From an uncultured Methanosarcinales archaeon (GTDB lineage Archaea > Nanobdellota > Nanobdellia > Woesearchaeales > ARS49), in contig CAZWVL010000004.1 of the NCBI GenBank assembly GCA_964637115.1, forward strand, positions 1 through 64,000: a stretch of 64,000 nt of DNA. Reading direction: 5' to 3'. Under the pieces are notes generated by a model. It saw only the letters and a program-made list of their open reading frames with translations, did not search any database and had not been told where the DNA came from. The translations under genes were made by a program, and so were the position numbers. Positions 1 through 64,000 of the stretch are shown piece by piece (positions within the stretch are counted from its first letter, which is position 1; every line of letters begins with the position of its first letter).

Positions 1-482
1 TCTGTTCTCATGTCAAGCACGCCTTGTTCCAATTTGTCTATTCGAGAAGTGAGCAAGTCTTTCCATTCGTTTATCTTGGCAAGGTCTTTTTGCAAATCTT
101 GCCATTTTTCCTCTATTATTTGTTCAACAACTGCTTCTGATTCCGGGTGTGTTGGCGCTCTGATTTCTGTTCTTGGTGCCGTTTCTCTTGGCGCTTCCAT
201 TGGTTCTATGCTTCTGTGCGCTTCTGCTTGTGCTAACGCATCGTAAATTTGAGTTGGTTGGAATCCTTGTCTTTGTAATGTTTGAATTATCTGATTATTA
301 GTAAGCCCTTGTGTTTGCATGCTGGCTACTTGTGCGATTGGAACTTCAGAAGGCATTGGTGGTGGCATTTGTTCGCCCATCATTGGAGGCATTCCTTGCG
401 GACCTGCCGGCATTCCTGGCGTTCCAGGCATTGGATAGGGTGTTTCTGGTTGTTTTTTCTTGAAAATATCCATTAATGCCAT
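1..482 (-). CDS. Hypothetical protein with Pro/Met-rich N-terminus and coiled-coil; runs off the left window edge (absent from ORF track)
   Basis: Manual translation from ATG at 482: MALMDIFKKKQPETPYPMPG...VASMQTQGLTNNQIIQTLQRQGFQPTQIYDAL...VEQIIEEKWQDLQKDL...; no stop before position 1. Confidence 0.8.
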   Translation of the reverse strand, partial: MALMDIFKKKQPETPYPMPGTPGMPAGPQGMPPMMGEQMPPPMPSEVPIAQVASMQTQGLTNNQIIQTLQRQGFQPTQIYDALAQAEAHRSIEPMEAPRETAPRTEIRAPTHPESEAVVEQIIEEKWQDLQKDLAKINEWKDLLTSRIDKLEQGVLDMRT

Positions 483-536
483 TGTGTTCAACTCTTTTTT
501 ACAGCTTTAAGAATTGGTGATTTTTAAAGGTTTGTA

Positions 537-1010
537 TTAAGAAGGACTGTCATAATTCGGCTTTTCTGTTTCTTCGTGTCTGCCGAGCTTTTCATCAATA
601 AGTTTTTCCACTCTGTCTGCTGTGATGAATTTGACAGGGTCCCATAGTTCCAAATATCTTTTCATTACGTCTATGTCTTCTTTTCTGGCCGTTAATCTGA
701 GTTCTTTGATGACTGTAATCATTTTGTCTTCTACTGCCTGTATAGTTCTGCGCATTTCTGTAACATCATTCTGCAGCAGTTTAACTTCCACCATTGCCTT
801 TTTCTGGTTGCTAAGCATATTTTGCTCTACAAAAAGTAGTTTTTTGCGGAATTCTGAATAACGTTCTTCGCTGATGCGGACTCTCGCCGCCATTAGGTTC
901 ATCTGCTCAGTCATCCCGCTGATATCCGGCATTGGCTGTGCCTTTGGTCCGCCAAAAAATCCTGTTTTTGCAGGTGCTGGCGGCTCTGTTGCGTAGGCTT
1001 CTTCTGGCAT
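537..1010 (-). CDS. Hypothetical coiled-coil protein (157 aa)
   Basis: Clean ORF with heptad-like content, co-oriented with the truncated ORF to its left. Confidence 0.7.
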   Translation of the reverse strand: MPEEAYATEPPAPAKTGFFGGPKAQPMPDISGMTEQMNLMAARVRISEERYSEFRKKLLFVEQNMLSNQKKAMVEVKLLQNDVTEMRRTIQAVEDKMITVIKELRLTARKEDIDVMKRYLELWDPVKFITADRVEKLIDEKLGRHEETEKPNYDSPS

Positions 1011-1097
1011 AGTAAACGTTTATATATCCTCAGCAATTTAATTGCATCGTAATATCATAAATTTGCGTGACTCTAAACTAGTAGTAAAAGAGGGGAA

Positions 1098-3353
1098 ATG
1101 GCAGAGTGTGGGAAATACGACATAATTCGTGAAGGCGAAGACATTATTCTAAGAGTAGACTGTGAAGGCTGCCCGTTTTTTCCGAGTTTGGAAGATGAGC
1201 CAAGATTAATGTCCATGACTATGGACATGCTGGCAGAAGCTGGCACTGTTACAAAGATTGTCTACATACAAAAACGTGACTTTGAATATGATGAAGCACA
1301 AGTTGTAATGTTATCTGAACTTGCAGCGATTTACAAAAGTCTTGTTGCGCAAAAATTCGCATACGAAATGCTTGCAAAGCCTGTTTGCGCCAAATGGATA
1401 AATCAAAGGTACGTTCAGATTCAGGATATTCTTTACAGGCAGTTCAAGGCAGATCCTATTGGAGCGTATGTTGAGCTGATTAGGCTTGCCAGAGATGAAA
1501 AAAGACAGATTGACGCTGGCTTAACAACACAGGAAGGCATGCAGTGTTTGCAGAATTATTTCAAATTGTTGCAGGAAGCGGTTAATATGCTTGAGCAGAC
1601 AAGGATGGTTAAGCTTTCTCAGCCTTATTTGCCTGGATTCCAGCTGGGCGATAGGACTGTTTACAAGCGCCTTTTTACTCCTACTATCAAGCCTGATTTT
1701 ATGTTTACAAAGCTGATGGCTTCCTTTCCACCAGAAGGCGAGGAATTGGCAAGTTATCAGGTTGGTAATACGGAGATTACTATTTTTCAGATGCCTGAAA
1801 GTGTGCAGTATTTGTACCATATGGTGCCGGCTGAATTTAAATTAAGTGAAGAAAAGTATGATTTGCTTGATGCTGCCAGAAAAATTATGTCAGAGCATAA
1901 GCCCAAGCGTTCTGAGTTTGTTGATCCTGAACGTATGCGCCAGGTGTTTACTTCTGTTGGCACTGATTTGTTGGAAGAGCTTGCGAATAATCGCGGGATG
2001 CACTTGCGGGGCAAGGATAGGGATGAGCTTGCCGAGATTCTCGTGCGCTATACTGTTGGTTTTGGTTTGATTGAGGTTTTGTTGCAGGATGACAAGGTGC
2101 AGGATATTACAATTAACTCTCCGATGGGCAGGATTCCTATGTTTATCGTGCACGACGAGTTTGGTGATTGTACTACGAACATTATTCCGACTGCGCCTGA
2201 GGGCGAGAGCTGGGCTTCAAAGTTAAGGATGATTTCTGGCAGGCCGTTGGACGAGGCTAATCCGATTCTTGACACAGAGCTTATTTTGCCTAATGCGCGC
2301 GCAAGAGTTGCTGCGATTACTGCTCCTCTTAATCCAACAGGACTTGCATACGCTCTCAGACGTCATCGTGACAAGCCCTGGACTTTGCCTTTGTTCATGA
2401 ACAATCGTATGCTGACACCTTTGGCTGCCGGTGTACTGAGCTTTTTGATTGACGGCAGCAGGACGATATTGATTGCCGGAACAAGAAGCAGCGGTAAAAC
2501 TTCTTTGCTTGGAAGCGTTATGGTTGACATTATGAGGCGTTCGAGAATTATAACGATTGAAGACACTCTTGAACTGCCTGTTGAAGCATTGCGCAAAATG
2601 AATTATAACATTCAAAGCATGAAAGTTGCTTCTGCGTTGACAAGGGGAACTACAGAAGTCAGTGCAGATGAAGGCATCAGGACAACTTTGCGTTTGGGTG
2701 ATTCAAGTTTGATTGTTGGTGAAGTCAGAAGCGTGGAAGCTCGTGCTTTGTACGAGGCTATGCGTGTTGGTGCTTTGGCTAATGTTGTTGCAGGAACGAT
2801 TCACGGTGATTCTCCTTATGGCGTATTTGACCGTGTCGTGAATGATTTGGGTGTTCCAAGAACCAGTTTCAAAGCAACTGACTTGATAGTTGTTGCAAAT
2901 CCGGTTAGAAGCCCCGATGGCATTCACCGCTTTAGACGCATCACGCAGATTACTGAGGTGCGTAAGCTTTGGGAAGAAGATCCTTTGACTGAGAACGGCT
3001 TTGTTGACTTGTTCAAGTATGATCCCCAAGTTGATGCTTTAGTTCCCACAAATGATTTGTTGAGGGGAGATAGCGATGTCATCAAGGCAGTTGCCGGCAA
3101 TGTCAAGGAATGGGCTGGCAATTGGGATGCTGTTTGGGATAACATTAATTTGCGCGCGAAGATGAAAGAAACATTAGTTTCTTCTGCTAATAAGCTGAAG
3201 AATTTTGACTTATTGGAAGCGGAATTTTATGTTCGCGCAAATGACGAATTCCATCGTATTTCTGAAAAAGTGCGTGATGAAGTCGGCAAGTTGGACAGCG
3301 AGCGCATATTTTTTGAATGGAATGAATGGCTGCGGAGTGCTGTTAAGCGATGA
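1098..3353 (+). CDS. Type II/IV secretion or type IV pilus assembly ATPase (VirB11/TadA/FlaI family)
   Basis: Walker A AGTRSSGKTS, Asp box TIEDTLEL, Walker B LIVGEVR, His box TIHG; RBS GAGGGG. Confidence 0.92.
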   Translation: MAECGKYDIIREGEDIILRVDCEGCPFFPSLEDEPRLMSMTMDMLAEAGTVTKIVYIQKRDFEYDEAQVVMLSELAAIYKSLVAQKFAYEMLAKPVCAKWINQRYVQIQDILYRQFKADPIGAYVELIRLARDEKRQIDAGLTTQEGMQCLQNYFKLLQEAVNMLEQTRMVKLSQPYLPGFQLGDRTVYKRLFTPTIKPDFMFTKLMASFPPEGEELASYQVGNTEITIFQMPESVQYLYHMVPAEFKLSEEKYDLLDAARKIMSEHKPKRSEFVDPERMRQVFTSVGTDLLEELANNRGMHLRGKDRDELAEILVRYTVGFGLIEVLLQDDKVQDITINSPMGRIPMFIVHDEFGDCTTNIIPTAPEGESWASKLRMISGRPLDEANPILDTELILPNARARVAAITAPLNPTGLAYALRRHRDKPWTLPLFMNNRMLTPLAAGVLSFLIDGSRTILIAGTRSSGKTSLLGSVMVDIMRRSRIITIEDTLELPVEALRKMNYNIQSMKVASALTRGTTEVSADEGIRTTLRLGDSSLIVGEVRSVEARALYEAMRVGALANVVAGTIHGDSPYGVFDRVVNDLGVPRTSFKATDLIVVANPVRSPDGIHRFRRITQITEVRKLWEEDPLTENGFVDLFKYDPQVDALVPTNDLLRGDSDVIKAVAGNVKEWAGNWDAVWDNINLRAKMKETLVSSANKLKNFDLLEAEFYVRANDEFHRISEKVRDEVGKLDSERIFFEWNEWLRSAVKR

Positions 3354-5482
3354 ATGAAGACCTTGTTGCTAAATATAAGCAAAAGTTGTCTGAGCAGCTT
3401 GAATTGCAGGCAAGCATGCCGAGTTCTCAGTTGTACAGCCGTGAGTATCAGATGTTTAGAAAGGAAATTCTGCCTCCTCACGCTACTGCTTTTGAAAAGA
3501 TATGCAATTTCTGCGGTAAATTGTTGAAGACTAAAGTAAAGCCTGAAAAATCTGCCCAAATGCAGGACGCGATTAATGCTTCGCATCTGCAGACTTCTCC
3601 CTCTGCCGTTATGGCTGCGAGTTTCATACTTCCGATTGTTTTCCTGATAATCGGGGTTTTCTTTTCTTTGCTCGTGCTGAACAGTATGTTCTTTGCCATG
3701 TTCAGTTTGCTGGTTGGCCTTGCCGGTATTTTCTTGTTGCAGAACGTGCCGTTTTTCCTGGCTAATCAATGGCGTATGAAAGCAAGCAATCAGATGGTTT
3801 TGTGTGTTTTTTACATCGTAACTTACATGCGGCACACGTCAAACTTGGAAAATGCTATTGAATTCGCTTCTGAGCATCTTGCGCCACCTTTGAGTCTTGA
3901 TTTAAGAAAAGTCATATGGGATGTTGAGAGTGGAAAGTACGAGAACATCAAGGATTCTTTGGAAGTTTATCTTAACGGCTGGCGCCAGTATAATATGGAA
4001 TTTGTTGAATCACTGCATTTGGTCGAGAGTTCTTTGTATGAAACTTCAAATGACCGCCGTTTGAGCCTGTTGGACAAGGCTTTGGATGTCATTCTTGATG
4101 AAACGTATGAGAAGATGTTGCATTACGCGCAGAATTTGAAAGGTCCAATTACAATGCTGCACATGCTTGGTGTTATCTTGCCTATTTTGGGCCTTGTCAT
4201 CTTGCCTCTTGTTGTCAGCTTTATGGAGGGTGTCAAGTGGTATCACATTTCTGCTTTGTACAACATTGCCTTGCCAATTATTGTTTACATTATGGGCAAA
4301 CAAATTTTGGCAAAGAGGCCGACTGGTTATGGTGATACTGATGTTGCCGAGATTAATCCCGCATTGAAAAAATATCGTAATGTGATCTTCAAGATTGCAG
4401 GTGTTGAGCTTACCATTCACCCTGCTTTTATTGGCATTGTTATAGGAATTATTTTTTCTCTAATCGCGCTTTCTCCTTTAATTATGCATTTGTTTAATCC
4501 AGATTTTGATTTCCAGATTGGAGGTTTTGACTTTTTGGGCTACAAGGAAAGCACGCTGTTTGAAGGTGTAGAAATTGGCCCGTTTGGTCTTGGCGCGAGC
4601 ATTATTTCTCTTTTCTTTCCATTAGCTTTGGCTTTTGGCTTTGGCCTTTTCTTCAGATTGCGAAGCCAGAACGTGATTAAGATTAGGGAAGAAGCAAAGA
4701 AACTGGAGGACGAGTTTGCTTCTGCGTTGTTCCAGCTGGGCAACAGGTTGGGTGATGGCTTGCCTGCAGAGATTGCTTTCCAGAAAGTTGCTGACGTGAT
4801 GGAGGATACCATTTCTGGCCGGTTTTTCAAACTTGTTTCTATAAATATCAGCAAGATGGGTATGAGCGTGAAGGAGGCTATCTTTAATCCGACTAGTGGC
4901 GCGATTGCTTCCTATCCAAGCGCGATTATTCAGTCTTCGATGAAAGTGTTGATTGAGAGCGTTAAGAAAGGCCCGATTATTGCAGCCCAGGCATTGCTTA
5001 ATGTTGCGCGTTACATTAAGGAAATTCACAAGGTGAACGAGCGTTTGAAGGATTTGATGGCCGACATCATTTCTGATATGAAATCGCAGATTTCCTTCTT
5101 GACTCCTGCTATCTCGGGCATTGTTATTGGTATTACTTCCATGATTACGTTTATTTTGGGCAGTTTATCAAAAAACATTACTAATTTGGGAGCCGAGCAG
5201 GCCGGCTCGCAGATTGGAACTTTGGCAAACTTTTTTGGTGATGGCGTTCCTACTTATTATTTCCAGGCTGTTGTCGGAATTTATGTTTTCCAGATAGTTT
5301 ACATCTTGACCATTCTTTCTAATGGAATTGAGAATGGCGCCGACAAACTGGAAGAAAGGTATTTGCTTGGCCAGAATTTGATTAGGAGCGTGGTGTTGTA
5401 CTGCCTAATTTCGCTTGTCGTGATGATTGTCTTCAACATGATTGCTTTGAATATTGTTGGCGTTGTGCCATTGATAGAATAA
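3350..5482 (+). CDS. T2SS F-domain membrane platform protein (TadC/FlaJ-like)
   Basis: Multiple TM segments alternating with cytoplasmic helical domains (LGDGLPAEIAF, LSLDLRKVIW); ATGA overlap with the ATPase. Confidence 0.85.
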   Translation: MNEDLVAKYKQKLSEQLELQASMPSSQLYSREYQMFRKEILPPHATAFEKICNFCGKLLKTKVKPEKSAQMQDAINASHLQTSPSAVMAASFILPIVFLIIGVFFSLLVLNSMFFAMFSLLVGLAGIFLLQNVPFFLANQWRMKASNQMVLCVFYIVTYMRHTSNLENAIEFASEHLAPPLSLDLRKVIWDVESGKYENIKDSLEVYLNGWRQYNMEFVESLHLVESSLYETSNDRRLSLLDKALDVILDETYEKMLHYAQNLKGPITMLHMLGVILPILGLVILPLVVSFMEGVKWYHISALYNIALPIIVYIMGKQILAKRPTGYGDTDVAEINPALKKYRNVIFKIAGVELTIHPAFIGIVIGIIFSLIALSPLIMHLFNPDFDFQIGGFDFLGYKESTLFEGVEIGPFGLGASIISLFFPLALAFGFGLFFRLRSQNVIKIREEAKKLEDEFASALFQLGNRLGDGLPAEIAFQKVADVMEDTISGRFFKLVSINISKMGMSVKEAIFNPTSGAIASYPSAIIQSSMKVLIESVKKGPIIAAQALLNVARYIKEIHKVNERLKDLMADIISDMKSQISFLTPAISGIVIGITSMITFILGSLSKNITNLGAEQAGSQIGTLANFFGDGVPTYYFQAVVGIYVFQIVYILTILSNGIENGADKLEERYLLGQNLIRSVVLYCLISLVVMIVFNMIALNIVGVVPLIE

Positions 5483-5488
5483 GAAAAA

Positions 5489-5562
5489 TGGGGGTGGCCA
5501 GATTTGAACTGGCGATTCTACCGTCTTCAGCGGTATGTTCTCCCAGGCTAAACTACACCCCC
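5489..5562 (-). tRNA. trnF: tRNA-Phe (GAA)
   Basis: Reverse complement folds as a cloverleaf: acceptor GGGGGTG/CACCCCC+A, D stem GTTT/GAAC, anticodon arm TACCG-CTGAAGA-CGGTA, T arm GCCAG-TTCAAAT-CTGGC; CCA not encoded; TTTTTAAA box about 25 nt upstream. Confidence 0.97.
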
Positions 5563-5598
5563 GGGTAATATAAGAACAAAAGAAGCGCTTTAAAAATC

Positions 5599-5886
5599 TT
5601 ACTGAACAATCTCTAATCTTCCAAACTTTCCCGTGCCTAATTGCTTTTCTCCTCTGAATTCTGAAACATAGCCGTTTATGATGTGCACTTTCATTCCTGC
5701 TTTTACTAAGTCGCATTGTTCGTTCCAGAGTGTTAAAGTGATTTCTCCTGATGCGTCTTTTGCTTTTGCGTTCGCGACTTTTCCTGATTTACCGAATTTG
5801 TCAAATGCACGAGGCTCCTGCATGCTGATTACTTCCACGACTATGTCGATTTTTCCTTGTCCTGCTTGTAAGTCTTTGATTTCCAT
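5599..5886 (-). CDS. ssb: Single OB-fold single-stranded DNA-binding protein
   Basis: OB-fold signature DASGEITLTLWNEQ...INGYVSEFRGEKQL; ATG at 5886 after GGAGATG. Confidence 0.85.
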   Translation of the reverse strand: MEIKDLQAGQGKIDIVVEVISMQEPRAFDKFGKSGKVANAKAKDASGEITLTLWNEQCDLVKAGMKVHIINGYVSEFRGEKQLGTGKFGRLEIVQ

Positions 5887-5938
5887 GTTCACATCTCCGA
5901 GTTACACGAGGAGGCCCGCCGAACTTGTTCGGCGATGC

Positions 5939-7417
5939 CTATATGTGCATCTTTCCAGTCATCAATTGATATAGCGTATCGCGTAATTCGCTTATTTTTA
6001 CTCTTTTCTGTGCTGCAGTATCGCGAGCTCTGATCGTTACATCGTTATTAGTTAAAGAATCAAAGTCTATTGTAATGCAAAATGGCACTCCAACTTCGTC
6101 TAACCTTGCATATCTTTTTCCTATGCTTCCTGTTTCATCATACATTACTTCGTAGCATTCTTTCAAGTCATCAAATACTTCTGTCGCTTTTTTGACTAGT
6201 TCTGGTTTGTTTGAAAGTAATGGGAATATTCCTGCCTGTAATGGCGCGATTGCTGCTGGCAGTGATAGCCATGTTCTGTCCTCTTTTTGTTTATACGCCA
6301 TTTCTAGTGCTACATAGAATGTTCTGTCTAATCCGATTGAGATTTCCCAAATGTGCGGGATGAATTTTTTGCCTTCCGGCGTTACAAATTGCAAGTCTGT
6401 TTTGCTTCCTTCCATGTGTCCTTTCAAATCATAATCTGTTCTGTAATTATTAGCAATTAACTCTACCCAACCTAATGAGGTTTCTACTTCAAAGTCCCAG
6501 CCCTCTTTTGCGTAGAATGCGCGTTCTTTGTCATCTAATTGTCTAAATCGCATTTTGTCTATTGGAATGCCGTATCGTTCAAACAATTGTTGTGTTCGCG
6601 CGAGATAGTAAGCTATTAACTTGCCGCTGACTAATTTATCTTTGACAAGCTTTTCTGCAGGCACGTATTCTATTTTGTCGCTGTCTGCTTTTTGTATGCG
6701 TAATGCATAAGCTTTGACTTCATCCCATCTTTCTATTTCGTTTATTTGTGTTGGGTCAAAGAATACTTCTGTTTCCATTTGTGAGAACTCTACTTGTCTT
6801 AACAATGTCTGTCTTGGTGAGATTTCGTTTCTGAATGATTTTCCTACTTGGCAGATTCCTTTTGGAAGTGTTACTCTCATTGTTCTTACCATTCTGCTCC
6901 AGTCTGCAAATATCGTCTGGCAGGTTTCTGGCCGGAGATAACAGGCTGCTTTTGTAGAAACGCCAACATCTGCTTTTACCATCATGTTGAAGCGTTTTAC
7001 GTCCATTAGTTCTCCTTTGCACTTAGAGCATTTTACTTTGTGTTCTCTCAGTGCAGCAGTCAGTTCTTCTACTGGTGCTGACTCTTTGAACGGTTTTTTC
7101 GTGATTTCTTCAAGCAGTTTGTCTACTCTATGGATAGTATTGCACTTTTTGCATTGTGTGACCGGGTCATTGAAGTTTGCCAGATGCCCTGAGCTTTTGA
7201 ATACGTCTTCTGGCATTATTACTGCGCCGTCTAATTCCAAGAATTCTTCTTTTTGCACGAGGTGTTTTCGCCATACTTCCACAACCTTTCTTCTTATTGT
7301 TGCTCCGTATGGTCCGAAATCATAGAATCCTGCTGGTGCATTTGCGTAAATCTCGCTCGCTGGATAGAAAAGGCTTCTTCTTAGTGCTAGATTAACGACA
7401 TCTTCATACGTAACCAT
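5939..7417 (-). CDS. glyS: Glycyl-tRNA synthetase (alpha2, archaeal/eukaryotic type)
   Basis: GFYDFGPYG, YLRPETCQ, motif 2 FRNEISPR...EFSQME, motif 3 EISIGLDR, anticodon domain IGKRYARLDEVGVPFCITID. Confidence 0.96.
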   Translation of the reverse strand: MVTYEDVVNLALRRSLFYPASEIYANAPAGFYDFGPYGATIRRKVVEVWRKHLVQKEEFLELDGAVIMPEDVFKSSGHLANFNDPVTQCKKCNTIHRVDKLLEEITKKPFKESAPVEELTAALREHKVKCSKCKGELMDVKRFNMMVKADVGVSTKAACYLRPETCQTIFADWSRMVRTMRVTLPKGICQVGKSFRNEISPRQTLLRQVEFSQMETEVFFDPTQINEIERWDEVKAYALRIQKADSDKIEYVPAEKLVKDKLVSGKLIAYYLARTQQLFERYGIPIDKMRFRQLDDKERAFYAKEGWDFEVETSLGWVELIANNYRTDYDLKGHMEGSKTDLQFVTPEGKKFIPHIWEISIGLDRTFYVALEMAYKQKEDRTWLSLPAAIAPLQAGIFPLLSNKPELVKKATEVFDDLKECYEVMYDETGSIGKRYARLDEVGVPFCITIDFDSLTNNDVTIRARDTAAQKRVKISELRDTLYQLMTGKMHI

Positions 7418-7462
7418 AAGAAAAAGCTATCGAGAGTGCTTTTTAAAGGTTTCTGACAATAC

Positions 7463-7483
7463 TTATATATAGAATATATTTCT
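7463..7483 (+). promoter_or_regulatory. TATA box (TTATATA) followed by candidate operator AGAATATATTTCT upstream of SBP1
   Basis: Imperfect palindrome AGAA-TATAT-TTCT at 7471-7483; the same 12-mer AGAATATATTTC occurs at 26496-26507 upstream of the third SBP operon. Confidence 0.5.
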
Positions 7484-7506
7484 CTATACTCTATCACTCA
7501 TGGAGG

Positions 7507-8667
7507 ATGGATACTATGAATAAGACATTGTTAGGAATTTTAAGTTTGTTATTTGTGTTTTTGGTCGCGTGTGCTCCTGCACAGGAAATGAAAGCAGAGC
7601 CAAAGGTGGAAGAAAAGAAAGCGGTTGCACCGGCTGAAGTAACATTTGGCTGGATTGGCGCTTTAACTGGTGGTGCGGCTACGATTGGAGAACCAATCAG
7701 GAATGCTGTGGTATTAGCGGTTGAAGAAATTAATGCAAATAATGTAATTCCAGGCAAGAAATTGAATATCATCTACGAAGATGATGCCTGTGATGCGAAG
7801 AATAGCGCAACAGCCGTGCAGAAGTTATCAAATGTTGATAAGGTCACAGCAATTATCGGTCCGATGTGTTCTGGTGCAACACTTGCTGATGCACCAATTA
7901 TAGAGGAAGCAAAGATGTTGACGGTTTCTTATTCCGCAACAAACCCATCAATTAAAGATGCCGGCGACTACTTATTTAGAAACGTTCCTTCTGATAATGG
8001 CCAGGGCGTTCAGGCCGCAGCACTTATTAATAAGCTCGGCTCAAAGAAGATCGCCATTATCCACATCCAGAATGACTGGGGTGTTGGTTTGCTGAAAGTG
8101 TTTAAGTCCGAAGCTGAAAAACTTGGTCTTAAAATTGTCGCGACTGAAACGTACAGTCCTGACGCCACCGACTTCAAAACTCAGTTGGCAAAGATAAAGG
8201 CTGCAAAGCCTGAAACCTTGTACATGTTGTCTCATCCTACAGATGCCGGTATTGTTCTTAAGCAAGCGTCTGAAGCTGGCTTGAAAATACAGATTATTGG
8301 TGCAGATGGATCAAAGGACGACGCAGTAATTTCAGCCGCCGGTGCTGCTGCAGAGGGATTTATTGTAACTCTGCCTGGAGTGCCAAAGTCGTCTGAGCTT
8401 GACAAGTTTGCAACTGCGTACAAGGCTAAGTATGGCAAAGAATTCAGTGCATACACGCCTGAAGCTTACGACGTTGCGTACATTCTTGCCAAGGCTTGTG
8501 CTGCAACTGATTGCACTTCAACTGCTATGAAGGACTACTTGTACAAGATGGGACCGTACACGGGCGCATCTGGAACGTACGAGTTTGACCAGAATGGTGA
8601 AGTCGACAAGCCGTATGATTACTTTACGGTAAAAGACGGCAAGTGGGAAGCATATATTGCCTCCTGA
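7507..8667 (+). CDS. SBP1: branched-chain amino acid-type ABC substrate-binding lipoprotein (LivJ/K, Peripla_BP_6 fold)
   Basis: Lipobox LVAC; GWIGALTGG, AVEEINANN, EDDAC, GPMCSG, SYSAT, DFKTQLAKIK, AYDVA. Confidence 0.93.
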   Translation: MDTMNKTLLGILSLLFVFLVACAPAQEMKAEPKVEEKKAVAPAEVTFGWIGALTGGAATIGEPIRNAVVLAVEEINANNVIPGKKLNIIYEDDACDAKNSATAVQKLSNVDKVTAIIGPMCSGATLADAPIIEEAKMLTVSYSATNPSIKDAGDYLFRNVPSDNGQGVQAAALINKLGSKKIAIIHIQNDWGVGLLKVFKSEAEKLGLKIVATETYSPDATDFKTQLAKIKAAKPETLYMLSHPTDAGIVLKQASEAGLKIQIIGADGSKDDAVISAAGAAAEGFIVTLPGVPKSSELDKFATAYKAKYGKEFSAYTPEAYDVAYILAKACAATDCTSTAMKDYLYKMGPYTGASGTYEFDQNGEVDKPYDYFTVKDGKWEAYIAS

Positions 8668-8711
8668 TTATTTTTTATTTATTTTTTTATTATTAAAATG
8701 GAGGGATACAT

Positions 8712-9827
8712 ATGAAAAAATTGCTTGTAATAACAACGGTCGCATTATTGTTCTTAGTGGCATGTGCTCAGGTTGAGCAAAAGCCGTTCAAAGTTGGTAT
8801 AGTCGCTCCAATGACTGGTCCAAATGCGTGGATTGGAGAATTCGTCGTTGGCTCATTGGAAATTGCAAAAGACGAGCTTAATGCTCAAGGCGGCGTGAAT
8901 GGAAAAGCTGTTGAATTTGTTCTCGAGGACGCTGACAATGCGGCCAAGAGTACAACAGGCACGACAAAACTTATTCAGCAGGATAATGTTGATTTGATAT
9001 ACTCTGTGACAACACCAGTGACTGCCGGTGCAAGCGCGATTGCTGAGCAAAATGGCGTTCCGTTGTTCGGCTTTACGGCTGTTCAGACATTTGCCAAGAA
9101 AAACACTTGGGTGTTCAGCGATTTGCGTGATATTGTTAACGAGTGCACATTGTTGGCGCAGACTGCATTAAAGAACAATCATTTGAAACTTGCGTTTCTC
9201 GGTAATGACGCAGATTTTAGCGTTGAATGCCTTGAGACATTGAAGAAAGAGTTCGTACCAAATGGAGGCACAATTGTTGCGAATGAAATGAAGGTAAGTA
9301 ATGACCCTGATGCACGCACGAGTGTTACCAAGCTGAAGAACGCACAGCCTGATGGTGTTTTACTGTTGTGCTGGCCTCCTGATTGTAATCTTATTTACAA
9401 GCAGATGGTTGAGTTGGACTTTATTCCGCAGTTCTATCTTCCGGTTGGAGCTCCATTGGCTGCTAATCCGGTATCAGTTAAGGATTTAGACAAGAATCGC
9501 ATCCTGAAGAATGCATTTGCGGGCGACCAAGGAGTTTCCGCAGATAACCCTTCACCAGAACTTGCAGCGTTTTTCAGTAAACTCGACGCAAAGCTGAAGA
9601 AGACTATTCGCTATGTTGACGCTGCGGCCGCGTATGATAATATGCACGAAATTGCTGTTGCAGCCGGTAAGTGTCCTGAAATAACGAAGGACTGTTTGCG
9701 TGAAAAACTTGCAGAGACTGATTATACTGGAGTTGCAGGCCACGTTGCATTTGAAGGCAGGCATTTTGCTGCAAGACCCCCGCGCATCATACAATATAAG
9801 GTTGACAAGTGGGTGCCGTACTCATAA
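8712..9827 (+). CDS. SBP2: Liv-type substrate-binding lipoprotein (close paralog of SBP8)
   Basis: Lipobox LVAC; KVGIVAPMTGPNA, ELNAQGGVNG, AAYD. Confidence 0.9.
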   Translation: MKKLLVITTVALLFLVACAQVEQKPFKVGIVAPMTGPNAWIGEFVVGSLEIAKDELNAQGGVNGKAVEFVLEDADNAAKSTTGTTKLIQQDNVDLIYSVTTPVTAGASAIAEQNGVPLFGFTAVQTFAKKNTWVFSDLRDIVNECTLLAQTALKNNHLKLAFLGNDADFSVECLETLKKEFVPNGGTIVANEMKVSNDPDARTSVTKLKNAQPDGVLLLCWPPDCNLIYKQMVELDFIPQFYLPVGAPLAANPVSVKDLDKNRILKNAFAGDQGVSADNPSPELAAFFSKLDAKLKKTIRYVDAAAAYDNMHEIAVAAGKCPEITKDCLREKLAETDYTGVAGHVAFEGRHFAARPPRIIQYKVDKWVPYS

Positions 9828-9828
9828 A

Positions 9829-10239
9829 TTATTTTTCTTTCATTAATTGGCGGACATGCTCGAGTAATTTCCGCTGGCCTTGTTTGAGCAGTTTCTTCTG
9901 TTTTTCTTGAAGTTCTCTTATTCGTGCACCGGCTTGTTGATAATGCATTTCATATATGCGCTTATAAAACACTTCCACGCGCGGGTCACCAACGTTTGGC
10001 CCGGAAAATGTCTTCGTTTTATATTCGCTTACTCCAAGTTCAACCCGAAAACAAAAAGCAGAAATGCAAAAAATAGGATCGCAATCACCAAGTCTGGAAT
10101 CTTTGCTTACCTGAACAGATATGTCTTGATAGGTACCGGTATAAGTAAACTCATTGTTAAAACAATTGTGCCCGTACCTCCATTCTTTCACTTTCTTCCC
10201 AAGCTTCAGAAGCTCGTCCAAGGAGAGTTCGTCGGTCAT
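9829..10239 (-). CDS. Hypothetical protein, 'MTDELSL' family member (136 aa)
   Basis: Begins MTDELSLDELLKLGKKVKEW; ATGA overlap with upstream gene. Confidence 0.75.
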   Translation of the reverse strand: MTDELSLDELLKLGKKVKEWRYGHNCFNNEFTYTGTYQDISVQVSKDSRLGDCDPIFCISAFCFRVELGVSEYKTKTFSGPNVGDPRVEVFYKRIYEMHYQQAGARIRELQEKQKKLLKQGQRKLLEHVRQLMKEK

Positions 10240-10676
10240 TTCAGCATTCTCTTGACATACCTAAGTAATTCCTGAGGGCCTTTTTTGAGTAATTTATTTT
10301 GCTCTTTGTCAATTTCTCTTTGTTTCATTTCAAATTGTTTGCAATACGCTGTCTCCACACTTTCATAAAATAGATAAACCTTTTCATCACCTTTGAATTT
10401 TTTAGGTACAGCGTGCCGATAACGCTTGCTCTCACCTAATTTGACATGACGACAAGAAGCAGAAATACGGTATACTGTTGTACCCAAGGCACATCCATGA
10501 AATGCAGTAATGATTATGCCATTGTATAATCCGGAATATTTAGTATAATTTAAACCCGGATCATCTAAATCGGACAGTTTACCTAAAGATGCATCAACTA
10601 CATCTGAATTTCTGCTCCATTCTTTCACTTTCTTCCCAAGCTTCAGAAGTTCGTCCAAGGAGAGTTGATCGGTCAT
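10236..10676 (-). CDS. Hypothetical protein, 'MTDELSL' family member (146 aa)
   Basis: Begins MTDQLSLDELLKLGKKVKEW; ATGA overlaps at both ends. Confidence 0.75.
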   Translation of the reverse strand: MTDQLSLDELLKLGKKVKEWSRNSDVVDASLGKLSDLDDPGLNYTKYSGLYNGIIITAFHGCALGTTVYRISASCRHVKLGESKRYRHAVPKKFKGDEKVYLFYESVETAYCKQFEMKQREIDKEQNKLLKKGPQELLRYVKRMLK

Positions 10677-11323
10677 TGTGCCAATTCTCTCACCATTTTT
10701 AGAGTTGCTCTTCTGTGTTCTTCTGTTTTCTGTATTAGCTTTTCGTTTTCCTTTTTTACAAAATCATAGAATTTTTCTACTGCACCATTATTGCATCTAT
10801 GGCCGACAATAGTGACTGTGTCAATTTCAGTCCTAACACTATAATAATCATCTCGATATCCGATTTTAAAGGCAACTCCTTGCAGAGCTCCCATGAAAAT
10901 GCCAGTATATTCTCTGTCAGCTCCACGCTTCCATGATTCATACCATTTATCGCATTTTTTTCCAAGATTGATGATGTTATCAACACTTGTTTTTGCATCA
11001 ATTTTGAGAATTTCCCACGCACGTCCGCGTGCTACCATTTCGTGTTTTATTTTTACAGAATGAAAGAAGGCTTCAATTTCAGTATTGCTCTTGTTTTCTT
11101 CATAGGTATCGCGTTCATACTTTCCTAGCTCTGTTTTTTCTAATCTTGCCGAAATTTTATAAACGAAGTGTTCCATCCAATTTGAAGGTGCTAAATCCGT
11201 CCTAAAATCTATTCCTTCGTAATTTCCCTCATAACGAAGGCCTTCACGTATGCGGCTTATCTTCCATTCTTTCACTTTATTCCCAAGCTTCAGAAGTTCG
11301 TCTAAAGAGAGTTGGTCGGTCAT
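10673..11323 (-). CDS. Hypothetical protein, 'MTDELSL' family member with two tandem domains (216 aa)
   Basis: Begins MTDQLSLDELLKLGNKVKEW; second copy starts SVDNIINLGKKCDKW. Confidence 0.75.
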   Translation of the reverse strand: MTDQLSLDELLKLGNKVKEWKISRIREGLRYEGNYEGIDFRTDLAPSNWMEHFVYKISARLEKTELGKYERDTYEENKSNTEIEAFFHSVKIKHEMVARGRAWEILKIDAKTSVDNIINLGKKCDKWYESWKRGADREYTGIFMGALQGVAFKIGYRDDYYSVRTEIDTVTIVGHRCNNGAVEKFYDFVKKENEKLIQKTEEHRRATLKMVRELAQ

Positions 11324-12390
11324 CTGTACAACTCTTCGAATTTGCCATTCTTAACCTGCTTCATTACTTGTTCTTTCTGCGTAATTCTGCCATCATTGTC
11401 AAACGTGATAATGTTAGAAACGCCAGCATAGTCCTTGATTGAGTGCAAATACTGGGAAATCTCGTCTGGTGTTGTTTTTCCATCACGCAAAGCCGTAGCA
11501 ACGAGCATAACTGCGTCATATGCATACGCTGCAGAAGGCGAAGGTGGCAATCCAAACTTCTCAGTGTATTTCTTTGCAAATTCTATTTCACCGGGTCCTT
11601 TCGCAGGATACGGATAAATTGTTCCTTCAATTGATGGATATGCTTGGAGAAGCACCGGATTATCAGTTCCAGAGCTTGAGTACAACGGAATCTTGAGTCC
11701 GAGCTCTTGTGCTTGTTTGCTGAATGCACCTTGGCTTGGATAGAACGCAAAAGGTGCGTACACCGCATTAACATTCAATTCTTTAATTTGTGAAATCACT
11801 GTCTTGAAGTCAGTTTCATCTGGATTTGTTGGGAATTCCTTGACAATTGTCAGTCCTTTTGCTTCATTGACAAAGTTATCACGCATTGACTGCGACCAGT
11901 CATTCAGACTGTAAACGATAGCTACTTTCTTTATGCCGTTTTTCTTCATATATTGTATTTCGGGCATCACTTCTGCCCGCTCCGTGATCCATACGTCAAA
12001 GAAATACGGCGATGGTTGTGGAACAACGCCTGCTGATGGTGATATAATCAGGACTTTTTTCTCGTTTGCAATAGGGCTTGCTACCTGGCCAAACCAGGTT
12101 GGTCCAACAACGACTTTAAGATTATCCACTTCAGCAAGTTTGTTGATTGCTGTAGCCGTACCCTTGAAATCAGTTTTACTATCCTCAACAATTAACTCAA
12201 GAGGCCTTCCATTTATGCCGTTGTGAGCATTAATGTCATCAGCCGCCAGCAGTGCGCCGTTTTTCTCTCCTTCTCCCCAGAACGAAGCCGGGCCGGTGAG
12301 ATGGAATACACCGCCTATTTTGACTGTGTCAGGAGTTGTTTGTATGCAGGCTGCGAGCAATAACAAAATGATAACTGCAATCTTTTTCAT
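11320..12390 (-). CDS. SBP3: Liv-type substrate-binding lipoprotein
   Basis: Lipobox LAAC; KIGGVFHLTGPAS, DINAHNGING, DFKTVISQIK, YAYDAV. Confidence 0.92.
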   Translation of the reverse strand: MKKIAVIILLLLAACIQTTPDTVKIGGVFHLTGPASFWGEGEKNGALLAADDINAHNGINGRPLELIVEDSKTDFKGTATAINKLAEVDNLKVVVGPTWFGQVASPIANEKKVLIISPSAGVVPQPSPYFFDVWITERAEVMPEIQYMKKNGIKKVAIVYSLNDWSQSMRDNFVNEAKGLTIVKEFPTNPDETDFKTVISQIKELNVNAVYAPFAFYPSQGAFSKQAQELGLKIPLYSSSGTDNPVLLQAYPSIEGTIYPYPAKGPGEIEFAKKYTEKFGLPPSPSAAYAYDAVMLVATALRDGKTTPDEISQYLHSIKDYAGVSNIITFDNDGRITQKEQVMKQVKNGKFEELYR

Positions 12391-13514
12391 TTCTGCACCA
12401 TCTCAAACTTGCCATCTTGCACAACTTTCAGCTTGAATCCAGTCTGAACATTGCCTTTTTCATCAAAGCTGAAATTTCCCATGAAGCCATCATAGTTCTT
12501 AACGTTGTTTAGCAGCCAATCATGCACTTTTTCGCCATCATTGCCAACTGCACGTATCGCATCAACCAAAATTCTGACAGTGTCATATGTTGCTGCTGTG
12601 TGGAACGGCACTGCCGGGTCTTTTCCATAGCGTTCTTTGTACTTTGCAAGGAACGCTTTGAATTCAAGTTTGTCAGCGTCGTAATTTGGATCGTAGAAAT
12701 ACACGCCTTCAAGTGCATCGCCTGCTATTGTTTTTGAATTCTCATTGGCAACAGTCGTGAATGTGGTAAACATAGGCGTTTTAAAGCTGAGTTCGCGTGA
12801 TTGTTTGATGAAGTGTGCTCCTGTTGTGCCTAGCTGGCTTAAAATCAGTATTGCATCTGGTTTTTCTCGTTTTACTTTCAAGAGTGTTGTTCTGAAGTCT
12901 TTTGTGTCTGGAATGAATTCTTCATCCAGAACTATTTCTCCGCCTAATTTTTCAAATTCTTTCTTGAAATGGTCGCGTATGTCAATTGTGTACTCTCTTT
13001 GTTCCGTAATTATGGCTGCTTTGGTAAAATTAAACTTCTCGATAAAGTCACGCGCTGGCTGTATTCCAGCTTGTACATCTGCATTTCCTGTTCTGAAGAC
13101 GTATTCTCCTGCATTGTCAATATTGCTTCCGCCTGTAACGGGTGTGATATACACAACTTTTGCTTCATTGACGTATGGCGCAGCTGCCATTGTGTCGTCG
13201 CTGCACGTGCCGCCAATGATTACTTTGACATCATCTACTTCAACTAATTTCTTGATTGCTGTAAGGCCCTGATTTTGCCCGCATTTTGCATCTTCAACAA
13301 CAAATTCAATATTCAAATCAGACGCGAGTTCTTCTGCTGCAAGTTTCGCACTATCCACAATATTCTGTCCAAGAGAAGCAAAATCTCCTGAAAGAATTGT
13401 TGAGATGCCGATTTTCATTAAGGGTTTTTCTACTGGTTTTGTTTCTGTTTGTATTTCTGGTTGTGCACACGCTGCCAATAGTAACAGCATAATAATCGCA
13501 AATACTATTTTCAT
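12387..13514 (-). CDS. SBP4: Liv-type substrate-binding lipoprotein
   Basis: True start MKIVF at 13514 (ATGA overlap); lipobox LAAC; GISTILSGDFA, EDAKC, DFRTTLLKVK, TYDTV. Confidence 0.92.
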   Translation of the reverse strand: MKIVFAIIMLLLLAACAQPEIQTETKPVEKPLMKIGISTILSGDFASLGQNIVDSAKLAAEELASDLNIEFVVEDAKCGQNQGLTAIKKLVEVDDVKVIIGGTCSDDTMAAAPYVNEAKVVYITPVTGGSNIDNAGEYVFRTGNADVQAGIQPARDFIEKFNFTKAAIITEQREYTIDIRDHFKKEFEKLGGEIVLDEEFIPDTKDFRTTLLKVKREKPDAILILSQLGTTGAHFIKQSRELSFKTPMFTTFTTVANENSKTIAGDALEGVYFYDPNYDADKLEFKAFLAKYKERYGKDPAVPFHTAATYDTVRILVDAIRAVGNDGEKVHDWLLNNVKNYDGFMGNFSFDEKGNVQTGFKLKVVQDGKFEMVQK

Positions 13515-13924
13515 TTCCGCCCTTCTGCAATTAAGCATTCTTTTACATTCTTGCACAGTTCGTCAAGCTCCTCTTGATTTTGCACAGCCATACTGCAAGT
13601 GTATGTGACCTTTACACAATCGGGTTCTCGATCTATCCACATTTCTTGAGAACGAGAAGTATTATGTCCTGCTTTTTCAAGGAAGATACGGCGGTTTCCA
13701 ATCAGCAGGCATTCGTTAGCAAGTGCTTCTTCAAAATTTCGCTTGTTGATTACTCGATACATTCCGAGCGTTATGGATCGGCGCTCGTCAAAATACAATA
13801 ACTCAACATTATTATATGGTGTTGAAATTACAAAATGTTCATTAAAGTTATTATGGCGCTTTCCAACATTCTCCCACTTGCCCCAGAATTTTTCCATGCT
13901 TTTTTCAAGGTTGATTTCTGTCAT
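13511..13924 (-). CDS. Hypothetical protein, 'MTEI' pair member (137 aa)
   Basis: ATGA overlaps at both ends; ends LCKNVKECLIAEGRK. Confidence 0.7.
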   Translation of the reverse strand: MTEINLEKSMEKFWGKWENVGKRHNNFNEHFVISTPYNNVELLYFDERRSITLGMYRVINKRNFEEALANECLLIGNRRIFLEKAGHNTSRSQEMWIDREPDCVKVTYTCSMAVQNQEELDELCKNVKECLIAEGRK

Positions 13925-14280
13925 TTTCTTTCCTCCGCCATCACTTTTTTGATGTCTCTGCAGAGTTTTGTTAGGTAAGTTTGAGAAGAAACTTGAATGT
14001 GATACACATTCCTTAACCCACTACGATCATTAAATCCCATCGTATATAAGTTTCTGATATCATATCCACGTTTTCTAAGAACATTAATACGATCCAATTC
14101 CTTACCTAAATCATGTTTTTTAAATAGAACTATAACAGATAGTTCTAATTCTCTGACGTTATCATAGTAACAAATAGTTGTACGGGCGTTTATGTCATAT
14201 GCACCAGATCCCTGAATATACCCATGGAAATGTTTCCTAAACACGTCCTTTATAGATTCGTCAAAGCTGATTTCTGTCAT
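13921..14280 (-). CDS. Hypothetical protein, 'MTEI' pair member (119 aa)
   Basis: Start at 14280 overlaps the SBP5 stop (ATGA); ends LCRDIKKVMAEERK. Confidence 0.7.
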   Translation of the reverse strand: MTEISFDESIKDVFRKHFHGYIQGSGAYDINARTTICYYDNVRELELSVIVLFKKHDLGKELDRINVLRKRGYDIRNLYTMGFNDRSGLRNVYHIQVSSQTYLTKLCRDIKKVMAEERK

Positions 14281-15365
14281 CCCGTTTTTCTCCACATGCC
14301 GTTCTCAAATTTCGTCAACATGATCTCGCGGTCTATAATCTGATCACCATTATAGCTCACCACACCACTTACTCCGTTCATGGTCAAGTTGCGCATGTTG
14401 TTGGCAACACACAGTGTTTCCGTGCACCCTTCGTATGCTTTTGCCATTGTCATTGCGTCATCATACAATACTGCGCTTCCTCGCAAGAAATAAGCCTGCT
14501 TCTTGTCTTCCAGTTTTTTCTTGAACGAAACAAAAATAGGGTCAGTGCTCGCTTCATCAACTGCAATATCCGCGCCCAGAGCATCTTTCAGCACTTCTGG
14601 ATAATCACGGCTGTTCTCAGAGCTTCCGCACCCAAAACTCTGGAAAGGTATTAGGATTTGAGCGGTAATTCCAAGCTCTTTTATCTGCTTATACGCGTTC
14701 GGGCAATCAGGTGCATACATTGCCAAGATGATAGCAGTGCTCCCTGAATTTTTTATCTTTGTGAATTGTGTTCTGAAATCAATGCTTCCCTGATCGTACA
14801 TCTCAGCTGCGGCAAGTTCGCCAATCTGCTCAACACCCTGCTTGCACAGCAGCGTAAACTCGGCATTTGTGCCGAACAGCGCAATTCGCTTGTTCTTAGC
14901 TTGCGTATACAATTTCTTGCACGCTTCAAAGCCGTCAAGCTGGTCTTTGAACACATAAGTTTTATTCGCTGAAAACGAATTGACAACATTTACATAAATG
15001 AACGGCACTTTTGCATCTTCAGCTAATGGCGCTATAATGCCAGTGGGCATAACTGTGATGGTAAAAAGTGCATCGACGTTATCCACGTTGATTAGCTTCG
15101 CAGTCGCCGGTGCTACTTGCTTTTTATCGCTTGCAAAATCCTCATACAGCACTTCAACAGGCTTTCCGTTTATTCCACCCGCGGCATTAATGTCTTCCAC
15201 TGCTAGGTCTATTCCATATTTTGAAAACTCGCCATAAAACGCATTCGAGCCCGTTAATGGCAAAACTGCGCCGAATTTGTATGGTTTTATTTCAGCTTTT
15301 TCTACTTTAGCGCATGCTGATAGGAACAATAATGCTACAATTGTAAAGACCAAGAATTGTTTCAT
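14277..15365 (-). CDS. SBP5: Liv-type substrate-binding lipoprotein (paralog of SBP9)
   Basis: Lipobox LSAC; KFGAVLPLTGSNAFYG, EDINAAGGINGK, DFRTQFTKIK. Confidence 0.9.
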   Translation of the reverse strand: MKQFLVFTIVALLFLSACAKVEKAEIKPYKFGAVLPLTGSNAFYGEFSKYGIDLAVEDINAAGGINGKPVEVLYEDFASDKKQVAPATAKLINVDNVDALFTITVMPTGIIAPLAEDAKVPFIYVNVVNSFSANKTYVFKDQLDGFEACKKLYTQAKNKRIALFGTNAEFTLLCKQGVEQIGELAAAEMYDQGSIDFRTQFTKIKNSGSTAIILAMYAPDCPNAYKQIKELGITAQILIPFQSFGCGSSENSRDYPEVLKDALGADIAVDEASTDPIFVSFKKKLEDKKQAYFLRGSAVLYDDAMTMAKAYEGCTETLCVANNMRNLTMNGVSGVVSYNGDQIIDREIMLTKFENGMWRKTG

Positions 15366-15367
15366 CT

Positions 15368-16444
15368 TTACTCTCCAGCAAACAATGTCTTTTTGCCGTT
15401 CTCAATCTTGTAAATCGGCACTGGTCTTGATGCGTCTCCGTTCGTATTAAAGTAAGAAGAACCTTGCAGCCATTGTCTTACTGTTTCAGTATCTGTCGTT
15501 CTTGTTTCTCTATAAGCCTGTGCTAACACCTTGACAGCCATATGAGCAGCGTCAGATGAAATGCCTGGCTCCTTGCCGTACTTTTCTGTGTACTTCTTTA
15601 CGAATTCTTCATCGTATGGAAGCATGTCTATATAGTATGAAATCGCAAAATCATCTGTAGTAATCGCATTTCTTGTTAATGCTTCACCAAAGTTGCCTTC
15701 TGCGTTGAGCAATATGGCATCAAACTGTTGCTCTTTCATTTTTTTTACTATGTGTGCGGTGTCAATCGGGCCAACTGCGAGAAAAACAACGTCTGGCTTG
15801 AGTGATTTTGCTTTGGTTACTTGTGTTGCGAAGTCATTGCCGTCAAATGCTGTGCCGACAAAGTCTGCAGTCAATTCTCCGCCGTTTTCTTTCATTAATC
15901 GTTCAAAATTTTCTTTGTATGAATCTGACCAGGACCCAGGGGCTCTGAAAATTACAGCATGCTTAATTTTTTCCTGTTTAATCACCAGTCTATACGCTCT
16001 GACATGATTTGGAACTGGTGGCCAGGTTCTGAATAAATACTGGCTTAAGCGGGAATTGTCTTTTGTATTTCCGGTTGACGGGTTTATTAGTATTAATTTG
16101 GCAGCGTCAGCAATCGGAGCCATTGGTTCAAGCGAGTAGTCCCACGTACCGCCTATAATCGCGTCAATTTTGTCAATTTCCATCAGTTTTGTAAGTGCAG
16201 TAACCGCTCTTTTTCCGTCCGTGCCGTCGTCTTCGTAAATAACAACAATTTTCTTGCCATTTATGCCTCCTGCAGCATTTATTTCTTCTACGGCAAGGTC
16301 CATTCCGTTTCTCGAGCTTTCACCATAGAATGCTGCAACGCCTGTTAAGCTCAAAACTGCGCCTATCTTGATTTGTTCGCTTTGCTGAGGCGTGCAAGCT
16401 GCTAAAAGCAGCAAAGCTGCTAAAAGAACAAAAAATCCTTTCAT
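15368..16444 (-). CDS. SBP6: Liv-type substrate-binding lipoprotein
   Basis: Start MKGFF at 16444; lipobox LAAC; KIGAVLSLTGVAAFYG, EEINAAGGINGK, DFATQVTKAK. Confidence 0.9.
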   Translation of the reverse strand: MKGFFVLLAALLLLAACTPQQSEQIKIGAVLSLTGVAAFYGESSRNGMDLAVEEINAAGGINGKKIVVIYEDDGTDGKRAVTALTKLMEIDKIDAIIGGTWDYSLEPMAPIADAAKLILINPSTGNTKDNSRLSQYLFRTWPPVPNHVRAYRLVIKQEKIKHAVIFRAPGSWSDSYKENFERLMKENGGELTADFVGTAFDGNDFATQVTKAKSLKPDVVFLAVGPIDTAHIVKKMKEQQFDAILLNAEGNFGEALTRNAITTDDFAISYYIDMLPYDEEFVKKYTEKYGKEPGISSDAAHMAVKVLAQAYRETRTTDTETVRQWLQGSSYFNTNGDASRPVPIYKIENGKKTLFAGE

Positions 16445-16445
16445 T

Positions 16446-17528
16446 TTAATCTTCCAGCGGAACAAATCCGCCATTCTTGACCTGCATCAGTATGAGCGGT
16501 CTGTCAACATCGCCTTTTGAATCAAAGCTGAACGTTCCGCTGACTCCATTGTAGTTCTGCGTTGCGTACAGCTGTTGTTTTATGCAGTCGGTATCATCGT
16601 TGCATTGCTCAACGATTTTTGATATCAATTTCAACGCATCATACGCATTGGCTACAAACCACGAGAAGTTCGGATCGTTGTACACGTTTGCATATTTCTG
16701 CTTGAATTCTTGTGCTTGCTGCGTGCCGGGATTAAATCCTGACGTGTAGACTATTCCTTCTCCTGCGCCTTGGGCAGCAGTTAAGAATGCTTTATCCTCC
16801 ATTGCTGGTGTTGTCAAGAATGGTCCTGTATATCCCATTTCTCGGGCGATTTTCAGGTTAATCCCTATGTCTTTTGCAAATCCTGACGTATAGATGACTT
16901 CAGGTTTGGAATCGATTACTTTGCTAATCTGGGTGCGTGCATCGCCTGAGTCTTTGTCATATAGCTCTTGTGCGACAAGTGTTCCTCCTAATTCTTGGTA
17001 GCGTGTGGCAAATGGATTCGCATAAGCAAGCGGCCCTTCTGCATTTGCATTTAGCATTGCTGCTTTTTTCCAGCCTTTTGAAATGGCATATTCAGCCATT
17101 GTTTTGCCATGGCCAGTCGCTGTTTCACGGTTTCTGAATGTGTAATCGCCTGCATCGGTAATCTTTCCTGTAACTGCAGTTGAGCTCAAAATTATGACTT
17201 TCTTTTGTTCTGCAAGTGGCGCGACTGCAAGAACTGAGCCTGAAAGGACAGGGCCGATGATTATCTTCACTCCGTCAACATCAGTGAGCTTGTTGAACGC
17301 AGTAACTGCTACTTTTGTGTCGCTCTGCTCATCTTCGAATATAACGTCGACGTTGCTGACTTCTTTGAGCGCGAGATTGATTCCTTTGGTAATTCCTTCT
17401 CCATAATTTCCTTGCGCGCCGGTTAACGTCAAAATAATGCCGACTTTGACTTTTTCTGTTGGTTGTTCAACTTGTACGCATGCGCCCAAAAGCAACAATG
17501 CTAATATGACAAAGATTATTTTTTTCAT
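16446..17528 (-). CDS. SBP7: Liv-type substrate-binding lipoprotein
   Basis: Lipobox LGAC; KVGIILTLTGAQG, GPVLSGS, DAGDYTFRN, NAYDAL. Confidence 0.92.
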   Translation of the reverse strand: MKKIIFVILALLLLGACVQVEQPTEKVKVGIILTLTGAQGNYGEGITKGINLALKEVSNVDVIFEDEQSDTKVAVTAFNKLTDVDGVKIIIGPVLSGSVLAVAPLAEQKKVIILSSTAVTGKITDAGDYTFRNRETATGHGKTMAEYAISKGWKKAAMLNANAEGPLAYANPFATRYQELGGTLVAQELYDKDSGDARTQISKVIDSKPEVIYTSGFAKDIGINLKIAREMGYTGPFLTTPAMEDKAFLTAAQGAGEGIVYTSGFNPGTQQAQEFKQKYANVYNDPNFSWFVANAYDALKLISKIVEQCNDDTDCIKQQLYATQNYNGVSGTFSFDSKGDVDRPLILMQVKNGGFVPLED

Positions 17529-17529
17529 T

Positions 17530-18648
17530 TTATACCTCCACGTTTACCCATTTACCTTCGTTGTACTGAACAATACGAATGGGACGAGTGGCATAATGAT
17601 TACCGTCGAATGCCACGTGTCCTGCAACACCAGTGTAATCGGTTTCTGCGAGCTTGTCGCGTACGCATTCCTTGGTTATTTCAGTGCACTTGCCTGCCGC
17701 AATAGAAATCTCGTGCATATTATCATAGGCGACTGCTGCGTCTACAGGACCGACAAGTTTTTTGCCAATGCGTGTTTCAATTTTCTGCATAAATTCAGCG
17801 AGTTTTGGTGTTGGCTGTGCTGGGTTGGCTGCTTGGTCTGCGGCATAAGCGTCTTTGAGAATGCGGTTTTTGTCCAGGTCCTTGACTGCCATTGGGTTTG
17901 CAGATAATGCAGTGCCGATGGGCAGGTATAATTGTGGAACAAAGTCCAGCTCAAGCATTTGTTTGTAAATCATGTTGCAGTCTGGGGGCCAGCAGACAAG
18001 AACAACAGCATCTGGTTGTATGCTCTTGAACTTGGTGACAGAAGTTCGCGCATCAGGGTCATTGCTGAGCTTCATTTCATTTGCAACAATAGTACCGCCC
18101 TTTGTGACAAATTCTTTTTTGAGTGTTTCAAGACAGTCTGCGCTGAAGTCAGCGTCATTTCCGAGGAAGGCAAGGCGTTTGTGGCCGTTTTTCAGTGCCG
18201 TTTGTCCTAATTGTTTGCATTCATTTGCAGCATCACGCAAATCGCTAAATATCCAGGTGTTCTTTCTCGCATAGGTTGGGACACCAGTAAACCCGAACAA
18301 TGGGACTGCATTTTGTTCCGCTACTGCGCTTGCGCCGCCTGTAACAGGCGTTGTTATCGAATAGATAAAGTCGACGCCATCCTGCTGTATTAGTTTTGTA
18401 GTCGCAGTAGTGCCTTTTGCAGCATTATCTGCATCTTCTAGAATGGTTTGAATCTGCCTGCCGTTGATGCCGCCTGCTGCATTGATTTCTTCCTTTGCCA
18501 TTTCAAGGGCTGAAACGACATATTCGCCAATCCAGGCATTTGGCCCGGTCATGGGCGCCACAATGCCGACTTTGTATGGCTGTGATTCTGTTTGTACGCA
18601 CGCTGCCAAAAGCAGCAGCGTCAAAATTATCATTATTGTTTGTTTCAT
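17530..18648 (-). CDS. SBP8: Liv-type substrate-binding lipoprotein (close paralog of SBP2)
   Basis: Lipobox LAAC; KVGIVAPMTGPNAWIGE, EEINAAGGINGR. Confidence 0.9.
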   Translation of the reverse strand: MKQTIMIILTLLLLAACVQTESQPYKVGIVAPMTGPNAWIGEYVVSALEMAKEEINAAGGINGRQIQTILEDADNAAKGTTATTKLIQQDGVDFIYSITTPVTGGASAVAEQNAVPLFGFTGVPTYARKNTWIFSDLRDAANECKQLGQTALKNGHKRLAFLGNDADFSADCLETLKKEFVTKGGTIVANEMKLSNDPDARTSVTKFKSIQPDAVVLVCWPPDCNMIYKQMLELDFVPQLYLPIGTALSANPMAVKDLDKNRILKDAYAADQAANPAQPTPKLAEFMQKIETRIGKKLVGPVDAAVAYDNMHEISIAAGKCTEITKECVRDKLAETDYTGVAGHVAFDGNHYATRPIRIVQYNEGKWVNVEV

Positions 18649-18657
18649 TTTTCCACC

Positions 18658-19698
18658 TCAAAACTCCTTCTTCCACTCGAGCATGACAGCATGGCTGTCA
18701 TCCCAGTGATTTGTAATTGGATTTTCGTTCAGATCTGCTTTGTACCAGATACGCAATCCGCTGTTGCCGAGCTCAAATCGTAAACCGAGCATTGCACCAT
18801 TGGTATCAGTTGCAAAGTTTCTTCGATATTCGATGCTCGGCGTAATGTCATTCAAGAATGCAAAGTCACCTATGTTGAGTGCGCCGCGGATTGATGCTTT
18901 TTTATCATGGGTGTAGGTTGCATCAATGCCGTAATCTCCTGTATCTTTGTCTACATAAATTTCGGCGTTGCCGAAGCTGAATGTTTTGAAGGATAATGGG
19001 AATGTTAAATCGCCCAAGACGCTAAGGGTGTTATGGTCCTCGTCATCAACGCCGAACACTTTTGCACGTTGTGCCCACTGCTTTGAGCCGAGAGTAATAC
19101 GGGCTTCTCTGAAATCGTTTTTACCGATTTTAATGTAGCTCCAGAGTGCTGCACCGTCTAATTTCAAGCTGTATGAAGCGTTTGCTTCCCAGTTGTTTCC
19201 GTTGTTAATATGTCCACCGGCGTATACTAAAGAGTCTCCAATTTCTGCTGTTAGCACACCGCTGGAATTGCCTTTGCTGTCAAATGCTGCTTCTAAGCCG
19301 AAATTGTCATCAAGTTTTAATCCGCCGAGCCAGATTACTTTGTGTTCATTGTTTTCTCTGTCTAACACATCAAATTCCAGTCCTGCAAATCCTTGTTTGG
19401 TATTGTATGAGAGGTATGCTTTGCCTTGGTCTAATGTTGCAGTATCGCGCCAGCCGAGATTAAGCCTGAAATTATCATAGTAAAGGTCTGCACCTATTGC
19501 GGAATTGTCCTTGGAAGTTTCACCCATGACTTTGTTTCCTGCATACGAAACAATAGTCTGAGCTGCTTCATCGTGCCATGTTTCTGCGTATACGCGTGTT
19601 TCCATTTTGACTGGTTTCACGTCCTGCGCAAACGCTCCAGTATAGAGCGCCAGCGCGGAGAGTGATGTCATCACTGCATGTTTGAGTCTCTGTAACAT
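18658..19698 (-). CDS. Secreted beta-strand-rich protein resembling an outer-membrane beta-barrel/porin
   Basis: Sec-type signal ending AFA|Q; many alternating amphipathic strands separated by Gly/Asp/Asn turns; C-terminus AVMLEWKKEF with terminal Phe; no helical TM anchor; ATG at 19698 after GGTGG. Confidence 0.55.
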   Translation of the reverse strand: MLQRLKHAVMTSLSALALYTGAFAQDVKPVKMETRVYAETWHDEAAQTIVSYAGNKVMGETSKDNSAIGADLYYDNFRLNLGWRDTATLDQGKAYLSYNTKQGFAGLEFDVLDRENNEHKVIWLGGLKLDDNFGLEAAFDSKGNSSGVLTAEIGDSLVYAGGHINNGNNWEANASYSLKLDGAALWSYIKIGKNDFREARITLGSKQWAQRAKVFGVDDEDHNTLSVLGDLTFPLSFKTFSFGNAEIYVDKDTGDYGIDATYTHDKKASIRGALNIGDFAFLNDITPSIEYRRNFATDTNGAMLGLRFELGNSGLRIWYKADLNENPITNHWDDSHAVMLEWKKEF

Positions 19699-19735
19699 TT
19701 CCACCACCTATGTTCAGTAGTGACATGAAACTAAT

Positions 19736-19783
19736 TTATACTTTTTTATTAAACTATATATACTAGTATAAAGTATAAGTATT
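19736..19783. promoter_or_regulatory. Operator-like array of AGTATA half-sites between the divergent beta-barrel/SBP operon and regulator 1
   Basis: Perfect palindrome TATACTAGTATA (19759-19770); inverted pair TTATACTTT (19736-19744)/AAAGTATAA (19770-19778); further AGTATT. Confidence 0.5.
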
Positions 19784-19826
19784 AAAGAAAAGGTTTAAAT
19801 ATAAGCCATTGCATCGACGATGTAAT

Positions 19827-20738
19827 ATGAAAAGAAAAGTTGTCCGGCAGGGCGCGGCGACATTAATGGTCTCCCTGCCAAGCAAGTGGGCGCATAAAGT
19901 GCACCTGAAGAAAGGCGATGAGATTGACATAGAGGAATCCAACGGCAATCTAGTGATTTCCAAGGAAAAAGTTGAGACCAAAAAGCAGACCACTATCAAC
20001 ATTTCCAGTTATTCAGAATCTTCTATCCGTGTGGCGCTGTGGAACACGTACCGCGCAGGTTACAGCCGCATTGTTGTTAATTTTTCTGATGAAAAACAGT
20101 ACAAAATTGTGAAGGACGTAATTAAAAATTACGTCGTTGGCTTTGATGTTACTAAGAAAGAGAAGAATTCGTGCATTGTTGAAAATATCACAGAGCCCGC
20201 AGAAGAACAATTTGACGTTCTTTTCAGGAAAATCCTGTATAATATCTCTTTGTTAATCAACATTACTGAAGAACGGCTGAGAAATAAGCAAACGAGCGAC
20301 AATTATAATGAAATTGTACTGAAAATCCACCAATATGACAACTTTTGTCGTCGGGTGATTGCGAAAAGGAATTTGTCCGGCAGTGAGGCATATTTGTTAT
20401 GGTCATTCCTCACGTTGCTAATTCACGGACAGAGAGAACTGTACCATTTAAACAGGTACTTAGATAAGAACAAGGTAAAATTCACGAATTTTGAATTTTA
20501 TGGCAAATTGAGAAAAATATTTGATTTATTGAACGAAGGATACGTCAAAAAAGACTTATCAAAATTTGAAAAGATTCATGAATTGGAAAAAGATATCCTA
20601 TATCAGGAATTTTATGGTTTGATTCAGAAAAATCAGAAAGAGAATATAGTGCTTTATCACATTGCTGCTGCAATAAGACAGTTTTATTTGTCAGTAAGTC
20701 CTTTAGTGGGTCTATTATTGGAATCCAATAAGTCGTAG
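19827..20738 (+). CDS. AbrB/SpoVT-domain, PhoU-like transcriptional regulator (copy 1)
   Basis: N-terminal AbrB motif RKVVRQGAATLMVSLPSKW..KGDEIDIEE followed by helical PhoU-like repeats (YDNFCRRVI). Confidence 0.8.
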   Translation: MKRKVVRQGAATLMVSLPSKWAHKVHLKKGDEIDIEESNGNLVISKEKVETKKQTTINISSYSESSIRVALWNTYRAGYSRIVVNFSDEKQYKIVKDVIKNYVVGFDVTKKEKNSCIVENITEPAEEQFDVLFRKILYNISLLINITEERLRNKQTSDNYNEIVLKIHQYDNFCRRVIAKRNLSGSEAYLLWSFLTLLIHGQRELYHLNRYLDKNKVKFTNFEFYGKLRKIFDLLNEGYVKKDLSKFEKIHELEKDILYQEFYGLIQKNQKENIVLYHIAAAIRQFYLSVSPLVGLLLESNKS

Positions 20739-22444
20739 TGAATTCTTCCTTCATTGTCAGTTATGTGATACAATGCGATTGCCCTGTTAATCAGGTTCCT
20801 TTTCGTTCCTGAAAGGAACTCTGAATAGCCTGATATTTCTTGGCCGTTTTTATTTGTTTTAGAATAATTCAGACTGTTTGCTTTTTTGCGTGCTTCAAAT
20901 AATTCTTCTTTGTCACAGAAATATTCTGCACTGACATCAGCAAGTGTTTTATTGGTTCCAAGTTGATTTTTTAAATACAATATTGCATAGAAACGGTATC
21001 TGAATTCATCAGGAGTGGTTTTATCATTAAATTTATTCACAAAATCATTCGGCACTAAAACTGAATTTGTGCGCATTTCTTTGTACTCATCTTGTTTTAA
21101 TTTTTCGTCTTCCATGAGAGCGCTGCGCATTATTGAATAACATAAGCGCTTGCTCATTCTCCTCATATCCATTGTATTGTCAAGTGGGTCTGCAAATATT
21201 CCTTTTTTCGCCTCTTTTAACGGATTTTCTTGTTCCTTGATTTGCTTGAAATAGGGAATAAACTGTTCTGCAATGTCAGAATTTTGTAAAAGATAGTCTA
21301 ATCCGCTGTCAGGATATATTCCTGTCCTTAAGGTTTCGTGTATTGCAGGTTCTTTGAATCGGTCTGCTTTTTCTTGAATCTGCATTAATTTAAGGCCGCC
21401 AAAAATACCGGTTATAATACCAGCAATAGTTGTAAAACCTACTGCATATTTCCTGATTTTTTGCCACGGAACAATGCGCCTGTTGACAGCATCTTCAAAG
21501 TCTCCTTCGAAATTAAAATGTGCCATATTATCAATATACTTCGGATGTTGGACACTGAGGCAATTGCGGAGCATTTTTCTGTATTGTCGTGGAACAAGGG
21601 CGAGGCGTTTTTCCAGAGCAGCGTCGTGTTCATCAAGATTGACATTTGCTATTTGCTTGCCATCCTGTTTAAGTGTTGCTTTGAGTATCTTTCCATCGAC
21701 GAAAATTGGTGTTCCATCTTCATCAGCTACCAATTCAATTTTAAATAGCGGTTCTCCGGTTAAAGCATAGAACATTGTTGCACCTAATGCATAAAACTCG
21801 CTTTGTATTGTTGCCTTGGCTTCTTTTTTGTCAAGGAGTGCATTGAGTATGTTTGGCGCAGTAAATTGTGTTCCACCTCTGGTCGGCAGGAATGATTCTG
21901 TAATGTCTCCGATTTTACCTGCTGTCTGCAGGTCTGAAAGCTTGGCGCTCTCATCACGTATTCCAATGAGTATATTTGATGGCTTGATGTCTCTGTGCAA
22001 AAGGCCTTCGCGCCAGTGTAAATGTTTCAAGCCTGCTGCAACTTGAGAGAATATGTATTTGAACTTCTCTGGTTCGTTTATTTTACCAAATCGAACACGT
22101 TGCTCTAACGAAATGGCTTCATAATATTCTTCAACTGTGATTGTCTTGTCGCCCGTCTTGAACGCATCATTAATCTCTACAATGTTCGGATGCTTGACTT
22201 TGTTCAGTGCTAGGACTTCGCGTTCATCCAGGTCACCTTTTGAGCGGTTAATGGCTGTCGTGATTGAATTCTCATCAATGTGCTCTTTGGGAATCTTGAC
22301 CACACGGACCTTTTCCACGCTGCCGTGCTTGTAAAGTGCTTCGTAAACGTCTCTGGTGTGGCCTTCTCCAAGTTTGCGAATTATCGTATACCCGTTTTCC
22401 TTGAGTAATTGCTCTACTTTAGAGTCGAGTTTAGTTGCTGCCAT
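20684..22444 (-). CDS. Membrane-anchored Hanks-type Ser/Thr protein kinase with C-terminal extracytoplasmic domain
   Basis: LGEGHTRDV, VVKIP, HPNIV, LHRDIKPSNILI, DLQ in place of DFG, GGTQFTAP; TM AVGFTTIAGIITGIFGGL. Confidence 0.85.
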   Translation of the reverse strand: MAATKLDSKVEQLLKENGYTIIRKLGEGHTRDVYEALYKHGSVEKVRVVKIPKEHIDENSITTAINRSKGDLDEREVLALNKVKHPNIVEINDAFKTGDKTITVEEYYEAISLEQRVRFGKINEPEKFKYIFSQVAAGLKHLHWREGLLHRDIKPSNILIGIRDESAKLSDLQTAGKIGDITESFLPTRGGTQFTAPNILNALLDKKEAKATIQSEFYALGATMFYALTGEPLFKIELVADEDGTPIFVDGKILKATLKQDGKQIANVNLDEHDAALEKRLALVPRQYRKMLRNCLSVQHPKYIDNMAHFNFEGDFEDAVNRRIVPWQKIRKYAVGFTTIAGIITGIFGGLKLMQIQEKADRFKEPAIHETLRTGIYPDSGLDYLLQNSDIAEQFIPYFKQIKEQENPLKEAKKGIFADPLDNTMDMRRMSKRLCYSIMRSALMEDEKLKQDEYKEMRTNSVLVPNDFVNKFNDKTTPDEFRYRFYAILYLKNQLGTNKTLADVSAEYFCDKEELFEARKKANSLNYSKTNKNGQEISGYSEFLSGTKRNLINRAIALYHITDNEGRIHYDLLDSNNRPTKGLTDK

Positions 22445-22623
22445 CGTTCTCCTTCAGAAGCTTGTTTACGGCAAATTCTACAAAATGAGACTTGTTGCGA
22501 AAAGCCCCGTTTTGTAGTTTTTCCTCTACCTGCTTGATGGTATTCTCGTCTATGGATATGCTGACTTTGACCTTCATACGGGGTAGTAAGAATTGCCACC
22601 TTTATAAACCTTTCTCTTTTTAG

Positions 22624-22667
22624 CCACTATCAAGTGGTAACATTTATATACAGGTTATACATAACCT
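22624..22667 (+). promoter_or_regulatory. Promoter (TTTATATA) flanked by two palindromes
   Basis: CCACT-ATCA-AGTGG (22624-22637), TATA at 22643-22650, AGGTTAT-AC-ATAACCT (22652-22667) just before the micro-ORF. Confidence 0.6.
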
Positions 22668-22673
22668 ATCCAT

Positions 22674-22817
22674 ATGAAACAGTTCATAATCACCAAGAAG
22701 ATTGCCAAGCACGGCTCTCAGGCTATTATTGTAGTTCCGAGAGTTCTTGAATCTTATCTAAAGCCAAAGACGTTGGTAAAATTGACGATTGACGTGTTGG
22801 AGGAGCCAGATGAATAA
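22674..22817 (+). CDS. 47-aa AbrB-like/DUF2080-like microprotein (absent from ORF track)
   Basis: MKQFIITKKIAKHGSQAIIVVPRVLESYLKPKTLVKLTIDVLEEPDE; swapped-hairpin pattern KxxKxGxxxxIxVP; overlaps the next start. Confidence 0.7.
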   Translation: MKQFIITKKIAKHGSQAIIVVPRVLESYLKPKTLVKLTIDVLEEPDE

Positions 22818-23334
22818 TCCTCTAACTATTGACTTCAAACTGCAAAGAGAACATTTTGGTCAACTAATTGATATTGACAGAATTGTTTTCCGGCAAGAAC
22901 CTCATCCTAATCAGGTTGCAATAGCAGAGAGGCGACCTGAATTGTACACGGTTATCAGACGCGGAGACCATGTTGTTGGCTATGGTTTAGTTTTGCCATT
23001 GCGAAAAGCTGCGTTAACGGCTTTGAAAGAAGGAAAAATATGGGAAGATGAACTAAACATCGGCTGTCTAACCGACCGGTTGCCAGCTGGCTTTTACATT
23101 TCTTCAATTGCTGCAATACAAGATGCTTCTGAACGAGAGCGCGCAATGATTGTTGGAAGCACAGTCAGCCCTCCATTCCGCACACCTTTTGAAACAATTG
23201 CAATTCCTATTTCAGAAGCTGGTAACAGAATTTGTAGAAATCTGCTTCGTATGATTCCTGTACGAGCACGCACCGAAGTGAAAGGAATCGATGGCTATAC
23301 GCCGACAACATACCAGCGTGGAGGAGCCAAATGA
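22810..23334 (+). CDS. GNAT-fold acetyltransferase-like protein
   Basis: VVGYGLVLPL, FYISSIAA, AIPISEAGNRIC patterns; acetyl-CoA motif A looks degenerate; start MNNPL at 22810 after GGAGG. Confidence 0.5.
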   Translation: MNNPLTIDFKLQREHFGQLIDIDRIVFRQEPHPNQVAIAERRPELYTVIRRGDHVVGYGLVLPLRKAALTALKEGKIWEDELNIGCLTDRLPAGFYISSIAAIQDASERERAMIVGSTVSPPFRTPFETIAIPISEAGNRICRNLLRMIPVRARTEVKGIDGYTPTTYQRGGAK

Positions 23335-25526
23335 AACCGCTTGAACTCCAGCTGAAAGAAATTCTTGGTGTTAAGGAATACAACCGTTTTGCAGATACTG
23401 TGCTTTTCCCTGCTATCGAGCAGCTTGCTGAGAGCGGAAAGCTGAGCAATTCTGATCTTGCCAAATTGGCTAAATTGACAAAGACCTATGGAGCAGGAAT
23501 TTTTGACGTTGCCGCTTCAGACGTGGGAGAGGCAACCAAGCATAATCTGTCAGACGGCTTCTCAATTATTGCAAAATACAAGTTGAATGAGGATTTGGAA
23601 TTCAATCTGTTCGTGAAGAAATTCAGCGACAAAAAAAGCTTTGACCGGGGTGTTCTCATACAGGAAGAAATTGCGCAGCATTTGAGAAACACTGATTTGG
23701 CAGGCGTCGTTCCAGAACAGCTATATAAAAACCGGGGCAAGCGCATTGTTGTTATGCCGCTGGTCGAGGCAAAATCACTCAATGCCGTCTTGCCTGAATC
23801 GAAAGACAAGGAAGAATTGCTTAGAAAAACAATAACAGAATATTTGAAAATAACTGATCATATTGGAGCTAAAAAAGTCTTTGTGCCTCCAAAAAGAAAC
23901 GCCCTCGGAAAACTCTGGTATGATGATTTCAAACTGCCTTCATTGCAGAATTTCGACAGATTTTTTGCAAAGGGCTTTGGTGCTGATGAAAAAATTACAG
24001 AAAGCTACAAGCAGCACATAGGCAGCCGTTTGAACGGAAATACAGGCGATTTCATCCACGGTGATTTGCACCCAGGCAACATTCTGATTAATGACAAGAC
24101 CCATTTCATAGACTGGGAGCTGGCCGCAAATGGTTTTACTGAATTTGACCTTTACAAATTGTTCACAAAATCCAATGTGTCTGATGACCTCGAAGACCGT
24201 TTGCTTGCATATACTGTTATGACTAAGGAAAAACTGCGTGCAAAGCGCGAAAACAGGCAGCCAGCCAGCGCTGACACGCACAGATTGCTATTTGAAGCAT
24301 CTAAGACACGATACAGGTTAAATCAGATTACTCAGGACTTGTTGACTGCTGAACGCTACAACAAGAATGCGCAAAAAGATGTAAAACGCCACGACAAACT
24401 TGAAAAAATGGCATTAACTGCCTATAATATTGCCCTGCGCCATATAGAAAAAGCTGAAAGTGAGGGAATTCTCAGTGCTGATTTCAGGCTGACAATTGAA
24501 GATTTTGTACAAAAGAACAAGCCATATAACCGTATTAATAATGTTGAATTCGCTCAATTATTGAGCGTATATAATCCTCACACAACTCTTTCACAGGATA
24601 ATCTTGTTTCGCACGGCACTGAAATAGGAGCGCCCGTTGACAAAGAATCCAAGCAAAAGAATTTAGAAATTATAAGGAAGAGTTTGCACAAGAAGGATTG
24701 GGGCAAGATTGCAAAACTTGGAATAGCTGCAGCAGTGTTGCTCTGTAGTGCAAGTTATGGTGGACGGAAGTATTTGGAGAGTGAACTTGCAAGAATAAAA
24801 CTCGAGGAAAAGGCTAAACAGGAAGACGCCGATAGTTGGTTTAGAAATGATTTCTGCAAAATTTACGAGACGCGTATTGAGGCTGAGCTGCATGGTGGAA
24901 AGATTCGATGGGCTTATACAGAAGCTGACAAGAGACCGTTGGGAAAAGTGCGGTTAATCGAAGATCGTGAGTTGATCAAAAATACCTGTGACAAGTATAA
25001 TCTTGACTTACAATTTACCAGGAGAATGTATAAGATAAATGCTGCTTTTGCTAACGTTGAAAATAATAAAATGAGTGATAGAGGCATAAATTTCCTTGAT
25101 CCATATAGATTCGTATATACCAAAGGTTCTGAGGCTGATCATTATGATCCAGTAATCAATCTTGAATTTGGTGCAAAAAGATTATCGCGATTGTTTGATA
25201 AGTATAAAGTGGATAGAAATATGATTAAAAATGGGCATCATGTCAATAATGGCAACGATGCAATAAAGAATAATGATTCTTCTTTACAACCATTGATTCG
25301 GGCATTAAAACAGTTTTATACCTTTCAAAAGAATTATACCGAAGATGAGGAAGATAAAAGATATGAAGAGCAGCTAAGCGATGATAAAAAATATAATAAA
25401 AAGCTTGCACGTGGCGTACGTGAAATCATATACGCCTTGTTGACAAATGGTCCCCAATCTGATTTTAATGGTGATATTGTATACTTGGAACAATCAGGAA
25501 TTCCTGACAATTTCATGCGAGAGTAA
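23331..25526 (+). CDS. APH/choline-kinase-family phosphotransferase fused via one TM helix to a lysozyme/SLT-like domain
   Basis: Brenner motif FIHGDLHPGNILI and FIDWE; TM IAKLGIAAAVLLCSASYG; YDPVINLEFGAKRLSRLFDKY resembles the SLT motif. Confidence 0.75.
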   Translation: MKPLELQLKEILGVKEYNRFADTVLFPAIEQLAESGKLSNSDLAKLAKLTKTYGAGIFDVAASDVGEATKHNLSDGFSIIAKYKLNEDLEFNLFVKKFSDKKSFDRGVLIQEEIAQHLRNTDLAGVVPEQLYKNRGKRIVVMPLVEAKSLNAVLPESKDKEELLRKTITEYLKITDHIGAKKVFVPPKRNALGKLWYDDFKLPSLQNFDRFFAKGFGADEKITESYKQHIGSRLNGNTGDFIHGDLHPGNILINDKTHFIDWELAANGFTEFDLYKLFTKSNVSDDLEDRLLAYTVMTKEKLRAKRENRQPASADTHRLLFEASKTRYRLNQITQDLLTAERYNKNAQKDVKRHDKLEKMALTAYNIALRHIEKAESEGILSADFRLTIEDFVQKNKPYNRINNVEFAQLLSVYNPHTTLSQDNLVSHGTEIGAPVDKESKQKNLEIIRKSLHKKDWGKIAKLGIAAAVLLCSASYGGRKYLESELARIKLEEKAKQEDADSWFRNDFCKIYETRIEAELHGGKIRWAYTEADKRPLGKVRLIEDRELIKNTCDKYNLDLQFTRRMYKINAAFANVENNKMSDRGINFLDPYRFVYTKGSEADHYDPVINLEFGAKRLSRLFDKYKVDRNMIKNGHHVNNGNDAIKNNDSSLQPLIRALKQFYTFQKNYTEDEEDKRYEEQLSDDKKYNKKLARGVREIIYALLTNGPQSDFNGDIVYLEQSGIPDNFMRE

Positions 25527-26415
25527 GCGTTTGCCCCATCATTCTTACTATTAATTCTGTCATCTCCCGCAAAAAGCGCAGGACATATGTCTCCTTTGCC
25601 GATTTAGTGCTGTTTAGTTTTCTATCGATTTCAAAAGCAATGCTGTCACGCTCTTTTGCGAGTGCAGCTGCTGCTTCATACGAGAATTCATAGAATAATC
25701 CTTCAAATTTCTTGAAAAGGCGCTGTATTCGGTCATAGAGGGCAATTACCGATGATTCTAATACAACCTTGTTTTTGGTGATATAGCCGGTCAGCAGCTT
25801 GTATTCGTCGCCAAGCTGCTCAAGAAGCATAACAACAGCATACATGACTGGAGTCTTCGAATATTCCGGATACCCATATTTGTTTAGAATACGAAAACAA
25901 TGGTCCGTTACCCTGTTTATGTTGGCTTCCATATCCTCAAGATAGGCGAGGTCTGTTTCTTTTCGTTTTAAGGTTTGAAGGCTTTCGTCAGCTACGGCGC
26001 TTATCATGAAAAATACCCGCCGAAGTATTGGGTCGAATGCGTTTTCAGACACACCCGAAATATCTTTGATGATAAGATAATTTTTGCCTTGCTGGATTAC
26101 TTCCATTCCTATCATTTCCCTGACGCGCTGCTGAATGAGTCTTGCCTTGTTTAACGAGTCAAACTTCACTTCCAGTTCATCAACGCCTTCCAAGTATTTT
26201 GCAGCAACAATTCTTTTGAGCAAATTGTCAAGCTTGCTTAGATCAATGGTCTCCCGCATATGCTTGGGAACGGTTGGCGGGGTCATTACAAGCGTCGTAT
26301 CTTTCTCTTCCAGTTCTATTTCATCACCCGCTTTCAGATTAAGCTTCTTTGTCCACTTGGCAGGCAGTGAAATAGTCAGTGTTGCCGCTCCCTGCTTGAT
26401 TATCTTGCGTCGCAT
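25513..26415 (-). CDS. AbrB/SpoVT-domain, PhoU-like transcriptional regulator (copy 2)
   Basis: MRRKIIKQGAATLTISLPAKW..AGDEIELEE; EANINRVTDHCFRIL and LEQLGDEY PhoU-like motifs; start at 26415. Confidence 0.82.
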   Translation of the reverse strand: MRRKIIKQGAATLTISLPAKWTKKLNLKAGDEIELEEKDTTLVMTPPTVPKHMRETIDLSKLDNLLKRIVAAKYLEGVDELEVKFDSLNKARLIQQRVREMIGMEVIQQGKNYLIIKDISGVSENAFDPILRRVFFMISAVADESLQTLKRKETDLAYLEDMEANINRVTDHCFRILNKYGYPEYSKTPVMYAVVMLLEQLGDEYKLLTGYITKNKVVLESSVIALYDRIQRLFKKFEGLFYEFSYEAAAALAKERDSIAFEIDRKLNSTKSAKETYVLRFLREMTELIVRMMGQTLTLA

Positions 26416-26455
26416 ATCGTCGATAGTCGCTTTCAAGTATATAAATTTTGCCTTT

Positions 26456-26507
26456 AGAATATAAGAATATGCTAGAATATATTCTATATGAAAAAAGAAT
26501 ATATTTC
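26456..26507. promoter_or_regulatory. Operator-like array: four AGAATAT copies including the perfect palindrome TAGAATATATTCTA
   Basis: AGAATAT at 26456, 26464, 26474, 26496; 14-bp palindrome at 26473-26486; lies between divergent regulator 2 and the third SBP operon. Confidence 0.6.
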
Positions 26508-26552
26508 CGATAAGTTGTCACTTGTAGAGTAAGACAAGATTTGGGTGGTAAA

Positions 26553-26972
26553 ATGAACAAAAGAAACGATAACGGTCATGTCAAATATTCACCGGATGCT
26601 TCATTAGTTAACAAGCTCAAGGTTGGAGATCATTATACTGAGATTTGGCAAGGTTTGCCCGATCACCCATTCGAGCCTTCTGCAACAACAGGTGGCAAGT
26701 CAGGCTTAAAGTATGAAACAAATGATAAATACGTCTGGGTTACGCCAAATACTGCTCGTGCACTGGAACAAAATCCGGATGAAATTCTGTATGCCAGTAT
26801 TAAGAAATCTAAAGACAAAGAGTATTGCGCCAGATGGGTAGAATCCATCAGCGGAACTTCCTTTGGAAATACTCTTGAAAGTGCTATTTCTCGAGCTCAA
26901 GAACTGAATATCGAAGAGTTACATAACAGAATCGAGAAGGATCGAAGAAAGAAATTGGAGGCCAAAAAATGA
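26553..26972 (+). CDS. Hypothetical protein; C-terminal half HicB-like
   Basis: YCARWVESISGTSFGNTLESAISRAQE resembles the HicB GxTxEEA pattern; ATGA overlap with SBP9. Confidence 0.5.
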   Translation: MNKRNDNGHVKYSPDASLVNKLKVGDHYTEIWQGLPDHPFEPSATTGGKSGLKYETNDKYVWVTPNTARALEQNPDEILYASIKKSKDKEYCARWVESISGTSFGNTLESAISRAQELNIEELHNRIEKDRRKKLEAKK

Positions 26973-28054
26973 AAACAGCAATAATTGCAATTCTAGTGCT
27001 GTTTCTAGCAGCATGCGTGCAAATAGAAGAAACAAAGCCATTCAAATTAGGTGCACCACTGCCTTTGACTGGCTCAAATGCGTTCTATGGCGACTTTACA
27101 AAGTATGGTATAGAGCTTGCTGTTGAAGACATTAACAAAGCAGGCGGAATCAATGGTAGAACAGTCCAGGTTATCTATGAAGATACTGCTGGAGATAAGA
27201 CAAAAGCCACAACCGCGGCACAGAAGCTGATTCACATCGATGGTGTGGACGCTCTTATTACCTCCACGACTCCGATGAGCGGTGCGATTTCTCCGGTTGC
27301 TGAAGAGAACCGCATTCCGTTAATTTATGCTTCTGCAACAAATTCATTCACTATAAACAAAACGTATGTTTTCAAAGATTATACAGATGCAGCCGGCATC
27401 TGTGAGCTTCTGATGAAACAGGTGAAAAAGGATGGGCATGAAAAAGTGGCCGTCTTTGGTACTGATGCTGAATTTACTCAGCTTTGTAAGAAAGGAGCAG
27501 AAAAAGTTGGAAAACTCAACTCATTTGAGGTTTATCCTGGCGGCGAAACTGATTTCAAAACACAGTTTGCCAAGATTAAGAATGCTGAAAACACTGCTTT
27601 GATTCTTTCGGTGTTCGCTGGAGATTGCCCGCATGCGTACAAGCAGATTCGCGAACTTGGGTTGAAGGCAAAATTGTACACAGCTTTCCAGAGTTTTGCG
27701 TGCGGCAGTGCCGACAACACAAAAGCAAATGCCGACTTGCTTGAGGGCGCATATGGTGCTGATGTTGCTTTAGATGAAGAAAGCGATGATCCTGATTTTC
27801 TCGCTTTTAAGAAGCGCCTTGATGAAAGAGGCTGGACTACGCAAATTCGCGGAAGCGCCATTATGTACGATAGCACAATGGAATTCGCAAAAGCCTTCCA
27901 GGATTGCCAAGATGCTCTTTGTGTAGCCAATAATCTCAGAGCTCTGCAGATGAATGGAATTTCTGGACACATCAGTTATGGTGGAGACCAGATTGTTGAG
28001 CGCGAAATAATGTTGGTGAAATACGAAAACGGCAAATGGAGGAAAGTACAATGA
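26969..28054 (+). CDS. SBP9: Liv-type substrate-binding lipoprotein (paralog of SBP5)
   Basis: Lipobox LAAC; KLGAPLPLTGSNAFYG, EDINKAGGINGR, DFKTQFAKIK. Confidence 0.92.
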   Translation: MKTAIIAILVLFLAACVQIEETKPFKLGAPLPLTGSNAFYGDFTKYGIELAVEDINKAGGINGRTVQVIYEDTAGDKTKATTAAQKLIHIDGVDALITSTTPMSGAISPVAEENRIPLIYASATNSFTINKTYVFKDYTDAAGICELLMKQVKKDGHEKVAVFGTDAEFTQLCKKGAEKVGKLNSFEVYPGGETDFKTQFAKIKNAENTALILSVFAGDCPHAYKQIRELGLKAKLYTAFQSFACGSADNTKANADLLEGAYGADVALDEESDDPDFLAFKKRLDERGWTTQIRGSAIMYDSTMEFAKAFQDCQDALCVANNLRALQMNGISGHISYGGDQIVEREIMLVKYENGKWRKVQ

Positions 28055-29145
28055 AAACGGCAATATTCACAATAATTGCATTGCTGCTTTTGGCAGCGTG
28101 CGCAACGCAAGAATCAGTACAAACAACGCCTATTGCAAAAGAACCGGCAGTTGTCAAGATTGGGGTAACAGTGCCATTGACTGGTGATGTTGCATTCTTA
28201 GGAGAAGCAACGCGAAATTCCCTCGAATTGGCATTAAAAGAAGTGCAGGGAACAAAATACAAGTACGAGCTTGTGTTTGAAGATGACAAGCTTGATGCAA
28301 AACTGGCTTCCACAACTGCAACTAAATTGATTCAAGTTGACAATGTTGATGCAATCATCAGTTTGAGCTCTGGCACGGGGAATGTAGTTACCCCTCTTGC
28401 CGAGCAGAATAAGGTAATTCACTTTGGCATTGCTTCTGATGCAAATGTTGCAAAAGGAATGTTCAATTTCATCCATTGGACGCCGCCTGATGAGGAAGCT
28501 CGTTTATGGGTGCAAAAAGCACAGGAACATGGCTATAATCGCGTCGCAATTATTGTATTGCAGCATCCAGGTGCAATAGCAGTGGTTGATGCTGCAAAGA
28601 AACACGCAAAAGGTACCGACATCGAACTACATGAGGAGTTCTTTAATCCGGGCGAGAAGGATTTCAGAACAGTTCTGGTCAGGTCCAAGCAATTTAATCC
28701 TGATGCTTATATGCTCATGGCGTTCTCTCCTGAACTTGACATATTGCACAAGCAGTTGAAGGAATTAGGCATTAAGGCACCTTTGACATCCATCGAGGCA
28801 TTCGAACTTAGCAATGACCCTTCTCAGTTTGAAGGTCACTGGTATGTCAACGCTGCAGACCCGACAGGCGCATTTGCTGACAAGTATAAGGCTGCGTACA
28901 ACAAAGAGCCGGTATTTGGCGGACCAAATGCATACGACATCTTCAAGATGATCGTGAAAGGCTTTGAGGATTCAGGCAAAGATGCATCTGTAAAACCTTC
29001 ACCTGAAGAAGTTGCTGCTGCACTTATGCAGATAAAGGACTTCGATGGTGCACTGGGCAAATTGACTGTCGGCGAAGATGGTATTGTCTGGAGCCCGGCA
29101 GTTGTCAGAACGATTCTGAACGGCAAGCCGGTGACTATCAAATAG
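28051..29145 (+). CDS. SBP10: Liv-type substrate-binding lipoprotein
   Basis: Start MKTAIF at 28051 (ATGA overlap); lipobox LAAC; KIGVTVPLTGDVA, DFRTVLVRSK, NAYDIF. Confidence 0.92.
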   Translation: MKTAIFTIIALLLLAACATQESVQTTPIAKEPAVVKIGVTVPLTGDVAFLGEATRNSLELALKEVQGTKYKYELVFEDDKLDAKLASTTATKLIQVDNVDAIISLSSGTGNVVTPLAEQNKVIHFGIASDANVAKGMFNFIHWTPPDEEARLWVQKAQEHGYNRVAIIVLQHPGAIAVVDAAKKHAKGTDIELHEEFFNPGEKDFRTVLVRSKQFNPDAYMLMAFSPELDILHKQLKELGIKAPLTSIEAFELSNDPSQFEGHWYVNAADPTGAFADKYKAAYNKEPVFGGPNAYDIFKMIVKGFEDSGKDASVKPSPEEVAAALMQIKDFDGALGKLTVGEDGIVWSPAVVRTILNGKPVTIK

Positions 29146-29170
29146 TTTTTTCTTTTTATGAGGAAGCAAA

Positions 29171-29557
29171 ATGACTGACGAACTTTCTTTGGAAGAAGTA
29201 ATTGCTTTGGGATGTAAAGTAAGACCATGGAGCAAGAACAAAGACGAAGAAGATGAAGATGGCTATGTCGGTTGTTACAAAGGAGTTCATATAAGCGTTT
29301 CCCGTCATCGATTGTTTATTGGAGAAGACTCTTTTGTATCATACAATCTGAAGATTGAATATAAAGGCACAACAATAGGAGAATTTTTTTATCAGGCGTT
29401 TGACCATTCATCTGCAAGAAATAGAGATGATGTTATGAAGTTCTATAAATTTGCCAAGTCACAAAATGAACAAGAATATATCGCAAGGGTATGTGATCGT
29501 AACAGAGAAAAGCGATTTGAAGGAACCGTGAACTATGTGCGTGGTTTGTTAAAATAA
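29171..29557 (+). CDS. Hypothetical protein, divergent 'MTDELSL' family member (128 aa)
   Basis: MTDELSLEEVIALGCKVRPW...YVGCYKGV...VMKFYKF. Confidence 0.72.
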   Translation: MTDELSLEEVIALGCKVRPWSKNKDEEDEDGYVGCYKGVHISVSRHRLFIGEDSFVSYNLKIEYKGTTIGEFFYQAFDHSSARNRDDVMKFYKFAKSQNEQEYIARVCDRNREKRFEGTVNYVRGLLK

Positions 29558-29603
29558 ATAGTTTATAGCAACCTTTAAAAGTAAAAAAGATGAGTAACTC
29601 ACC

Positions 29604-30476
29604 ATGGGCATCGCAACGCAGTTAATATTGAACGGTATCATTGCGGGCGCCATATACGCGTTGGTTGCGTCTGGGTTCTCATTAATCTACTCTGTTACCA
29701 AATTTATGCATTTGGCGCACGGTGGAGTGTTGGCGTTAGGCGCCTATCTTATGTACACTTTCGCTGTTGCAAGTGGATTGAACTTCTGGTTTGCCATTCT
29801 GCTGACATTAATCTGCAGCAGCGTTGCAGGAGAATTGATGAATTGGTTGGTCTACAAGCCTTTGAGAAAACGTAAGGCTTCTGGTGCAGTATTATTAATA
29901 GCAAGCATTGCTGTATTAATATTCGTTAACTCGTTGATTCTCGCCGTCTGGGGTGCTGATGTGAAGACCATTCACACCAGAAACCCTGTTTTTGACTTTA
30001 TTGGTGCCAGAATCACTTTTATTCAAGTCACAATCATTATTGTCTCTGTAATTCTTCTTTTATGCTTGTGGTATTTGATGAAAAAAACAAAATTGGGCAA
30101 GGCAATGCGTGCTGTTGCTGACAACAAGGATGTTGCGCAGACTGTTGGCATTAATCCAGAGAGAATTTACACATATACTTTCCTTATTGGCAGTTTTTTG
30201 GCTGGTGTTGCCGGAATTCTTATTGGAATCGAACAGAATTTGTTTCCAACAATGGGCCTTTCATTAGTTATTAAGGGATTTACTGGTGCAGTTATTGGCT
30301 CTTTGGCATCTGTTCCTGGCGCAGTATTGGGCTCATTCATTCTTGGTCTGGTGGAAAACATCGGCATCTGGTGGCTTCCGTCTGGTTACAAGGATGCAAT
30401 TGCCTTCGTATTATTGTTCATTTTCCTCTTATTCAGGCCTTCCGGCCTATTGGGCGTTAAAGTGAGGGAGGCTTAA
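29604..30476 (+). CDS. livH: Branched-chain amino acid ABC permease LivH
   Basis: GAIYALVASGFSLIY, HLAHG, TKLGKAMRAVADN, GINP. Confidence 0.95.
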   Translation: MGIATQLILNGIIAGAIYALVASGFSLIYSVTKFMHLAHGGVLALGAYLMYTFAVASGLNFWFAILLTLICSSVAGELMNWLVYKPLRKRKASGAVLLIASIAVLIFVNSLILAVWGADVKTIHTRNPVFDFIGARITFIQVTIIIVSVILLLCLWYLMKKTKLGKAMRAVADNKDVAQTVGINPERIYTYTFLIGSFLAGVAGILIGIEQNLFPTMGLSLVIKGFTGAVIGSLASVPGAVLGSFILGLVENIGIWWLPSGYKDAIAFVLLFIFLLFRPSGLLGVKVREA

Positions 30477-31333
30477 TGGCATTTGTAAATTATCTGATTC
30501 ATCTTGGAATTTTGGCGGCAATTTATAGTATTCTCACAATTAGTTTGAACTGGGCTGTTGGTTTTACTGGCTTGCTTAATCTTGGCCATGTTGGATTTTT
30601 TGGTATCGGCGCTTATGTGAGCGCTCTATTAGCTATTAATGGTGTCCCTGTCTGGATTAGTATTATTATTGGCGGTCTTGCAGGCTTGATTGCTGGTTTC
30701 TTGCTTTCCCTGCCTACTTCAAGGTTGAAAGGTGATTATCTTGCTCTGGCAACGCTTGGTTTTTCGTTTATCATGGGAAGTATTGCAAGAAACTGGACTG
30801 ATGTTACAAGAGGCGCGTTAGGTATTCCTGGCATTCCTAAGATTGTGAGAGGTAATACAGAGTTTCTCGTCGTTGTTTTGATTGTTGCAGTTATTACTTA
30901 TTTCATCTTCTGGAAATTATCGCGTTCAAGATTTGGAAAGACGTGTGAAGCAGTTAGAGATGACGAATTGGCTGCAAGAATGCTTGGAAAAAATACTTTT
31001 ATGACGAAAATTATGGCTTTGGGCATTAGTGCGTTTTTTGCCGGCATTGCTGGAGGTTTATTTGCGCATTACATTACTTTTATCGACCCGTCTATTTTCG
31101 GTATTGATGACTTGATTTTACTTTTCAGCATGTTGATTGTGGGCGGTCTTGCCAGTGTGAAAGGCGCTGCTTTCGGCACGATTATTATTTTCTTGATTCC
31201 TGAGCCTTTGCGCTTTATCGGCTTCCCCAGTTCTGTGCTTGGTCCAATGCGTGCAATTATCTACGCGTTAATCTTGTTATTAATCCTTATCTATAAGCCA
31301 AGAGGCTTATTTGGGAAGGTGGATTTGGCATGA
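30476..31333 (+). CDS. livM: Branched-chain amino acid ABC permease LivM
   Basis: GFTGLLNLGHVGFFGIGAY, RLKGDYLALATLGF, SRFGKTCEAVRDDE, VGGLAS. Confidence 0.95.
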   Translation: MAFVNYLIHLGILAAIYSILTISLNWAVGFTGLLNLGHVGFFGIGAYVSALLAINGVPVWISIIIGGLAGLIAGFLLSLPTSRLKGDYLALATLGFSFIMGSIARNWTDVTRGALGIPGIPKIVRGNTEFLVVVLIVAVITYFIFWKLSRSRFGKTCEAVRDDELAARMLGKNTFMTKIMALGISAFFAGIAGGLFAHYITFIDPSIFGIDDLILLFSMLIVGGLASVKGAAFGTIIIFLIPEPLRFIGFPSSVLGPMRAIIYALILLLILIYKPRGLFGKVDLA

Positions 31334-32013
31334 TTAGCGTGCAAAAATTGGACAAACATTTTGGTGGAGTTTATGCAGTTCATAATTGCAGCTTCACAGT
31401 TAAAGACAATACAATCACGAGTATTATCGGCCCGAACGGCGCCGGTAAAACAACGTTGTTCAATCTTATCTGTGGCATTATCAAGCCGGATGCTGGCAGC
31501 ATTTTCTTGAAGGGCCAGGAGATTACTGACCTTCCAACATACCGCATTGCTCGTTCTGGTATTAGCAGAACGTTCCAACAGGCAAGATTGTTCAAAAATA
31601 TGTCAGTAAAGGACAATTTGTTGTTAGCAAAGCAGACAACCGATGCAGAATTAAAGGAAATACTAAAAAAAGTGCGTTTTCCTCTTGATATAAACACAAA
31701 AGCAAGCGAACTGAGCTACGGCCAAACGAGATTAGTGGAAATTGCTAGAGCATTACTTAAACCTCACAAATTATTAATGCTTGACGAGCCTACTGCTGGC
31801 GTGAATCCAAAAGTCCGCCAGGAATTGAAAGAAATTCTTCTAAATCTCAAAAAGGAAGGCAATACTATTGTGCTGATCGAGCACGATATGGAATTCGTGA
31901 TGAGTATTAGTGATGATGTTATTGTGATGACAGAAGGTACTGTGTTGACAAGAGGAACGCCTAAACAAGTTCAATCTGACAAGCGTGTTTTGGAGGCATA
32001 TCTAGGCAAATGA
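31330..32013 (+). CDS. livG: Branched-chain amino acid ABC ATPase LivG
   Basis: GPNGAGKTTLFN, ISRTFQ, LSYGQ, LDEPTAGVNP, IEHDM. Confidence 0.95.
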   Translation: MISVQKLDKHFGGVYAVHNCSFTVKDNTITSIIGPNGAGKTTLFNLICGIIKPDAGSIFLKGQEITDLPTYRIARSGISRTFQQARLFKNMSVKDNLLLAKQTTDAELKEILKKVRFPLDINTKASELSYGQTRLVEIARALLKPHKLLMLDEPTAGVNPKVRQELKEILLNLKKEGNTIVLIEHDMEFVMSISDDVIVMTEGTVLTRGTPKQVQSDKRVLEAYLGK

Positions 32014-32729
32014 GCTTCCTTACTGTGAAGAATTTGGAATCCGGATATGGAAAATTGCAGATTTTGTTTGGCGTAAATATGGACATTAAGCCGGACGAGA
32101 TTACGGTCATTATTGGCCCTAATGGTGCAGGTAAGAGCACTGTGCTGAAGAGTATTTTCAAGTTGAATGACATTTACAGCGGCCAAATAATCTACAAGGG
32201 CAAGGATATTACTAACTTGCCAACTTACGAGCGTATTCAGATGGGCATTTCTATTGTGCCACAGGGCAGGCAAGTGTTTTCAGGTCTTACAATCAAAGAA
32301 AATTTGGAAATGGGCGCTTTTATGACAAAAGATAAAGACTTGATTCAGAAGCGCATGGATGAAGTTCTGTCTCATTTCCCTGCTCTTAAAGAAAAACTGC
32401 ATCAAAATGCTTATAGTTTGTCCGGCGGCCAGCAACAGATGCTCGCTATTGCAAGAGGATTGATGCAAGACCCTCAAGTTCTTCTGCTAGACGAACCTTC
32501 TTTAGGTCTGGCACCTAAGACTATGAAGGAAATATTCGAAAAAATCCAGGAAATCAACAAAGAAGGCACTGCCATCATCATGGTCGAGCAGAATGCCAAG
32601 GCAGCGTGTGAGATTGCCGACCATATTTACGTTCTAGAAGAAGGCAGAGTTGCCTTGCACGGTGACAAGAAAATAATGAAATCAGAAAAAATCAAGCATA
32701 TTTATCTTGGCGGGCACGGGCATAAATAA
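32010..32729 (+). CDS. livF: Branched-chain amino acid ABC ATPase LivF
   Basis: GPNGAGKST, VPQGRQVF, LSGGQQQML, LDEPSLGLAP, VEQNA. Confidence 0.95.
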   Translation: MSFLTVKNLESGYGKLQILFGVNMDIKPDEITVIIGPNGAGKSTVLKSIFKLNDIYSGQIIYKGKDITNLPTYERIQMGISIVPQGRQVFSGLTIKENLEMGAFMTKDKDLIQKRMDEVLSHFPALKEKLHQNAYSLSGGQQQMLAIARGLMQDPQVLLLDEPSLGLAPKTMKEIFEKIQEINKEGTAIIMVEQNAKAACEIADHIYVLEEGRVALHGDKKIMKSEKIKHIYLGGHGHK

Positions 32730-32891
32730 TTACTTTTTCTGGAATGCATTAACTATTATGCCGATTGCCACTACGATTAGTATCAATGGTATCCACGGAA
32801 CCTTTACTATAACTACACCAAGCTCGTTCAGCAGCCATACAACGCCAATAACGAGCAATATCACTCCAAATGTTGGAAACTTCTTTGCCAT
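32730..32891 (-). CDS. 53-aa two-TM membrane microprotein (absent from ORF track)
   Basis: MAKKFPTFGVILLVIGVVWLLNELGVVIVKVPWIPLILIVVAIGIIVNAFQKK; RBS GAGGTG. Confidence 0.7.
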   Translation of the reverse strand: MAKKFPTFGVILLVIGVVWLLNELGVVIVKVPWIPLILIVVAIGIIVNAFQKK

Positions 32892-32933
32892 ATGTTCACC
32901 TCTATGAATAAGAATGTAAAGAGTGTTTAAAAA

Positions 32934-34124
32934 TTATTTGTTCAGCCACTCCAATTCTTCTTCATCCAGCTTTAGTTCTTCTGTTATCATTTCCGCGCTT
33001 GGATGTTTCAATTGGTAGAGTCTGTGTACGTATGGCAGTGTGTCTTGTAATGCTTTTTTCTTTGAACAATGAGTGGCCGCAGCCAGTTTCTCAGCTACCC
33101 TTTTTCGTCGTGCATATTTTTGGTTTGCCATCCAGTGTTTAAGCAATCGTGTCGTTCTTTGGTAAGAGACAAATGCTGTTGATTTTTTGTCTTTTGCTAC
33201 TGCAACACCTGCTGTTATGAGAACATCAACGTATGCCAAATATCTCCAGTATTGCCATCTTCGAATTCTGCCTCGGTAAACATCTGCTTTTGACAATGCT
33301 TCATATGCGCGTGCCAAATCTTGTGGATTCTTATATTCTCTTGGCATGTTTTCGTCTATCCATAGGAAACATTCGTCGATATCTTCGTCAACCAAATCTA
33401 AAGCGCTTACTGCCACTGCAGGGTCTGTTGATTTCAGTATCTTGACTAGTGCTTGCATTATGCTTTCTGAATGCTCGCGATCGTGCAAAGTTTCAAGTCC
33501 ATTGACCGTTAGTGCACCCGCTTGTGCGAGCATTTGCATGTCTGTTATTGCTCCTCTTAAGTCTCCGCCGCTTCTGCGCGCGAGTGTTTTCAAGATTACA
33601 TCTTCTGAAATTATTTTTTCATTGTCTAGAATTCTCTTGAGTGCCGGCACCATTGCAGTCATCGTAACTGCCGGAAATTCTATCATGATGCTTTTCGTGC
33701 GTAATGTGTTGAATTTGCTGTCCCAGGGGTCGTTTGCTGTTAAAAATATGGGAAATTTTGATTCTGATATCAATTCTGCTAGTGCTGAAACTCCTCCTCT
33801 GTCTTCGTTGCCTGCAATGCCGTCAATTTCATCTACCAAAACTATTTTTCCTTGCGAAAACAAGCTTTGTTGTTTCAAAGCATTGCCGATTTTAGAGTTT
33901 ATCTCGTCAGCATTGCGGTGATCTGATGCATTGACTTCTACTAATTCAAACCCCAGTCGTTTGGCAAGTGCGTGTACTACCGTTGTTTTGCCCGTTCCAG
34001 TTGGCCCATACAGCATCATTGCTCTTTTCTTTTGTTTAGAGTAATTTGTGGCAAAGTCGTACAACGGCTTAGTATCATGCGGTATGTGCTCTAGCTCTGG
34101 TTTGTACTTTTGAACCCACAACAT
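32934..34124 (-). CDS. rfcL: Replication factor C large subunit
   Basis: WVQKYKP, GPTGTGKTT, EVNASD, LVDEIDG, GDLRGAI, WRRWQYWRY-like motif IRRWQYWRY; true start at 34124. Confidence 0.93.
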   Translation of the reverse strand: MLWVQKYKPELEHIPHDTKPLYDFATNYSKQKKRAMMLYGPTGTGKTTVVHALAKRLGFELVEVNASDHRNADEINSKIGNALKQQSLFSQGKIVLVDEIDGIAGNEDRGGVSALAELISESKFPIFLTANDPWDSKFNTLRTKSIMIEFPAVTMTAMVPALKRILDNEKIISEDVILKTLARRSGGDLRGAITDMQMLAQAGALTVNGLETLHDREHSESIMQALVKILKSTDPAVAVSALDLVDEDIDECFLWIDENMPREYKNPQDLARAYEALSKADVYRGRIRRWQYWRYLAYVDVLITAGVAVAKDKKSTAFVSYQRTTRLLKHWMANQKYARRKRVAEKLAAATHCSKKKALQDTLPYVHRLYQLKHPSAEMITEELKLDEEELEWLNK

Positions 34125-34202
34125 GGCATTAAATGATTCAAAATCGTATATAATCTTTTGTGTGGCATAATATTTATATAGAGATTTGTGTGAAAAACAG
34201 GT

Positions 34203-34643
34203 ATGAAAGCTGTTGACGTTGATTTCAAGAAGATTGACATCGTTGACTATTATTCTCAGTTGGACCAGGTGAAGGTCCGCGTTTTGTTCAGTGATGCTTG
34301 CGTTGACGATAGTCAAGGCAAGCTCAGCAACAAAGTTGCCGTTGGCAGGGAGAAGGCATTAATCCGCCAGTTTTCCATCACTGACCCTGGAACGCAGGCT
34401 TTGGAGATGATTTCTGAAATTAGAACTAAATTGAAAGAGCAGCACAAAGAGCATACACTTGACGATCATCCGTTGGCAGGCGCATTGATATTGAGGTTCA
34501 AGCAGGAAGATGGCTTGGTTCACGAGAGGATGGCAAAGTTTTTGGCACAGACCAGAGAGCGTATTCGTTCTGGCAAAATGGCAAAGTTGAGTTATTTGGA
34601 TTTGGAAAAGAAGGTTGTTGGCTTTAGTTCTTCGTTTAATTAG
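34203..34643 (+). CDS. Hypothetical protein (146 aa)
   Basis: Fills the gap divergent from rfcL; TATA-like TTTATATA upstream. Confidence 0.65.
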   Translation: MKAVDVDFKKIDIVDYYSQLDQVKVRVLFSDACVDDSQGKLSNKVAVGREKALIRQFSITDPGTQALEMISEIRTKLKEQHKEHTLDDHPLAGALILRFKQEDGLVHERMAKFLAQTRERIRSGKMAKLSYLDLEKKVVGFSSSFN

Positions 34644-37027
34644 AATTCCACAGTTATCTTGATATCCGGTGTTACTTCTTCTGTTCCTTTGCCCATTTCT
34701 ATTTTTTCTGAAGCTGTTGTTGCTCTCAAATCGTCAAATACTCCTATTAGTGGAACTTTCGTGTCTATTATCAGTCGTTTGACTGGAGATTTCATTGACA
34801 CCTTCATTTCTGATTTCTTTTTGCGCACTGCTGCAAGTATTGCAACTGCGGCATTGCCTTCCTGTTCGGCTTTTTCATTGACAGCAGGGGCTTTTGGCCA
34901 TTCTGCAAGATGTATGCTTTTGTGCCCTTCGTGTGTCAGGTATAAATTATAGACTTCCTCTGTGATGAATGGCGTGAATGGCGACATTAATCTGACGATG
35001 GCAGACAAACATATTGAAAGTGCGTATTGCGCGCTTTTCTTTTGTTCCGGGCTTTTCGGCTCATACATTCTGGTCTTTATCAGCTCAAGATAATTGTCGC
35101 AGTAGTCTTTCCAGAAGAATGATTCAATTGCTGTTTTTGCGCGGAAATATTCGTAAGAGTCAAATGCTATTGTTGCTTCTTGTATCGTTTTTGCCAGTCG
35201 TGTTAATATCCAGACGTCCAGGACTTCTGTTGCATTGCCTTTGTAATCATAGCCTTCAAGGTGCATATTGACGAATTTGGCGGCATTCCATAATTTAGTA
35301 ACGAATTTATCGCCAGCAACTAATTCTTTTTCTTGATATACAAGGTCTTCTCCTAATTTGCTTCCGCCTGCCCAGTATCTAAGAGCATCTGCGCTGTATT
35401 TTGCGAGAATCGCTTGTGGTTCTAAGGCATTTCCTTTGCTTTTGCTCATTTTCACGCCAAGTGGGTCTGTAACATAACCTGATAGTGCAACGTCTTTCCA
35501 CGGGTTTTTGCCATAATGTAGCTGACTTTTAACAAGTGTGTTGAACAGCCAGAAGCTGATTATCTCGTGCGCTTGTGGTCTTAGACTCATCGGGTATAAT
35601 TTGGCACGATGTTTTTCCGGCACTAACTGTATTGCCAGTTGTGGTGTCATGCTGCTTGTTGCCCATGTGTCTAAAACATCTTTTTCTGGCACAAATTCAT
35701 CAGATTTGCATTTCAAGCAGGCTTTTGCTGATGGCGGGTCTTTTAATGGGTCTATTGGCAGTTTTTTCTCGTCCGCAAAGATTGGCTCGTCGCATTTTCT
35801 ACAGTACCATACTGGGAATGGTACTCCAAAGAATCTTTGTCTAGATATTAACCAGTCCCATTGCAATCCTTTGACCCAGTTGTTGTATCGGTGCTTCATG
35901 AAGTCTGGATGCCAGTTTAACTCAGCACCCCATTCGAGAAGTTTATCTTTTAAGTCAAGATACTTGATGAACCATTGTTTGCTTTGGATTATTTCTATTT
36001 CTGTTGCGCATCTTTCGTGAACCTTAACTGCATGTTTTATTGGTTTTTGCGCGCGTAATAGGCCTTCTATTTTCAAATCTGCAATGATTGCCTTGCGTGC
36101 TTCGTGTATTTTAAGTCCGTGATACTTGCCTGCCGCATCTGTCATCGTGCCGTTTTTGTTGATTGCTTCTTTCAAAGGCAGGTTATATGCAAGATACCAT
36201 GCTATGTCTGTTTGGTCTCCAAAGGTGCAGCACATCACTATTCCCGTTCCTTTTGTCGGATCTGCTCTTTCGTCGGGCATTATTGGTACTTCAGAATTAA
36301 ATAATGGAGTTGTTGCTTTTTTGCCGAACAGTTTTTTGTATCTGTCATCATTTGGGTGTGCAAATACTGCAACACAGGCAGGAATTAGTTCTGGTCGTGT
36401 TGTCGCAATAAGCAACTCTTTGCCGTCTACTTTGAATACGATATCATTGAAAGTGCTGTCTTTTTCTGCGTCTTGGCATTCTACTTGTGAAATTGCTGTT
36501 TCACACAATGGGCACCAGAGTGCTGGCGCGTTTTTCCTGTAAACTCTGCCTTTTTTCTGTAAGTCTAAGAAGCTCCATTGCGAGATTTTTCTGCTATGGG
36601 CGTTTATTGTGCTGTATGCTAGCTTGAAGTCGCAGCTCATTCCTATTCTTTTCCAGTCGTGGATAAAGGCAGGCATTATTTCTGCCACTGTTTGTTCGCA
36701 GAGTTTGATGAAGGCTTGCCTGTCCATCTTGCTGCCCTTAACTCCTTTTAATTTCTCAACTAATCGCTCTGTTGGCAGGCCATTGTCATCTGTTCCCCAT
36801 GGATAGAATACGTTAAATCCTCTTAGCCTTTTGTAGCGTGCAACAATATCTTGTTGCGTATAGGAAAAGGCATGGCCGATGTGCATTTTGCCAGAAACTG
36901 TTGGCGGCGGAGTATCTATGCTATAGACATCTCCTTTCTGTTCAGGATTGAAAGTAAAGATGCCTTCTTTTTCCCAGAACTGCATCCACTTATCTTCTTC
37001 GATTTTGGAGTCATATCTGTCAGCCAT
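34640..37027 (-). CDS. valS: Valyl-tRNA synthetase
   Basis: IDTPPPTVSGKMHIGH, DWLISRQR, DTWATS, KMSKSKGN; start MADRY at 37027 about 25 nt after a BRE/TATA. Confidence 0.96.
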   Translation of the reverse strand: MADRYDSKIEEDKWMQFWEKEGIFTFNPEQKGDVYSIDTPPPTVSGKMHIGHAFSYTQQDIVARYKRLRGFNVFYPWGTDDNGLPTERLVEKLKGVKGSKMDRQAFIKLCEQTVAEIMPAFIHDWKRIGMSCDFKLAYSTINAHSRKISQWSFLDLQKKGRVYRKNAPALWCPLCETAISQVECQDAEKDSTFNDIVFKVDGKELLIATTRPELIPACVAVFAHPNDDRYKKLFGKKATTPLFNSEVPIMPDERADPTKGTGIVMCCTFGDQTDIAWYLAYNLPLKEAINKNGTMTDAAGKYHGLKIHEARKAIIADLKIEGLLRAQKPIKHAVKVHERCATEIEIIQSKQWFIKYLDLKDKLLEWGAELNWHPDFMKHRYNNWVKGLQWDWLISRQRFFGVPFPVWYCRKCDEPIFADEKKLPIDPLKDPPSAKACLKCKSDEFVPEKDVLDTWATSSMTPQLAIQLVPEKHRAKLYPMSLRPQAHEIISFWLFNTLVKSQLHYGKNPWKDVALSGYVTDPLGVKMSKSKGNALEPQAILAKYSADALRYWAGGSKLGEDLVYQEKELVAGDKFVTKLWNAAKFVNMHLEGYDYKGNATEVLDVWILTRLAKTIQEATIAFDSYEYFRAKTAIESFFWKDYCDNYLELIKTRMYEPKSPEQKKSAQYALSICLSAIVRLMSPFTPFITEEVYNLYLTHEGHKSIHLAEWPKAPAVNEKAEQEGNAAVAILAAVRKKKSEMKVSMKSPVKRLIIDTKVPLIGVFDDLRATTASEKIEMGKGTEEVTPDIKITVEF

Positions 37028-37061
37028 ACTTTGTCGTCTTGGGAGTGCATTTAAAAACGTT

Positions 37062-37117
37062 TCGAGAAGCCGCGCTTCTAGAAAACCAGCCGAATAATCG
37101 GGATTCGGCTTGGTTTC
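37062..37117. repeat. Two adjacent palindromes between the valS and 37175 promoters
   Basis: TCGAGAAGC-CGC-GCTTCTAGA and AAACCAGCCGAAT-7nt-ATTCGGCT(T)GGTTT. Confidence 0.55.
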
Positions 37118-37174
37118 GAGAACAATCAAAACCTTTTTATATCTCTTAACTTAGCTTCGAACTGGGGGAGTGTT

Positions 37175-37510
37175 ATGACAAAAACAGCAACAATAAACGG
37201 AAAACTGGGCGATGTAAATGACGTTCGCTACACGCTTAACAGCGATATCACCGTGACATTCGATATTGATGACGGCGGATATTCTAAAGTGCATTGCGCA
37301 GATTTGGGCATCGTAGGTGTTGATACAACTGACGCCAAAGCGCTCGACGAATTTAAAAGGAACTTAATCGCATCTTACGAAACACTGCGCTTGCGCAGTC
37401 AGTCCAAACAATTGAATGCAGGCGAAATTATAAAGTTTGAGGACCTTTCAAAGCTTGTTGACAGAAAAGCGTACGATCCGCACAGCGGGCTTGAATTGTC
37501 CGTTAGATAA
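37175..37510 (+). CDS. Hypothetical protein (111 aa)
   Basis: ORF with RBS GGGGAG and upstream AAAACC-TTTTTATAT promoter. Confidence 0.6.
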   Translation: MTKTATINGKLGDVNDVRYTLNSDITVTFDIDDGGYSKVHCADLGIVGVDTTDAKALDEFKRNLIASYETLRLRSQSKQLNAGEIIKFEDLSKLVDRKAYDPHSGLELSVR

Positions 37511-37976
37511 ATTTTACTTTTTTGCTTTTTCGTTCTCTTCTAAGCAGGTCGCCTATGTCAAACAGTCTTTTTATTACTACTCTTTTGCCGTCTAAAGGCG
37601 CTATAACATTGCCATAGCCGAGGCATTCTTTGTGCTGGTTGAGTATGACTACCCTGTCATTCATTGCGGGATTGTTGTGTGATGCAATGCCTTTTGCGAA
37701 TATGTCTCTGCCGCAGATAAAGAGCCATTCTGCTTTCTCGTTCACAATTATATGCTTGCGTGCTTCTTTTGCTATCTGTTGTAAGAAGTCAATTGATGGA
37801 ATTAATACTGGACCTCTGATGTGCGCTATGCATTCGCCTGAATAAATCGGGTTCTTGCCTAGAAAATTCCTGTCCTTGACAATAAAGTATGATCTGCTGA
37901 CTATTTGTGCGTCTATTGTTCTTTTGATGCCGAATGGCTTGAGAAATTCTTCAATATTCATTGTTTTATTATTCAT
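37503..37976 (-). CDS. Nip7-like PUA-domain ribosome biogenesis protein
   Basis: KAEWLFICGRDIF, VVILNQHKECLGYG, DIGDLLRRE; directly downstream of the NOP2 homolog. Confidence 0.75.
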   Translation of the reverse strand: MNNKTMNIEEFLKPFGIKRTIDAQIVSRSYFIVKDRNFLGKNPIYSGECIAHIRGPVLIPSIDFLQQIAKEARKHIIVNEKAEWLFICGRDIFAKGIASHNNPAMNDRVVILNQHKECLGYGNVIAPLDGKRVVIKRLFDIGDLLRRERKSKKVKFI

Positions 37977-38866
37977 ATTCTCACCAGTTTTGCGATGAAG
38001 AATCCTTCTGTTCCTGTTTTGTGCGGCCAGAAACGTTTACAGAGTGAAATATCTGGGTGAAGTTTCTTGCCAAACACATTTGTTAGTCCAGGTTCACCGA
38101 TTGATATGTTGACTTTCTCTAGTCTTACTGGCAGATTTTGCAGCGCCCAGTCAATATTCATCTCGTTTTCTTCAGGTTCAAGTGAGCAGGTGCTGTAAAC
38201 TAGCTGGCCTCCGGACTTTAACATATTTACGCAATCGTGCAGTAATCTTCTTTGTATGTTGCTGCTTGTTTGTATTCCTTCCATTGTTCTTTTCTCAAAC
38301 CATCCTGCTTCTGTCATGTAGTTTCCTGCACAGGGTACGTCGAGGAGTATTTTGTCAAATTGTATGCCTAGTCTGCTTGCAAGGACTGCATTTCCTTCAA
38401 AGACTGTCGTGTTTGTAATGCCGCATCGTTCTAAGTTCATCAATAAGCTTGGTATTCTGTGCGGCTTAAGCTCATAAGCTACGATTGTTCCTTGATTTTT
38501 CATTTGTGCTGCTAATTGTGTTGTTTTGCCGCCTGGCGCCGCGCAGGCATCTAATATTATGTCTGTTGGCTTGGGGTCTAGTATTTCTACTGGCAGTTGT
38601 GCTGCTGCTTCTTGCAAATAATAGTAACCAAGCAGACATTCTGTTATTGCTCCGAGTGAGAATTTTGACTGCACTATAGAATAACCGTTTTTGGTGAATG
38701 GAATTCTTTCCAGTTTTACGCCTAATTTCTCAAGTCGTGCAATTAGTTCTTTGGCTGTTATCTTTAAAGTATTTACGCGCAGTGTTGGAAGAATCTTTAC
38801 GTCTGCTATTTCCCCGCCGATCTGCTCGTATCGCTTACGAAAGAATTCTTTTCCAGCGCTGTCCAT
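37973..38866 (-). CDS. RNA (cytosine-C5) methyltransferase, RsmB/NOP2/NSUN family
   Basis: YYLQEAAAQ, DACAAPGGKT, DVPCAG, YSTCSLEPEENE. Confidence 0.93.
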   Translation of the reverse strand: MDSAGKEFFRKRYEQIGGEIADVKILPTLRVNTLKITAKELIARLEKLGVKLERIPFTKNGYSIVQSKFSLGAITECLLGYYYLQEAAAQLPVEILDPKPTDIILDACAAPGGKTTQLAAQMKNQGTIVAYELKPHRIPSLLMNLERCGITNTTVFEGNAVLASRLGIQFDKILLDVPCAGNYMTEAGWFEKRTMEGIQTSSNIQRRLLHDCVNMLKSGGQLVYSTCSLEPEENEMNIDWALQNLPVRLEKVNISIGEPGLTNVFGKKLHPDISLCKRFWPHKTGTEGFFIAKLVRI

Positions 38867-40271
38867 GTGGTGTGTCCTCTACTGCTATTCCTTTGTTTTT
38901 AAGTTCGTCTCGTAATTCGTCAGCGCGTGCAAAATTCTTTATTTGGCGTGCTTTTTCGCGTTCGTCTACTAATTTCTGAAGTTCTGATGTTAATTTTTCT
39001 TCTTTTACCAGTACGCCAAGCACTGTGTTGACATCTTCCATGAATTTAGCAACGGCTTCCGCGTCTTGTTTACTGAGCTCGTGCGAATCAAGATGCCTAT
39101 TTATGATATTCATCAATTCAAAAATAGCGGCGAGTGCTGGACTCATCTCCAAATCATCGTCAAGTGACTGCTCGAATTGTAATCGTGCTTTTTGTATGGC
39201 ATCGTGCACTTCTGCGTTGTTCTTGCTGCCGTGCGCTTCTCTGAGGCGCAGCATGAAGTCATTTAGTCTTTGGATTGCAACAGTTGCTGCGTCTAGTGCT
39301 TCAAGTGTGAAATTCATCTTTTGCCTGTAGTGGGTTGACAATAGCAAATATCGAACAGCTATTGGGTTGTATCCTTTTGCAATCAAGTCGCGCAAGGTAT
39401 AGAAATTTCCAAGCGATTTTGACATTTTCTTGCCGTCTACTAGCAAAAATTCGGAATGTAACCAGTAATTTGCGAATTTCTTGCCAACACATCCTTCTGT
39501 CTGTGCTATTTCATCCTGATGGTGTGGGAAAATATTGTCAACGCCGCCGGTATGAATGTCTATAGTAACAAATTTTTCTGGATGGAACGCACTATTTGAA
39601 AACGCATCAGTAAGGTTTTTTGCACTCATGGCTGAACATTCGATATGCCATCCTGGTCTGCCTTTGCCTATTTCTGTTTCCCAGAAGACATCGCCATCTT
39701 TTTCGTCCCAGAATTTCCATAAAGCAAAGTCTGCGACGTTTTCTTTTTCATATTCATCTGCTTTGACTCTGCCTGACGCGCCTGCTTCAAGCTTGGCAAC
39801 ATCAATATTTGCCAATTGCCCGTAGTTTTTGAATTTTGCAATGGAGAAATATATGCCGTCGTCTGTTTTGTACGCTAATCCTTTTTCAAGAAGGCATTGT
39901 ATCATTGCGACCATTTCAGGAATGTAATCAGTTGCCTTTGGATATGCCTCTGCTGGTTCAATATTGAGTGCTTTAATGTCTTCAAAGAATGCCTTTGCAT
40001 ACATTTCTGCGAATTCTTTGAGAGACATGTTATTCTTCTGGCTGTCGCGGATAGTTTTGTCATCAACATCAGTAAGATTCATGACTTGCTTGACTTGATA
40101 GCCTCGATATTTTATCCAGCGTCTAAGCAAATCTTCAAACAGGAACGTTCTAAAGTTGCCTATCTGTGCAAAATTGTACACAGTCGGCCCACACGTATAC
40201 ATTCTGACGAGTTTTTTGTCTACCGGCTTGAATTCTTCCTTTGTTCTAGTGAGCGTATTGTAAAATTTCAT
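38835..40271 (-). CDS. cysS: Cysteinyl-tRNA synthetase
   Basis: CGPTVY, QIGN (HIGH variant), DFALWK, GRPGWHIECSAM, FPHHQDE, KMSKSLGN. Confidence 0.96.
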   Translation of the reverse strand: MKFYNTLTRTKEEFKPVDKKLVRMYTCGPTVYNFAQIGNFRTFLFEDLLRRWIKYRGYQVKQVMNLTDVDDKTIRDSQKNNMSLKEFAEMYAKAFFEDIKALNIEPAEAYPKATDYIPEMVAMIQCLLEKGLAYKTDDGIYFSIAKFKNYGQLANIDVAKLEAGASGRVKADEYEKENVADFALWKFWDEKDGDVFWETEIGKGRPGWHIECSAMSAKNLTDAFSNSAFHPEKFVTIDIHTGGVDNIFPHHQDEIAQTEGCVGKKFANYWLHSEFLLVDGKKMSKSLGNFYTLRDLIAKGYNPIAVRYLLLSTHYRQKMNFTLEALDAATVAIQRLNDFMLRLREAHGSKNNAEVHDAIQKARLQFEQSLDDDLEMSPALAAIFELMNIINRHLDSHELSKQDAEAVAKFMEDVNTVLGVLVKEEKLTSELQKLVDEREKARQIKNFARADELRDELKNKGIAVEDTPHGQRWKRILS

Positions 40272-40316
40272 GATTTGTCGTGCATTATGATGCTTTAAAT
40301 ACCTTTCGAGAATAAT

Positions 40317-40354
40317 GAGGACCGCCCTGCCCAGTTTCCCGAGCGGGCGGCCTC
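40317..40354 (-). other. GC-rich 16-bp RNA hairpin with GAAA tetraloop, 3' of the ABC permease
   Basis: Minus strand: GAGG-CCGCCC-GCUCGG-GAAA-CUGGGC-A-GGGCGG-U-CCUC; the G-U pairs form only on the minus strand. Confidence 0.7.
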
Positions 40355-40364
40355 TGGACGACAG

Positions 40365-42152
40365 TTATTTCTTTTTGAATTTCGCAAACACTGGCGCTAA
40401 ATCCTTTCCTAACTGTTGCATTGAATATCTGCGTGTTGCCATGTATATGCCATATGCGAGCAGTGCTGCCGCAACAATGTAGCCGAGCATTATTGTGATG
40501 TCTCCCATTAAGTCTATAATGGATGAATCAAACAATAATGCTCTTCTTAATAGCGAACTGGCTAAAACGTATGGATTGAAGCGTGCGATGTACGCAAATG
40601 CTTCCGGCATGCTTTCTATTGGGATTATGACGTCGCTTATGAAGAGGAATATTGCTCCTACGCTGACTGCTGTTAGGGTTGCTGTTTCTTCGTTGTTGAA
40701 GAAGTATCCAATCATCATTCCGATGAGTATGAAGAGCGAATTAACTATTAACAAAAGCAAAAACGCTTCTGGCACGTTTGTTATTATCTGGCTTGAGAAG
40801 AACACGCTTGCGATTGCAAGTATGATGATTGTTTGGAAAAACAGCAGTATGAATGCTGTGATGAAGTTTGAAATGACGTAACTTGAATCTCTGACTGGGG
40901 TCATGTATGTTCTGAAGCTTGCCGGAGAATGTTTGTCAAGCAATATGAGTGTAGGAGTTATGAGCAGTGACGTGAACATGATGACAAGTACAATCAACAC
41001 TGGGAAGAGATAGTTCAAATACGTTTTTTGTTGTACAAGTGGTTTGATTGACGTAACTATCGGCTGTGAAACTGCGCTTGGGTCTTTTATCTCTATTGCG
41101 CTGATTCTGTTATCGATGTCGTTCATGGCTTGTTGGATTTCTAGAATGTTCAGCAAACTCTTGTCAAGGAGGGTATTAACTGCGTCTAATACGCGCAAAC
41201 TTAGCTGTCTGCTCGTGTCTGCTTCTTGCAAACGCGATTTGGTATTGGAGATTTGTCCGGCAAGTGCGTCAAGGTCTTTTGAGAAATCAGCAAATGATTG
41301 CATGGTGAGATTTTTTGTTTCAGCCATTTCTGCCTTAATTTTTTTGATCTCATCTACGCTTTTTTGGAAGCTCGCAAGAAGATTGTCTTTGGTTTGTCCG
41401 CTGGCGCCCGATGTTTTGACAAGTGCGTCTGCAGCGTCGATGAATGATGTGGCCTTGCTGAGTCCTTTATCGCCAAGTGCTAGTGCACTATCCACCCATT
41501 GTTTGACTTGTGTCTTGGCTTTTGTAAGGTTTTCAAGAGGAAACGCACTTTCGTCAAAGGTTAAATCAACGTCGCTTAATTCTGCCATTAACTGTTGTGT
41601 GTTCTTTGAAAGTAAATCGTTTTGTGTTGTGAGCTTGATAACTACTTGTCTTTGGTCTCCTATGCGCTGGTGCGCGTATTCGAGCGTGTCAAGCAGCACT
41701 TTCGTGAAGTTTCTGCTTGCTTGGAGTGTTTTTTCGCCTACTTTTTCAGTCATTACTTGTAAAACTGTCCAGACGAGATTTATTCTGGAGTAATCAACGT
41801 GGAATGTGATTTCGTTCATGGGCGGCTTGCCGACTGTGAAATTTGAAGAGAATACCATGCAAGTGTTGATGTCTGTTTTTCTTATGGCGTCAACGCATTC
41901 ATCTTCAGTTATGTATTCTATTACTTTGAATTGTTCTCTTAATTGGTCTAGGAATGCTGTTGTGACTTCATTTGCATCAGGTCTGTAGCTGCCTATCTTG
42001 ACTGCATATACGTTGCTGTTGTCAAACGCTAATCCTGCCAGAAAAACGACAAGAAGAGGTCCAAGAATTACTACTAGTGAGCTTGCTTTTGCCCTGACTA
42101 GGTTTTTGAGATTTTTCTTTACAAGTTCTAAAACTTCCTGGGCAATGTTCAT
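40365..42152 (-). CDS. ABC-2-type exporter permease with long coiled-coil extracytoplasmic domain
   Basis: N-terminal TM, long helical region, C-terminal multi-TM ABC2 domain (YLFPVLIVLVIMF, IIPIESMP, NPYVLA). Confidence 0.85.
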   Translation of the reverse strand: MNIAQEVLELVKKNLKNLVRAKASSLVVILGPLLVVFLAGLAFDNSNVYAVKIGSYRPDANEVTTAFLDQLREQFKVIEYITEDECVDAIRKTDINTCMVFSSNFTVGKPPMNEITFHVDYSRINLVWTVLQVMTEKVGEKTLQASRNFTKVLLDTLEYAHQRIGDQRQVVIKLTTQNDLLSKNTQQLMAELSDVDLTFDESAFPLENLTKAKTQVKQWVDSALALGDKGLSKATSFIDAADALVKTSGASGQTKDNLLASFQKSVDEIKKIKAEMAETKNLTMQSFADFSKDLDALAGQISNTKSRLQEADTSRQLSLRVLDAVNTLLDKSLLNILEIQQAMNDIDNRISAIEIKDPSAVSQPIVTSIKPLVQQKTYLNYLFPVLIVLVIMFTSLLITPTLILLDKHSPASFRTYMTPVRDSSYVISNFITAFILLFFQTIIILAIASVFFSSQIITNVPEAFLLLLIVNSLFILIGMMIGYFFNNEETATLTAVSVGAIFLFISDVIIPIESMPEAFAYIARFNPYVLASSLLRRALLFDSSIIDLMGDITIMLGYIVAAALLAYGIYMATRRYSMQQLGKDLAPVFAKFKKK

Positions 42153-43237
42153 CTTCGCACCACAGATTCGAATACTTTGCCTAGGCTTGGTCTTGCTACG
42201 TGCAGACTTTGGACGTCTTTTTTGCGTTCGAGATATTCGGAAATGACTGGCAGTATTTTTTCAGGCATTGGTGTTTGTATTACGAGTTCGCCTGATTCTT
42301 GTGTTACTTTGCTCAGGTATCGTTTGCGCTTGCTGAGTTCTTTTAGAATATTGCTATAGTCTTTTGATGCTGTCTGGAAGTAAATTTCATAGTTGCGTGA
42401 GTAAATGTTCCTTAATTCTTCTGCCGTGCCGAGTTCTGCTATTTTCTTGTTTTGCAGTATGCCTATTCTGTCGCAAAGGAGTTCTATTTCTGCAAGGAAG
42501 TGTGATGCCAGGATTATTGTGGTGCCTTTTTCGTTTATCTGCTTGATTAACTCCCAGAATTGTTTTCTTAATATCGGGTCTAGGTCTGCTGTTGGTTCGT
42601 CAAGCACAAGGATGCTTGGGTCGTGCAGCAATGCGCAGGCTATGTCAAGTCTTTTTTGCATTCCTCCTGACAAATGTGATGAAGTGGCATCTCTTGCATC
42701 TTTTAATCCAACTAGTTCGATGAGCGCATTTGCTCTTCTTATCAAATCTGTCTCTTCCATGCCGTATAATCTGCCGAAGTGTTCAAGGTTTTCCCGCACT
42801 GTGAGCTTGCCGTAAAAGCTTGGTGTTTGTGTTGAGAATCCTACGTATTTTTTGATGAGTTCTGGATGCTTGAACACGCTTTGTATGCTGCCGTCTGGCA
42901 GTGCAAGCAATACATCTCCCTGGTCGGGTTTGAAAAAGCCGACAAGCAGATTGAGAAGGGTTGTCTTGCCTGCTCCGCTTATGCCTATTAGGCCGAAAAT
43001 TTCTCCTGCTTGGACGTCAAAGTCGACATTTTCGAGAATTGTGTTCTGGCCGAATTTTTTGGCAATGCCTTGCACCCTTATGATTACGCCTTTTTCGAGT
43101 TTTTTGAATGCCTTGTCGATGTAGTTCGTAACTTGTGATTCAGGCCATCCTGCTTTGAGAAGGAGTGCTCTGATTTCTTGCCTGGACAATCCTTGTTGTG
43201 CTGTCAGCTGTATGTGCTCTGCCAGTGTGTCGTCCAT
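42149..43237 (-). CDS. ABC exporter ATP-binding protein with extra N-terminal helical module
   Basis: GISGAGKTT, LSGGMQKRL, LDEPTADLD, ASH. Confidence 0.93.
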   Translation of the reverse strand: MDDTLAEHIQLTAQQGLSRQEIRALLLKAGWPESQVTNYIDKAFKKLEKGVIIRVQGIAKKFGQNTILENVDFDVQAGEIFGLIGISGAGKTTLLNLLVGFFKPDQGDVLLALPDGSIQSVFKHPELIKKYVGFSTQTPSFYGKLTVRENLEHFGRLYGMEETDLIRRANALIELVGLKDARDATSSHLSGGMQKRLDIACALLHDPSILVLDEPTADLDPILRKQFWELIKQINEKGTTIILASHFLAEIELLCDRIGILQNKKIAELGTAEELRNIYSRNYEIYFQTASKDYSNILKELSKRKRYLSKVTQESGELVIQTPMPEKILPVISEYLERKKDVQSLHVARPSLGKVFESVVRR

Positions 43238-43394
43238 AGGGCGTTAGTACGCCAGTTTGTTTAAAAATAAAAGCAACTATTCGATAGTGGGAACTTCGGG
43301 GTTCGAGGGGACCGGGAATTAAGGCCTCTTCGTTATGATTGCGTAGCCTATATTGCAATAATCTTTTTATATGATTGCCAACAATGTTTCTGTT

Positions 43395-43835
43395 ATGGGA
43401 CGCTGTGAGTTGTGTGGCAAAGAGACGCCGTTGATTACAGCTATTGTTGAAGGCACGCAGATGTCTGTTTGCCAGGATTGTGGTAAGTTCGGAAAGGTCA
43501 TTCAGAGGCCTGTTGCACGTTTTGCCAAGCAGTCAATTGCAAAAGAGACTGAACCTGCCGAAGTTGTTGTTTCTGATTATGCACAGCGCATCCGTCAGGC
43601 AAGAGAGAAATCTGGCATGACGCAGAAGGAGTTTGCAATGATGCTCAATGAGAAGGAGAGCATTATTCATAAGATTGAGAACAGTCAATTCGTCCCTCCC
43701 ATCAGCATGGCGAGGAAATTGGAGAAATTGTTGAAGATAACTCTGATTGAGATTGAGGAAGAGGAAAAGACAGAGGCTGCGACTAAGAGCTCTGGTCCTT
43801 TGACGATTGGAGATATTATTAACCTGAAGAAATAG
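43395..43835 (+). CDS. Archaeal multiprotein bridging factor aMBF1 (Zn-ribbon plus HTH)
   Basis: CELCG...VCQDCGKFG, YAQRIRQARE..GMTQKEFA, LTIGDII. Confidence 0.9.
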   Translation: MGRCELCGKETPLITAIVEGTQMSVCQDCGKFGKVIQRPVARFAKQSIAKETEPAEVVVSDYAQRIRQAREKSGMTQKEFAMMLNEKESIIHKIENSQFVPPISMARKLEKLLKITLIEIEEEEKTEAATKSSGPLTIGDIINLKK

Positions 43836-44913
43836 CTGCATACTTTTCAATTATTTTGTTTTGCATTCCCGTATTTAGTGCAATTAAGCCATTTTCGCAA
43901 GATTGCAATGCCTGATTGATCCCAATAAGAAGAAGTGAGCGAGTTAGCTGAATTTTTTCTGGGGGAACATTGTCTTTGTTTCCATCAAAATTGATTGGAA
44001 AGCCGCTATTGAGAAGGTTTATTTCGTTTATTGAGATTGTTTTATGGCAGACGGTATAGCGTGGAAGCTGTTTTCTCAAGAAAATTGCAGGAAATTCTAT
44101 GTCAGAAGATGAGGCGCTTGCTAATACAACGCCTTTTTTGCATTCTTCCAGCTGTTTAGGCTGTAAAATTGTATTTCCTGTGCATCCAACAATAAGATCA
44201 TAGGCATCAAGTTTTAGTCTTGATTCTGAGAATAATGCTTGCTTATTTCTTGATATGTCATAGCTTGTAACAGAATAATGCCTGCCAAGCAATTCGTAGA
44301 CACAATTTCCAATGGCGCCATTTCCCACAACAAGTACATTTGAATTCTCCCGCAAATATGGCTGAATTTTTTCTGCCACGACTCCGGCAATCATAGGAGA
44401 TTCTAATCTCAATTTGGCTTCGCATCGTGCCACGTTCACAACAGGATACTTCAAAGAAGCTTCATTCAGCTTTCTATACCCTGAAGATGTTTGTTCAACA
44501 CCAAACGTGTTCTTGAAAGCTCCATTTGCCGCGAGGAGCAGATCTCCCCCATCATCTATTACAAGTACTCGTTCAAGATTTGACAATGATGAATGAGAGA
44601 ATGCAAGCAGTTCTTCTATGGCTTGTTGAGTCTGTTCATCAAACGTTCTATAACTGTCGAAGGTGTCGGAATGGGGACTGACATAAGCGCCGCTATTTAT
44701 GAAGCGGTTAAGTACATCTTTATTTGTTGAATAGCATTTTCCTAGAAGGAAGACATGCTTTGGATTGAGATTCTTCTTGAAGAGTTTTTCAAATAAATCG
44801 TAAGTTGTTGAGAGCAGATGCTGCCTTGCAAGAACTCCCGTGTGCTGCATATCAAATCCGCACAATTCTGCTGCGTAGTCCAAAACCGGCAATGTGTACT
44901 GATTCGCCACCAT
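43819..44913 (-). CDS. Divergent S-adenosylhomocysteine hydrolase-like NAD-binding protein
   Basis: QHLLSTT, YST, IDDGGDL, EQTSSG, PVVNVA..AK, VGNGAIG, LLNSGFPINF. Confidence 0.65.
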   Translation of the reverse strand: MVANQYTLPVLDYAAELCGFDMQHTGVLARQHLLSTTYDLFEKLFKKNLNPKHVFLLGKCYSTNKDVLNRFINSGAYVSPHSDTFDSYRTFDEQTQQAIEELLAFSHSSLSNLERVLVIDDGGDLLLAANGAFKNTFGVEQTSSGYRKLNEASLKYPVVNVARCEAKLRLESPMIAGVVAEKIQPYLRENSNVLVVGNGAIGNCVYELLGRHYSVTSYDISRNKQALFSESRLKLDAYDLIVGCTGNTILQPKQLEECKKGVVLASASSSDIEFPAIFLRKQLPRYTVCHKTISINEINLLNSGFPINFDGNKDNVPPEKIQLTRSLLLIGINQALQSCENGLIALNTGMQNKIIEKYAAISSG

Positions 44914-45007
44914 AGAGTGGTGGTATTATTCGGAATTTAAAGATTATTCTACCAGATTTTACGTAGAAAACGCATAATTTAAATAGAAAACCAGATAAAT
45001 AGGTAAA

Positions 45008-45991
45008 ATGCTGGATAAAGTTGACAAAAAGCTCCTACACCGTCTGCACGTTAATGCGAGATCTCCAGTCAGCCAAATAGCAAAAAGCACAGGTTTGACA
45101 CGCGAGGTCGTATCGTATAGAATGAAACGTCTTGAAGAAGAGGGAGTAATCAAGTCGTACATAACAAGAATTAATCAATCATTCTTTTGTGAAGGCATTG
45201 GAACAATAGCATTCAAGTTGACTAAGTTCGACGAAAAAAGATTTAATGAAATACTTGATTTCCTGAAGAAGCACAGGGCTGTTAACTGGGTGGCGGAACT
45301 TTCAGGAACCACAGACATTGTTGTCACCTTGCTGTACAAGAATTCTCAAGATCTTGCAAATACAATATCTGAAATAACCATTTTCATGGGAAACAATCTC
45401 AAGGAGCACCATCTGTCCTTATACATTACTGAATATAAGTTTGAAAGGCAGGGCATCATTTATGGAAAGCAGTCCGAGCATCCGCTTGAACGGGTTGTTT
45501 CTTTTGGGGAACAGAAAGCAAAAGTAAAGATTGACGAAAATGACATGATTATTCTAAGGGAACTTGCCAAGAACTGTAGAATTAAAAATATCGAATTGGC
45601 CAAGGAGACTGGACTGAGCGAGGATATGGTGCGCTTAAGGATAAAAAAACTTGAAAAGCAGAAAATAATTCTCGGCCATACTATTGCCTTAGATATCAAC
45701 AAATTCGGTCTCGAGGCTTATTATATGGCGTTTCAGATTGAAAAAATGACAAGGGAAACAATTGCGAAACTTTCATACTATGCGCATATGAATCCTTATA
45801 TTGGCTATTGTGCGAGAGCTGCTGGAAAATATAATGTTATTCTTGCGCTTTACGCATTTGATAGAAAACACTTTAATGATCTTTTGCACGATATAAGGAA
45901 GCATTTCGGGGATAAGCTTGCTGATTATGAGTTCCAATTGAATCTTCAGGAACATAAGGAAGTTTTTGTTCCTGAAAATTTTATTTCTTAG
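45008..45991 (+). CDS. Tandem Lrp/AsnC-family transcriptional regulator (two HTH-RAM units)
   Basis: LDKVDKKLLHRLHVNARSPVSQIAK and IDENDMIILRELAKNCRIKNIELAK. Confidence 0.88.
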   Translation: MLDKVDKKLLHRLHVNARSPVSQIAKSTGLTREVVSYRMKRLEEEGVIKSYITRINQSFFCEGIGTIAFKLTKFDEKRFNEILDFLKKHRAVNWVAELSGTTDIVVTLLYKNSQDLANTISEITIFMGNNLKEHHLSLYITEYKFERQGIIYGKQSEHPLERVVSFGEQKAKVKIDENDMIILRELAKNCRIKNIELAKETGLSEDMVRLRIKKLEKQKIILGHTIALDINKFGLEAYYMAFQIEKMTRETIAKLSYYAHMNPYIGYCARAAGKYNVILALYAFDRKHFNDLLHDIRKHFGDKLADYEFQLNLQEHKEVFVPENFIS

Positions 45992-47378
45992 CCCAAATTC
46001 TATACCAGCACTTTCCAGACTGTTCATCAAATACTCTCATAAATTTCTCGTCGACTTGTGCGAGCATTTGTTCTGTTTTTGCTGGACATTCTGCATCATC
46101 AGGCGGGCAGATTATTCCTCCGCCGCAGTTATCAATAAGTATTGCGCCGATTTTGTCTGAATGTTTTTTGACATATTCAAAAAAGTCTCTTGAGACGTTT
46201 GTTCCATAAACTGGATAGTATATTTTTTCTAATTTAGTATCAATATATGTTGCAATGATGGGATTCGCCGTCCAAATTTCTCCAGATATTTGTTTGTCTT
46301 GAACATAACCGAAGTATCGTTCTGCAACTTCATCTGGTTGTTGCAGTTCATTTTCATAATAGTATCTAATGCTTGTATTTAGCATCCAGAGACCGAGAAT
46401 AATTGCAATAATTGCAAACACCCATTTATTTTTTGTTTTTAATAAATCATATATCCAAACGATGCCAAGTGCAGTTAGCATTGCAGCAAATGGCAGTATT
46501 AATGTCAAGTAGCGGTAATCATGGCAGTGAATCTGTATCAGGTAAGCTGCAGGCAGCACTAAACTGAGCGCATAGAGTATGTGTTGCTTTCTCCATCTTT
46601 TGTAGAGGGCATATAGTCCTGGAACTGCCATGAAGTGGAGTACGGTCTCGCTGAAAACAAGCCACCATCCGTAGTACCACCACGGCCGGTATCGTAAAAC
46701 ATTGCAGCCAAGTACTTTTGAGATTGCGTCTTGTGCCGCTGCTGTTGTGGCAAGTGGACTGCCGTATGCAATCCAGCTGTACAAAATATATGGGATGATA
46801 ATGGTTGCAAATCCTGCAAGTGCAGGCATTATCTTTTTCTTTTTGGAAAATACAAGTGCCGCAATTATGACTATGATGAAAATTCCTGCTGTGAATTTTG
46901 AGATGTATGCTAGGCCGACAGCCAGTCCAGACCAATAATATTTTTCTTTGGTGAACAACCACAAGGCTAGCAATGCAAAGAACACGTGTGGAATTTCTGT
47001 GTATTGATGAAAGCTTAGATAATAGAATATTGGGCTTACTGCGATAATTAGAGAAGCCAGTATTGCAACCTTTTCATCCCACCAATATCGTGCGAGCTGA
47101 TACGTTAGCCAAACTATGCCGAGCATCAGCAGAATTTCAAATAGTCTGCCGAAAAGTGCAGGGTCAAGGCCAATCTTCCAGAATAATCCTAGAATTATTG
47201 GTACAAATGGCGGCCTGATGTGCTCCCAGAGACCGTTTTCTCCTCCGGAGAACAAATATTTTCCCATGCCGACGTATACTCCTGCATCCCACCAGATTTC
47301 GTGCCAGCCAAAGGCAAACATGAGGCGAATAATTAGAGCAACCGCGAGAATTATAATTAATGGATAGTTCCTTCTCAT
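45981..47378 (-). CDS. GT-C fold membrane glycosyltransferase (PMT/ArnT-like)
   Basis: Multi-TM; WWDAGVY and HIRPP loop, YTEIP, HDYRYL. Confidence 0.8.
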   Translation of the reverse strand: MRRNYPLIIILAVALIIRLMFAFGWHEIWWDAGVYVGMGKYLFSGGENGLWEHIRPPFVPIILGLFWKIGLDPALFGRLFEILLMLGIVWLTYQLARYWWDEKVAILASLIIAVSPIFYYLSFHQYTEIPHVFFALLALWLFTKEKYYWSGLAVGLAYISKFTAGIFIIVIIAALVFSKKKKIMPALAGFATIIIPYILYSWIAYGSPLATTAAAQDAISKVLGCNVLRYRPWWYYGWWLVFSETVLHFMAVPGLYALYKRWRKQHILYALSLVLPAAYLIQIHCHDYRYLTLILPFAAMLTALGIVWIYDLLKTKNKWVFAIIAIILGLWMLNTSIRYYYENELQQPDEVAERYFGYVQDKQISGEIWTANPIIATYIDTKLEKIYYPVYGTNVSRDFFEYVKKHSDKIGAILIDNCGGGIICPPDDAECPAKTEQMLAQVDEKFMRVFDEQSGKCWYRIWAKK

Positions 47379-49501
47379 ATAAATACCGGATTTGGATCGT
47401 CGAATGATGCTCTGTTCGCATATTCTCTGAATATTTTTTGTCCGTATGGATAACTGGCGCTGTGGAAAAGTATTACTTTTCGTAATTCGTCTTCATCCAT
47501 CCATTTCTTGATTGTTTCATAGTCGTGTTTGTTGAATACCCGTGTTGCAATAATGCTGGAATTGATTTCTCGTGCTTTGCCTGTTACTAAATCCATCTGT
47601 CCAAAGTCGTCCATGCTTACATACGTTACATCAAGTGGAATTGCTTTTGTTAACGCATCAAAATATGATGCTGGTGTTTGGTAATACCATAGTGCATAGG
47701 CTGCATCTGTTGCGTTTGCAATTACGATTTTGTCATTTAGCGTTATTTTTATTGGCCTATTTCCTATGACTGCTTTGTCAGCATAGAAAGTTGTTGGAGC
47801 GCTGCCTGTAAGCGATAAATTATGCCCCAGTGCAAGATAGGCGTATTTGTCTGGGAAACACGCGACTGATATGTTGTGTTCGCTTAAGTATTTGGCGGCG
47901 TAAACTTTTCCCGGGTGATCGCAGTCGCTGATTACTGCCGAGGCGTTGTAGCGTATTGCCTGCTCTACCAGCATGTTTACTCCGTGTGTGTCAATGATGA
48001 CTGCTAAATCTCTTCTCAAAAAGCGAGTGGTTGGATAACTTAGCTTGTCTAGTGGCACTTCAAATCTGAAAGTGTTATTATTATCTATTGCAAACCAGCG
48101 ATCGCCTTTTCGTGCTACTAGTGTGCCGACGGCAGGAATGTGGGTTATGTTGAGATATTTCAAGTCTTTGACGCGTGCTCCTTCGTGCCAGCCGATTTCG
48201 GGCAGCAGTTCAGATGCATTCCAGCTTAGTCGTTCTGAGAATGTGACAAGAATTTTTGGCCCGTATGGATTTGCGAGTTGTCCGCTTAGCCAGTCTCTGT
48301 ATACCCTGTCTTCTTGTGAAATAACTGTGCTGTTTCTGTTGATTGTGATGCTTGTTCTGCCGATAATGGCTGTTTCTGCGTTGGTTTTGTTTAGTGCAGG
48401 AATTATTGGTGTTTGATATCCGCTTATAACTGTTTCATTTGCTGTTATTGCGTGTTTGTCAAAATCGAGTCGGGGCCTGACTCCGCGCGAGAGTCTTTCC
48501 ATTAAGTCTGCGCGGTATGTATTGCCCACAGATTTCCATTCTTTTGCTGCCGCTCTTAGAAATGCCGCTCTATTTCTGCCGCAGCCGATTGAAGCGCTTG
48601 TTTCGTAAATTAACGCCATTTCTTCGCGGTTTGTGCTTTTTATCTGGTCGTAATATTGCAGGCTCTGGCAGATGATGGTATCATTGTGTGTAAGCCTGCC
48701 GATGATCATCAGTGCATCTCCGCGCACCCATTTGTCTGCACTGTCATTTGCTGCAATTGCCTCAAGTTGTTTTATGAATCTTGTAACGTTGATGCCTGCC
48801 GCTTCTGGAGTGATGAGGAAATTGATGTCTTGTGCGTATGGGTCTGCTTTTCTGAGGAACTTCTGGACGCTCGCGTTTAACATGCCAGTATATACAAGTC
48901 CTGTGTATGGTGTTCCGTCAACAATTATTGTTGGTGCGGATGTAACATTGTAGTTTTCTGCCAGTAATTTGACAAGAGGCTCGTCTTTGTAGTCTTTGTC
49001 AAGAGTTAGGATGATTAATTGTTGTTCGTAGTCTTTGCTCAGGTCTTGCAGAATGAAGCCCTGTCTTTCGCTTTCATCTTGGTCTATTTCGTAGAAGAAG
49101 ATTATTGGCAGGTATGGCTTGTCGCATTCCTTGTTCAGTCTTTCAATTAGGGCCAGGAATCTGAGTTCAAGCAGGAAGTATTTTCTTTTCAGGTAGTCAT
49201 AGTCTTTTCGCCTGAAAAAACTGAAGCGCGAATAGCTTCCCAAATCCTCTCCTACTTTTCTGATTTCATTTTTCAGGTCTGAAATTCTTGACACCATTGC
49301 CTCGCATTGTTCGCCTCCAAAGGTTTCTGTGAAGAACTTTTCCACTCTGTATGCTTCGCTGTCTATTTCGTGTGCAATCATCACATCCTCAATGATTGAA
49401 ATTCTAAAAGCGTCAAATACGTGGTTAATCAGTATGCCGGCTGCAAATATGAGGATTGTAAGCAGCAGGCTTCTTAGGAGAATTGTTTTGCGTTCATCCA
49501 T
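47375..49501 (-). CDS. Exported protein: N-terminal TM, thioredoxin-like domain without CxxC, large unknown C-terminal domain
   Basis: ERQGFIL...YNVTSAPTIIVDG; paralogous to the adjacent 208-aa ORF; start MDERK at 49501. Confidence 0.6.
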   Translation of the reverse strand: MDERKTILLRSLLLTILIFAAGILINHVFDAFRISIIEDVMIAHEIDSEAYRVEKFFTETFGGEQCEAMVSRISDLKNEIRKVGEDLGSYSRFSFFRRKDYDYLKRKYFLLELRFLALIERLNKECDKPYLPIIFFYEIDQDESERQGFILQDLSKDYEQQLIILTLDKDYKDEPLVKLLAENYNVTSAPTIIVDGTPYTGLVYTGMLNASVQKFLRKADPYAQDINFLITPEAAGINVTRFIKQLEAIAANDSADKWVRGDALMIIGRLTHNDTIICQSLQYYDQIKSTNREEMALIYETSASIGCGRNRAAFLRAAAKEWKSVGNTYRADLMERLSRGVRPRLDFDKHAITANETVISGYQTPIIPALNKTNAETAIIGRTSITINRNSTVISQEDRVYRDWLSGQLANPYGPKILVTFSERLSWNASELLPEIGWHEGARVKDLKYLNITHIPAVGTLVARKGDRWFAIDNNNTFRFEVPLDKLSYPTTRFLRRDLAVIIDTHGVNMLVEQAIRYNASAVISDCDHPGKVYAAKYLSEHNISVACFPDKYAYLALGHNLSLTGSAPTTFYADKAVIGNRPIKITLNDKIVIANATDAAYALWYYQTPASYFDALTKAIPLDVTYVSMDDFGQMDLVTGKAREINSSIIATRVFNKHDYETIKKWMDEDELRKVILFHSASYPYGQKIFREYANRASFDDPNPVFI

Positions 49502-50120
49502 GGAGAAGTGGCAGTAATTGTTCTTTGGAAACAAGGCCTGGCAGCGTGTTTTCGTAATTTACAACAAGTGTGGGCGTCTGGTGAATGTCATAATAATCTT
49601 CCAGAAACTCAAGTTCTTTGGAATATTTGTATTCGATGGCGAATACGTGTAAATTGTGCTTCTCCACAAGTTCATCAAGTATTTTTCCTTGTTGTTCGCT
49701 AGCCGGGTCTTGCTGTCTGAAGTAGTAGAGGATGACATTTATTGTGCTGCCGCAGTCTTGCTGGAGTTTTTTGTCAAGAATGTATGTTCTTATTTGCATT
49801 AAATGGTATTTTCTTTTTAAGAAAGCGTAATTTTCTTCTCCGAGTTTTTGTTTTGCATCGCCTGCTCCGAGGACTTTGCCTAATTGCCAGAGTTCATCGC
49901 CCAGGCTGCCAAGTCTTTTTGCTGCAAGCGGGCAGTTTGTTTCAAAGCTTTCGAACAATTCCTGCTCGACGAGGAAGCTTTCTGCATCTAGTTCTGATTG
50001 TCTGAGAACTTTTGAGGCTTCTGCTGAGCTTGAGCTTTTCCATTGGTTGCCCAACAAAACTCCGATTGAGAAAACAACTGCCAGCAGTAAAATCGTTATG
50101 ACCAAGACTTGTTTTTTCAT
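49494..50120 (-). CDS. Membrane-anchored thioredoxin-like protein lacking CxxC
   Basis: EQQGKILDEL...YDIHQTPTLVVN; same scaffold as the N-terminal part of the 47375 ORF. Confidence 0.6.
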   Translation of the reverse strand: MKKQVLVITILLLAVVFSIGVLLGNQWKSSSSAEASKVLRQSELDAESFLVEQELFESFETNCPLAAKRLGSLGDELWQLGKVLGAGDAKQKLGEENYAFLKRKYHLMQIRTYILDKKLQQDCGSTINVILYYFRQQDPASEQQGKILDELVEKHNLHVFAIEYKYSKELEFLEDYYDIHQTPTLVVNYENTLPGLVSKEQLLPLLHG

Positions 50121-51472
50121 TTGACTTCCCACACGCCTATGTTCGAGCCGGTATTCAGTTTTTTAAACGTTTCGCTGTTTTTGACGAGGAAGTCAAGGCC
50201 TTGTTCTTCTCTTTCCCAGAGCAGCCCGTGCTCCATTTCAGATGTGATCAAGATATGGGTAATATTGTATTTGTTGAACAGTTTTTCTGCTTGCGCGAGG
50301 TCTGTTGTCTTGAATAATGCTGCTGCATCCCATGTTTGTTCACCTGGCTCTGCGAGTTCGCGCCAGAGCGGGTCAAGAATCGCTGTATGCCCTGCCGATT
50401 CTACCCAGAAGCCGTAATTTTCATGGGTTAGCACTATTCCTGGCTGGAATTCTAGTGCTTTGAAAAAGGCTGGTGTTGGTGGAGTGTCTGCAGTGCTGAC
50501 TGCGTGCGAAATACTGCTGAACAATAATCCGCAGAATAGTACTAGTAATGCTGCTTGTCTGAGGAAAGTTAGTTCCCATTTTCTCTGTGAAAGTTTTGCA
50601 AGTGCAGCTCCTGCAAGAGCAGAAACAACTACATTGGCGAATACCAAAAGGTGAGGGAAAAAGAAACTTGCTATCAAGAATGCTGTGAAGATTGAGTATG
50701 CTGCATAGATTTTTTTCTTGTGTTTCCATACGAGTACTGCTCCTACTATTGCCAGTAATAATGCAAATATGCTGAATCCGTACACGCCGCCTAAGTCGCT
50801 GATGTATTGTGGTAAGCCTTGCTGAAGTCCTACAAGCGGAGGATTGTGCCCAAGTACGAGCGCGCCAATGCTTAGGAATGCGGTGATTACGAATCGGTTA
50901 GTGTCTTTTTGGGCTGTGAGAAGCAACACTATGAGGAATCCTAGCGCGGTGATGTTGTAGATGAATCCTGAAAGGCATGCGATGACGTAGAATATGCTGC
51001 CAATTAGCCATGCTCTGCCCAGTAAAAGCCACGTGCCTGCCATGAGCAGGAAGAGTATGAAGGCGTGTGGCGTTCCTATGGTGCCGACTGCGATTAGTGG
51101 TGGTGAGAGTGCGTAAGCTAAAAGCATCCAGGGCTGTGTGTTTTTTGAAATGTTGAGTTTTCTGAGTAAAAGCCAGAAGAAGACAAAGCTGAGTATTGCA
51201 AAAATGCCTGGCAGCAGATTGAATGCTAATGGTCCAATAATTGCATAAGCTCCTGCTAATGCAATATGGTATGGGTGCAGGATGTATGGTCTGCCATTTG
51301 CAATGGCAGTGTCCATTTTTGGTATGCCGTCGAGCAATTGCATGGCCATTCTGCTGTGGTAATATGGCTCTGTTCCCGCGAGTGTTTGATTGTGGTGTGC
51401 AAAACGCAAATGGAGCGGCAGTGCTATCATAAAGACTGCCAAAATGAATATGGCAAATAGATGTCTATTCAT
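50117..51472 (-). CDS. GT-C superfamily membrane protein (STT3/AglB-like layout)
   Basis: EPYYHSRM first loop, many TMs, soluble tail VLTHENYGFWV...AILDP. Confidence 0.6.
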   Translation of the reverse strand: MNRHLFAIFILAVFMIALPLHLRFAHHNQTLAGTEPYYHSRMAMQLLDGIPKMDTAIANGRPYILHPYHIALAGAYAIIGPLAFNLLPGIFAILSFVFFWLLLRKLNISKNTQPWMLLAYALSPPLIAVGTIGTPHAFILFLLMAGTWLLLGRAWLIGSIFYVIACLSGFIYNITALGFLIVLLLTAQKDTNRFVITAFLSIGALVLGHNPPLVGLQQGLPQYISDLGGVYGFSIFALLLAIVGAVLVWKHKKKIYAAYSIFTAFLIASFFFPHLLVFANVVVSALAGAALAKLSQRKWELTFLRQAALLVLFCGLLFSSISHAVSTADTPPTPAFFKALEFQPGIVLTHENYGFWVESAGHTAILDPLWRELAEPGEQTWDAAALFKTTDLAQAEKLFNKYNITHILITSEMEHGLLWEREEQGLDFLVKNSETFKKLNTGSNIGVWEVK

Positions 51473-52947
51473 GCTACCACCTTGACTTTGCACTTGCGGT
51501 CTTTTTCATATATTTTTATGCTGTTTGAATGGATTTTTTTGAAGCATTCGCCATCCGCATATGGCAGATCTTTAAAGCCCGGCGGAACGATGATGTAATC
51601 CGCTGAGTACTTGTCGACCAGTTGTACTGCCTCTGTTTCAAAGGTTGTTTTGTAGACGCGCAGGACGTCTTGATATCGTTCATTTGTACGGGGCTGTAGG
51701 AAGAAGTAATCGTCTATGATGTTTTTTCTCTTTGCAAGCGCAGTGATGTAGTTTCCGTACGAAACTGGCGCCATGATCGAGGCATCTGCAGATGTTTTTT
51801 TGCTGAGCATTTCGAGTGCATTAACTTCCTCCTGCGTTATTGTGTGTCCAAGTTGTGCAGTTACTTCAGTGTATGTTGGATAGGCAGTGGTGTAAATGGC
51901 CAGAATTATGGCTACTGCAGTGAAAATCCATGTTGCTTTCGCGATTTTTGTTTCTTTGAGCCAGCTTGAGAAATATAATAGCCATTTGGCAAACAGGAAT
52001 GCCAGGGAAATTCCCAAAAGCATCAAGCCTGTGTAGATGTTTATGAGTCTGAACCAGAGCATTATCTTGGCGACCAGCGTGATTGAAAGCAGGATGAGTG
52101 TTTCGCGCTGTGGTTCGATGAATGATGCTTTGTACAATGCATACGTTCCTCCAATAAGTGGGAAAACGCCAATTTGCCAGAGCGCGCCTAGGATTGTGAT
52201 GTTGGAGAAATATTGTGACAGGAGTTCTTTTGGAACGTTCTGCCAGATGACTGCCGGTCCGTGGAATAAGATTAATTTTTTGTAGATTAGGAATTGGGCC
52301 CATAGCGCGAAAAATATTGCAAATAATCCTAGTTCGTATTCCGCAATTCTCGGCTTGAGTTTTTCCAGCTGTAAAAGAATTATGTATACTCCAATGCTGA
52401 GGACAAATACGATTGACAACGGGTGCATGAACACAAACAACAAAAGGGCTGACAGGAAAATCATAATCCATTTGCGTTCTGGGCATTTCAGCCATGCGTA
52501 AGTTAGAAAGAAGAACAGCGGAACGGCCAGTGTCAATTGTGAAACTTGGTTGAACGTATGTGCAAAATATGCAGGCACAAGTGAAGTTATTAACGCTGTG
52601 AATTCTGAAAAGAGCTTGTGTTTCGTTAACAAGAATGATATGAGGTATGCTGGGATGACTAACAGGCTTGCAAAGACGTTTGGGATGATTTTGTACACTA
52701 ATGGCAAGGGCATAAACCATCCGAAGAAGGCTAATATTGCGTCAAATATTGGGCTTCTGATTAACGTTCTTCCTCCGTAACCAAGCGGGTCGTGCCAGAG
52801 CAGTTTTCCGTTGTACAGGCTGTCTGTGGCACGTACTTCCAGATAGGCGCTGTCTGAGCTGAAATAAGGTGTTTGGAATGCGAAATATAGTCGAATAGCT
52901 AATACGAATAGAAATACGACTGTTAGCCCCACCCACGGTTTACTCAT
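51469..52947 (-). CDS. GT-C superfamily membrane protein (STT3/AglB-like layout)
   Basis: SDSAY...HDPLGYGG first loop, many TMs, tail IMAPVSYGNYITALAKRKNIID; start MSKPW at 52947. Confidence 0.6.
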   Translation of the reverse strand: MSKPWVGLTVVFLFVLAIRLYFAFQTPYFSSDSAYLEVRATDSLYNGKLLWHDPLGYGGRTLIRSPIFDAILAFFGWFMPLPLVYKIIPNVFASLLVIPAYLISFLLTKHKLFSEFTALITSLVPAYFAHTFNQVSQLTLAVPLFFFLTYAWLKCPERKWIMIFLSALLLFVFMHPLSIVFVLSIGVYIILLQLEKLKPRIAEYELGLFAIFFALWAQFLIYKKLILFHGPAVIWQNVPKELLSQYFSNITILGALWQIGVFPLIGGTYALYKASFIEPQRETLILLSITLVAKIMLWFRLINIYTGLMLLGISLAFLFAKWLLYFSSWLKETKIAKATWIFTAVAIILAIYTTAYPTYTEVTAQLGHTITQEEVNALEMLSKKTSADASIMAPVSYGNYITALAKRKNIIDDYFFLQPRTNERYQDVLRVYKTTFETEAVQLVDKYSADYIIVPPGFKDLPYADGECFKKIHSNSIKIYEKDRKCKVKVVA

Positions 52948-53003
52948 ACTATAGTAGCAAAGGAGAGGGTTTATAAAGGTTATTGGCATTGGTATAGACG
53001 GGT

Positions 53004-53684
53004 ATGAACACAAAAAGAGTGCCTACGGGGGCTGATTTTTTGGATGATTTCTTGGAAGGTGGATTTGAGACAGATGCCATTACGACTATTTATGGCCCTG
53101 CTGGCGCTGGAAAAACTAATCTTGCCTTGCTGGCAGCTGTCGAGGTTGCCAAACAGGGTAAAAAAGTTATTTATATTGATACTGAGGGTGGTTTTTCTGT
53201 TGCTCGTTTGAAGCAGATCTTGCCCGATTACAAGAAATTGCTTGACAAGTTTGTGTTTCTAAGGCCCACTACTTTCGAAGAACAGAAAAAAGCTATTGAG
53301 ATGTTGAAACAGCTCGTTAATCAGCGCATTGGCTTGATTGTTGTTGACACGATTACAATGCTTTACCGCTTGCAGAGGAGTTTCAAGGAAGATGATAATT
53401 TCAATCGTGATTTGAGCTTGCAGATGCTTGCTTTGAACGAGATTGCCCGAAAGCACAATATTCCTGTTCTTTTGACATCGCAGGTTTACGCGTCTTTTGA
53501 AAACAGCAAGGTTAAGATTGTTGGCGGGGATATTTTGTTGTACACGAGCAAGTGTTTGCTTGAGCTTGAGCCGTTGCACTCTGGAAGAAGAAAGATTGTT
53601 CTTAAAAAGCACAGGAGTATTGCCGGCGAGAAGGAAGCTTTGTTTGAAATTGTAGAAAAGGGCGTGAAAGAAGTCAAAATCTAG
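53004..53684 (+). CDS. radB: DNA repair and recombination protein RadB
   Basis: GPAGAGKT, YIDTEGGFS, VVDTIT, TSQVY, KHRS basic patch; no N-terminal HhH domain. Confidence 0.92.
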   Translation: MNTKRVPTGADFLDDFLEGGFETDAITTIYGPAGAGKTNLALLAAVEVAKQGKKVIYIDTEGGFSVARLKQILPDYKKLLDKFVFLRPTTFEEQKKAIEMLKQLVNQRIGLIVVDTITMLYRLQRSFKEDDNFNRDLSLQMLALNEIARKHNIPVLLTSQVYASFENSKVKIVGGDILLYTSKCLLELEPLHSGRRKIVLKKHRSIAGEKEALFEIVEKGVKEVKI

Positions 53685-53719
53685 AAAAATTTATTTACTC
53701 TGAACCTTAATTTACAATT

Positions 53720-54532
53720 ATGGGCCTGCTCAACCGATTGTTTGGTGGAAAGAAAAATCTTGCTAAGGAGATTTCTTTAGACGAAGAAAAGATCCAACAG
53801 GTTTGGGCTGATTATCTTGCAACGTATGAAACAAAGGCAAACCTGGCCAAAAATAAATTAAACGTAGAAGAAATGACTCCTGAAGTCATGCAGGCACTTC
53901 AGCAGATAGAAAGCCTTATCGCGAAAGAGCTTGTCTATATTGAAGATGAACAGAAGGCTGAAAAAGAGGTTTTAAGGGATTTGGACAGCCTTACTGAGGG
54001 TGAGTCCGCTGATAAAATTGAAGATTTAACAAACGACGTCACCATGTCAAATCGACTTAGTGAATACAAAGTGCAGGCCTTGCTTGAACAGCTGTTCTCG
54101 GTTCTCCAGACTGAATTGCAAATAATTCAGCTTATTAAGAGGGATCCGTCGCACGCCAAAGATACGGCCATAAAGTTGCGTGACCTCATCAAGTATACCG
54201 AGAACGTGATTCAGGACGGACTCAATTCTTCATATACCAATGAAAAAAGACAAAAACAAATATTGGATGCAGTGCATAAAGTCCTTGCAGGAAATCTAAC
54301 TAACCCGCCGAAAGCATCATCAAAAGTCCCCGCAATTAAAAGTGTGGTGAAACAATTCGCAGAGGATTTATTAGAAACGAACTTCGCAGGCCAAGGGTCT
54401 CTGGAAAAAGTCGTTGAAAATGAGGCGCTGCTCACCAAACTGATTGCGGAGTATCATCCAAAGTTCTCTCCAGCGCAAATCAAGACAGTCATTAAGGCCT
54501 TCCGCGAGGCGTATTACAACGCAGAGTTTTAA
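53720..54532 (+). CDS. Hypothetical helical protein (270 aa)
   Basis: Long clean ORF, acidic/helical; N-terminus MGLLNRLFGGKK. Confidence 0.65.
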   Translation: MGLLNRLFGGKKNLAKEISLDEEKIQQVWADYLATYETKANLAKNKLNVEEMTPEVMQALQQIESLIAKELVYIEDEQKAEKEVLRDLDSLTEGESADKIEDLTNDVTMSNRLSEYKVQALLEQLFSVLQTELQIIQLIKRDPSHAKDTAIKLRDLIKYTENVIQDGLNSSYTNEKRQKQILDAVHKVLAGNLTNPPKASSKVPAIKSVVKQFAEDLLETNFAGQGSLEKVVENEALLTKLIAEYHPKFSPAQIKTVIKAFREAYYNAEF

Positions 54533-54548
54533 AATTAAAAAAATAAGT

Positions 54549-55151
54549 TTACTCTTCCGTGAATTCGTCCAGAGTAAATGGTGGTTCTTGGTCCGCACTA
54601 AGAACGCCTCTTATTTTCAAATACTCGCGTGCGAGGATGTAGAACAATAGGCCGAGTGATTTCTTGCCTTTGTTGTTGCACGGCACAACCAGGTCTATTT
54701 CGTTGCTCTGGTTGTTTGTATCGCACAATGCAATGACTGGCAGACCGATTTGAATTGCGTCTTTGATGGCGTTTCTGTCCGGCCAGCTGTCTGTTGCAAG
54801 GATTGCTTTTACTTCGATGAACGTATCCAGTTTTGGATTTGTCAAAATTCCTGGTGGATATCTGCCTGCAAATACTCTGATGCCTGTGTGTTTGCCGAAT
54901 GCTTTGACTGCTTTCCAGCCGTTTTCTCGTCTGCTGCAGATTAGAATTTCTTCTGGTGAGTATTGTGATAGCAAATTTGCAGCCATTCTGATGCGCTCAT
55001 CAATTTTTTGCAGGTTGAGAACGCTTAAACCGTCTGGTCTTGTTTTGTAGATAAACGAGTCCATGTACTTTGTTCTGAACTTTGTTCCTATGTGTATACC
55101 TGACTTCAGATATACGTCTTGTGGTACTAAAAATGTTCCTTCGGTTGACAT
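54549..55151 (-). CDS. rps2: 30S ribosomal protein S2 (uS2)
   Basis: YLKSGIHIGT, RYPPGILTNP, DAIQIGLPVIALCDTNN, PCNNKG. Confidence 0.97.
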   Translation of the reverse strand: MSTEGTFLVPQDVYLKSGIHIGTKFRTKYMDSFIYKTRPDGLSVLNLQKIDERIRMAANLLSQYSPEEILICSRRENGWKAVKAFGKHTGIRVFAGRYPPGILTNPKLDTFIEVKAILATDSWPDRNAIKDAIQIGLPVIALCDTNNQSNEIDLVVPCNNKGKKSLGLLFYILAREYLKIRGVLSADQEPPFTLDEFTEE

Positions 55152-55258
55152 ATTTCTTTCTCCCGGTGTTTTTTATTGCCTCACACCGTGTTTGTTCGTG
55201 CCAAGCTGGCATAAACTGTTGGCAATACATTGTCGTCGAGAAGGGTTGTTTATAAAGC

Positions 55259-56320
55259 TTATGGTCCATAGCCGAAACGCCGTCTGAGATTAGTAAGGCG
55301 TTTTATTAGCTCGGGATCCATTGTTCTTTTTTTTGCTTTTTCCAAACCTGCTAGAAGGGGCAAAAAGAGATCTAGTCTGGTCTTATTGATGACTTCTTGC
55401 GCTTCGCCGGACAGTTCTATTTTGTTGAAAATGAATTGCAATGGGAAAACGCTATAGCCTGGCGGCAGCGTTATTACTTGTTGTTGTTCTGGATGTTCTT
55501 TTGCAAAGACGTAGTCAAGGGTTATAGCATCATGTTCTTTTTGTTCATATGGTGCGCTGAGGAAGCTTGCATGTCTTTCTATTTCCCCTGGCCAGAATAT
55601 CATTCCTGTCAGAGTGTCGATTGAAAATACGCGATGCGATTGCAACATGCCTGGAACATCGTAATACCTGCCAAGAGTCATTCCTGTGCCGATATTTTCG
55701 CCTGGCAATTCTTCGAATTTTCCTTTGAGGAATTCAACATTTTTTTGAACGCGATGTTCTACGGACAAATCATAACCCCGCAGACTGCGTTCTTCAGGAT
55801 TCATGGGTTTTTCAATTCTTTGCAGTGCTACTTGTGATGCAGTTATTGCATCACCTATTTCTTGTATTTTGCTGTAAAGTACGACTATATCGTTCATAAG
55901 TCCGCTGTAATGAGATTTTGATTCGACTATTGTTGCTTCACCCGCTTTTTTTCGGTATAGTGCTTCCAGTTCGCTGCGTGATAGCATGAAATCTTGTGCT
56001 AATGCTTCTTTTCCGCCTACGAGAAAATATAGGTCGAATTGCCCCTTGTAGTTTTTGATTGCTTCTTTTATTATGTTCATTTCACTTTGTGAAATGGCCA
56101 CTTCCTGCATTCTGGCTATATCTGTGAGTGCATGCACCAGGCGCACGATTGATGAAAGAAGTTTTGTTAATTCATTCGCGCGTGTTTCTCGTGCTAATCC
56201 TTGAACTGTTTTGAGAAATCCTGATAGACTGGCGTACTTGCCGTCAATACTTACAACAACATTTTGGTTTCCGCACGGCCCAATGCATCGTTGTGATACC
56301 TCTTTAAGCGATATCGCCAT
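55259..56320 (-). CDS. Hypothetical protein (353 aa)
   Basis: Long ORF filling the gap between rps2 and thpR; no recognised motif. Confidence 0.6.
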   Translation of the reverse strand: MAISLKEVSQRCIGPCGNQNVVVSIDGKYASLSGFLKTVQGLARETRANELTKLLSSIVRLVHALTDIARMQEVAISQSEMNIIKEAIKNYKGQFDLYFLVGGKEALAQDFMLSRSELEALYRKKAGEATIVESKSHYSGLMNDIVVLYSKIQEIGDAITASQVALQRIEKPMNPEERSLRGYDLSVEHRVQKNVEFLKGKFEELPGENIGTGMTLGRYYDVPGMLQSHRVFSIDTLTGMIFWPGEIERHASFLSAPYEQKEHDAITLDYVFAKEHPEQQQVITLPPGYSVFPLQFIFNKIELSGEAQEVINKTRLDLFLPLLAGLEKAKKRTMDPELIKRLTNLRRRFGYGP

Positions 56321-56352
56321 CGTATCTGAAATAGAAAGTTTGCTTTTAAATG

Positions 56353-56865
56353 TTACTTGTAGGCCGCAACATCCTTGTAAATCGGCCCTTCAGAAGTGAG
56401 CTGGCTTTCTATTAACTTAAATTCTTTTATGTCAAAAGTAAGTTGTTCAACTTTCAGATTTTTGACATTTTCTGCAAATTTTTTGTCTTGAACTTCTTTG
56501 ACACGGGCAAGAGTTATGTGTGCTTTGAAATCTTTTTCTTTTGGAAAATTTAGCGCTTCATCAATATTTTTCTGAAGTTCGCAAATGATGTCTCTTGGTT
56601 CTATGCCTATCCATACAACTCGCGGCGTGCCGTTTTCTGGAAATACTCCTATACCGTCTAATTTTGCAGTAAATGACTTGAATGATATTTTCGTAAGTCG
56701 TTTTTTTACCTCATCTGCCTGAACGGGCGTGATTTCGCCCAGGAACTTGAGTGTCAAATGAAAACTTTTGGTGAATGTTAGTTTGGCGCCGATTAATTTT
56801 TTCTGTAGAGTGAGAAAATAGTCGTGTACTGCCTGCGATACATCAAACGCGATAAATAATCTCAT
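56353..56865 (-). CDS. thpR: RNA 2',3'-cyclic phosphodiesterase (2H family, LigT/ThpR)
   Basis: MRLFIAFD, two HxT motifs FHLTLKFLG and AHITLAR; true start at 56865. Confidence 0.92.
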   Translation of the reverse strand: MRLFIAFDVSQAVHDYFLTLQKKLIGAKLTFTKSFHLTLKFLGEITPVQADEVKKRLTKISFKSFTAKLDGIGVFPENGTPRVVWIGIEPRDIICELQKNIDEALNFPKEKDFKAHITLARVKEVQDKKFAENVKNLKVEQLTFDIKEFKLIESQLTSEGPIYKDVAAYK

Positions 56866-56896
56866 TGTAAAGAAAAAAGATAATAAAAATAAAAAC

Positions 56897-57343
56897 TTAT
56901 TGTTCGTCAGATGGTTCTTCAGCTGGTTCCTCGGCTGGTGCTTCCTCTGCAGGAGCTTCTTCGCCAAAGCTTTCAGAGTCCTCTGAAGATTCTGCAGGTG
57001 CTTCTTCTGCTGGAGCTTCTGCAGGCGCTTCTGCTGGTGCTTCTTCGCCAAAGCTTTCAGATTCTCCTGCTGGAGCTTCTGCTGCTGGTGCCGTGCCTTG
57101 TCCGACGACTTCTGCAAAACCGACTTTGCGCAACACTTTTGTTACGCGAATTTTGATTTGCTGTCCTTCTTTGACGCCCGGAACGAACAACACGAAGCCA
57201 TTTTTCTTGGCTATGCCGTCGCCTTTTTCGCCAACTGCTTCTATGGTGACGTCTAATTCGTCACCAACTTTGACTGGTGGGGTTTGCATCCCCATGCCTC
57301 CGCCTTGTGGTCGGAAGCCTCCTGATCTTCTATCTCCGTACAT
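56897..57343 (-). CDS. Single TRAM-domain RNA-binding protein with acidic Ala/Pro/Glu tail
   Basis: PVKVGDELDVTIEAVGEKGDGIAKKNGFVLFVPG. Confidence 0.9.
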   Translation of the reverse strand: MYGDRRSGGFRPQGGGMGMQTPPVKVGDELDVTIEAVGEKGDGIAKKNGFVLFVPGVKEGQQIKIRVTKVLRKVGFAEVVGQGTAPAAEAPAGESESFGEEAPAEAPAEAPAEEAPAESSEDSESFGEEAPAEEAPAEEPAEEPSDEQ

Positions 57344-57437
57344 ATTTTATTTCACCTACCTGTATATTGTATGCCCCGCATACAAAGTGTTTTGCTCGAG
57401 GAAAGTATTTAAATGTTGTGCATGATTGCTCGTGAAT

Positions 57438-57893
57438 ATGTTGGTTCCGATTACTGAACGACGAAGGCAGATTCAAGACCTGTACGATAATAAAGCATGG
57501 GATGACTTGAGCAAATTAGGCATTATGATGAAGGAAGGGCCAAGCTCGATTGATTGTGGTGGGTATGTTCTAAAACAATTGGGATATACGTCTTCGCGGG
57601 AAACGCTTTCTATTTTATGGTCAGAGCCGCGTTCACCGGCGCCGTTAAGGACTAAGTGCATCATTGTATACCGCTTTGAAAGCAAGCCTGTAATCCAGCA
57701 GCACGGCATTTATCAGTCCGACGGCAAAGTACTTTCAAAGTGGGGCCAAAACGAGCCCGTTTTCCTGCATGAAATTCAGGACGTGCCAACTAAGTATGGC
57801 GACCTTGCTGAGTTTATTGAAATTTCTGAAGGACTTCTTTTAAAACTGCACCATTCAATTCAGGAGCACAGGATGGGCCCTGAAGATTATTAA
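57438..57893 (+). CDS. Hypothetical protein with possible papain-like Cys/His dyad
   Basis: DCGGY...QQHGIY...SKWGQ...HEIQDVPTKYG. Confidence 0.5.
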   Translation: MLVPITERRRQIQDLYDNKAWDDLSKLGIMMKEGPSSIDCGGYVLKQLGYTSSRETLSILWSEPRSPAPLRTKCIIVYRFESKPVIQQHGIYQSDGKVLSKWGQNEPVFLHEIQDVPTKYGDLAEFIEISEGLLLKLHHSIQEHRMGPEDY

Positions 57894-57897
57894 AAAT

Positions 57898-58029
57898 TCA
57901 GCTGCAGAGCTGAGCGTGCATGAATGAGATGCATTCTTTGCAGAGCGCTTCTGCTTGCACGAGTTGTGCCAGTCTGCCGCTGGGTGTTTCTCCACCTCTG
58001 TGGCCGCATATCACACAGGGCTTATGCAT
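57898..58029 (-). CDS. 43-aa CxxC...CxxC zinc-finger microprotein overlapping the radA stop
   Basis: [43 protein letters not shown]; ATGCATAA overlap. Confidence 0.55.
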
Positions 58030-59071
58030 CCTTGACTCCTGCTTCCGTAACTTGGAATATTGCTTCGCCTTCTGGCATGCATGGTGAGTCGACCATCTTG
58101 GCAACTCTAGTACCTTTCTTGCCTCTGCGCAAGTACAATCTGTACGTGCTGTTGTGCGCTACAATATGGCCGCCGATTGCTTCTGTTGGGTCGCCAAAGA
58201 ACTGGTCTGGCTTTGCCATTACTTGGTTCGTGACGTAGACCGCAATGTTGTGTTTGTCTGCAACCTTCATCAGCACGTGCATGTGTTTGTTGATTCTTTG
58301 CTGTCTGTCTGCGAGTGTTCCTCTGCCGATGAATTCTGCTCTGAAGTGTGCTGTCAAGCTGTCAACAACAAGGAGCTTGACATTCACGCCTTGTTTAATT
58401 AGGTCGTCAATTTTTTCTGCTAAAAGCATCTGATGGTCTGAGTTGAATGCTCGTGCTACTTTTACGCCTTTGAGCGCTTCCTGTGGGTCAAGGCCGCAGT
58501 CTTCTGCTATGCTTTTGATGCGTTCTGGTCTGAACGTGCCTTCAGTGTCTATGTAAACGCAAACTCCGCTTGCTCCTCCTTTTTCTGGTGGTAATTGTAC
58601 TCTGACAGCTAATGTGTGTGCAATTTGTGATTTTCCAGAGCCGTATTGACCGTATGCTTCTGTTATTGCTCCTGTTTCAAATCCGCCGCCCATTAGTTTG
58701 TCTAGTTCAGCGCTTCCTGTCTTTATTTTCACCATTTTCTCGCGTTTTTTCATTATTTCTTCGCCGGATGTGAATTCCATTTCGAGGTTTGCGCGTGCTA
58801 TTGCAATGATTTTCTTGGCTGTTGCTTCTGACATTTCTGTTGCGCCGACTATTTCTCCTGGTGTTGCTACAGCAATGCTCATCAAGTCGTGGAATCCTGC
58901 TGCTGCCAGTTTTTCAATTGATGCCGGCCCTACGCCTGGCAGGTCTTCAACGCTTGCTATTTTCTTTTTTGGTATTTCTTCCATTTTTTTCGCTACCTCG
59001 AAAACTCCTTCTGATGTTTCGACGCGTGCAATTGTTTCTTCATCATAATCTATTGTTCTTTTGTTTGCCAT
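58022..59071 (-). CDS. radA: DNA repair and recombination protein RadA
   Basis: N-terminal Hh[14 protein letters not shown] polymerisation motif, [32 protein letters not shown]; RBS GGTGA. Confidence 0.97.
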
Positions 59072-59127
59072 GTTTATCACCTTTTTAGTTTTATTGATTG
59101 ATTTGTTGGAAATTTTACGGAGCTTAA

Positions 59128-59170
59128 TAAATAAAATAAAAAATTACCCGCAGCAGGGTTGCTGCTGGGG
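59128..59170 (-). terminator. Hairpin plus T-tract downstream of the 59200-59475 gene
   Basis: GCAGCA-GGGT-TGCTGC stem (59150-59165) extended by CCC/GGG, followed on the minus strand by TAATTTTTTATTTTATTT. Confidence 0.55.
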
Positions 59171-59199
59171 CGGGGTAGTTGTGGCTTCTTTCTTTTTCT

Positions 59200-59475
59200 T
59201 CAAATGGTCACCTCTGTTTTTGGTTGTTCATCTGCATGGCCGTTAAGCACTAGATATCTGAATGCTTCTTCTATTACAAGTGCTACTTTCGGCAGGTCAT
59301 TTACTCGTAACGAGTCTGTGCTTTTCCATTCGCCTGTCTTGTCTTTGTACCTTCTTTGCAGGCTTACCGAGTGGCTCTCGAATGTTTTGCCATCCTTGCC
59401 TACTCCGGTGTTTTTCCATATTGTTGCACTGATTGCTCCAGTGCTGAACTTTTTTTCTGGTTTATTTCCTTCCAT
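59200..59475 (-). CDS. Small PC4/Whirly-like putative ssDNA-binding protein
   Basis: KKFSTGAISATIWKN...SVSLQRRYKDKTGEWKST...DLP pattern. Confidence 0.5.
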   Translation of the reverse strand: MEGNKPEKKFSTGAISATIWKNTGVGKDGKTFESHSVSLQRRYKDKTGEWKSTDSLRVNDLPKVALVIEEAFRYLVLNGHADEQPKTEVTI

Positions 59476-59587
59476 TTTTTTACCTCTTGCTATTCGCGTT
59501 TTGTTTCAGCCCACGACTTTGCCGTGAGTGAGGTGCTCGCATGTTTACTCTTAGAACAGGCAGGGTTTAAATAGCTCAGGAAGGTGG

Positions 59588-59944
59588 TTGTCCAGTGTCC
59601 AGTGGGGGTTTATCGACGATAATAATATAAAGCCGGAATTATTCCGACATTGTATGCCTTGGTATGAAGCTGTTTACCGTGTATCAGAAAGTAGTTTTGG
59701 TGGCGTTAGATATGATCATTGGACTGGGCGGCTTAAATTTGAAGCACGAAATCATGATCATGCAACTCTGCTTGCCAGAGAAGACAGAGAACGTATGTGC
59801 GATATGTTCACGCGTTATTCTTTGATTGATGTAATCGAAAGCAAACCGCCCAAGCCAGTAAAGTTGAAAATTGTTAAAGTTGATGGTGGCAAGCTTTATT
59901 TTAATAAGGATACAAAGGAGTTGGTTGGTGCGGCCTTTCGCTAA
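59588..59944 (+). CDS. Hypothetical protein (start uncertain)
   Basis: ORF fills the gap; non-ATG start. Confidence 0.4.
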   Translation: MSSVQWGFIDDNNIKPELFRHCMPWYEAVYRVSESSFGGVRYDHWTGRLKFEARNHDHATLLAREDRERMCDMFTRYSLIDVIESKPPKPVKLKIVKVDGGKLYFNKDTKELVGAAFR

Positions 59945-60267
59945 TATCTGAATGTCAGCTGACCCGTATAACCGTTTCTTCCGCTGCTGTCTTTCATGAC
60001 TACAGGTATTGCATATTCCGAACCGATCATTTTGAGAAACTCAGTCGCCATACAACCATTAAACATACTTGGCATTTCAAATTCTTCGCCTGCTTGGGCG
60101 ATAACTTCAAGTGATGATGGTGGAAGACCTGCAAAGTTGCGTGCTCTGCAGTTTTCAAGCAGCCGCACTCTAAGTGTGCCGTTGTTTTCTGAAACAACTT
60201 CTACTGGAACGCTAATTCCAAGCACGCTCTGTGGTTTCGCTACACTAAGATATAACCTCTTTTCCAT
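59941..60267 (-). CDS. Hypothetical protein (108 aa)
   Basis: ATG-started ORF, convergent 4-nt overlap. Confidence 0.5.
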   Translation of the reverse strand: MEKRLYLSVAKPQSVLGISVPVEVVSENNGTLRVRLLENCRARNFAGLPPSSLEVIAQAGEEFEMPSMFNGCMATEFLKMIGSEYAIPVVMKDSSGRNGYTGQLTFRY

Positions 60268-60306
60268 CGTTTGTACAAAACTAAATTCCTAGCTTATTAA
60301 ATTTTA

Positions 60307-60768
60307 TTAAAAAATATGCCTCACGAAGATAAGCACGTCCAACACAAGCACCCCTCCAAGCGTCAGCAGTTCCATTAACCCATCTGTCATTATCGGCCCT
60401 TGTATTCTGAAAGTGCTGACTGGGTGCAATAAATTGCAGCCGAGTCTTGTGAAGCAATCAGATGCAAGATGTGATGTATATCCAATTGCCAGTGGAATGC
60501 CAATAATATCTAATTTTGCAAAGTGGAATCCAAAATATATGATGACTGCCGGAAATATGCTGTGGAAGAATCCTCTGTGTTCAAAGACTGCTGGAATCCA
60601 GCGTGTTATTGGCAGCATTCTGTTAATTTTGCTGTTCTTATGATCAACATCCGGCAGCAATGCTCCCAAGATGACAAGTGGGATGAAAATATACCATGAT
60701 TGATGCAATAATGGAAAGAGTATGAGTCCCGCAAGCAGTCCTATTGCCATGTGCGTTCTGCCCATCAT
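60307..60768 (-). CDS. Membrane-bound metal-dependent hydrolase (YdjM-like)
   Basis: RTHMA, LPDVDH, HRGFFHS, SHLASD. Confidence 0.88.
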   Translation of the reverse strand: MMGRTHMAIGLLAGLILFPLLHQSWYIFIPLVILGALLPDVDHKNSKINRMLPITRWIPAVFEHRGFFHSIFPAVIIYFGFHFAKLDIIGIPLAIGYTSHLASDCFTRLGCNLLHPVSTFRIQGPIMTDGLMELLTLGGVLVLDVLIFVRHIF

Positions 60769-60810
60769 CTTCAGTCACCTTTTACAGCAAGAGAAATAGC
60801 GTACTATAAA

Positions 60811-61788
60811 TTACTGCTGGCTTACTCTTGCCAGTTCTTCTTCTGGGTTTGCTTTGTAGACTTGGTTTACGATGAATTCTATTCTGTCAAAGAACGTGTT
60901 TTTCTTCGCACGGCCGATAAATCTGAATTGTTCTCCCAATAATTCTGTTTTAAGAGGTTCAAATGTTTCTGGATTGACTCTGTAAGCTACCATTTGCTCT
61001 TTGTTTTTGCTGAGTAATCTTTCTGCTTGGTTTCTGAACAATACTATTCTCATATTCTCCGTGCCATCATCTAGAAACACATTAACTAAGTAACTATAGT
61101 CAGGCATTAATGCCGAGTGTTCTTCACACACCCATTGTCCTTCTACTTCTTTCAGTCTTGATGAACATTGTGGGCAGACTTCGAAGAACTTAGGATCAAA
61201 TACTTGTACGATTGTGCCTACAACTTCTACTTGTTCGTCGCTTTCTGTTAGTTCTTTCAGGGTTTTGCGTGTTGCTTTGTTTGGCTTTACTTCTGGCACG
61301 GTTTCTTTTGGATTTAAGTTTACTCTGCTTCCTTCATTGAGATGTACTTCTTTGTAGCCTCTTTGATTCTCGCGTACCATTCCTCCTGATACTTTGACTG
61401 GCGCGCCTGTGCTTATCTGAGCAAGTAAATCTGCTTGATTTCCCCAACAGACTATTCGCACAACGCCTGTATCGTCTCCCACTAAGAAGCTGCCAACTTT
61501 TCCTGCGCTGCCGTCTGCGCGTTTGAATTCTTTGACTTCGTAAATTTGTGTTACTCTGCCAAGGATTTCTGCATTTCTCATGCCTGGCAGTAAATCTTTT
61601 ATTTTGCCGCCGCCTTCAAAGAGCTTTACTCCTAATTCATTTGCAATTATGTGTGCCGCGCCTTCTTTAGAAATGAGTCCTGCAAGTGCTACGCATTTGG
61701 CGTCTATTCTTGTCATCAAATCTGCTTCTGCAAGACCTGTTTTTTCTTTTATGCGCGCCAATATGTCTGGCAATGGCATTCTAATCAT
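60811..61788 (-). CDS. Replication protein A-like OB-fold protein with Zn finger
   Basis: VGDDTGVVRIVCWG and LDDGTENMRIVLF OB motifs; CPQC...CEEH. Confidence 0.82.
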   Translation of the reverse strand: MIRMPLPDILARIKEKTGLAEADLMTRIDAKCVALAGLISKEGAAHIIANELGVKLFEGGGKIKDLLPGMRNAEILGRVTQIYEVKEFKRADGSAGKVGSFLVGDDTGVVRIVCWGNQADLLAQISTGAPVKVSGGMVRENQRGYKEVHLNEGSRVNLNPKETVPEVKPNKATRKTLKELTESDEQVEVVGTIVQVFDPKFFEVCPQCSSRLKEVEGQWVCEEHSALMPDYSYLVNVFLDDGTENMRIVLFRNQAERLLSKNKEQMVAYRVNPETFEPLKTELLGEQFRFIGRAKKNTFFDRIEFIVNQVYKANPEEELARVSQQ

Positions 61789-61863
61789 GTTTTACCCCAT
61801 TGTTGGCAGAAATTGGTGTTTTATAAATATTTGTGTGGTGCGGTGTAAGTCAAATTAGTATAT

Positions 61864-61959
61864 CTAAGCCGCCGCGCCTCAATTACACTGAGGTGAATTT
61901 TTTTCTCCCCTTGCAAATGCAGGGGAGAAAAAATTCAGTCAAAAACCGCGGCGGCTTAG
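61864..61959. repeat. 96-nt nested inverted repeat (candidate structured ncRNA or palindromic element)
   Basis: Perfect 13-bp outer stem CTAAGCCGCCGCG/CGCGGCGGCTTAG; inner ~19-bp stem TGAATTTTTTTCTCCCC(T)TGC/GCAGGGGAGAAAAAATTCA; side hairpin CTCA...TGAG. Confidence 0.8.
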
Positions 61960-61996
61960 TAAAGCAGAACCAGCGCGTCGCTGTTCAGAAAGACAG

Positions 61997-62536
61997 TTAC
62001 GGCTTGCACGCGCTTAGGTCTGTTTTTGTGTCTATAGTAAAGCTCGGGGCAAACCATATGTGTCCGATATTTTCAAGAACTAATCCTTTTAGTGTCAGGT
62101 CTTGTTTGACGGGCAGGATTGCAATTGCGTGGATGTTCTTGCCCTCCAAATAGAGTTCATAATTGTTTTTTGGGATTTTTGTGACGGGCGATTGTGCATT
62201 GTAAGCATCTATGTATTTGTCGAGTTCTTGGTTGAATCTTGGTGTTAGGCCTGTTGTGCACGCAGTAAGTACGTCAGGCATAGAAAGTTCTGCTGATTTT
62301 TCAAGATATGTTATGATGTTTTCTTTTACATATGGCGCTTTTAACAGCGCCATTTCAGTATCTCCCAGCGTTGTCTTGTTTTCCGCAACTTTTGTGGTGA
62401 GCTGCAAGAACAGGAACGAAAGTGCCATAACTACCACAACTATCATGCTGAGTGCATAATCTAGTCCGCGCTTCGAAAAACGAAGTTTTTTGAAGCTAGA
62501 AAATGCCGTGCATTTTCTTTGTTTGTTCATCCCCAT
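61997..62536 (-). CDS. Pilin-like/class III signal peptide protein
   Basis: RFSKRG|LDYALSMIVVVVMALSFLFL: basic-G then hydrophobic helix. Confidence 0.55.
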   Translation of the reverse strand: MGMNKQRKCTAFSSFKKLRFSKRGLDYALSMIVVVVMALSFLFLQLTTKVAENKTTLGDTEMALLKAPYVKENIITYLEKSAELSMPDVLTACTTGLTPRFNQELDKYIDAYNAQSPVTKIPKNNYELYLEGKNIHAIAILPVKQDLTLKGLVLENIGHIWFAPSFTIDTKTDLSACKP

Positions 62537-63514
62537 TTCACCTTCATGGTCAGCTTGAATTTTATTGCCTTGCCTGGTTTTACCGGCAGGTATGCTTCTT
62601 GGCTTGTGTCTTGAAGAACGTTAAGTCCAATTGCTTTTATGAGCCGCCAGACAGGATCGACAGCTATTGCAAGACTCCAACTGGCAATTACGTGCAGTGG
62701 TTCATTGCTTGTAACTGAGAGCGTGCAGTCTTTTGTCGAAGTGCAGCTGGCACTGTAGCTTCCTTTTGGCAGCGCAATATAATTTTTTGCATAGTTTTCA
62801 ATTATTGTTGCGGCAGTGCTTGCATCTTTGTCGGCTATTTCTATGCCGTGTTTATCGATGAGCTCAGCAAAGAAGTTTTGTAGTTCTACATTTGCTGCTA
62901 TGCTTTCTGCCTGATTTTTCTCTGCTGCCGTAATATTGTTTCCAACCCAGATGTAGAAAATGATGATTAAGATTGCTATGATGAATATTGAAAGTATTAG
63001 TTTTGCCCCTTCCAATGCTCCGCGTTTATTTTTTGAGTTCATATTTTCTTGGATAATATTCTTCTATGGTTAAATTCTGGATTGTGCCTTCTGCCATTAC
63101 TTTGCGTTGTTCTATGTAAGTTTCATACTTGAATTTGGCAAGGGGTTTTGCGCGTTTGTAGAATAGTTCATCGTAAACCGCACTTTTTCCGTCGAGTGAA
63201 ACATTGTAAGTGAGAAGTTTTGTCGTGTAGAGCTTATCCAACCCAGCCAAGTTTGCAGTATAAAGGAATGGGCTTGTTTGCCCCGTGTATTCACTTGTAA
63301 TCCAAAGTCTGCTTTTTATCTGTTGTGCTAGGACTGCTTGGTCTATTGATATCGGTTGCACACTGGATTCAACAAGGTTTTTTGGAATTATGACCATTGA
63401 TAACGCTACACACGCAGTGAGGAATGCGTACCACGCTGCAAAAAGGAGAAGATTTCTGGGTCCATTCGCTCTCCTTGAAAAGCGTAGCTTTTCGAGGCTC
63501 GAAAATGCCGTGCA
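62471..63514. repeat. 42-bp in-frame palindromic element, two copies (62471-62512 and 63473-63514)
   Basis: 34/42 identical by hand; 11-bp stem with 3-nt loop and two compensatory pair changes, followed by CT(A/C)GAAAATGCCGTGCA. Confidence 0.85.
62527..63042 (-). CDS. Pilin-like/class III signal peptide protein
   Basis: KNKRG|ALEGAKLILSIFIIAILIIIFYIWV. Confidence 0.6.
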   Translation of the reverse strand: MNSKNKRGALEGAKLILSIFIIAILIIIFYIWVGNNITAAEKNQAESIAANVELQNFFAELIDKHGIEIADKDASTAATIIENYAKNYIALPKGSYSASCTSTKDCTLSVTSNEPLHVIASWSLAIAVDPVWRLIKAIGLNVLQDTSQEAYLPVKPGKAIKFKLTMKVKWG

Positions 63515-63535
63515 TCGTTGCTTATACCACGCCAT
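63026..63535 (-). CDS. Pilin-like membrane-anchored protein
   Basis: RFSRRA|NGPRNLLLFAAWYAFLTACVALSMVII. Confidence 0.45.
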   Translation of the reverse strand: MAWYKQRCTAFSSLEKLRFSRRANGPRNLLLFAAWYAFLTACVALSMVIIPKNLVESSVQPISIDQAVLAQQIKSRLWITSEYTGQTSPFLYTANLAGLDKLYTTKLLTYNVSLDGKSAVYDELFYKRAKPLAKFKYETYIEQRKVMAEGTIQNLTIEEYYPRKYELKK

Positions 63536-64000
63536 ATTTTTTCACCCCTTCAAATATCGCGTTTGCTAGGTTGCCCGTGCTGCCCAGTATGCTTGTTTTT
63601 TTCTGCGCATTGCCTATTTCAAGTATTACTGCCGGCCTTTTTCCTTTGAGCACTTGTTTTGCATCATCTGCTGCTAATCTGCTGACATCTATTGGTATTG
63701 GTCTTACCGGCAGGTTGAATTCTGTTGTTATTGTGTTAAGTATTTCGCACGCTAATCTTTTGCTGTTTTTGTTTTCTGGATTATAGTATGCTTTGACAAC
63801 CTCTAAATCGTCTGCTCTGCTTCCTACGTGCAGTGAAAGTAAAGCATCTCCTGCCTTGTTTTGTCTTACGTCAATTGATGCAACACTGTCCGCATCTAAT
63901 GCGCGTGTTGGATTTACAATCACTCCTCCTGCTGCTATTGTGAATGATTTTGCAAGCCGCATTGTGTATTTGCTTTCTTTCAAACCCACACTGTCAATTG
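63522..64000 (-). CDS. N-acetylmuramoyl-L-alanine amidase-like protein (Amidase_3 fold), 5'-truncated by the window
   Basis: ESKYTMRLAK, NPTR, DALLSLHVG, SKRLACEIL, PAVILEIGN, LANAIFEGV; frame stays open to position 64000. Confidence 0.72.
   Translation of the reverse strand, partial: IDSVGLKESKYTMRLAKSFTIAAGGVIVNPTRALDADSVASIDVRQNKAGDALLSLHVGSRADDLEVVKAYYNPENKNSKRLACEILNTITTEFNLPVRPIPIDVSRLAADDAKQVLKGKRPAVILEIGNAQKKTSILGSTGNLANAIFEGVKKYGVV

What the first reader, a model, noticed from the sequence alone, without database searches (positions are those of the whole stretch)
7507..32729. ~25-kb scavenging/sensing island: 10 binding proteins, a porin-like protein, 2 receptor-like kinases, 2 regulators and unknown cassettes around one LivHMGF transporter
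Between glyS and rfcL nearly every gene belongs to one layout. Operon A (+) is SBP1-2. Operon B (-) has 12 closely spaced or overlapping genes headed by a beta-barrel-like protein. A central kinase module is bracketed by two AbrB-PhoU paralogs. Operon C (+) is SBP9-10, followed by livHMGF. The coupling and orientation are seen directly. Canonical Liv systems use one or two binding proteins (LivJ/LivK in E. coli). That the block is one co-regulated nutrient-capture and signalling system in a reduced, probably host-dependent archaeon is inference.
Basis: partly seen in the sequence, partly recalled or inferred. Interest (0 to 1): 0.82.

Follow-up and report, generated by a model that had tools for sequence, protein, structure and literature searches.

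The report
Binding-protein array with kinase cassettes
A tiny-genome Woesearchaeota archaeon has packed ten different nutrient-binding proteins, two sensor-kinase/regulator cassettes and a protein predicted to fold like a bacterial outer-membrane pore around its only Liv-type ABC importer. The layout recurs in relatives and gives a testable picture of how such cells may sense and scavenge nutrients.

Summary
Window 7507-32729 holds ten Peripla_BP_6 binding proteins, all with a lipobox, and one LivHMGF importer. It also holds a Hanks-type and an APH-type single-pass membrane kinase, two AbrB-family regulators, a porin-like protein and orphan small proteins.

The genome (1.27 Mb, 98% complete) has 16 such binding proteins but only one LivHM pair. 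The locus between glyS and rfcL is syntenic in relatives. It ranges from one binding protein (G006) to about ten plus two kinase/regulator pairs in another genus (G021).

The cassette with the porin-like barrel also occurs far from any binding-protein gene, usually in front of methyltransferases. Barrel-plus-binding-protein operons were seen only here and in G003.

Co-regulation, shared use of the importer and the barrel's role are inferences. This scan had already noted the same kinase/regulator/barrel cassette on other DPANN DNA. What is new here is its wiring to a Liv binding-protein array.

The parts
7507..8667 (+). SBP1: lipobox Peripla_BP_6 binding protein. It is the one closest to E. 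coli LivJ.
   Evidence: Pfam E 7e-62. PDB match to 1Z15 LivJ at E 3e-32. It keeps LivJ Ser79 and Thr102, with Tyr202 changed to His and Glu226 to Asp.
8712..9827 (+). SBP2: lipobox binding protein, 70% identical to SBP3.
9829..11323 (-). Three tandem genes (136, 146 and 216 aa, the last with two domains) of the signal-less 'MTDxLSLDELLKLG' small-protein family.
   Evidence: Alignment A5. Only 7 hits among 5.8 billion clusters. AF2 pLDDT 83, with no clear fold match. Gene junctions are 4-nt overlaps.
11320..13556 (-). SBP8 and SBP7: lipobox binding proteins.
   Evidence: Pfam E 2e-57 and 4e-55. SBP7 has an 85%-identical ortholog in G003 and a 65%-identical one in G021.
13511..14295 (-). Two small orphan genes (137 and 124 aa), a second small-protein type.
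   Evidence: No Pfam or NCBIfam family. Only a weak relative in G003.
14277..18648 (-). SBP6, SBP5, SBP4 and SBP3: lipobox binding proteins.
   Evidence: Pfam. SBP6 and SBP9 are 55% identical. SBP4 has an 84%-identical ortholog in G003, with dN/dS 0.09.
18658..19707 (-). Porin-like beta-barrel protein: first gene of operon B, with a Sec signal peptide and a C-terminal ...EF.
   Evidence: AF2 model has 22 strands, pLDDT 60.7. Foldseek top hit is VDAC1 at E 1.7e-4. VIA gives Z 10-14, all to membrane barrels. The strands have alternating hydrophobic faces and there is no Cys. 30 of 42 family members end in Phe.
19809..20738 (+). AbrB1: AbrB-N-terminal regulator with a PhoU-like tail. It is divergent from the barrel operon and convergent with the kinase.
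   Evidence: PF04014 at 29.7 bits. 90% identical in G003. Atlas neighbours carry PF04014 plus PF01895 (run on the paralog AbrB2).
20684..22444 (-). STK586: Hanks-type Ser/Thr kinase with one TM segment (333-353) and a C-terminal ectodomain of about 230 aa.
   Evidence: Pkinase E 3e-32. His150, Asp152, Asn157 and Asp171 are invariant in A6. TM segment.
22431..22577 (-). RHH48: 48-aa ribbon-helix-helix-like gene overlapping the STK586 start by 14 nt.
   Evidence: RHH_1 at E 0.014, below the cut-off. Conserved ahead of the kinase in G003 (71%) and G268 (42%). dN/dS 0.15.
22674..22817 (+). AbrB47: 47-aa AbrB-like small gene.
   Evidence: It is 52-96% identical to small genes that lie directly ahead of the kinase in G003, G008, G010, G021, L025 and L028. 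dN/dS 0.08. The AbrB likeness rests on the sequence pattern only; Pfam gives no hit.
22789..23334 (+). u181: 181-aa protein with no family, lying between AbrB47 and the APH kinase.
   Evidence: No Pfam or NCBIfam hit. 84% identical in G003.
23331..25526 (+). APH731: APH-fold kinase with one TM segment (457-478) and a C-terminal ectodomain of about 250 aa.
   Evidence: PF01636 at 42.7 bits against a cut-off of 23.2. The HGDLHPGN motif is in the sequence. A relative sits beside an AbrB2-like gene in G021.
25513..26436 (-). AbrB2: second AbrB-type regulator. It is convergent with APH731 and divergent from operon C.
   Evidence: PF04014 at 36.1 bits. Atlas score 0.96 to archaeal clusters carrying MazE_antitoxin plus PhoU.
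26474..26507 (.). Perfect palindrome AGAATATATTCT plus a repeat AGAATATATTTC in the AbrB2|operon C intergenic region. The same 12-mer occurs at 7471-7482, upstream of SBP1.
   Evidence: The 9-mer occurs 5 times in the window against 0.55 expected, and all five lie in the island. The 12-mer also lies between the SBP10-like and AbrB genes of G010. The 9-mer is not enriched genome-wide.
26541..26972 (+). sm143: orphan 143-aa first gene of operon C.
   Evidence: No family found.
26969..29145 (+). SBP9 and SBP10: lipobox binding proteins.
   Evidence: Pfam E 3e-51 and 8e-41. SBP10 has orthologs in G010 (63%) and G021 (55%).
29171..29557 (+). sm128: fifth member of the MTDxLSL small-protein family.
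29604..32729 (+). livH, livM, livG and livF: the only HAAT-type ABC importer found in the genome.
   Evidence: Pfam. A single LivHM pair by tblastn and by PF02653.

Best explanation
The island is an expandable array of substrate-binding proteins built around the cell's only Liv-type (HAAT) ABC importer, at a fixed chromosomal site between glyS and rfcL.

Ten lipid-anchored binding proteins have old, diversified binding pockets. They most likely each deliver a different small solute to the one LivHMGF translocator. SBP1 probably binds amino acids; the ligands of the others are unknown.

Two copies of a DPANN-specific signalling cassette are inserted in the array. Each cassette has a small RHH or AbrB-like protein, a single-pass membrane kinase with an outside sensor domain, and a convergent AbrB-type (PhoU-like) DNA-binding regulator. 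Each regulator gene is divergent from one large binding-protein operon.

The likely logic is as follows. The kinase ectodomain senses an outside cue, the kinase phosphorylates the AbrB-type regulator or the small DNA-binding protein, and this switches the adjacent operon.

One cassette brings its usual companion, a secreted porin-like beta-barrel, as the first gene of the six-binding-protein operon. The barrel's role is open.

Shown: gene content, lipoboxes, single transporter, synteny, cassette conservation, purifying selection. Inferred: sharing of the transporter, ligand diversity, phosphorylation, regulation, barrel location.
For: Single importer, many binding proteins:
- The genome (98% complete) has one LivHM pair for 16 SBPs.
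- The same one-pair rule holds in all 12 relatives that have Liv, with 1 to 39 SBPs each.

Diversified, lipid-anchored binding proteins:
- SBPs are 20-35% identical to each other except for three pairs. Residues at the LivJ ligand positions differ in nearly every paralog.
- Orthologs of five SBP types are shared with G021 in another genus.
- All ten island SBPs have a lipobox. The genome has bacterial-type Lgt and LspA.

Synteny of the glyS...rfcL locus:
- It is shared with G006, G003, G010, G008 and G021.

Cassette conservation:
- Kinase and AbrB genes are convergent in every case seen.
- A small AbrB-like or RHH gene lies directly ahead of the kinase in G003, G008, G010, G021, G268, L025 and L028.

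Cis element and precedent:
- A shared 12-mer and palindrome lie in the promoter regions beside AbrB2 and SBP1, and in G010.
- B. subtilis Hanks kinases phosphorylate AbrB (PMC6213207).

Selection:
- dN/dS is 0.06-0.23 for the 11 island genes compared with G003, including both small ORFs.
Against: - No expression, binding or transport data exist.
- The barrel cassette has non-SBP cargo in most genomes, and even in congeners G012 and G010. Linkage of barrel and SBPs is therefore recent and narrow.
- G006 manages with one or two SBPs and no cassette at the locus.
- The 9-mer core of the motif is not enriched genome-wide (22 found, 24 expected). It overlaps AT-rich promoter sequence and could be part of a TATA-like box.
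- The PhoU domain is not confirmed by Pfam, NCBIfam or PDB sequence searches.
- Pocket mapping at about 25% identity depends on an uncertain alignment.
Confidence: 0.6

Rival explanations
1. Insertion hot spot. The glyS-rfcL interval is a variable region where accessory genes pile up (SBP paralogs, signalling cassettes, orphan small genes, toxin-antitoxin pairs). Co-location would then reflect where DNA lands, not a common function or regulation.
For: - Content differs strongly between congeners: 1 SBP in G006, 4 in G003, 10 here.
- A relative (L043) has a PIN-RHH pair in the same interval.
- The kinase-AbrB-barrel module is found elsewhere with unrelated cargo.
- The small-protein family is nearly confined to this species group.
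Against: - Kinase/AbrB cassettes recur beside Liv SBPs in at least five genomes of two genera.
- Genes are joined by 4-nt overlaps into long operons.
- SBP orthologs are kept at the locus across genera.
- All 11 genes compared with G003 are under purifying selection.
Confidence: 0.2
2. Sensor array. Some or many of the binding proteins act mainly as ligand sensors that dock on the ectodomains of the two membrane kinases. Bacterial SBPs activate adjacent sensor kinases in this way. The island would then be chiefly a chemosensory device and only secondarily an uptake device.
For: - SBP genes flank both kinases.
- The kinase ectodomains have no recognisable ligand-binding domain of their own.
- There are bacterial precedents for SBP-activated kinases encoded next to their SBP gene (PMC11113362).
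Against: - No test of contact between SBPs and kinases was run.
- The same kinase family sits beside methyltransferase operons with no SBP in other genomes, so its ectodomain cannot depend on SBPs in general.
Confidence: 0.12
3. Outer-membrane pipeline. The barrel is a true porin in a second, outer membrane of this archaeon. The operon then mirrors the Gram-negative route from porin to periplasmic binding protein to ABC importer.
For: - The fold matches only membrane barrels.
- The family has Sec signal peptides, a C-terminal Phe in 30 of 42 members and alternating hydrophobic strands.
- The barrel gene is translationally close (9 nt) to the first SBP gene.
Against: - The family was found in only 3 of 401 sampled genomes of the phylum and in 4 of the 15 genomes of the genus (G000 included). 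That is too rare for an essential envelope component.
- No Omp85/BamA was found in the genome.
- The SBPs are lipid-anchored, as in single-membrane cells.
- The model's confidence is only moderate (pLDDT 60.7).
Confidence: 0.08

Closest known systems
LivJ/LivK-LivHMGF (HAAT family, TC 3.A.1.4) of E. coli and relatives
   Same: It has two BPD_transp_2 permeases, two ABC ATPases and Peripla_BP_6 binding proteins. More than one binding protein is predicted to share one translocator. SBP1 matches LivJ (1Z15) at E 3e-32.
   Different: There are ten binding proteins at the locus and 16 in the genome, against two in E. coli. The pockets are diversified and the proteins are lipid-anchored. The host is an archaeon with a 1.27-Mb genome, and kinase/regulator cassettes are interleaved.
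Lineage-specific over-representation of orphan binding proteins, for example the Bug/TTT family of Bordetella and Rhodoplanes (PMC5994714)
   Same: Many binding-protein paralogs face very few membrane components. The presumed gain is a wider ligand range per transporter.
   Different: The transporter class differs (ABC versus TTT). The setting is a small archaeal genome. The genes are clustered in operons at the transporter locus rather than scattered.
Hanks-type kinases acting on AbrB in Bacillus subtilis (PrkC, PrkD, YabT; PMC6213207)
   Same: A membrane Ser/Thr kinase is paired with an AbrB-fold DNA-binding regulator.
   Different: Here the pair is a fixed convergent gene couple with a third small DNA-binding gene. 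The regulator carries a long PhoU-like tail, and one copy uses an APH-fold kinase. No phosphorylation is shown.
Bacterial outer-membrane porins and mitochondrial VDAC
   Same: The predicted structure is a large antiparallel beta-barrel. The protein has a signal peptide, a C-terminal Phe and no cysteines.
   Different: There is no sequence family match, the host is an archaeon with no BamA found, and the family is rare and tied to a kinase/regulator cassette.
PhoU-PhoR-PstSCAB signalling in bacteria
   Same: A PhoU-like protein, a sensor kinase and an SBP-dependent ABC importer are encoded together.
   Different: The PhoU-like part is fused to a DNA-binding domain. The kinase is a Ser/Thr or APH type, not a histidine kinase. 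The PhoU assignment itself is weak.

Membership tests
HAAT (Liv-type) ABC importer | Two BPD_transp_2 permease subunits and two ABC ATPases in one operon | tested here: met
   PF02653 E 7e-47 and 2e-45; PF00005 E 4e-36 and 1e-34; BCA_ABC_TP_C present on LivG
HAAT (Liv-type) ABC importer | Cognate type-I (Peripla_BP_6) binding protein | tested here: met
   Ten proteins score above the Pfam cut-off
HAAT (Liv-type) ABC importer | LivJ residues that hold the amino acid's carboxylate and amino groups (Ser79, Thr102, Tyr202, Glu226) | tested here: inconclusive
   SBP1 has Ser, Thr, His and Asp at these positions. The other 15 SBPs differ at most of them, but the alignments are at about 25% identity
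HAAT (Liv-type) ABC importer | Binding proteins dock on and drive this translocator | not testable with these tools
   Needs proteoliposome transport or ATPase assays
Bacterial-type lipoproteins | Lipobox cysteine after the signal peptide, plus Lgt and LspA in the genome | tested here: met
   Lipobox in 10 of 10 SBPs; Lgt E 2e-75 and LspA E 8e-33
Outer-membrane beta-barrel proteins (porins) | Closed antiparallel transmembrane beta-barrel fold | tested here: inconclusive
   The model has 22 strands. All top matches are membrane barrels (VIA Z 10-14, Foldseek E 1.7e-4), but pLDDT is 60.7 and pTM 0.54
Outer-membrane beta-barrel proteins (porins) | Signal peptide and C-terminal aromatic beta-signal | tested here: met
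   AFA|QD cleavage site; the terminal Glu-Phe is invariant in A1; 30 of 42 family members end in Phe
Outer-membrane beta-barrel proteins (porins) | Omp85/BamA insertion machinery in the same genome | tested here: not met
   PF01103 was not found in G000 (98% complete), while it was found in 7 control bacteria
Outer-membrane beta-barrel proteins (porins) | Sequence membership of a described porin family | tested here: not met
   No porin family hit for any of the 42 members
Hanks-type Ser/Thr protein kinases | Pkinase domain with the catalytic HRD Asp, the Asn and the DFG-position Asp | tested here: met
   PF00069 at 112 bits; His150, Asp152, Asn157 and Asp171 invariant
APH / eukaryotic-like kinase fold | PF01636 domain with the HxDxxxxN catalytic loop | tested here: met
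   42.7 bits against a cut-off of 23.2; the HGDLHPGN motif is in the sequence
AbrB-PhoU archaeal regulators | N-terminal AbrB/SpoVT swapped-hairpin domain | tested here: met
   PF04014 at 29.7 and 36.1 bits against a cut-off of 24.7
AbrB-PhoU archaeal regulators | C-terminal PhoU domain (PF01895) | tested here: inconclusive
   No hit in Pfam, NCBIfam or PDB, whether by single sequence or by profile. Atlas neighbours score 0.96, and 26-41% of their members carry PF01895
Type II toxin-antitoxin (small RHH/AbrB antitoxin plus kinase toxin, HipBA-like) | Small DNA-binding gene overlapping a compact cytosolic toxin gene | tested here: not met
   The overlap is present, but the kinases are 586-731-aa membrane proteins with ectodomains and have a fixed third partner, the AbrB-type regulator

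The most novel reading that the evidence does not exclude
The porin-like barrel is exported and inserts into a partner cell's membrane, or into an outer envelope layer, to let small solutes leak out. The co-transcribed array of lipid-anchored binding proteins captures these solutes for the single importer. The receptor kinase/AbrB cassette switches the whole operon on when a partner is sensed. This would be a 'tap and capture' feeding device of an episymbiotic archaeon, and the first functional beta-barrel membrane pore known from Archaea.
Probability: 0.1. Interest if true: 0.9.

Novelty: new variant of a known kind. Interest (0 to 1): 0.6.

Why it matters
Woesearchaeota and other DPANN archaea have tiny genomes, cannot make most building blocks and are almost all uncultured. 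How they sense and take up nutrients is largely unknown.

This locus shows that one lineage devotes over 1% of its genes to binding proteins for one importer. That suggests a cheap way to widen the diet. The lineage also places Ser/Thr-type receptor kinase cassettes next to these genes, which gives concrete candidates for environmental or partner sensing.

The associated porin-like barrel family has bacterial OMP hallmarks but sits in genomes where no BamA was found. It bears on whether archaea can make and use transmembrane beta-barrels.

All parts are small, soluble or refoldable proteins, so they can be tested without cultivating the organism.

Tried and rejected
- Complex prediction of the kinase domain (1-330) with AbrB1 returned 'no answer'. 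It counts neither for nor against binding.
- PhoU assignment was sought by Pfam, NCBIfam, PDB phmmer and a 14-sequence profile against PDB. There were no hits.
- The small-protein family was sought in Pfam, NCBIfam, the Atlas (best score 0.83) and by fold search. Foldseek gave a best E of 0.19. VIA gave a best Z of 6.1, below its background. The structure atlas gave TM of at most 0.44. Only a vague cystatin/NTF2-like resemblance came out.
- The two kinase ectodomains are not similar to each other.
- The AGAATATAT 9-mer was tested as a genome-wide operator and rejected: 22 sites against 24 expected. Only the local 12-mer and palindrome remain as a lead.
- The four other AbrB-type paralogs of the genome are not next to recognisable kinases or SBPs.
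- No Rfam RNA lies in the island.
- A toxin-antitoxin reading of the small gene plus kinase was considered and set aside (see membership test).

Full report
WHAT IS THERE. The window is contig C4:1-64000 of a 1.27-Mb, 27-contig genome that is 98% complete. Earlier notes of this scan call it Woesearchaeota. I did not test the taxon myself, but the nearest Atlas clusters of its regulators are archaeal and mostly Woesearchaeota.

Pfam confirms every named component of the finding:
- ten Peripla_BP_6 binding proteins (SBPs)
- livHMGF
- a Pkinase protein of 586 aa
- an APH-family kinase of 731 aa
- two 307-309-aa proteins with an AbrB/MazE N-terminus
- glyS and an RFC-like gene as flanks

All ten SBPs carry a lipobox. 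The genome encodes bacterial-type Lgt and LspA, and Lgt was found in 39 of 41 related genomes. The SBPs are therefore probably lipid-anchored on the cell surface.

Operon B is 12 genes with junctions of -46 to +9 nt, mostly 4-nt overlaps. Oligo-T tracts follow SBP1 and SBP10. These could act as partial archaeal terminators and give more SBP than transporter transcript; that is inference.

ONE IMPORTER, MANY BINDING PROTEINS. tblastn and Pfam searches of the whole genome find 16 SBPs, six of them outside the island, but a single LivH/LivM pair.

Among 41 relatives, 12 have Liv. Each has exactly one permease pair, with 1 to 39 SBPs. In a sample of 301 genomes of the phylum, 40 have any such SBP. 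About six have large expansions, and these lie in four different families (the expansion counts are first-look candidates).

The SBPs are old paralogs. Pairwise identity is 20-35%, except SBP2/SBP3 at 70%, SBP6/SBP9 at 55%, and one pair outside the island at 47%. I mapped the LivJ ligand residues through the SBP1-1Z15 alignment. Only SBP1 keeps the Ser79/Thr102 anchor with conservative changes at Tyr202 and Glu226. The other paralogs differ at most pocket positions, with the caveat that the alignments are at low identity.

Liv genes in Woesearchaeota are known to be patchy (PMC11606122). Over-representation of binding proteins relative to membrane parts is known for TTT/Bug systems (PMC5994714).

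SYNTENY. The glyS...rfcL interval is a fixed site with variable filling:
- G006 has glyS-SBP-livHMGF-rfcL.
- G003, the closest relative, has glyS, SBP, SBP, a small protein, SBP7 (85%), SBP4 (84%), barrel (60%), AbrB1 (90%), kinase (86%), RHH48, AbrB47, u181, livHMGF and rfcL.
- G008 and G010 have AbrB47, a Pkinase and an AbrB regulator next to SBPs and liv.
- G021, from another genus and with 39 SBPs, has about ten SBPs between livH and glyS. It also has an AbrB47/APH-like kinase/AbrB2-like set and a second AbrB2-like gene beside a 711-aa unknown. Its orthologs of SBP7, SBP2, SBP10, SBP1 and SBP4 are 48-65% identical.

Claims about G010 rest on an unpublished genome.

THE SIGNALLING CASSETTE. 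RHH48 (22431-22577, -) overlaps the start of the Hanks kinase. AbrB47 (22674-22817, +) precedes u181 and the APH kinase. Both are conserved and under purifying selection, with dN/dS of 0.15 and 0.08.

In all loci examined, the kinase and the 300-aa AbrB-type gene are convergent, and a small RHH or AbrB-like gene lies directly ahead of the kinase.

Both kinases have one central hydrophobic segment and a 230-250-aa C-terminal part with no known domain. The two ectodomains are unrelated to each other. The catalytic residues of the Hanks kinase are invariant.

The 'central kinase module' is thus two copies, in Hanks and APH flavours, of one three-gene cassette. Each AbrB-type gene faces one large SBP operon across a short AT-rich spacer of about 100 bp. 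Hanks kinases phosphorylate AbrB in B. subtilis (PMC6213207), which gives a mechanistic precedent. Nothing is shown here.

A perfect palindrome AGAATATATTCT and a repeat AGAATATATTTC lie in the AbrB2|operon C spacer. The same 12-mer lies 25 nt upstream of SBP1, and also in the AbrB|SBP spacer of G010. The 9-mer core is not enriched genome-wide, so this is only a lead for an operator.

THE PORIN-LIKE PROTEIN. The 349-aa first gene of operon B has a Sec signal peptide and no cysteine. Its strands have alternating hydrophobic faces, and its terminal Glu-Phe is invariant.

AlphaFold gives 22 antiparallel strands (pLDDT 60.7, pTM 0.54). Foldseek and VIA-align return only membrane barrels such as VDAC, SusC, BtuB, MOMP, OccD and maltoporin, with VIA Z of 10-14.

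An exhaustive profile search finds only 46 representative clusters. None has a porin or other informative Pfam family, and 30 of 42 end in Phe. The family was found in 3 of 401 sampled genomes of the phylum and in 4 of the 15 genomes of the genus, G000 included. No Omp85/BamA was found in the genome.

In 9 of 11 informative contexts the barrel gene sits next to the AbrB/kinase pair. This includes very distant members and a genome of another family, G268. What follows the barrel is usually methyltransferases, KAS-III or radical-SAM genes, and this holds even in congeners G012 and G010. SBPs follow it only here and in G003.

The barrel therefore belongs to the cassette, not to the Liv system. 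Its junction to an SBP operon is a recent cargo swap. It evolves faster than its neighbours (61% against 81-90% identity to G003) but is still constrained, with dN/dS 0.13.

THE SMALL PROTEINS. Five genes (136, 146, 216, 128 aa, plus one in G003) form a signal-less family with the N-terminus MTDxLSLDELLKLG. Only seven members exist among 5.8 billion clusters, with weak tandem relatives in G028. A relative's glyS-side region carries a similar string of small genes before an SBP.

The AlphaFold model is confident (pLDDT 83): a helix, a four-strand meander and long C-terminal helices. It has no convincing structural relative. Their role is unexplained. The 137-, 124- and 143-aa genes and u181 are likewise unassigned.

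VERDICT. The island is a real, selected, syntenic concentration of uptake and signalling genes at the only Liv importer, and the kinase/regulator cassettes are repeatedly linked to SBP arrays. It is nevertheless a mosaic of separable modules, and common regulation, shared transporter use and the barrel's function are inferred.

The scan had already described the kinase/AbrB-PhoU/porin-like cassette on other DPANN DNA. My independent searches agree with those notes. What this window adds is the cassette wired to a binding-protein array.

I rate it a new variant of known kinds: a Liv/HAAT system with extreme SBP multiplicity, and Ser/Thr kinase signalling to an AbrB-type regulator. It contains an unexplained and potentially important porin-like family.

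Noticed in passing
G000:C2:146481-147194 and G000:C8:19989-20372 (outside the window): Bacterial-type lipoprotein enzymes Lgt (E 2e-75) and LspA (E 8e-33) are present in this archaeon. Lgt was found in 39 of 41 related genomes, but in none of the three archaeal control genomes.
   Followed up: partly
window 32730-32891 (-): An unannotated 53-aa ORF with two hydrophobic segments (MAKKFPTFGVILLVIGVVW...) lies tail-to-tail with livF in the 204-bp gap before rfcL.
   Followed up: no
G021 (whole genome; locus L054-L056): A related genus has 39 Peripla_BP_6 matches (44 first-look candidates) in 1.4 Mb, with a single LivHM pair. G231 has 36 candidates. These are extreme binding-protein expansions for such small genomes.
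   Followed up: partly
L043 3488-4153 (GCA_973527055.1): A PIN/RHH toxin-antitoxin pair is inserted between two SBP genes in the equivalent glyS-side region of a relative. This hints that the interval accepts mobile modules.
   Followed up: no
L060 (G028:C30) 8075-15709: Ten tandem paralogous genes of about 250 aa with overlapping junctions are flanked by arrays of small proteins distantly like the MTDxLSL family.
   Followed up: no
L066 (G000:C6) 4608-7145: Another AbrB-type paralog of this genome is convergent with a 529-aa protein. That protein has the size and position of the cassette kinases but matches only pentapeptide repeats. It may be a degenerate or different sensor partner.
   Followed up: no
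window 8668-8711 and 29146-29170: Long oligo-T tracts follow directly after SBP1 and SBP10. They are possible archaeal termination signals inside the presumed operons.
   Followed up: no
L055 16267-17028 (G021): A TrmB-family regulator lies among the SBP genes of the G021 island. It has no counterpart in this window.
   Followed up: no

Follow-up and report, generated by a model that had tools for sequence, protein, structure and literature searches.

Gene organization of the locus

The window (the whole stretch of 64,000 nucleotides that was analysed) originates from a genome of 1.27 Mb (98% complete). It harbors four genes of a family of small proteins, here denoted g216, g146, g136 and g128, which occur as a run of three and a single copy, each behind a gene for a substrate-binding protein (SBP) of the Peripla_BP_6 type:

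10673..11323, minus strand: g216, two-domain family member of 216 aa (open reading frame and two HMM domain matches)
about 11033-11323, minus strand: domain 1 of g216 (HMM match at aa 1-98, iE 8e-25)
about 10679-10990, minus strand: domain 2 of g216 (HMM match at aa 112-215, iE 2e-13)
10236..10676, minus strand: g146, single-domain member of 146 aa (HMM E 5e-33), the protein used for the structural model
9829..10239, minus strand: g136, single-domain member of 136 aa, last gene of the operon
29171..29557, plus strand: g128, fourth paralogue (HMM E 3e-33), 26 nt behind an SBP gene
11320..12390, minus strand: Peripla_BP_6 SBP gene directly upstream of g216 (Pfam E 2e-57)
28036..29145, plus strand: Peripla_BP_6 SBP gene upstream of g128 (Pfam E 8e-41)

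The genes g136, g146 and g216 are each coupled to their upstream neighbor by an ATGA overlap, in the case of g216 to the SBP gene at 11320-12390. The surroundings consist of ten Peripla_BP_6 SBP genes, LivHMGF, membrane kinases and AbrB-like regulators; the window also codes for the RFC large subunit, archaeal-type aminoacyl-tRNA synthetases and a FlaI-like ATPase, which identify the source as an archaeon with a small genome. An earlier note on this DNA had stated that an SBP gene lies ahead of each copy or run, which holds in the window for the trio as well as for g128, and that the bodies are more AT-rich than the SBP genes, which agrees with a GC content of 0.36-0.41 for the small family genes compared to 0.41-0.47 for the ten SBP genes.

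At the distal end of the operon, an SBP gene on the plus strand (8712-9827) is convergent with g136, and the stop codons of both genes are 1 nt apart (9825-9831). There is no intergenic space for terminators at this position, and a T-run on the plus strand is found within the end of g136.

Three further small genes accompany SBP genes in the window. The genes g124 (13921-14295) and g137 (13511-13924), both on the minus strand, are overlap-coupled orphans of the same operon with an SBP gene on either side, and g143, an orphan open reading frame of 143 aa (26541-26972, plus strand), precedes the SBP gene at 26969-28054, to which it is coupled by an ATGA overlap. They were considered as remote members of the family and rejected, as phmmer, jackhmmer, hhalign and BLASTP found them to be unrelated. 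For g137, a search of 5.8 billion proteins returned zero relatives, and its single-sequence fold (pLDDT 51) is too poor for use. For g124, a weak relative (E 1.7e-4) is located just upstream of SBP genes in the genome G008 of the same genus. The relatives of the family inside its own genome are solely g136, g146, g216 and g128.

A family of small cytoplasmic proteins

The family is represented by an alignment and profile of 30 sequences (A4) that was built in the present analysis. The window genes g136, g146, g216 and g128 match this profile with E-values between 3e-36 and 5e-33, values that have to be read with regard to the fact that these genes helped to build A4. Independent support for membership therefore comes from searches of proteins and of other genomes. 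When 1.8 billion proteins were searched with the profile, 34 matches were obtained (69-1014 aa, mostly 112-217 aa), including two spurious long repeat proteins (634 and 1014 aa) and five that are the window proteins or near relatives thereof. A word-indexed search recovered P0002 and P0003 as the only outside relatives, with an identity to g136 of 75% and 64%, respectively.

The most conserved block of the family is its N-terminal head, described by the motif L-S-L-D/E-E-h-h-x-L-G/A-x-K-V-x-x-W, in which the Trp is invariant and which is present in g136, g146, g216 and g128. Its conservation in A4 amounts to 2.83 bits per column, compared to 1.58 bits for the rest. Further conserved blocks of A4 are Y-x-G, Y-I-x-A, L-G, F-Y and a C-terminal R-x-L-L. 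These columns match the shared skeleton proposed in the earlier note, whose assignment of two domains to the 216-aa gene and of a more divergent copy to 29171-29557 is likewise borne out by the profile: g128 is a diverged, true member.

No known family accounts for these proteins, as the earlier note had already surmised. Pfam yields nothing above threshold for any of the 30 members (30/30), and no family is obtained from NCBIfam-style context annotation, PHROGs, the PDB sequence profile or the ESM Atlas. PADLOC gives no consistent match, a search of viral contigs returned no match, and a search for fused or longer forms, itself weak evidence, found none. No description of a comparable family from DPANN archaea was found in the literature. 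The proteins have a hydrophilic composition, with neither a signal peptide nor a visible hydrophobic N-terminus. We conclude that they constitute an undescribed family of small cytoplasmic alpha+beta proteins, here found in DPANN-type archaea alone.

Predicted structure and the role of the head

The AlphaFold2 model of g146, computed with A4, has a pLDDT of 90 and a pTM of 0.80. It consists of a helix (residues 7-15) followed by a strand (20-23), with the strands from 20 to 96 arranged as a beta-meander, a 34-residue helix and a final helix. The head is part of this fold (pLDDT 89-98), and its residue pattern suggests a helix that begins with a Ser/Glu capping box, is held by a Leu staple and is stopped by a Gly. 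A capped helix of this kind would provide an ordinary structural reason for the conservation of the head.

A head that is near-invariant across the family, on bodies that are only 20-40% identical, could also be read as a functional tag for docking, loading or translocation that is held by selection on diversifying bodies. Many members of a large array in a related genome (G028, described below) also possess a conserved C-terminal tail, which is in keeping with a tag. We nevertheless regard a tag as unlikely: the model places the head inside the fold, its pattern is that of a normal capped helix, and the hydrophilic proteins lack a signal peptide. Moreover, a tag leaves the sharing of synonymous codons described below unexplained, and g128 carries the motif with other codons.

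The structure search called for in the earlier note returned no fold match: Foldseek against PDB and BFVD as well as wide and second-look searches with VIA-align gave nothing above background, the highest score (Z 6.1, a methyltransferase) included. For lipid-binding folds of the START, Bet v 1 or PRELID kind, the best scores (PRELID1, Z 5.2; Ups1, Z 4.7; FABP4, Z 4.6) are within the noise range stated for the tool. Overall, matches of the PRELID/Ups1, FABP and PUR/Whirly type reach Z 3.8-5.2 over 48-78 aligned residues and have no sequence signal. The likeness to these folds, a beta-meander packed by helices, is thus at noise level; two-domain fusions of the g216 type are reminiscent of paired PUR repeats.

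Near-identical heads at the DNA level

In the three tandem genes, the head is also conserved as DNA. The corresponding segments (codons 1-20) are:

11264..11323, minus strand: head of g216, 60 nt
10617..10676, minus strand: head of g146, 60 nt
10180..10239, minus strand: head of g136, 60 nt

Pairwise comparison of the three heads gives 3, 4 and 5 mismatches, corresponding to 57/60, 56/60 and 55/60 identical positions. The identity begins at the ATG and ends with a sharp boundary just past the codon of Trp-20, and the bodies that follow are 26-39% identical at the protein level. Near-identical heads ahead of remotely similar bodies, the central observation of the earlier note, are therefore confirmed. 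Allowing for at most 3 mismatches, the 60-mer occurs at exactly 3 sites in the window (0 in 100 shuffles), and the search of the full genome (1.27 Mb) that had been suggested finds the same 3 sites alone. A repeat search of positions 9500-11600 identifies one 63-nt family with 3 copies and no other notable repeat; the second, internal head of g216 is not homogenised. A degenerate head pattern has 0 matches in metagenome and genome contig collections, and a search of genome contigs for related loci found none.

Two candidate systems find no support in these results. The target of a diversity-generating retroelement is not indicated, as there is no template/variable repeat pair (the only notable repeat between 9500 and 11600 is the head). 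An array of secreted paralogues with a shared leader is not indicated either, as the identity begins at the ATG and there is no hydrophobic N-terminus.

Among the heads, only the three homogenised ones lie at ATGA-coupled starts. This restriction to three coupled family genes is what one would expect if the 60 nt were an RNA or DNA element, for instance one that enhances re-initiation, is targeted by a small RNA or serves as an operator. The segment is absent, however, from the other ATGA-coupled genes of the same operon, it coincides exactly with the conserved protein motif, and RNA folding of the start regions shows no significant or common structure (z from -0.9 to +0.9). An RNA or DNA element is therefore highly improbable, with a small residual probability left to a nucleotide-level constraint on the heads that is tied to re-initiation.

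Codon sharing and relationships of the bodies

At residues that are identical and have degenerate codons, the tandem heads share the same codon in 15/17, 13/16 and 14/17 cases, compared to approximately 6 expected (P = 2e-5 to 3e-4). Codon sharing is therefore far above chance, and constraint on the protein alone is insufficient to account for the identity of the DNA. The head of g128 serves as an internal control: the motif is kept in the protein, and codon sharing (3-4 of 10-11) corresponds to chance. The body of g216 is likewise at chance when compared to the bodies of g136 and g146 (11/23 and 11/30 codons shared, respectively, versus 9-11 expected). Between g216 and g146, synonymous sites have reached saturation in the body and show almost no divergence in the head. 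At the protein level, the head of g216 differs from the head of g146 in 1/20 residues and from the head of P0007 in 9/20.

The bodies of g136 and g146 share 22/33 codons, above the 11.9 expected by chance. This pair may be younger, or may have been converted over a wider tract, and part of its similarity possibly reflects a younger duplication. The same excess could be taken to indicate that the whole trio arose by tandem duplication not long ago, and that positive selection then drove the bodies apart very quickly while the head was retained. For g216, such a history is difficult to reconcile with codon sharing at chance in the body and with the contrast in synonymous divergence from g146 between body and head.

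A tree constructed from the bodies only, with the heads left out, points in the same direction. Within this tree, g136 groups with P0002 and P0003 (starred support) and g146 is sister to them (88/84), whereas domain 2 of g216 groups with domain 2 of the 217-aa protein P0007 (97/89). The two-domain architecture is common to g216 and P0007. Recent duplication of the trio is quite unlikely given that g136 is placed with outside proteins and not with g146, and that domain 2 of g216 is grouped with that of P0007, a protein of the same two-domain architecture. The bodies are homologous to one another, with stable relatives in other organisms, and the genes are most plausibly old paralogues.

We note that the heads group by genome and the bodies according to kinship between organisms, as is characteristic of concerted evolution; the comparison underlying this statement is made at the level of codons within genomes and at the level of proteins between genomes. 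The pattern indicates probable head-limited gene conversion among adjacent paralogues. Elevated codon sharing of heads recurs in the array of G028, with 0.62 for adjacent genes and 0.50 for genes at least 8 genes apart, compared to 0.35 expected. The bodies of distant pairs in this array are at expectation (0.40 versus 0.40). Homogenisation is not universal, since the heads of P0003, P0008 and P0013, which derive from NCBI contig(s) of 12,539 bp, differ from one another.

Distribution and genomic neighborhoods

Profile matches were obtained in 15/301 genomes of the order, 5/77 of the taxonomic family and 2/15 of the genus. A sample of the phylum likewise gave 15/401, every one in the same class. 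These tallies take in two genomes flagged as unpublished, G010 (no match) and G563 (one weak match). The prevalence among the sampled related archaeal genomes is about 4%.

A counterpart to the locus is found in G003 (C1:50000-64000), a genome of the same genus. The region is syntenic and consists of a kinase, an AbrB regulator, a porin-like gene, two SBP genes, a family member and a further SBP gene; it ends with a convergent SBP gene followed by a GlyRS-like gene (by eye). The family member of G003 has 100 aa and a shortened head, and is present as a single ATGA-coupled copy behind an SBP gene. The locus represents a simpler version of the operon and is useful for dating the expansion in the present genome.

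The largest array is found in G028 (C30:1-19400), where about 38 family genes are arranged in tandem. All are overlap-coupled, many are two-domain genes, and no SBP gene is found among them. In this array, the tails W-Y-R-R-x-G-K/R encode AGGAGG in their Arg-Arg codons in 17/17 cases, about 9 nt before the ATGA-overlapped start of the next gene. This position implies that the conserved tail doubles as a ribosome-binding site. Upstream of the array and on the same strand (G028:C30:19000-36000), a Na/Ca exchanger gene and large unannotated genes are located, two of which encode AAA+-type ATPases of 590 and 766 aa.

Elsewhere, the neighbors are mixed and include DTD, MutL, SerRS, TrmB, an integrase, MutS, AbrB-like proteins and an aminotransferase. 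In a genome of another order (G440:C26:3500-7600), the family gene is located between genes resembling aIF5B, S6e and aIF2-gamma (by eye). SBP neighbors are confined to the source genome and the syntenic G003 (0 of about 29 loci in other lineages). Since the link to SBP genes is present in one congener alone, it is inherited within the genus and not a property of the family. A role as accessory component of the LIV ABC transporter was rejected accordingly, as the family is not consistently found together with SBP or Liv genes in different lineages.

Interpretation and comparison with known systems

We assign a probability of about 0.62 to the combined reading that the three genes are old paralogues of an undescribed family with a structural head, that their heads were recently subject to head-limited conversion, and that they are not swappable cassettes. 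According to this reading, the first 20 residues would be the signature of the family, an N-terminal helix running into the first strand at the invariant Trp, and its structural role would keep the head protein constant while the bodies drift. Homologous recombination between the three adjacent genes, by gene conversion or unequal crossing-over, would then have recently copied the head type of g136, P0002 and P0003 over other heads, most clearly in the case of g216. The tract would be limited to the head as the sole segment in which the paralogues are still similar enough in DNA. The family genes occupy the end of a long SBP operon whose genes are translationally coupled, and one congener has its copy in the same position.

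The earlier note had offered cassette exchange or gene conversion as the process behind a conserved head and a variable body, and of the two only conversion is supported, by the codon sharing of the heads. Programmed cassette exchange, or variation of the antigenic type with the head as recombination anchor, would also give rise to sharp-edged, identical heads ahead of divergent bodies; arrays of up to about 38 genes do exist, and the sharing of head codons recurs in a second genome (G028). Yet the region from 9500 to 11600 contains neither silent nor truncated cassettes, and neither a second (3') anchor nor other repeats, the annotated neighbors include no recombinase, all copies are full-length, co-translated open reading frames, and the bodies have stable relatives across organisms. 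Programmed exchange is very unlikely for these reasons. The earlier note had itself set an ordinary, conserved structural element against its proposal, and this half of the counter-argument applies to the head, as is evident from its conservation in A4. A conserved head with a variable body is the conservation pattern of the family itself. The cassette-like look of the locus is the result of a conserved N-terminal structural motif and probable head-limited gene conversion acting together.

A similar process is known from the erp genes of Borrelia, which have a conserved 5' homology region and undergo segmental gene conversion in tandem multigene families. Shared with this type are the near-identical, sharp-edged 5' segment ahead of diverged bodies of neighboring paralogues and a codon identity beyond the needs of protein constraint. 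Unlike the erp type, the tract described here starts at the ATG, includes no promoter or signal peptide, belongs to cytoplasmic proteins and covers 60 nt on a structural motif.

The family also invites comparison with the orphan immunity-gene arrays found in polymorphic toxin systems, which it resembles in the small size, fast divergence and cytoplasmic nature of its proteins, in its patchy distribution and in a GC content below that of the surroundings. It differs in that its arrays consist of a single family and are accompanied by neither a toxin gene nor toxin-tip homology regions, and in that it matches no Imm-type Pfam family. A polymorphic-toxin immunity array was rejected, as the annotated neighbors (Peripla_BP_6 SBPs, LivHMGF, kinases and AbrB-like regulators) include no toxins or toxin-tip fragments. 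The comparison with immunity or variable-antigen arrays made in the earlier note is not upheld, given annotated neighbors with neither a toxin gene nor a recombinase.

With respect to function, the expansion into arrays, the rapid divergence, the patchy distribution and the low GC content weakly favor a diversifying binding role. A tentative guess, to which we give clearly less than even odds, is a fast-evolving binding module that pairs via its C-terminal helices and acts in conflict or partner recognition. A far-reaching extension is a system specific to DPANN archaea, in which a homogenised N-terminal module would serve both as folding core and as docking or translocation handle on diversifying binding proteins, with head-anchored recombination making new combinations. 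Such a system is a long shot; if true, some lineages would maintain dozens of co-translated copies for host-symbiont interaction or immunity.

The family is new, the evolutionary process is familiar, and no long-standing question is opened. The small genomes of DPANN archaea are full of unannotated genes, and for one family among these a profile, a structural model, a distribution and a description of its array behavior are now available. The locus provides a clean example, with an internal control, of probable gene conversion that is confined to a structural motif of 60 nt. In one relative the family has grown to about 38 coupled genes, which is suggestive of a role that is subject to diversifying pressure.

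What the first reader, a model, noticed from the sequence alone, without database searches (positions are those of the whole stretch)
20684..22444. Hanks-type receptor-like kinase whose ectodomain may be a degenerate lytic-transglycosylase fold
The kinase keeps the catalytic Lys, HRDIKPSN and the Mg-binding Asp, but has DLQ for DFG, a Gly-poor loop (GEGHTRDV) and SE for SD. After one TM helix, the tail reads LCYSIMRSAL...YAILYLKNQL...LADVSAEYFC...YSEFLSGTKRNLINRAIALY. This follows the SLT order (helix with catalytic ES; GAxYLxxL; ALAAYNAG; ETRNYVxxV) without the catalytic ES. Bacterial PknB/PrkC sense muropeptides via PASTA domains. A kinase with an SLT-like sensor in an organism lacking peptidoglycan would be a different way to detect bacteria (inference from weak motifs).
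Basis: inference. Interest (0 to 1): 0.75.

Follow-up and report, generated by a model that had tools for sequence, protein, structure and literature searches.

The report
Archaeal receptor kinase with dead-lysozyme sensor
A small-genome (DPANN-type) archaeon encodes a membrane protein kinase whose outside-facing domain is predicted to have the fold of a bacterial cell-wall-cutting enzyme without its catalytic residue, so it probably acts as a sugar-chain sensor, a type of receptor I found no description of.

Summary
Window 20684-22444 (-) is an intact 586-aa gene: a Hanks-type kinase (Pfam E 3e-32), one TM helix (333-352) and a 234-residue tail.

The fold guess also holds. The tail has no Pfam or PDB sequence match. 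With a 65-sequence family alignment, AlphaFold2 models it at pLDDT 91 / pTM 0.88.
- The top 16 matches among 48,161 PDB chains are lytic transglycosylases or other lysozyme-type wall and chitin hydrolases (MltD Z 10.1, MltF Z 10.0).
- The top five ESM Atlas rows are all SLT clusters.
- A profile comparison with canonical SLT domains from the same archaeal order scores 31.3, against a maximum of 22.5 in 150 column shuffles.
- The catalytic Glu position holds C/I/A/S across the family.

Kinase catalytic residues are near-invariant in 75 members, and D-[LFW]-Q replaces DFG family-wide. Flanking charges put the tail outside.

The gene is paired with a convergent AbrB-type regulator in 12 of 13 loci. 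It is patchy: 13 of 401 genomes in the phylum.

Best reading: a glycan-sensing receptor kinase. Peptidoglycan as the ligand is untested. Earlier scan notes cover this same stretch of this genome only, not other DNA.

The parts
20684..22444 (-). Whole gene: 586-aa single-pass membrane Hanks-type Ser/Thr kinase with an SLT-like ectodomain (P0001).
   Evidence: Intact ORF. The family has 99 cluster representatives, about 70 of them full length with the same architecture.
21551..22390 (-). Cytoplasmic kinase domain, residues 19-298. Key residues: K50, E76, HRDIKPSN 150-157, D171-L-Q173.
   Evidence: Pfam Pkinase E 3.3e-32. Alignment to S6K1 and StkP. Catalytic residues are kept in 71-75 of 75 members.
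21389..21448 (-). Single transmembrane helix, residues 333-352.
   Evidence: It is the only 19-residue window with KD above 1.5. Positive-inside: the N-flank has 5 K+R and net +5, the C-flank net 0. The same holds family-wide, 68 of 75.
20687..21388 (-). Extracytoplasmic tail, residues 353-586. The SLT/lysozyme-like core spans about residues 419-580 (nt 20705-21190).
   Evidence: AF2 pLDDT 91.3, pTM 0.88. VIA Z 10.1 to MltD and 10.0 to MltF, with the whole top of the list in the lysozyme superfamily. Atlas top 5 rows are all PF01464. hhalign against SLT gives P 5e-4; 0 of 150 shuffles reach the real score.
22431..22577 (-). 48-aa mini-ORF that overlaps the kinase start codon. Its sequence pattern looks ribbon-helix-helix-like.
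   Evidence: 68% identical ORF in the same position in L115. tblastn finds it directly upstream of the kinase in 5 of 13 loci searched: L085, L087, L115, L122, L123. No Pfam hit; the RHH fold was not tested.
19827..20738 (+). Convergent 303-aa regulator with an N-terminal AbrB/SpoVT-type domain. Its 3' end overlaps the kinase 3' end by 55 nt. It is the likely output partner or substrate.
   Evidence: Pfam MazE_antitoxin (AbrB fold) E 6e-7. It lies convergently next to the kinase in 12 of 13 independent loci and in L001. It is 55% identical where the kinase tail is only 37%.
23331..25526 (+). Neighbouring 731-aa APH-family kinase (P0002) with one TM helix and a second, unrelated-looking SLT-like tail. 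It is paired with its own convergent AbrB regulator (25513-26436, -).
   Evidence: Pfam APH E 7.6e-11 and a weak SLT hit at E 0.03. hhalign of its tail against SLT gives P 4e-4. In the Atlas feature search, 25 of 30 hits are SLT clusters at 0.94. The AF2 model was too poor to use (pLDDT 54).

Best explanation
The gene encodes a receptor-type Hanks Ser/Thr kinase of a DPANN-type archaeon. The N-terminal kinase domain sits in the cytoplasm and is probably active: all catalytic residues are kept, with a family-specific D-[LFW]-Q in place of DFG and GxGxxR in place of GxGxxG. One helix crosses the membrane.

The outside domain is a highly diverged homologue of family-1 (GH23, SLT-type) lytic transglycosylases. 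It has lost the catalytic Glu-Ser, the GLMQ motif and the AYNAG asparagine. It keeps the fold, the G..YL helix and the groove tyrosine of the AYN motif (Y508).

I read it as a pseudo-enzyme turned ligand-binding sensor for a GlcNAc/MurNAc-type glycan strand or fragment. Occupancy would change kinase activity. The signal would pass to the convergently encoded AbrB-type regulator, which in this genus sits amid Liv-type binding-protein and ABC-transporter operons.

Shown here: gene, architecture, topology, predicted fold, homology to SLT, loss of the catalytic dyad at the aligned position, conservation of the kinase site, and the conserved gene pairing.

Inferred: that it binds a glycan, which glycan, that it does not cleave it, and that the regulator is the substrate.
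For: Architecture.

Family: 99 representatives, about 70 full length, all with HRDxK, D[LF]Q, a TM helix and the tail.

Fold: the AF2 model has pLDDT 91.3. In the VIA wide search the top 16 rows are lytic transglycosylases or other lysozyme-type wall and chitin hydrolases (MltD 10.1, MltF 10.0, Slt 9.2, MltC 8.6, MltE 8.1, g-type lysozyme 8.0, Slt70 7.9). The first clearly unrelated row is at Z 4.5. Foldseek's best hits are MltF, MltD and Slt at probability 0.85-0.89. The ESM Atlas gives five SLT rows at TM 0.51-0.56, then drops to 0.30.

Sequence evidence, not derived from the model: hhalign against 18 canonical SLT domains scores 31.3 over 134 columns. Column shuffles give mean 12.0, sd 2.4, maximum 22.5.

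Catalytic site: the position aligned to the catalytic Glu is A442, and C/I/A/S in the family.

Kinase residues: K50 72/75, E76 71/75, D152 75/75, N157 74/75, D171 75/75.

Topology: 68 of 75 members have a more positive N-flank.

Gene pairing: the regulator is adjacent in 12 of 13 loci.

Lineage context: canonical SLT domains occur in 88 of 151 genomes of the same order. They have been reported as possible bacterial-wall binders in Woese- and Pacearchaeota (PMC8204110).

Divergence: the tail is usually the most diverged part of the protein, as expected for an exposed sensor.
Against: No binding or activity data exist.

The fold rests on a prediction. I could not obtain coordinates, so no residue-level superposition or groove mapping was done.

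Glu445 lies three residues after the aligned catalytic position, at the C-cap of the same helix. It is invariant in the eight closest relatives. Residual activity in this subclade is therefore not excluded. Across the family Glu445 is kept in only 26 of 75 members.

This genome has no canonical SLT, LysM or Amidase_3 genes among those I searched. No peptidoglycan-handling toolkit accompanies the sensor here.

The host or partner organism is unknown.

The Liv context is not conserved in distant members.
Confidence: 0.55

Rival explanations
1. The ectodomain is SLT-derived, but it no longer binds any glycan. It serves as a dimerisation or protein-docking module, or it binds an unrelated ligand. 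The kinase would then report something else, such as contact with a partner-cell surface protein or envelope stress.
For: Most canonical substrate-contact motifs (ES, GLMQ, the N of AYNAG) are gone. Pfam SLT matches none of 65 tails, even at E 0.1. The tail evolves faster than the kinase and the regulator. Other lysozyme-fold proteins are known to have become non-enzymatic (alpha-lactalbumin; own knowledge).
Against: The most conserved tail residues are rich in aromatic and polar side chains: Y454, R458, Y490, Y508, F509, Y527, G539-Y540, Y559. That mix is typical of sugar-binding grooves, and it includes the groove Tyr of the AYN motif. However, the residues were not mapped onto the model.
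Confidence: 0.25
2. The ectodomain is still an active glycan-cleaving enzyme that uses a shifted acid (Glu445, possibly with Asp446). The protein would be a bifunctional membrane-anchored lytic enzyme and kinase.
For: Glu445 sits at the C-terminal cap of the helix that carries the catalytic Glu in SLTs. It lies 20 residues before the conserved Pro465, close to the 21-residue Glu-to-Pro spacing in canonical ES...GLMQLMP. It is invariant in the eight closest relatives.
Against: Profile alignment and the hydrophobic register of the helix put the catalytic position at A442, not E445. Glu445 is kept in only 26 of 75 family members, and 18 have a gap there. No other acid is conserved nearby. GLMQ is absent.
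Confidence: 0.1
3. The lysozyme-like fold is an artefact of structure prediction or of generic helical similarity. The tail would be an unrelated helical domain.
For: The tool's own note warns that helical models can reach middling Z scores by chance. Foldseek E-values are only 0.18-0.35. hhalign probability is 31%. The Atlas feature search gave no hit for this tail.
Against: Several searches converge on one superfamily and nothing else. Two structure-library searches (VIA wide, ESM Atlas) use the same AF2 model. The profile-profile comparison uses no structure. The first unrelated VIA row is at Z 4.5, against 10.1 for the best. The profile score lies about 8 sd above column-shuffled controls. 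All five AF2 models score 86.7-91.3.
Confidence: 0.05

Closest known systems
PASTA-domain Hanks kinases of bacteria (PknB, PrkC, StkP, Stk1)
   Same: Single-pass membrane Ser/Thr kinase with a cytoplasmic ePK domain and an extracellular domain related to cell-wall glycans. StkP is among the best PDB sequence matches of the kinase domain. NCBIfam PknB_PASTA_kin matches the kinase part only.
   Different: There is no PASTA domain here (no Pfam hit in the tail). The sensor is instead a lysozyme/SLT-fold pseudo-enzyme. The host is an archaeon in which I found no peptidoglycan machinery. DFG is D-L-Q and the third loop glycine is Arg. The conserved partner is an AbrB-type regulator encoded convergently.
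Family-1 lytic transglycosylases, GH23 / Pfam SLT PF01464 (MltD 8rhe, MltF 5aa1, Slt70 1qsa, MltC, MltE)
   Same: Predicted fold (Z 8-10, 129-175 residues aligned). Same order of helices and motifs. The G..YL helix and the Tyr of AYN are kept.
   Different: No Pfam match. The catalytic Glu-Ser is replaced by small or hydrophobic residues. GLMQ and AYNAG are not kept. The domain is fused through a TM helix to a kinase. Family-specific motifs take their place: R458, VP465..F468, ITD..G566.
Large extracellular SLT-domain proteins of Woesearchaeota and Pacearchaeota (Castelle et al. 2021, PMC8204110)
   Same: Same archaeal lineage, same domain superfamily and extracellular location. They are a plausible evolutionary source. 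Canonical SLT domains were found in 88 of 151 genomes of the order.
   Different: Those proteins keep ES, GLMQLMP, AAYNAG and ET..YV and are presumed enzymes. They are not fused to kinases. This genome has none.
Plant LysM receptor kinases (CERK1 / LYK family) and enzyme-fold sensors such as BlaR1/MecR1 or chitinase-like lectins
   Same: Same functional logic: a kinase or signalling module coupled to a glycan- or wall-fragment-binding ectodomain, or an enzyme fold re-used as a non-catalytic sensor (own knowledge).
   Different: Different sensor folds and no common descent. This is analogy only.

Membership tests
Hanks-type (eukaryote-like) protein kinases, Pfam PF00069 | Profile match above the curated cut-off | tested here: met
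   112.4 bits against a cut-off of 31.7, residues 19-298.
Hanks-type (eukaryote-like) protein kinases, Pfam PF00069 | Catalytic residues: VAIK Lys, alpha-C Glu, HRD Asp, catalytic-loop Asn, and the Asp of DFG | tested here: met
   K50, E76, D152, N157 and D171 are present. They are kept in 71-75 of 75 family members.
Hanks-type (eukaryote-like) protein kinases, Pfam PF00069 | Canonical DFG glycine and the third glycine of GxGxxG | tested here: not met
   The DFG motif is D171-L-Q173 (Q in 72 of 75). The loop is GxGxxR (R31 in 62 of 75). These are variant features, not loss of the Mg-binding Asp.
Hanks-type (eukaryote-like) protein kinases, Pfam PF00069 | Phosphotransfer activity | not testable with these tools
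   Needs an autophosphorylation assay.
GH23 / SLT lytic transglycosylases (Pfam PF01464, lysozyme-like clan) | Lysozyme-like alpha-helical fold with a substrate groove | tested here: met
   The predicted model (pLDDT 91.3) matches MltD, MltF, Slt, MltC and MltE at Z 8-10 and SLT clusters in the ESM Atlas at TM 0.51-0.56. This is a prediction, not an experiment.
GH23 / SLT lytic transglycosylases (Pfam PF01464, lysozyme-like clan) | Sequence-profile membership (Pfam SLT hit) | tested here: not met
   0 of 65 tails match PF01464 at E <= 0.1. Only profile-profile similarity is seen: hhalign score 31.3, P 5e-4, and 0 of 150 shuffles reach it.
GH23 / SLT lytic transglycosylases (Pfam PF01464, lysozyme-like clan) | Catalytic Glu (E-S) at the end of the first core helix | tested here: not met
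   The aligned position is A442, and C26 / I20 / A10 / S5 / V4 in 75 members. Glu445, three residues later, is kept in only 26 of 75, so the test is inconclusive for this subclade alone.
GH23 / SLT lytic transglycosylases (Pfam PF01464, lysozyme-like clan) | GLMQ and AYNAG substrate-contact motifs | tested here: not met
   GLMQ has no counterpart; the family motif there is R458...VP465..F468. Of AYNAG only A506 and Y508 (95%) are kept, and the Asn is F509.
PASTA-domain receptor kinases (PknB/PrkC/StkP) | Extracellular PASTA repeats | tested here: not met
   No PASTA or any other Pfam family matches the tail.

The most novel reading that the evidence does not exclude
A lineage of small, presumably partner-dependent archaea turned a bacterial-type lytic transglycosylase into a catalytically dead receptor and fused it to a Ser/Thr kinase. 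In the same locus a second SLT-like tail is fused to an APH-type kinase. The purpose would be to sense peptidoglycan strands or fragments of bacterial neighbours or hosts. Through a dedicated AbrB-type regulator, the signal would switch on nutrient-uptake or attachment genes. That would be an archaeal bacteria-detection pathway with no described counterpart.
Probability: 0.3. Interest if true: 0.85.

Novelty: new variant of a known kind. Interest (0 to 1): 0.66.

Why it matters
How DPANN archaea recognise partners or hosts is largely unknown, and almost nothing is known about the inputs of archaeal Hanks-type kinases.

This family gives a concrete, testable receptor: a soluble ectodomain of about 230 residues that can be expressed and screened against peptidoglycan, chitin and archaeal wall glycans. 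It also comes with an obvious candidate output, the conserved convergent regulator.

If the ligand is peptidoglycan, that would be independent support for the idea that some Woese- and Pacearchaeota live on bacteria (PMC8204110). It would also add a third, independently evolved way to couple wall-glycan sensing to a Ser/Thr kinase, alongside PASTA kinases and plant LysM receptor kinases.

It would further be a clear example of an enzyme-to-sensor conversion. The D-x-Q / GxGxxR kinase variant deserves biochemical attention in its own right.

Tried and rejected
Searches with this gene's tail that found nothing:
- Pfam on the tail alone and on all 65 family tails: no SLT or other consistent family.
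- PDB sequence search with the tail and with the family profile: only noise at E > 1.
- ESM Atlas feature search: no usable hit.

Comparing the two tails in the locus:
- BLASTP: nothing.
- hhalign of the P0002 tail against the P0001 tail family: P 0.15, no support. Each tail resembles SLT, but they do not detectably resemble each other.

The P0002 tail:
- The word-indexed homologue search returned nothing, because the cluster representative is a truncated fragment.
- The search in 40 relatives gave only spurious weak hits; L083 is a methionyl-tRNA synthetase.
- AF2 with 3 sequences gave pLDDT 54, which I judged unusable and did not send to fold search.

Other points:
- The regulator has no PDB sequence match. 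The 'PhoU-like' label that earlier notes give its C-terminal part was not tested here.
- Co-occurrence of the kinase family with canonical SLT genes looked no higher than the order-wide background of 88/151. Only G030 and G083 clearly show both, and the own genome has none. The numbers are too small to use.
- I considered a complex prediction (kinase with regulator, or an ectodomain dimer) and did not run it. No binding claim here rests on it, and enzyme-substrate pairs are poor cases for that test.
- mafft --auto timed out once and was rerun with fast settings.
Full report
**1. The observation**

Window 20684-22444 (-) is an intact 586-codon ORF, stored as P0001. Pfam Pkinase matches residues 19-298 at E 3.3e-32. 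The best solved relatives are S6K1 and the pneumococcal PASTA kinase StkP.

There is one hydrophobic segment, residues 333-351 (Kyte-Doolittle 1.57). The next best window scores 0.92.

The genome is a 1.27-Mb, 98%-complete archaeal assembly. It has an RFC large subunit and a FlaI-like ATPase. Its relatives are all 0.6-2.7 Mb. Earlier notes of this scan call it a DPANN/Woesearchaeota-type archaeon; I did not verify that label independently.

No transpeptidase, SEDS protein, LysM, Amidase_3 or canonical SLT was found in the genome. The single Mur_ligase_M hit says little. That search also rings in the archaeal control genomes Methanocaldococcus jannaschii, Haloferax volcanii and Methanosarcina acetivorans.

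**2. The family**

The word-indexed search with the tail found 8 full-length proteins. The exhaustive search against 1.84 billion representatives found 99 clusters at E <= 1e-3, of which 49 are at E <= 1e-10. About 70 are 570-720 aa long with the same plan: HRDxK, D[LF]Q about 20 residues later, one TM helix near residue 340-380, then the tail.

In 75 full-length members the catalytic machinery is almost invariant:
- K50: 72 of 75
- E76: 71 of 75
- D152: 75 of 75
- K154: 74 of 75
- N157: 74 of 75
- D171: 75 of 75

The oddities are family signatures, not decay. Q173 is present in 72 of 75, position 172 is L/F/W, and the third loop glycine is Arg in 62 of 75. I therefore take the kinase to be active; this is an inference from conservation.

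The residues flanking the TM helix obey the positive-inside rule. Mean net charge is +2.9 on the kinase side and -0.1 on the tail side, and the N-flank is the more positive one in 68 of 75 members. No member has a second hydrophobic segment. The tail is therefore extracytoplasmic.

**3. The ectodomain fold**

The tail has no Pfam match, alone or in any of 65 relatives. It has no PDB sequence or profile match.

With the 65-sequence tail alignment A2, AlphaFold2 gives a confident model: mean pLDDT 91.3, pTM 0.88, and all five models between 86.7 and 91.3.

Two further structure-library searches of that model, and one sequence-only comparison, agree on what it resembles.

(a) VIA-align against 48,161 PDB representatives:

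| Match | Z | Note |
|---|---|---|
| MltD 8rhe | 10.1 | 175 residues aligned |
| MltF 5aa1 | 10.0 | |
| Slt 5o2n | 9.2 | |
| MltC | 8.6 | |
| Cj0843c | 8.6 | |
| MltE | 8.1 | |
| g-type lysozyme | 8.0 | |
| Slt70 | 7.9 | |
| Ralstonia chitinase catalytic domain (3w6b) | 7.3 | |
| Tse3 | 7.2 | |

Rows down to about rank 32 are lytic transglycosylases, lysozymes, endolysins, glucosaminidases, chitinases and other wall or glycan hydrolases. The first clearly unrelated row is at Z 4.5. Foldseek's best hits are the same proteins (MltF, MltD, Slt) at probability 0.85-0.89, although its E-values are only 0.18-0.35.

(b) In the ESM Atlas the first five rows are all clusters carrying PF01464 (SLT), several with LysM as in MltD. 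Their TM scores are 0.51-0.56 over 158-172 residues. The next row drops to 0.25-0.30.

(c) Without using the model, I collected canonical SLT domains from genomes of the same archaeal order. PF01464 is over its cut-off in 88 of 151 genomes searched. These domains show textbook ES, GLMQLMP, AAYNAG and ET..YV..V motifs. I aligned 18 of them as A3.

hhalign of A2 against A3 scores 31.3 (P 5e-4) over 134 columns. After permuting the columns of A2 150 times, the score has mean 12.0, sd 2.4 and maximum 22.5. The tail is therefore a true, very diverged SLT homologue.

| P0001 tail segment | Canonical SLT element |
|---|---|
| ..RLCYSIMRSAL.. helix | Helix that ends in ES |
| YAILYLKNQL | NI..G..YL..L |
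| LADVSAEYFC | LALAAYN.G |
| GTKRNLINRAIALY | ET..YV.KV |

**4. The catalytic site**

In the profile alignment the catalytic Glu falls on A442. In 75 members that column is C26 / I20 / A10 / S5 / V4, so it is never predominantly acidic. The hydrophobic register of the helix supports this placement: L434, S437, I438 and M439 fall on L, A, I and I of L[IV]xA[IV]IxxES.

GLMQ has no counterpart. The family instead has a nearly invariant R458 and V464-P465..F468. Of AYNAG, A506 and Y508 (95%) survive, and the Asn is F509.

Other near-invariant tail residues are L491, A518, G539-Y540, A555, Y559 and G566, within a C-terminal I-T-D-x-E-G motif.

One caveat remains. Glu445 sits at the C-cap of the same helix, three residues beyond the aligned position. 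It is invariant in the eight closest relatives, and its spacing to Pro465 (20 residues) is close to the canonical Glu-to-Pro spacing (21). It is present in only 26 of 75 members, with a gap in 18.

My reading is that the family as a whole is non-catalytic. I keep about 10% for residual activity in this subclade. I could not obtain model coordinates, so a residue-level superposition is still needed.

**5. Genomic context**

In every locus I could inspect but one, the kinase gene is followed by a convergent gene of about 300 aa. Its N-terminus is an AbrB/SpoVT-type DNA-binding domain (Pfam MazE_antitoxin), and its 3' end abuts or overlaps the kinase's 3' end.
- This holds in 12 of 13 loci by tblastn and in the gene calls of three contigs.
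- It also holds on the 8.4-kb contig binned as 'Methanosarcinales archaeon'. That contig carries a 626-aa member with DFQ, followed by a barrel-like exported protein, as in this window.
- The regulator is better conserved than the tail. In L116 it is 55% identical against 37% for the tail.

A 48-aa ORF overlaps the kinase start (22431-22577). It recurs upstream in 5 of the 13 loci. Its strand-helix-helix pattern suggests a ribbon-helix-helix protein, but there is no Pfam hit.

The wider context is not conserved. In this window and in L115 the module sits between Liv-type binding-protein operons. In L116 it sits among translation genes. In G083 it lies two genes from a 724-aa Amidase_3 + SLT protein, which is a single anecdote.

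The gene is patchy and single-copy. It was found in 4 of 41 close relatives and 13 of 401 genomes of the phylum. One of those 13, G408, is an unpublished genome; only that count rests on it.

**6. The neighbouring kinase**

P0002 (23331-25526, +) is an APH-family kinase (E 7.6e-11) with one TM helix and a 250-residue tail. It has its own convergent AbrB regulator at 25513-26436.

Its tail shows several weak signs of SLT ancestry:
- a weak Pfam SLT hit (E 0.03) on the DP..N...GA..L helix;
- hhalign against canonical SLT at P 4e-4, with I-N-A-A at the ES position;
- 25 of 30 nearest named Atlas clusters by language-model features are SLT, at score 0.94.

Its AF2 model was too poor to use (pLDDT 54 with 3 sequences).

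The two tails are not detectably similar to each other. So two kinases of different superfamilies in one locus each appear to carry an SLT-derived, ES-less ectodomain. This favours a shared sensing theme. The evidence for P0002 is lead-grade only.

**7. Mechanism and rivals**

Best reading (0.55): a receptor kinase whose dead-SLT ectodomain binds a GlcNAc/MurNAc-type glycan and controls phosphorylation of the paired AbrB-type regulator.

Peptidoglycan is the most economical candidate ligand, for two reasons. SLT domains bind it, and canonical SLT proteins are common in this archaeal order, where they have been proposed to bind bacterial walls (PMC8204110). But nothing here tests the ligand, and this genome lacks the other peptidoglycan-related domains I searched for.

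Rivals:
- A non-glycan docking or dimerisation role (0.25).
- A still-active enzyme using Glu445 (0.10).
- A prediction artefact (0.05).

**8. Novelty**

Full-text searches for SLT or lysozyme-like sensor domains on Ser/Thr kinases, and for archaeal receptor kinases, found the DPANN SLT papers and reviews of PASTA kinases. They found no description of this architecture. Absence from that library is not proof.

I class the finding as a new variant of a known kind: a receptor Ser/Thr kinase with a new sensor type, and a new non-catalytic branch of the SLT superfamily.

Nothing was reported on other DNA.

Noticed in passing
window 23331-25526 (+): A second membrane kinase, of the APH/choline-kinase family, with one TM helix and a tail that also looks SLT-derived but lacks the ES dyad. 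Evidence: Pfam SLT E 0.03, hhalign against SLT P 4e-4, and 25 of 30 Atlas feature hits are SLT. The fold prediction failed for lack of homologues. A 66%-identical orthologue sits in the same arrangement in L115.
   Followed up: partly
window 22431-22577 (-): A 48-aa ORF that overlaps the kinase start codon. Its sequence pattern is ribbon-helix-helix-like. It is 68% identical in L115 and is found upstream of the kinase in 5 of 13 related loci. It has no Pfam family.
   Followed up: partly
window 19827-20738 (+) and 25513-26436 (-): Two paralogous ~300-aa regulators with an N-terminal AbrB/SpoVT domain and an unassigned ~250-residue C-terminal part. Each is convergent with a membrane kinase and overlaps its 3' end (by 55 nt and 14 nt). 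The pairing is conserved far beyond this genus.
   Followed up: partly
window 18658-19707 (-); also L001 6153-7166 (+): An exported protein with a signal peptide, no Pfam family and a C-terminal Phe, next to the kinase-regulator pair. A similar gene follows the module on the distant contig L001. Earlier scan notes read it as a porin-like beta-barrel; I did not test that.
   Followed up: no
genomes of the same order; loci L090-L114: Canonical SLT domains with intact ES, GLMQLMP and AAYNAG motifs occur in 88 of 151 genomes of this archaeal order, often in proteins of 700-1300 aa. None was found in this genome or in the one other member of its family in that sample.
   Followed up: partly
L127 (G083:C7) 9148-11322 (+): A 724-aa protein that combines N-acetylmuramoyl-L-alanine amidase (Amidase_3) and SLT domains lies two genes from that genome's copy of the kinase. 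This is a single case.
   Followed up: no
G000 contigs C1, C7 and C4: This 1.27-Mb genome encodes five full Pkinase-domain proteins in open frames of 589-809 aa. That is a large complement of receptor-like kinases for so small a genome. Only this one carries the A2-type tail.
   Followed up: no
L001 (CAYZMD010000061.1, 8.4 kb): The only family member that the pattern scan found among GTDB species representatives is on a short contig binned as 'uncultured Methanosarcinales archaeon'. It could be a binning error or a transfer.
   Followed up: no
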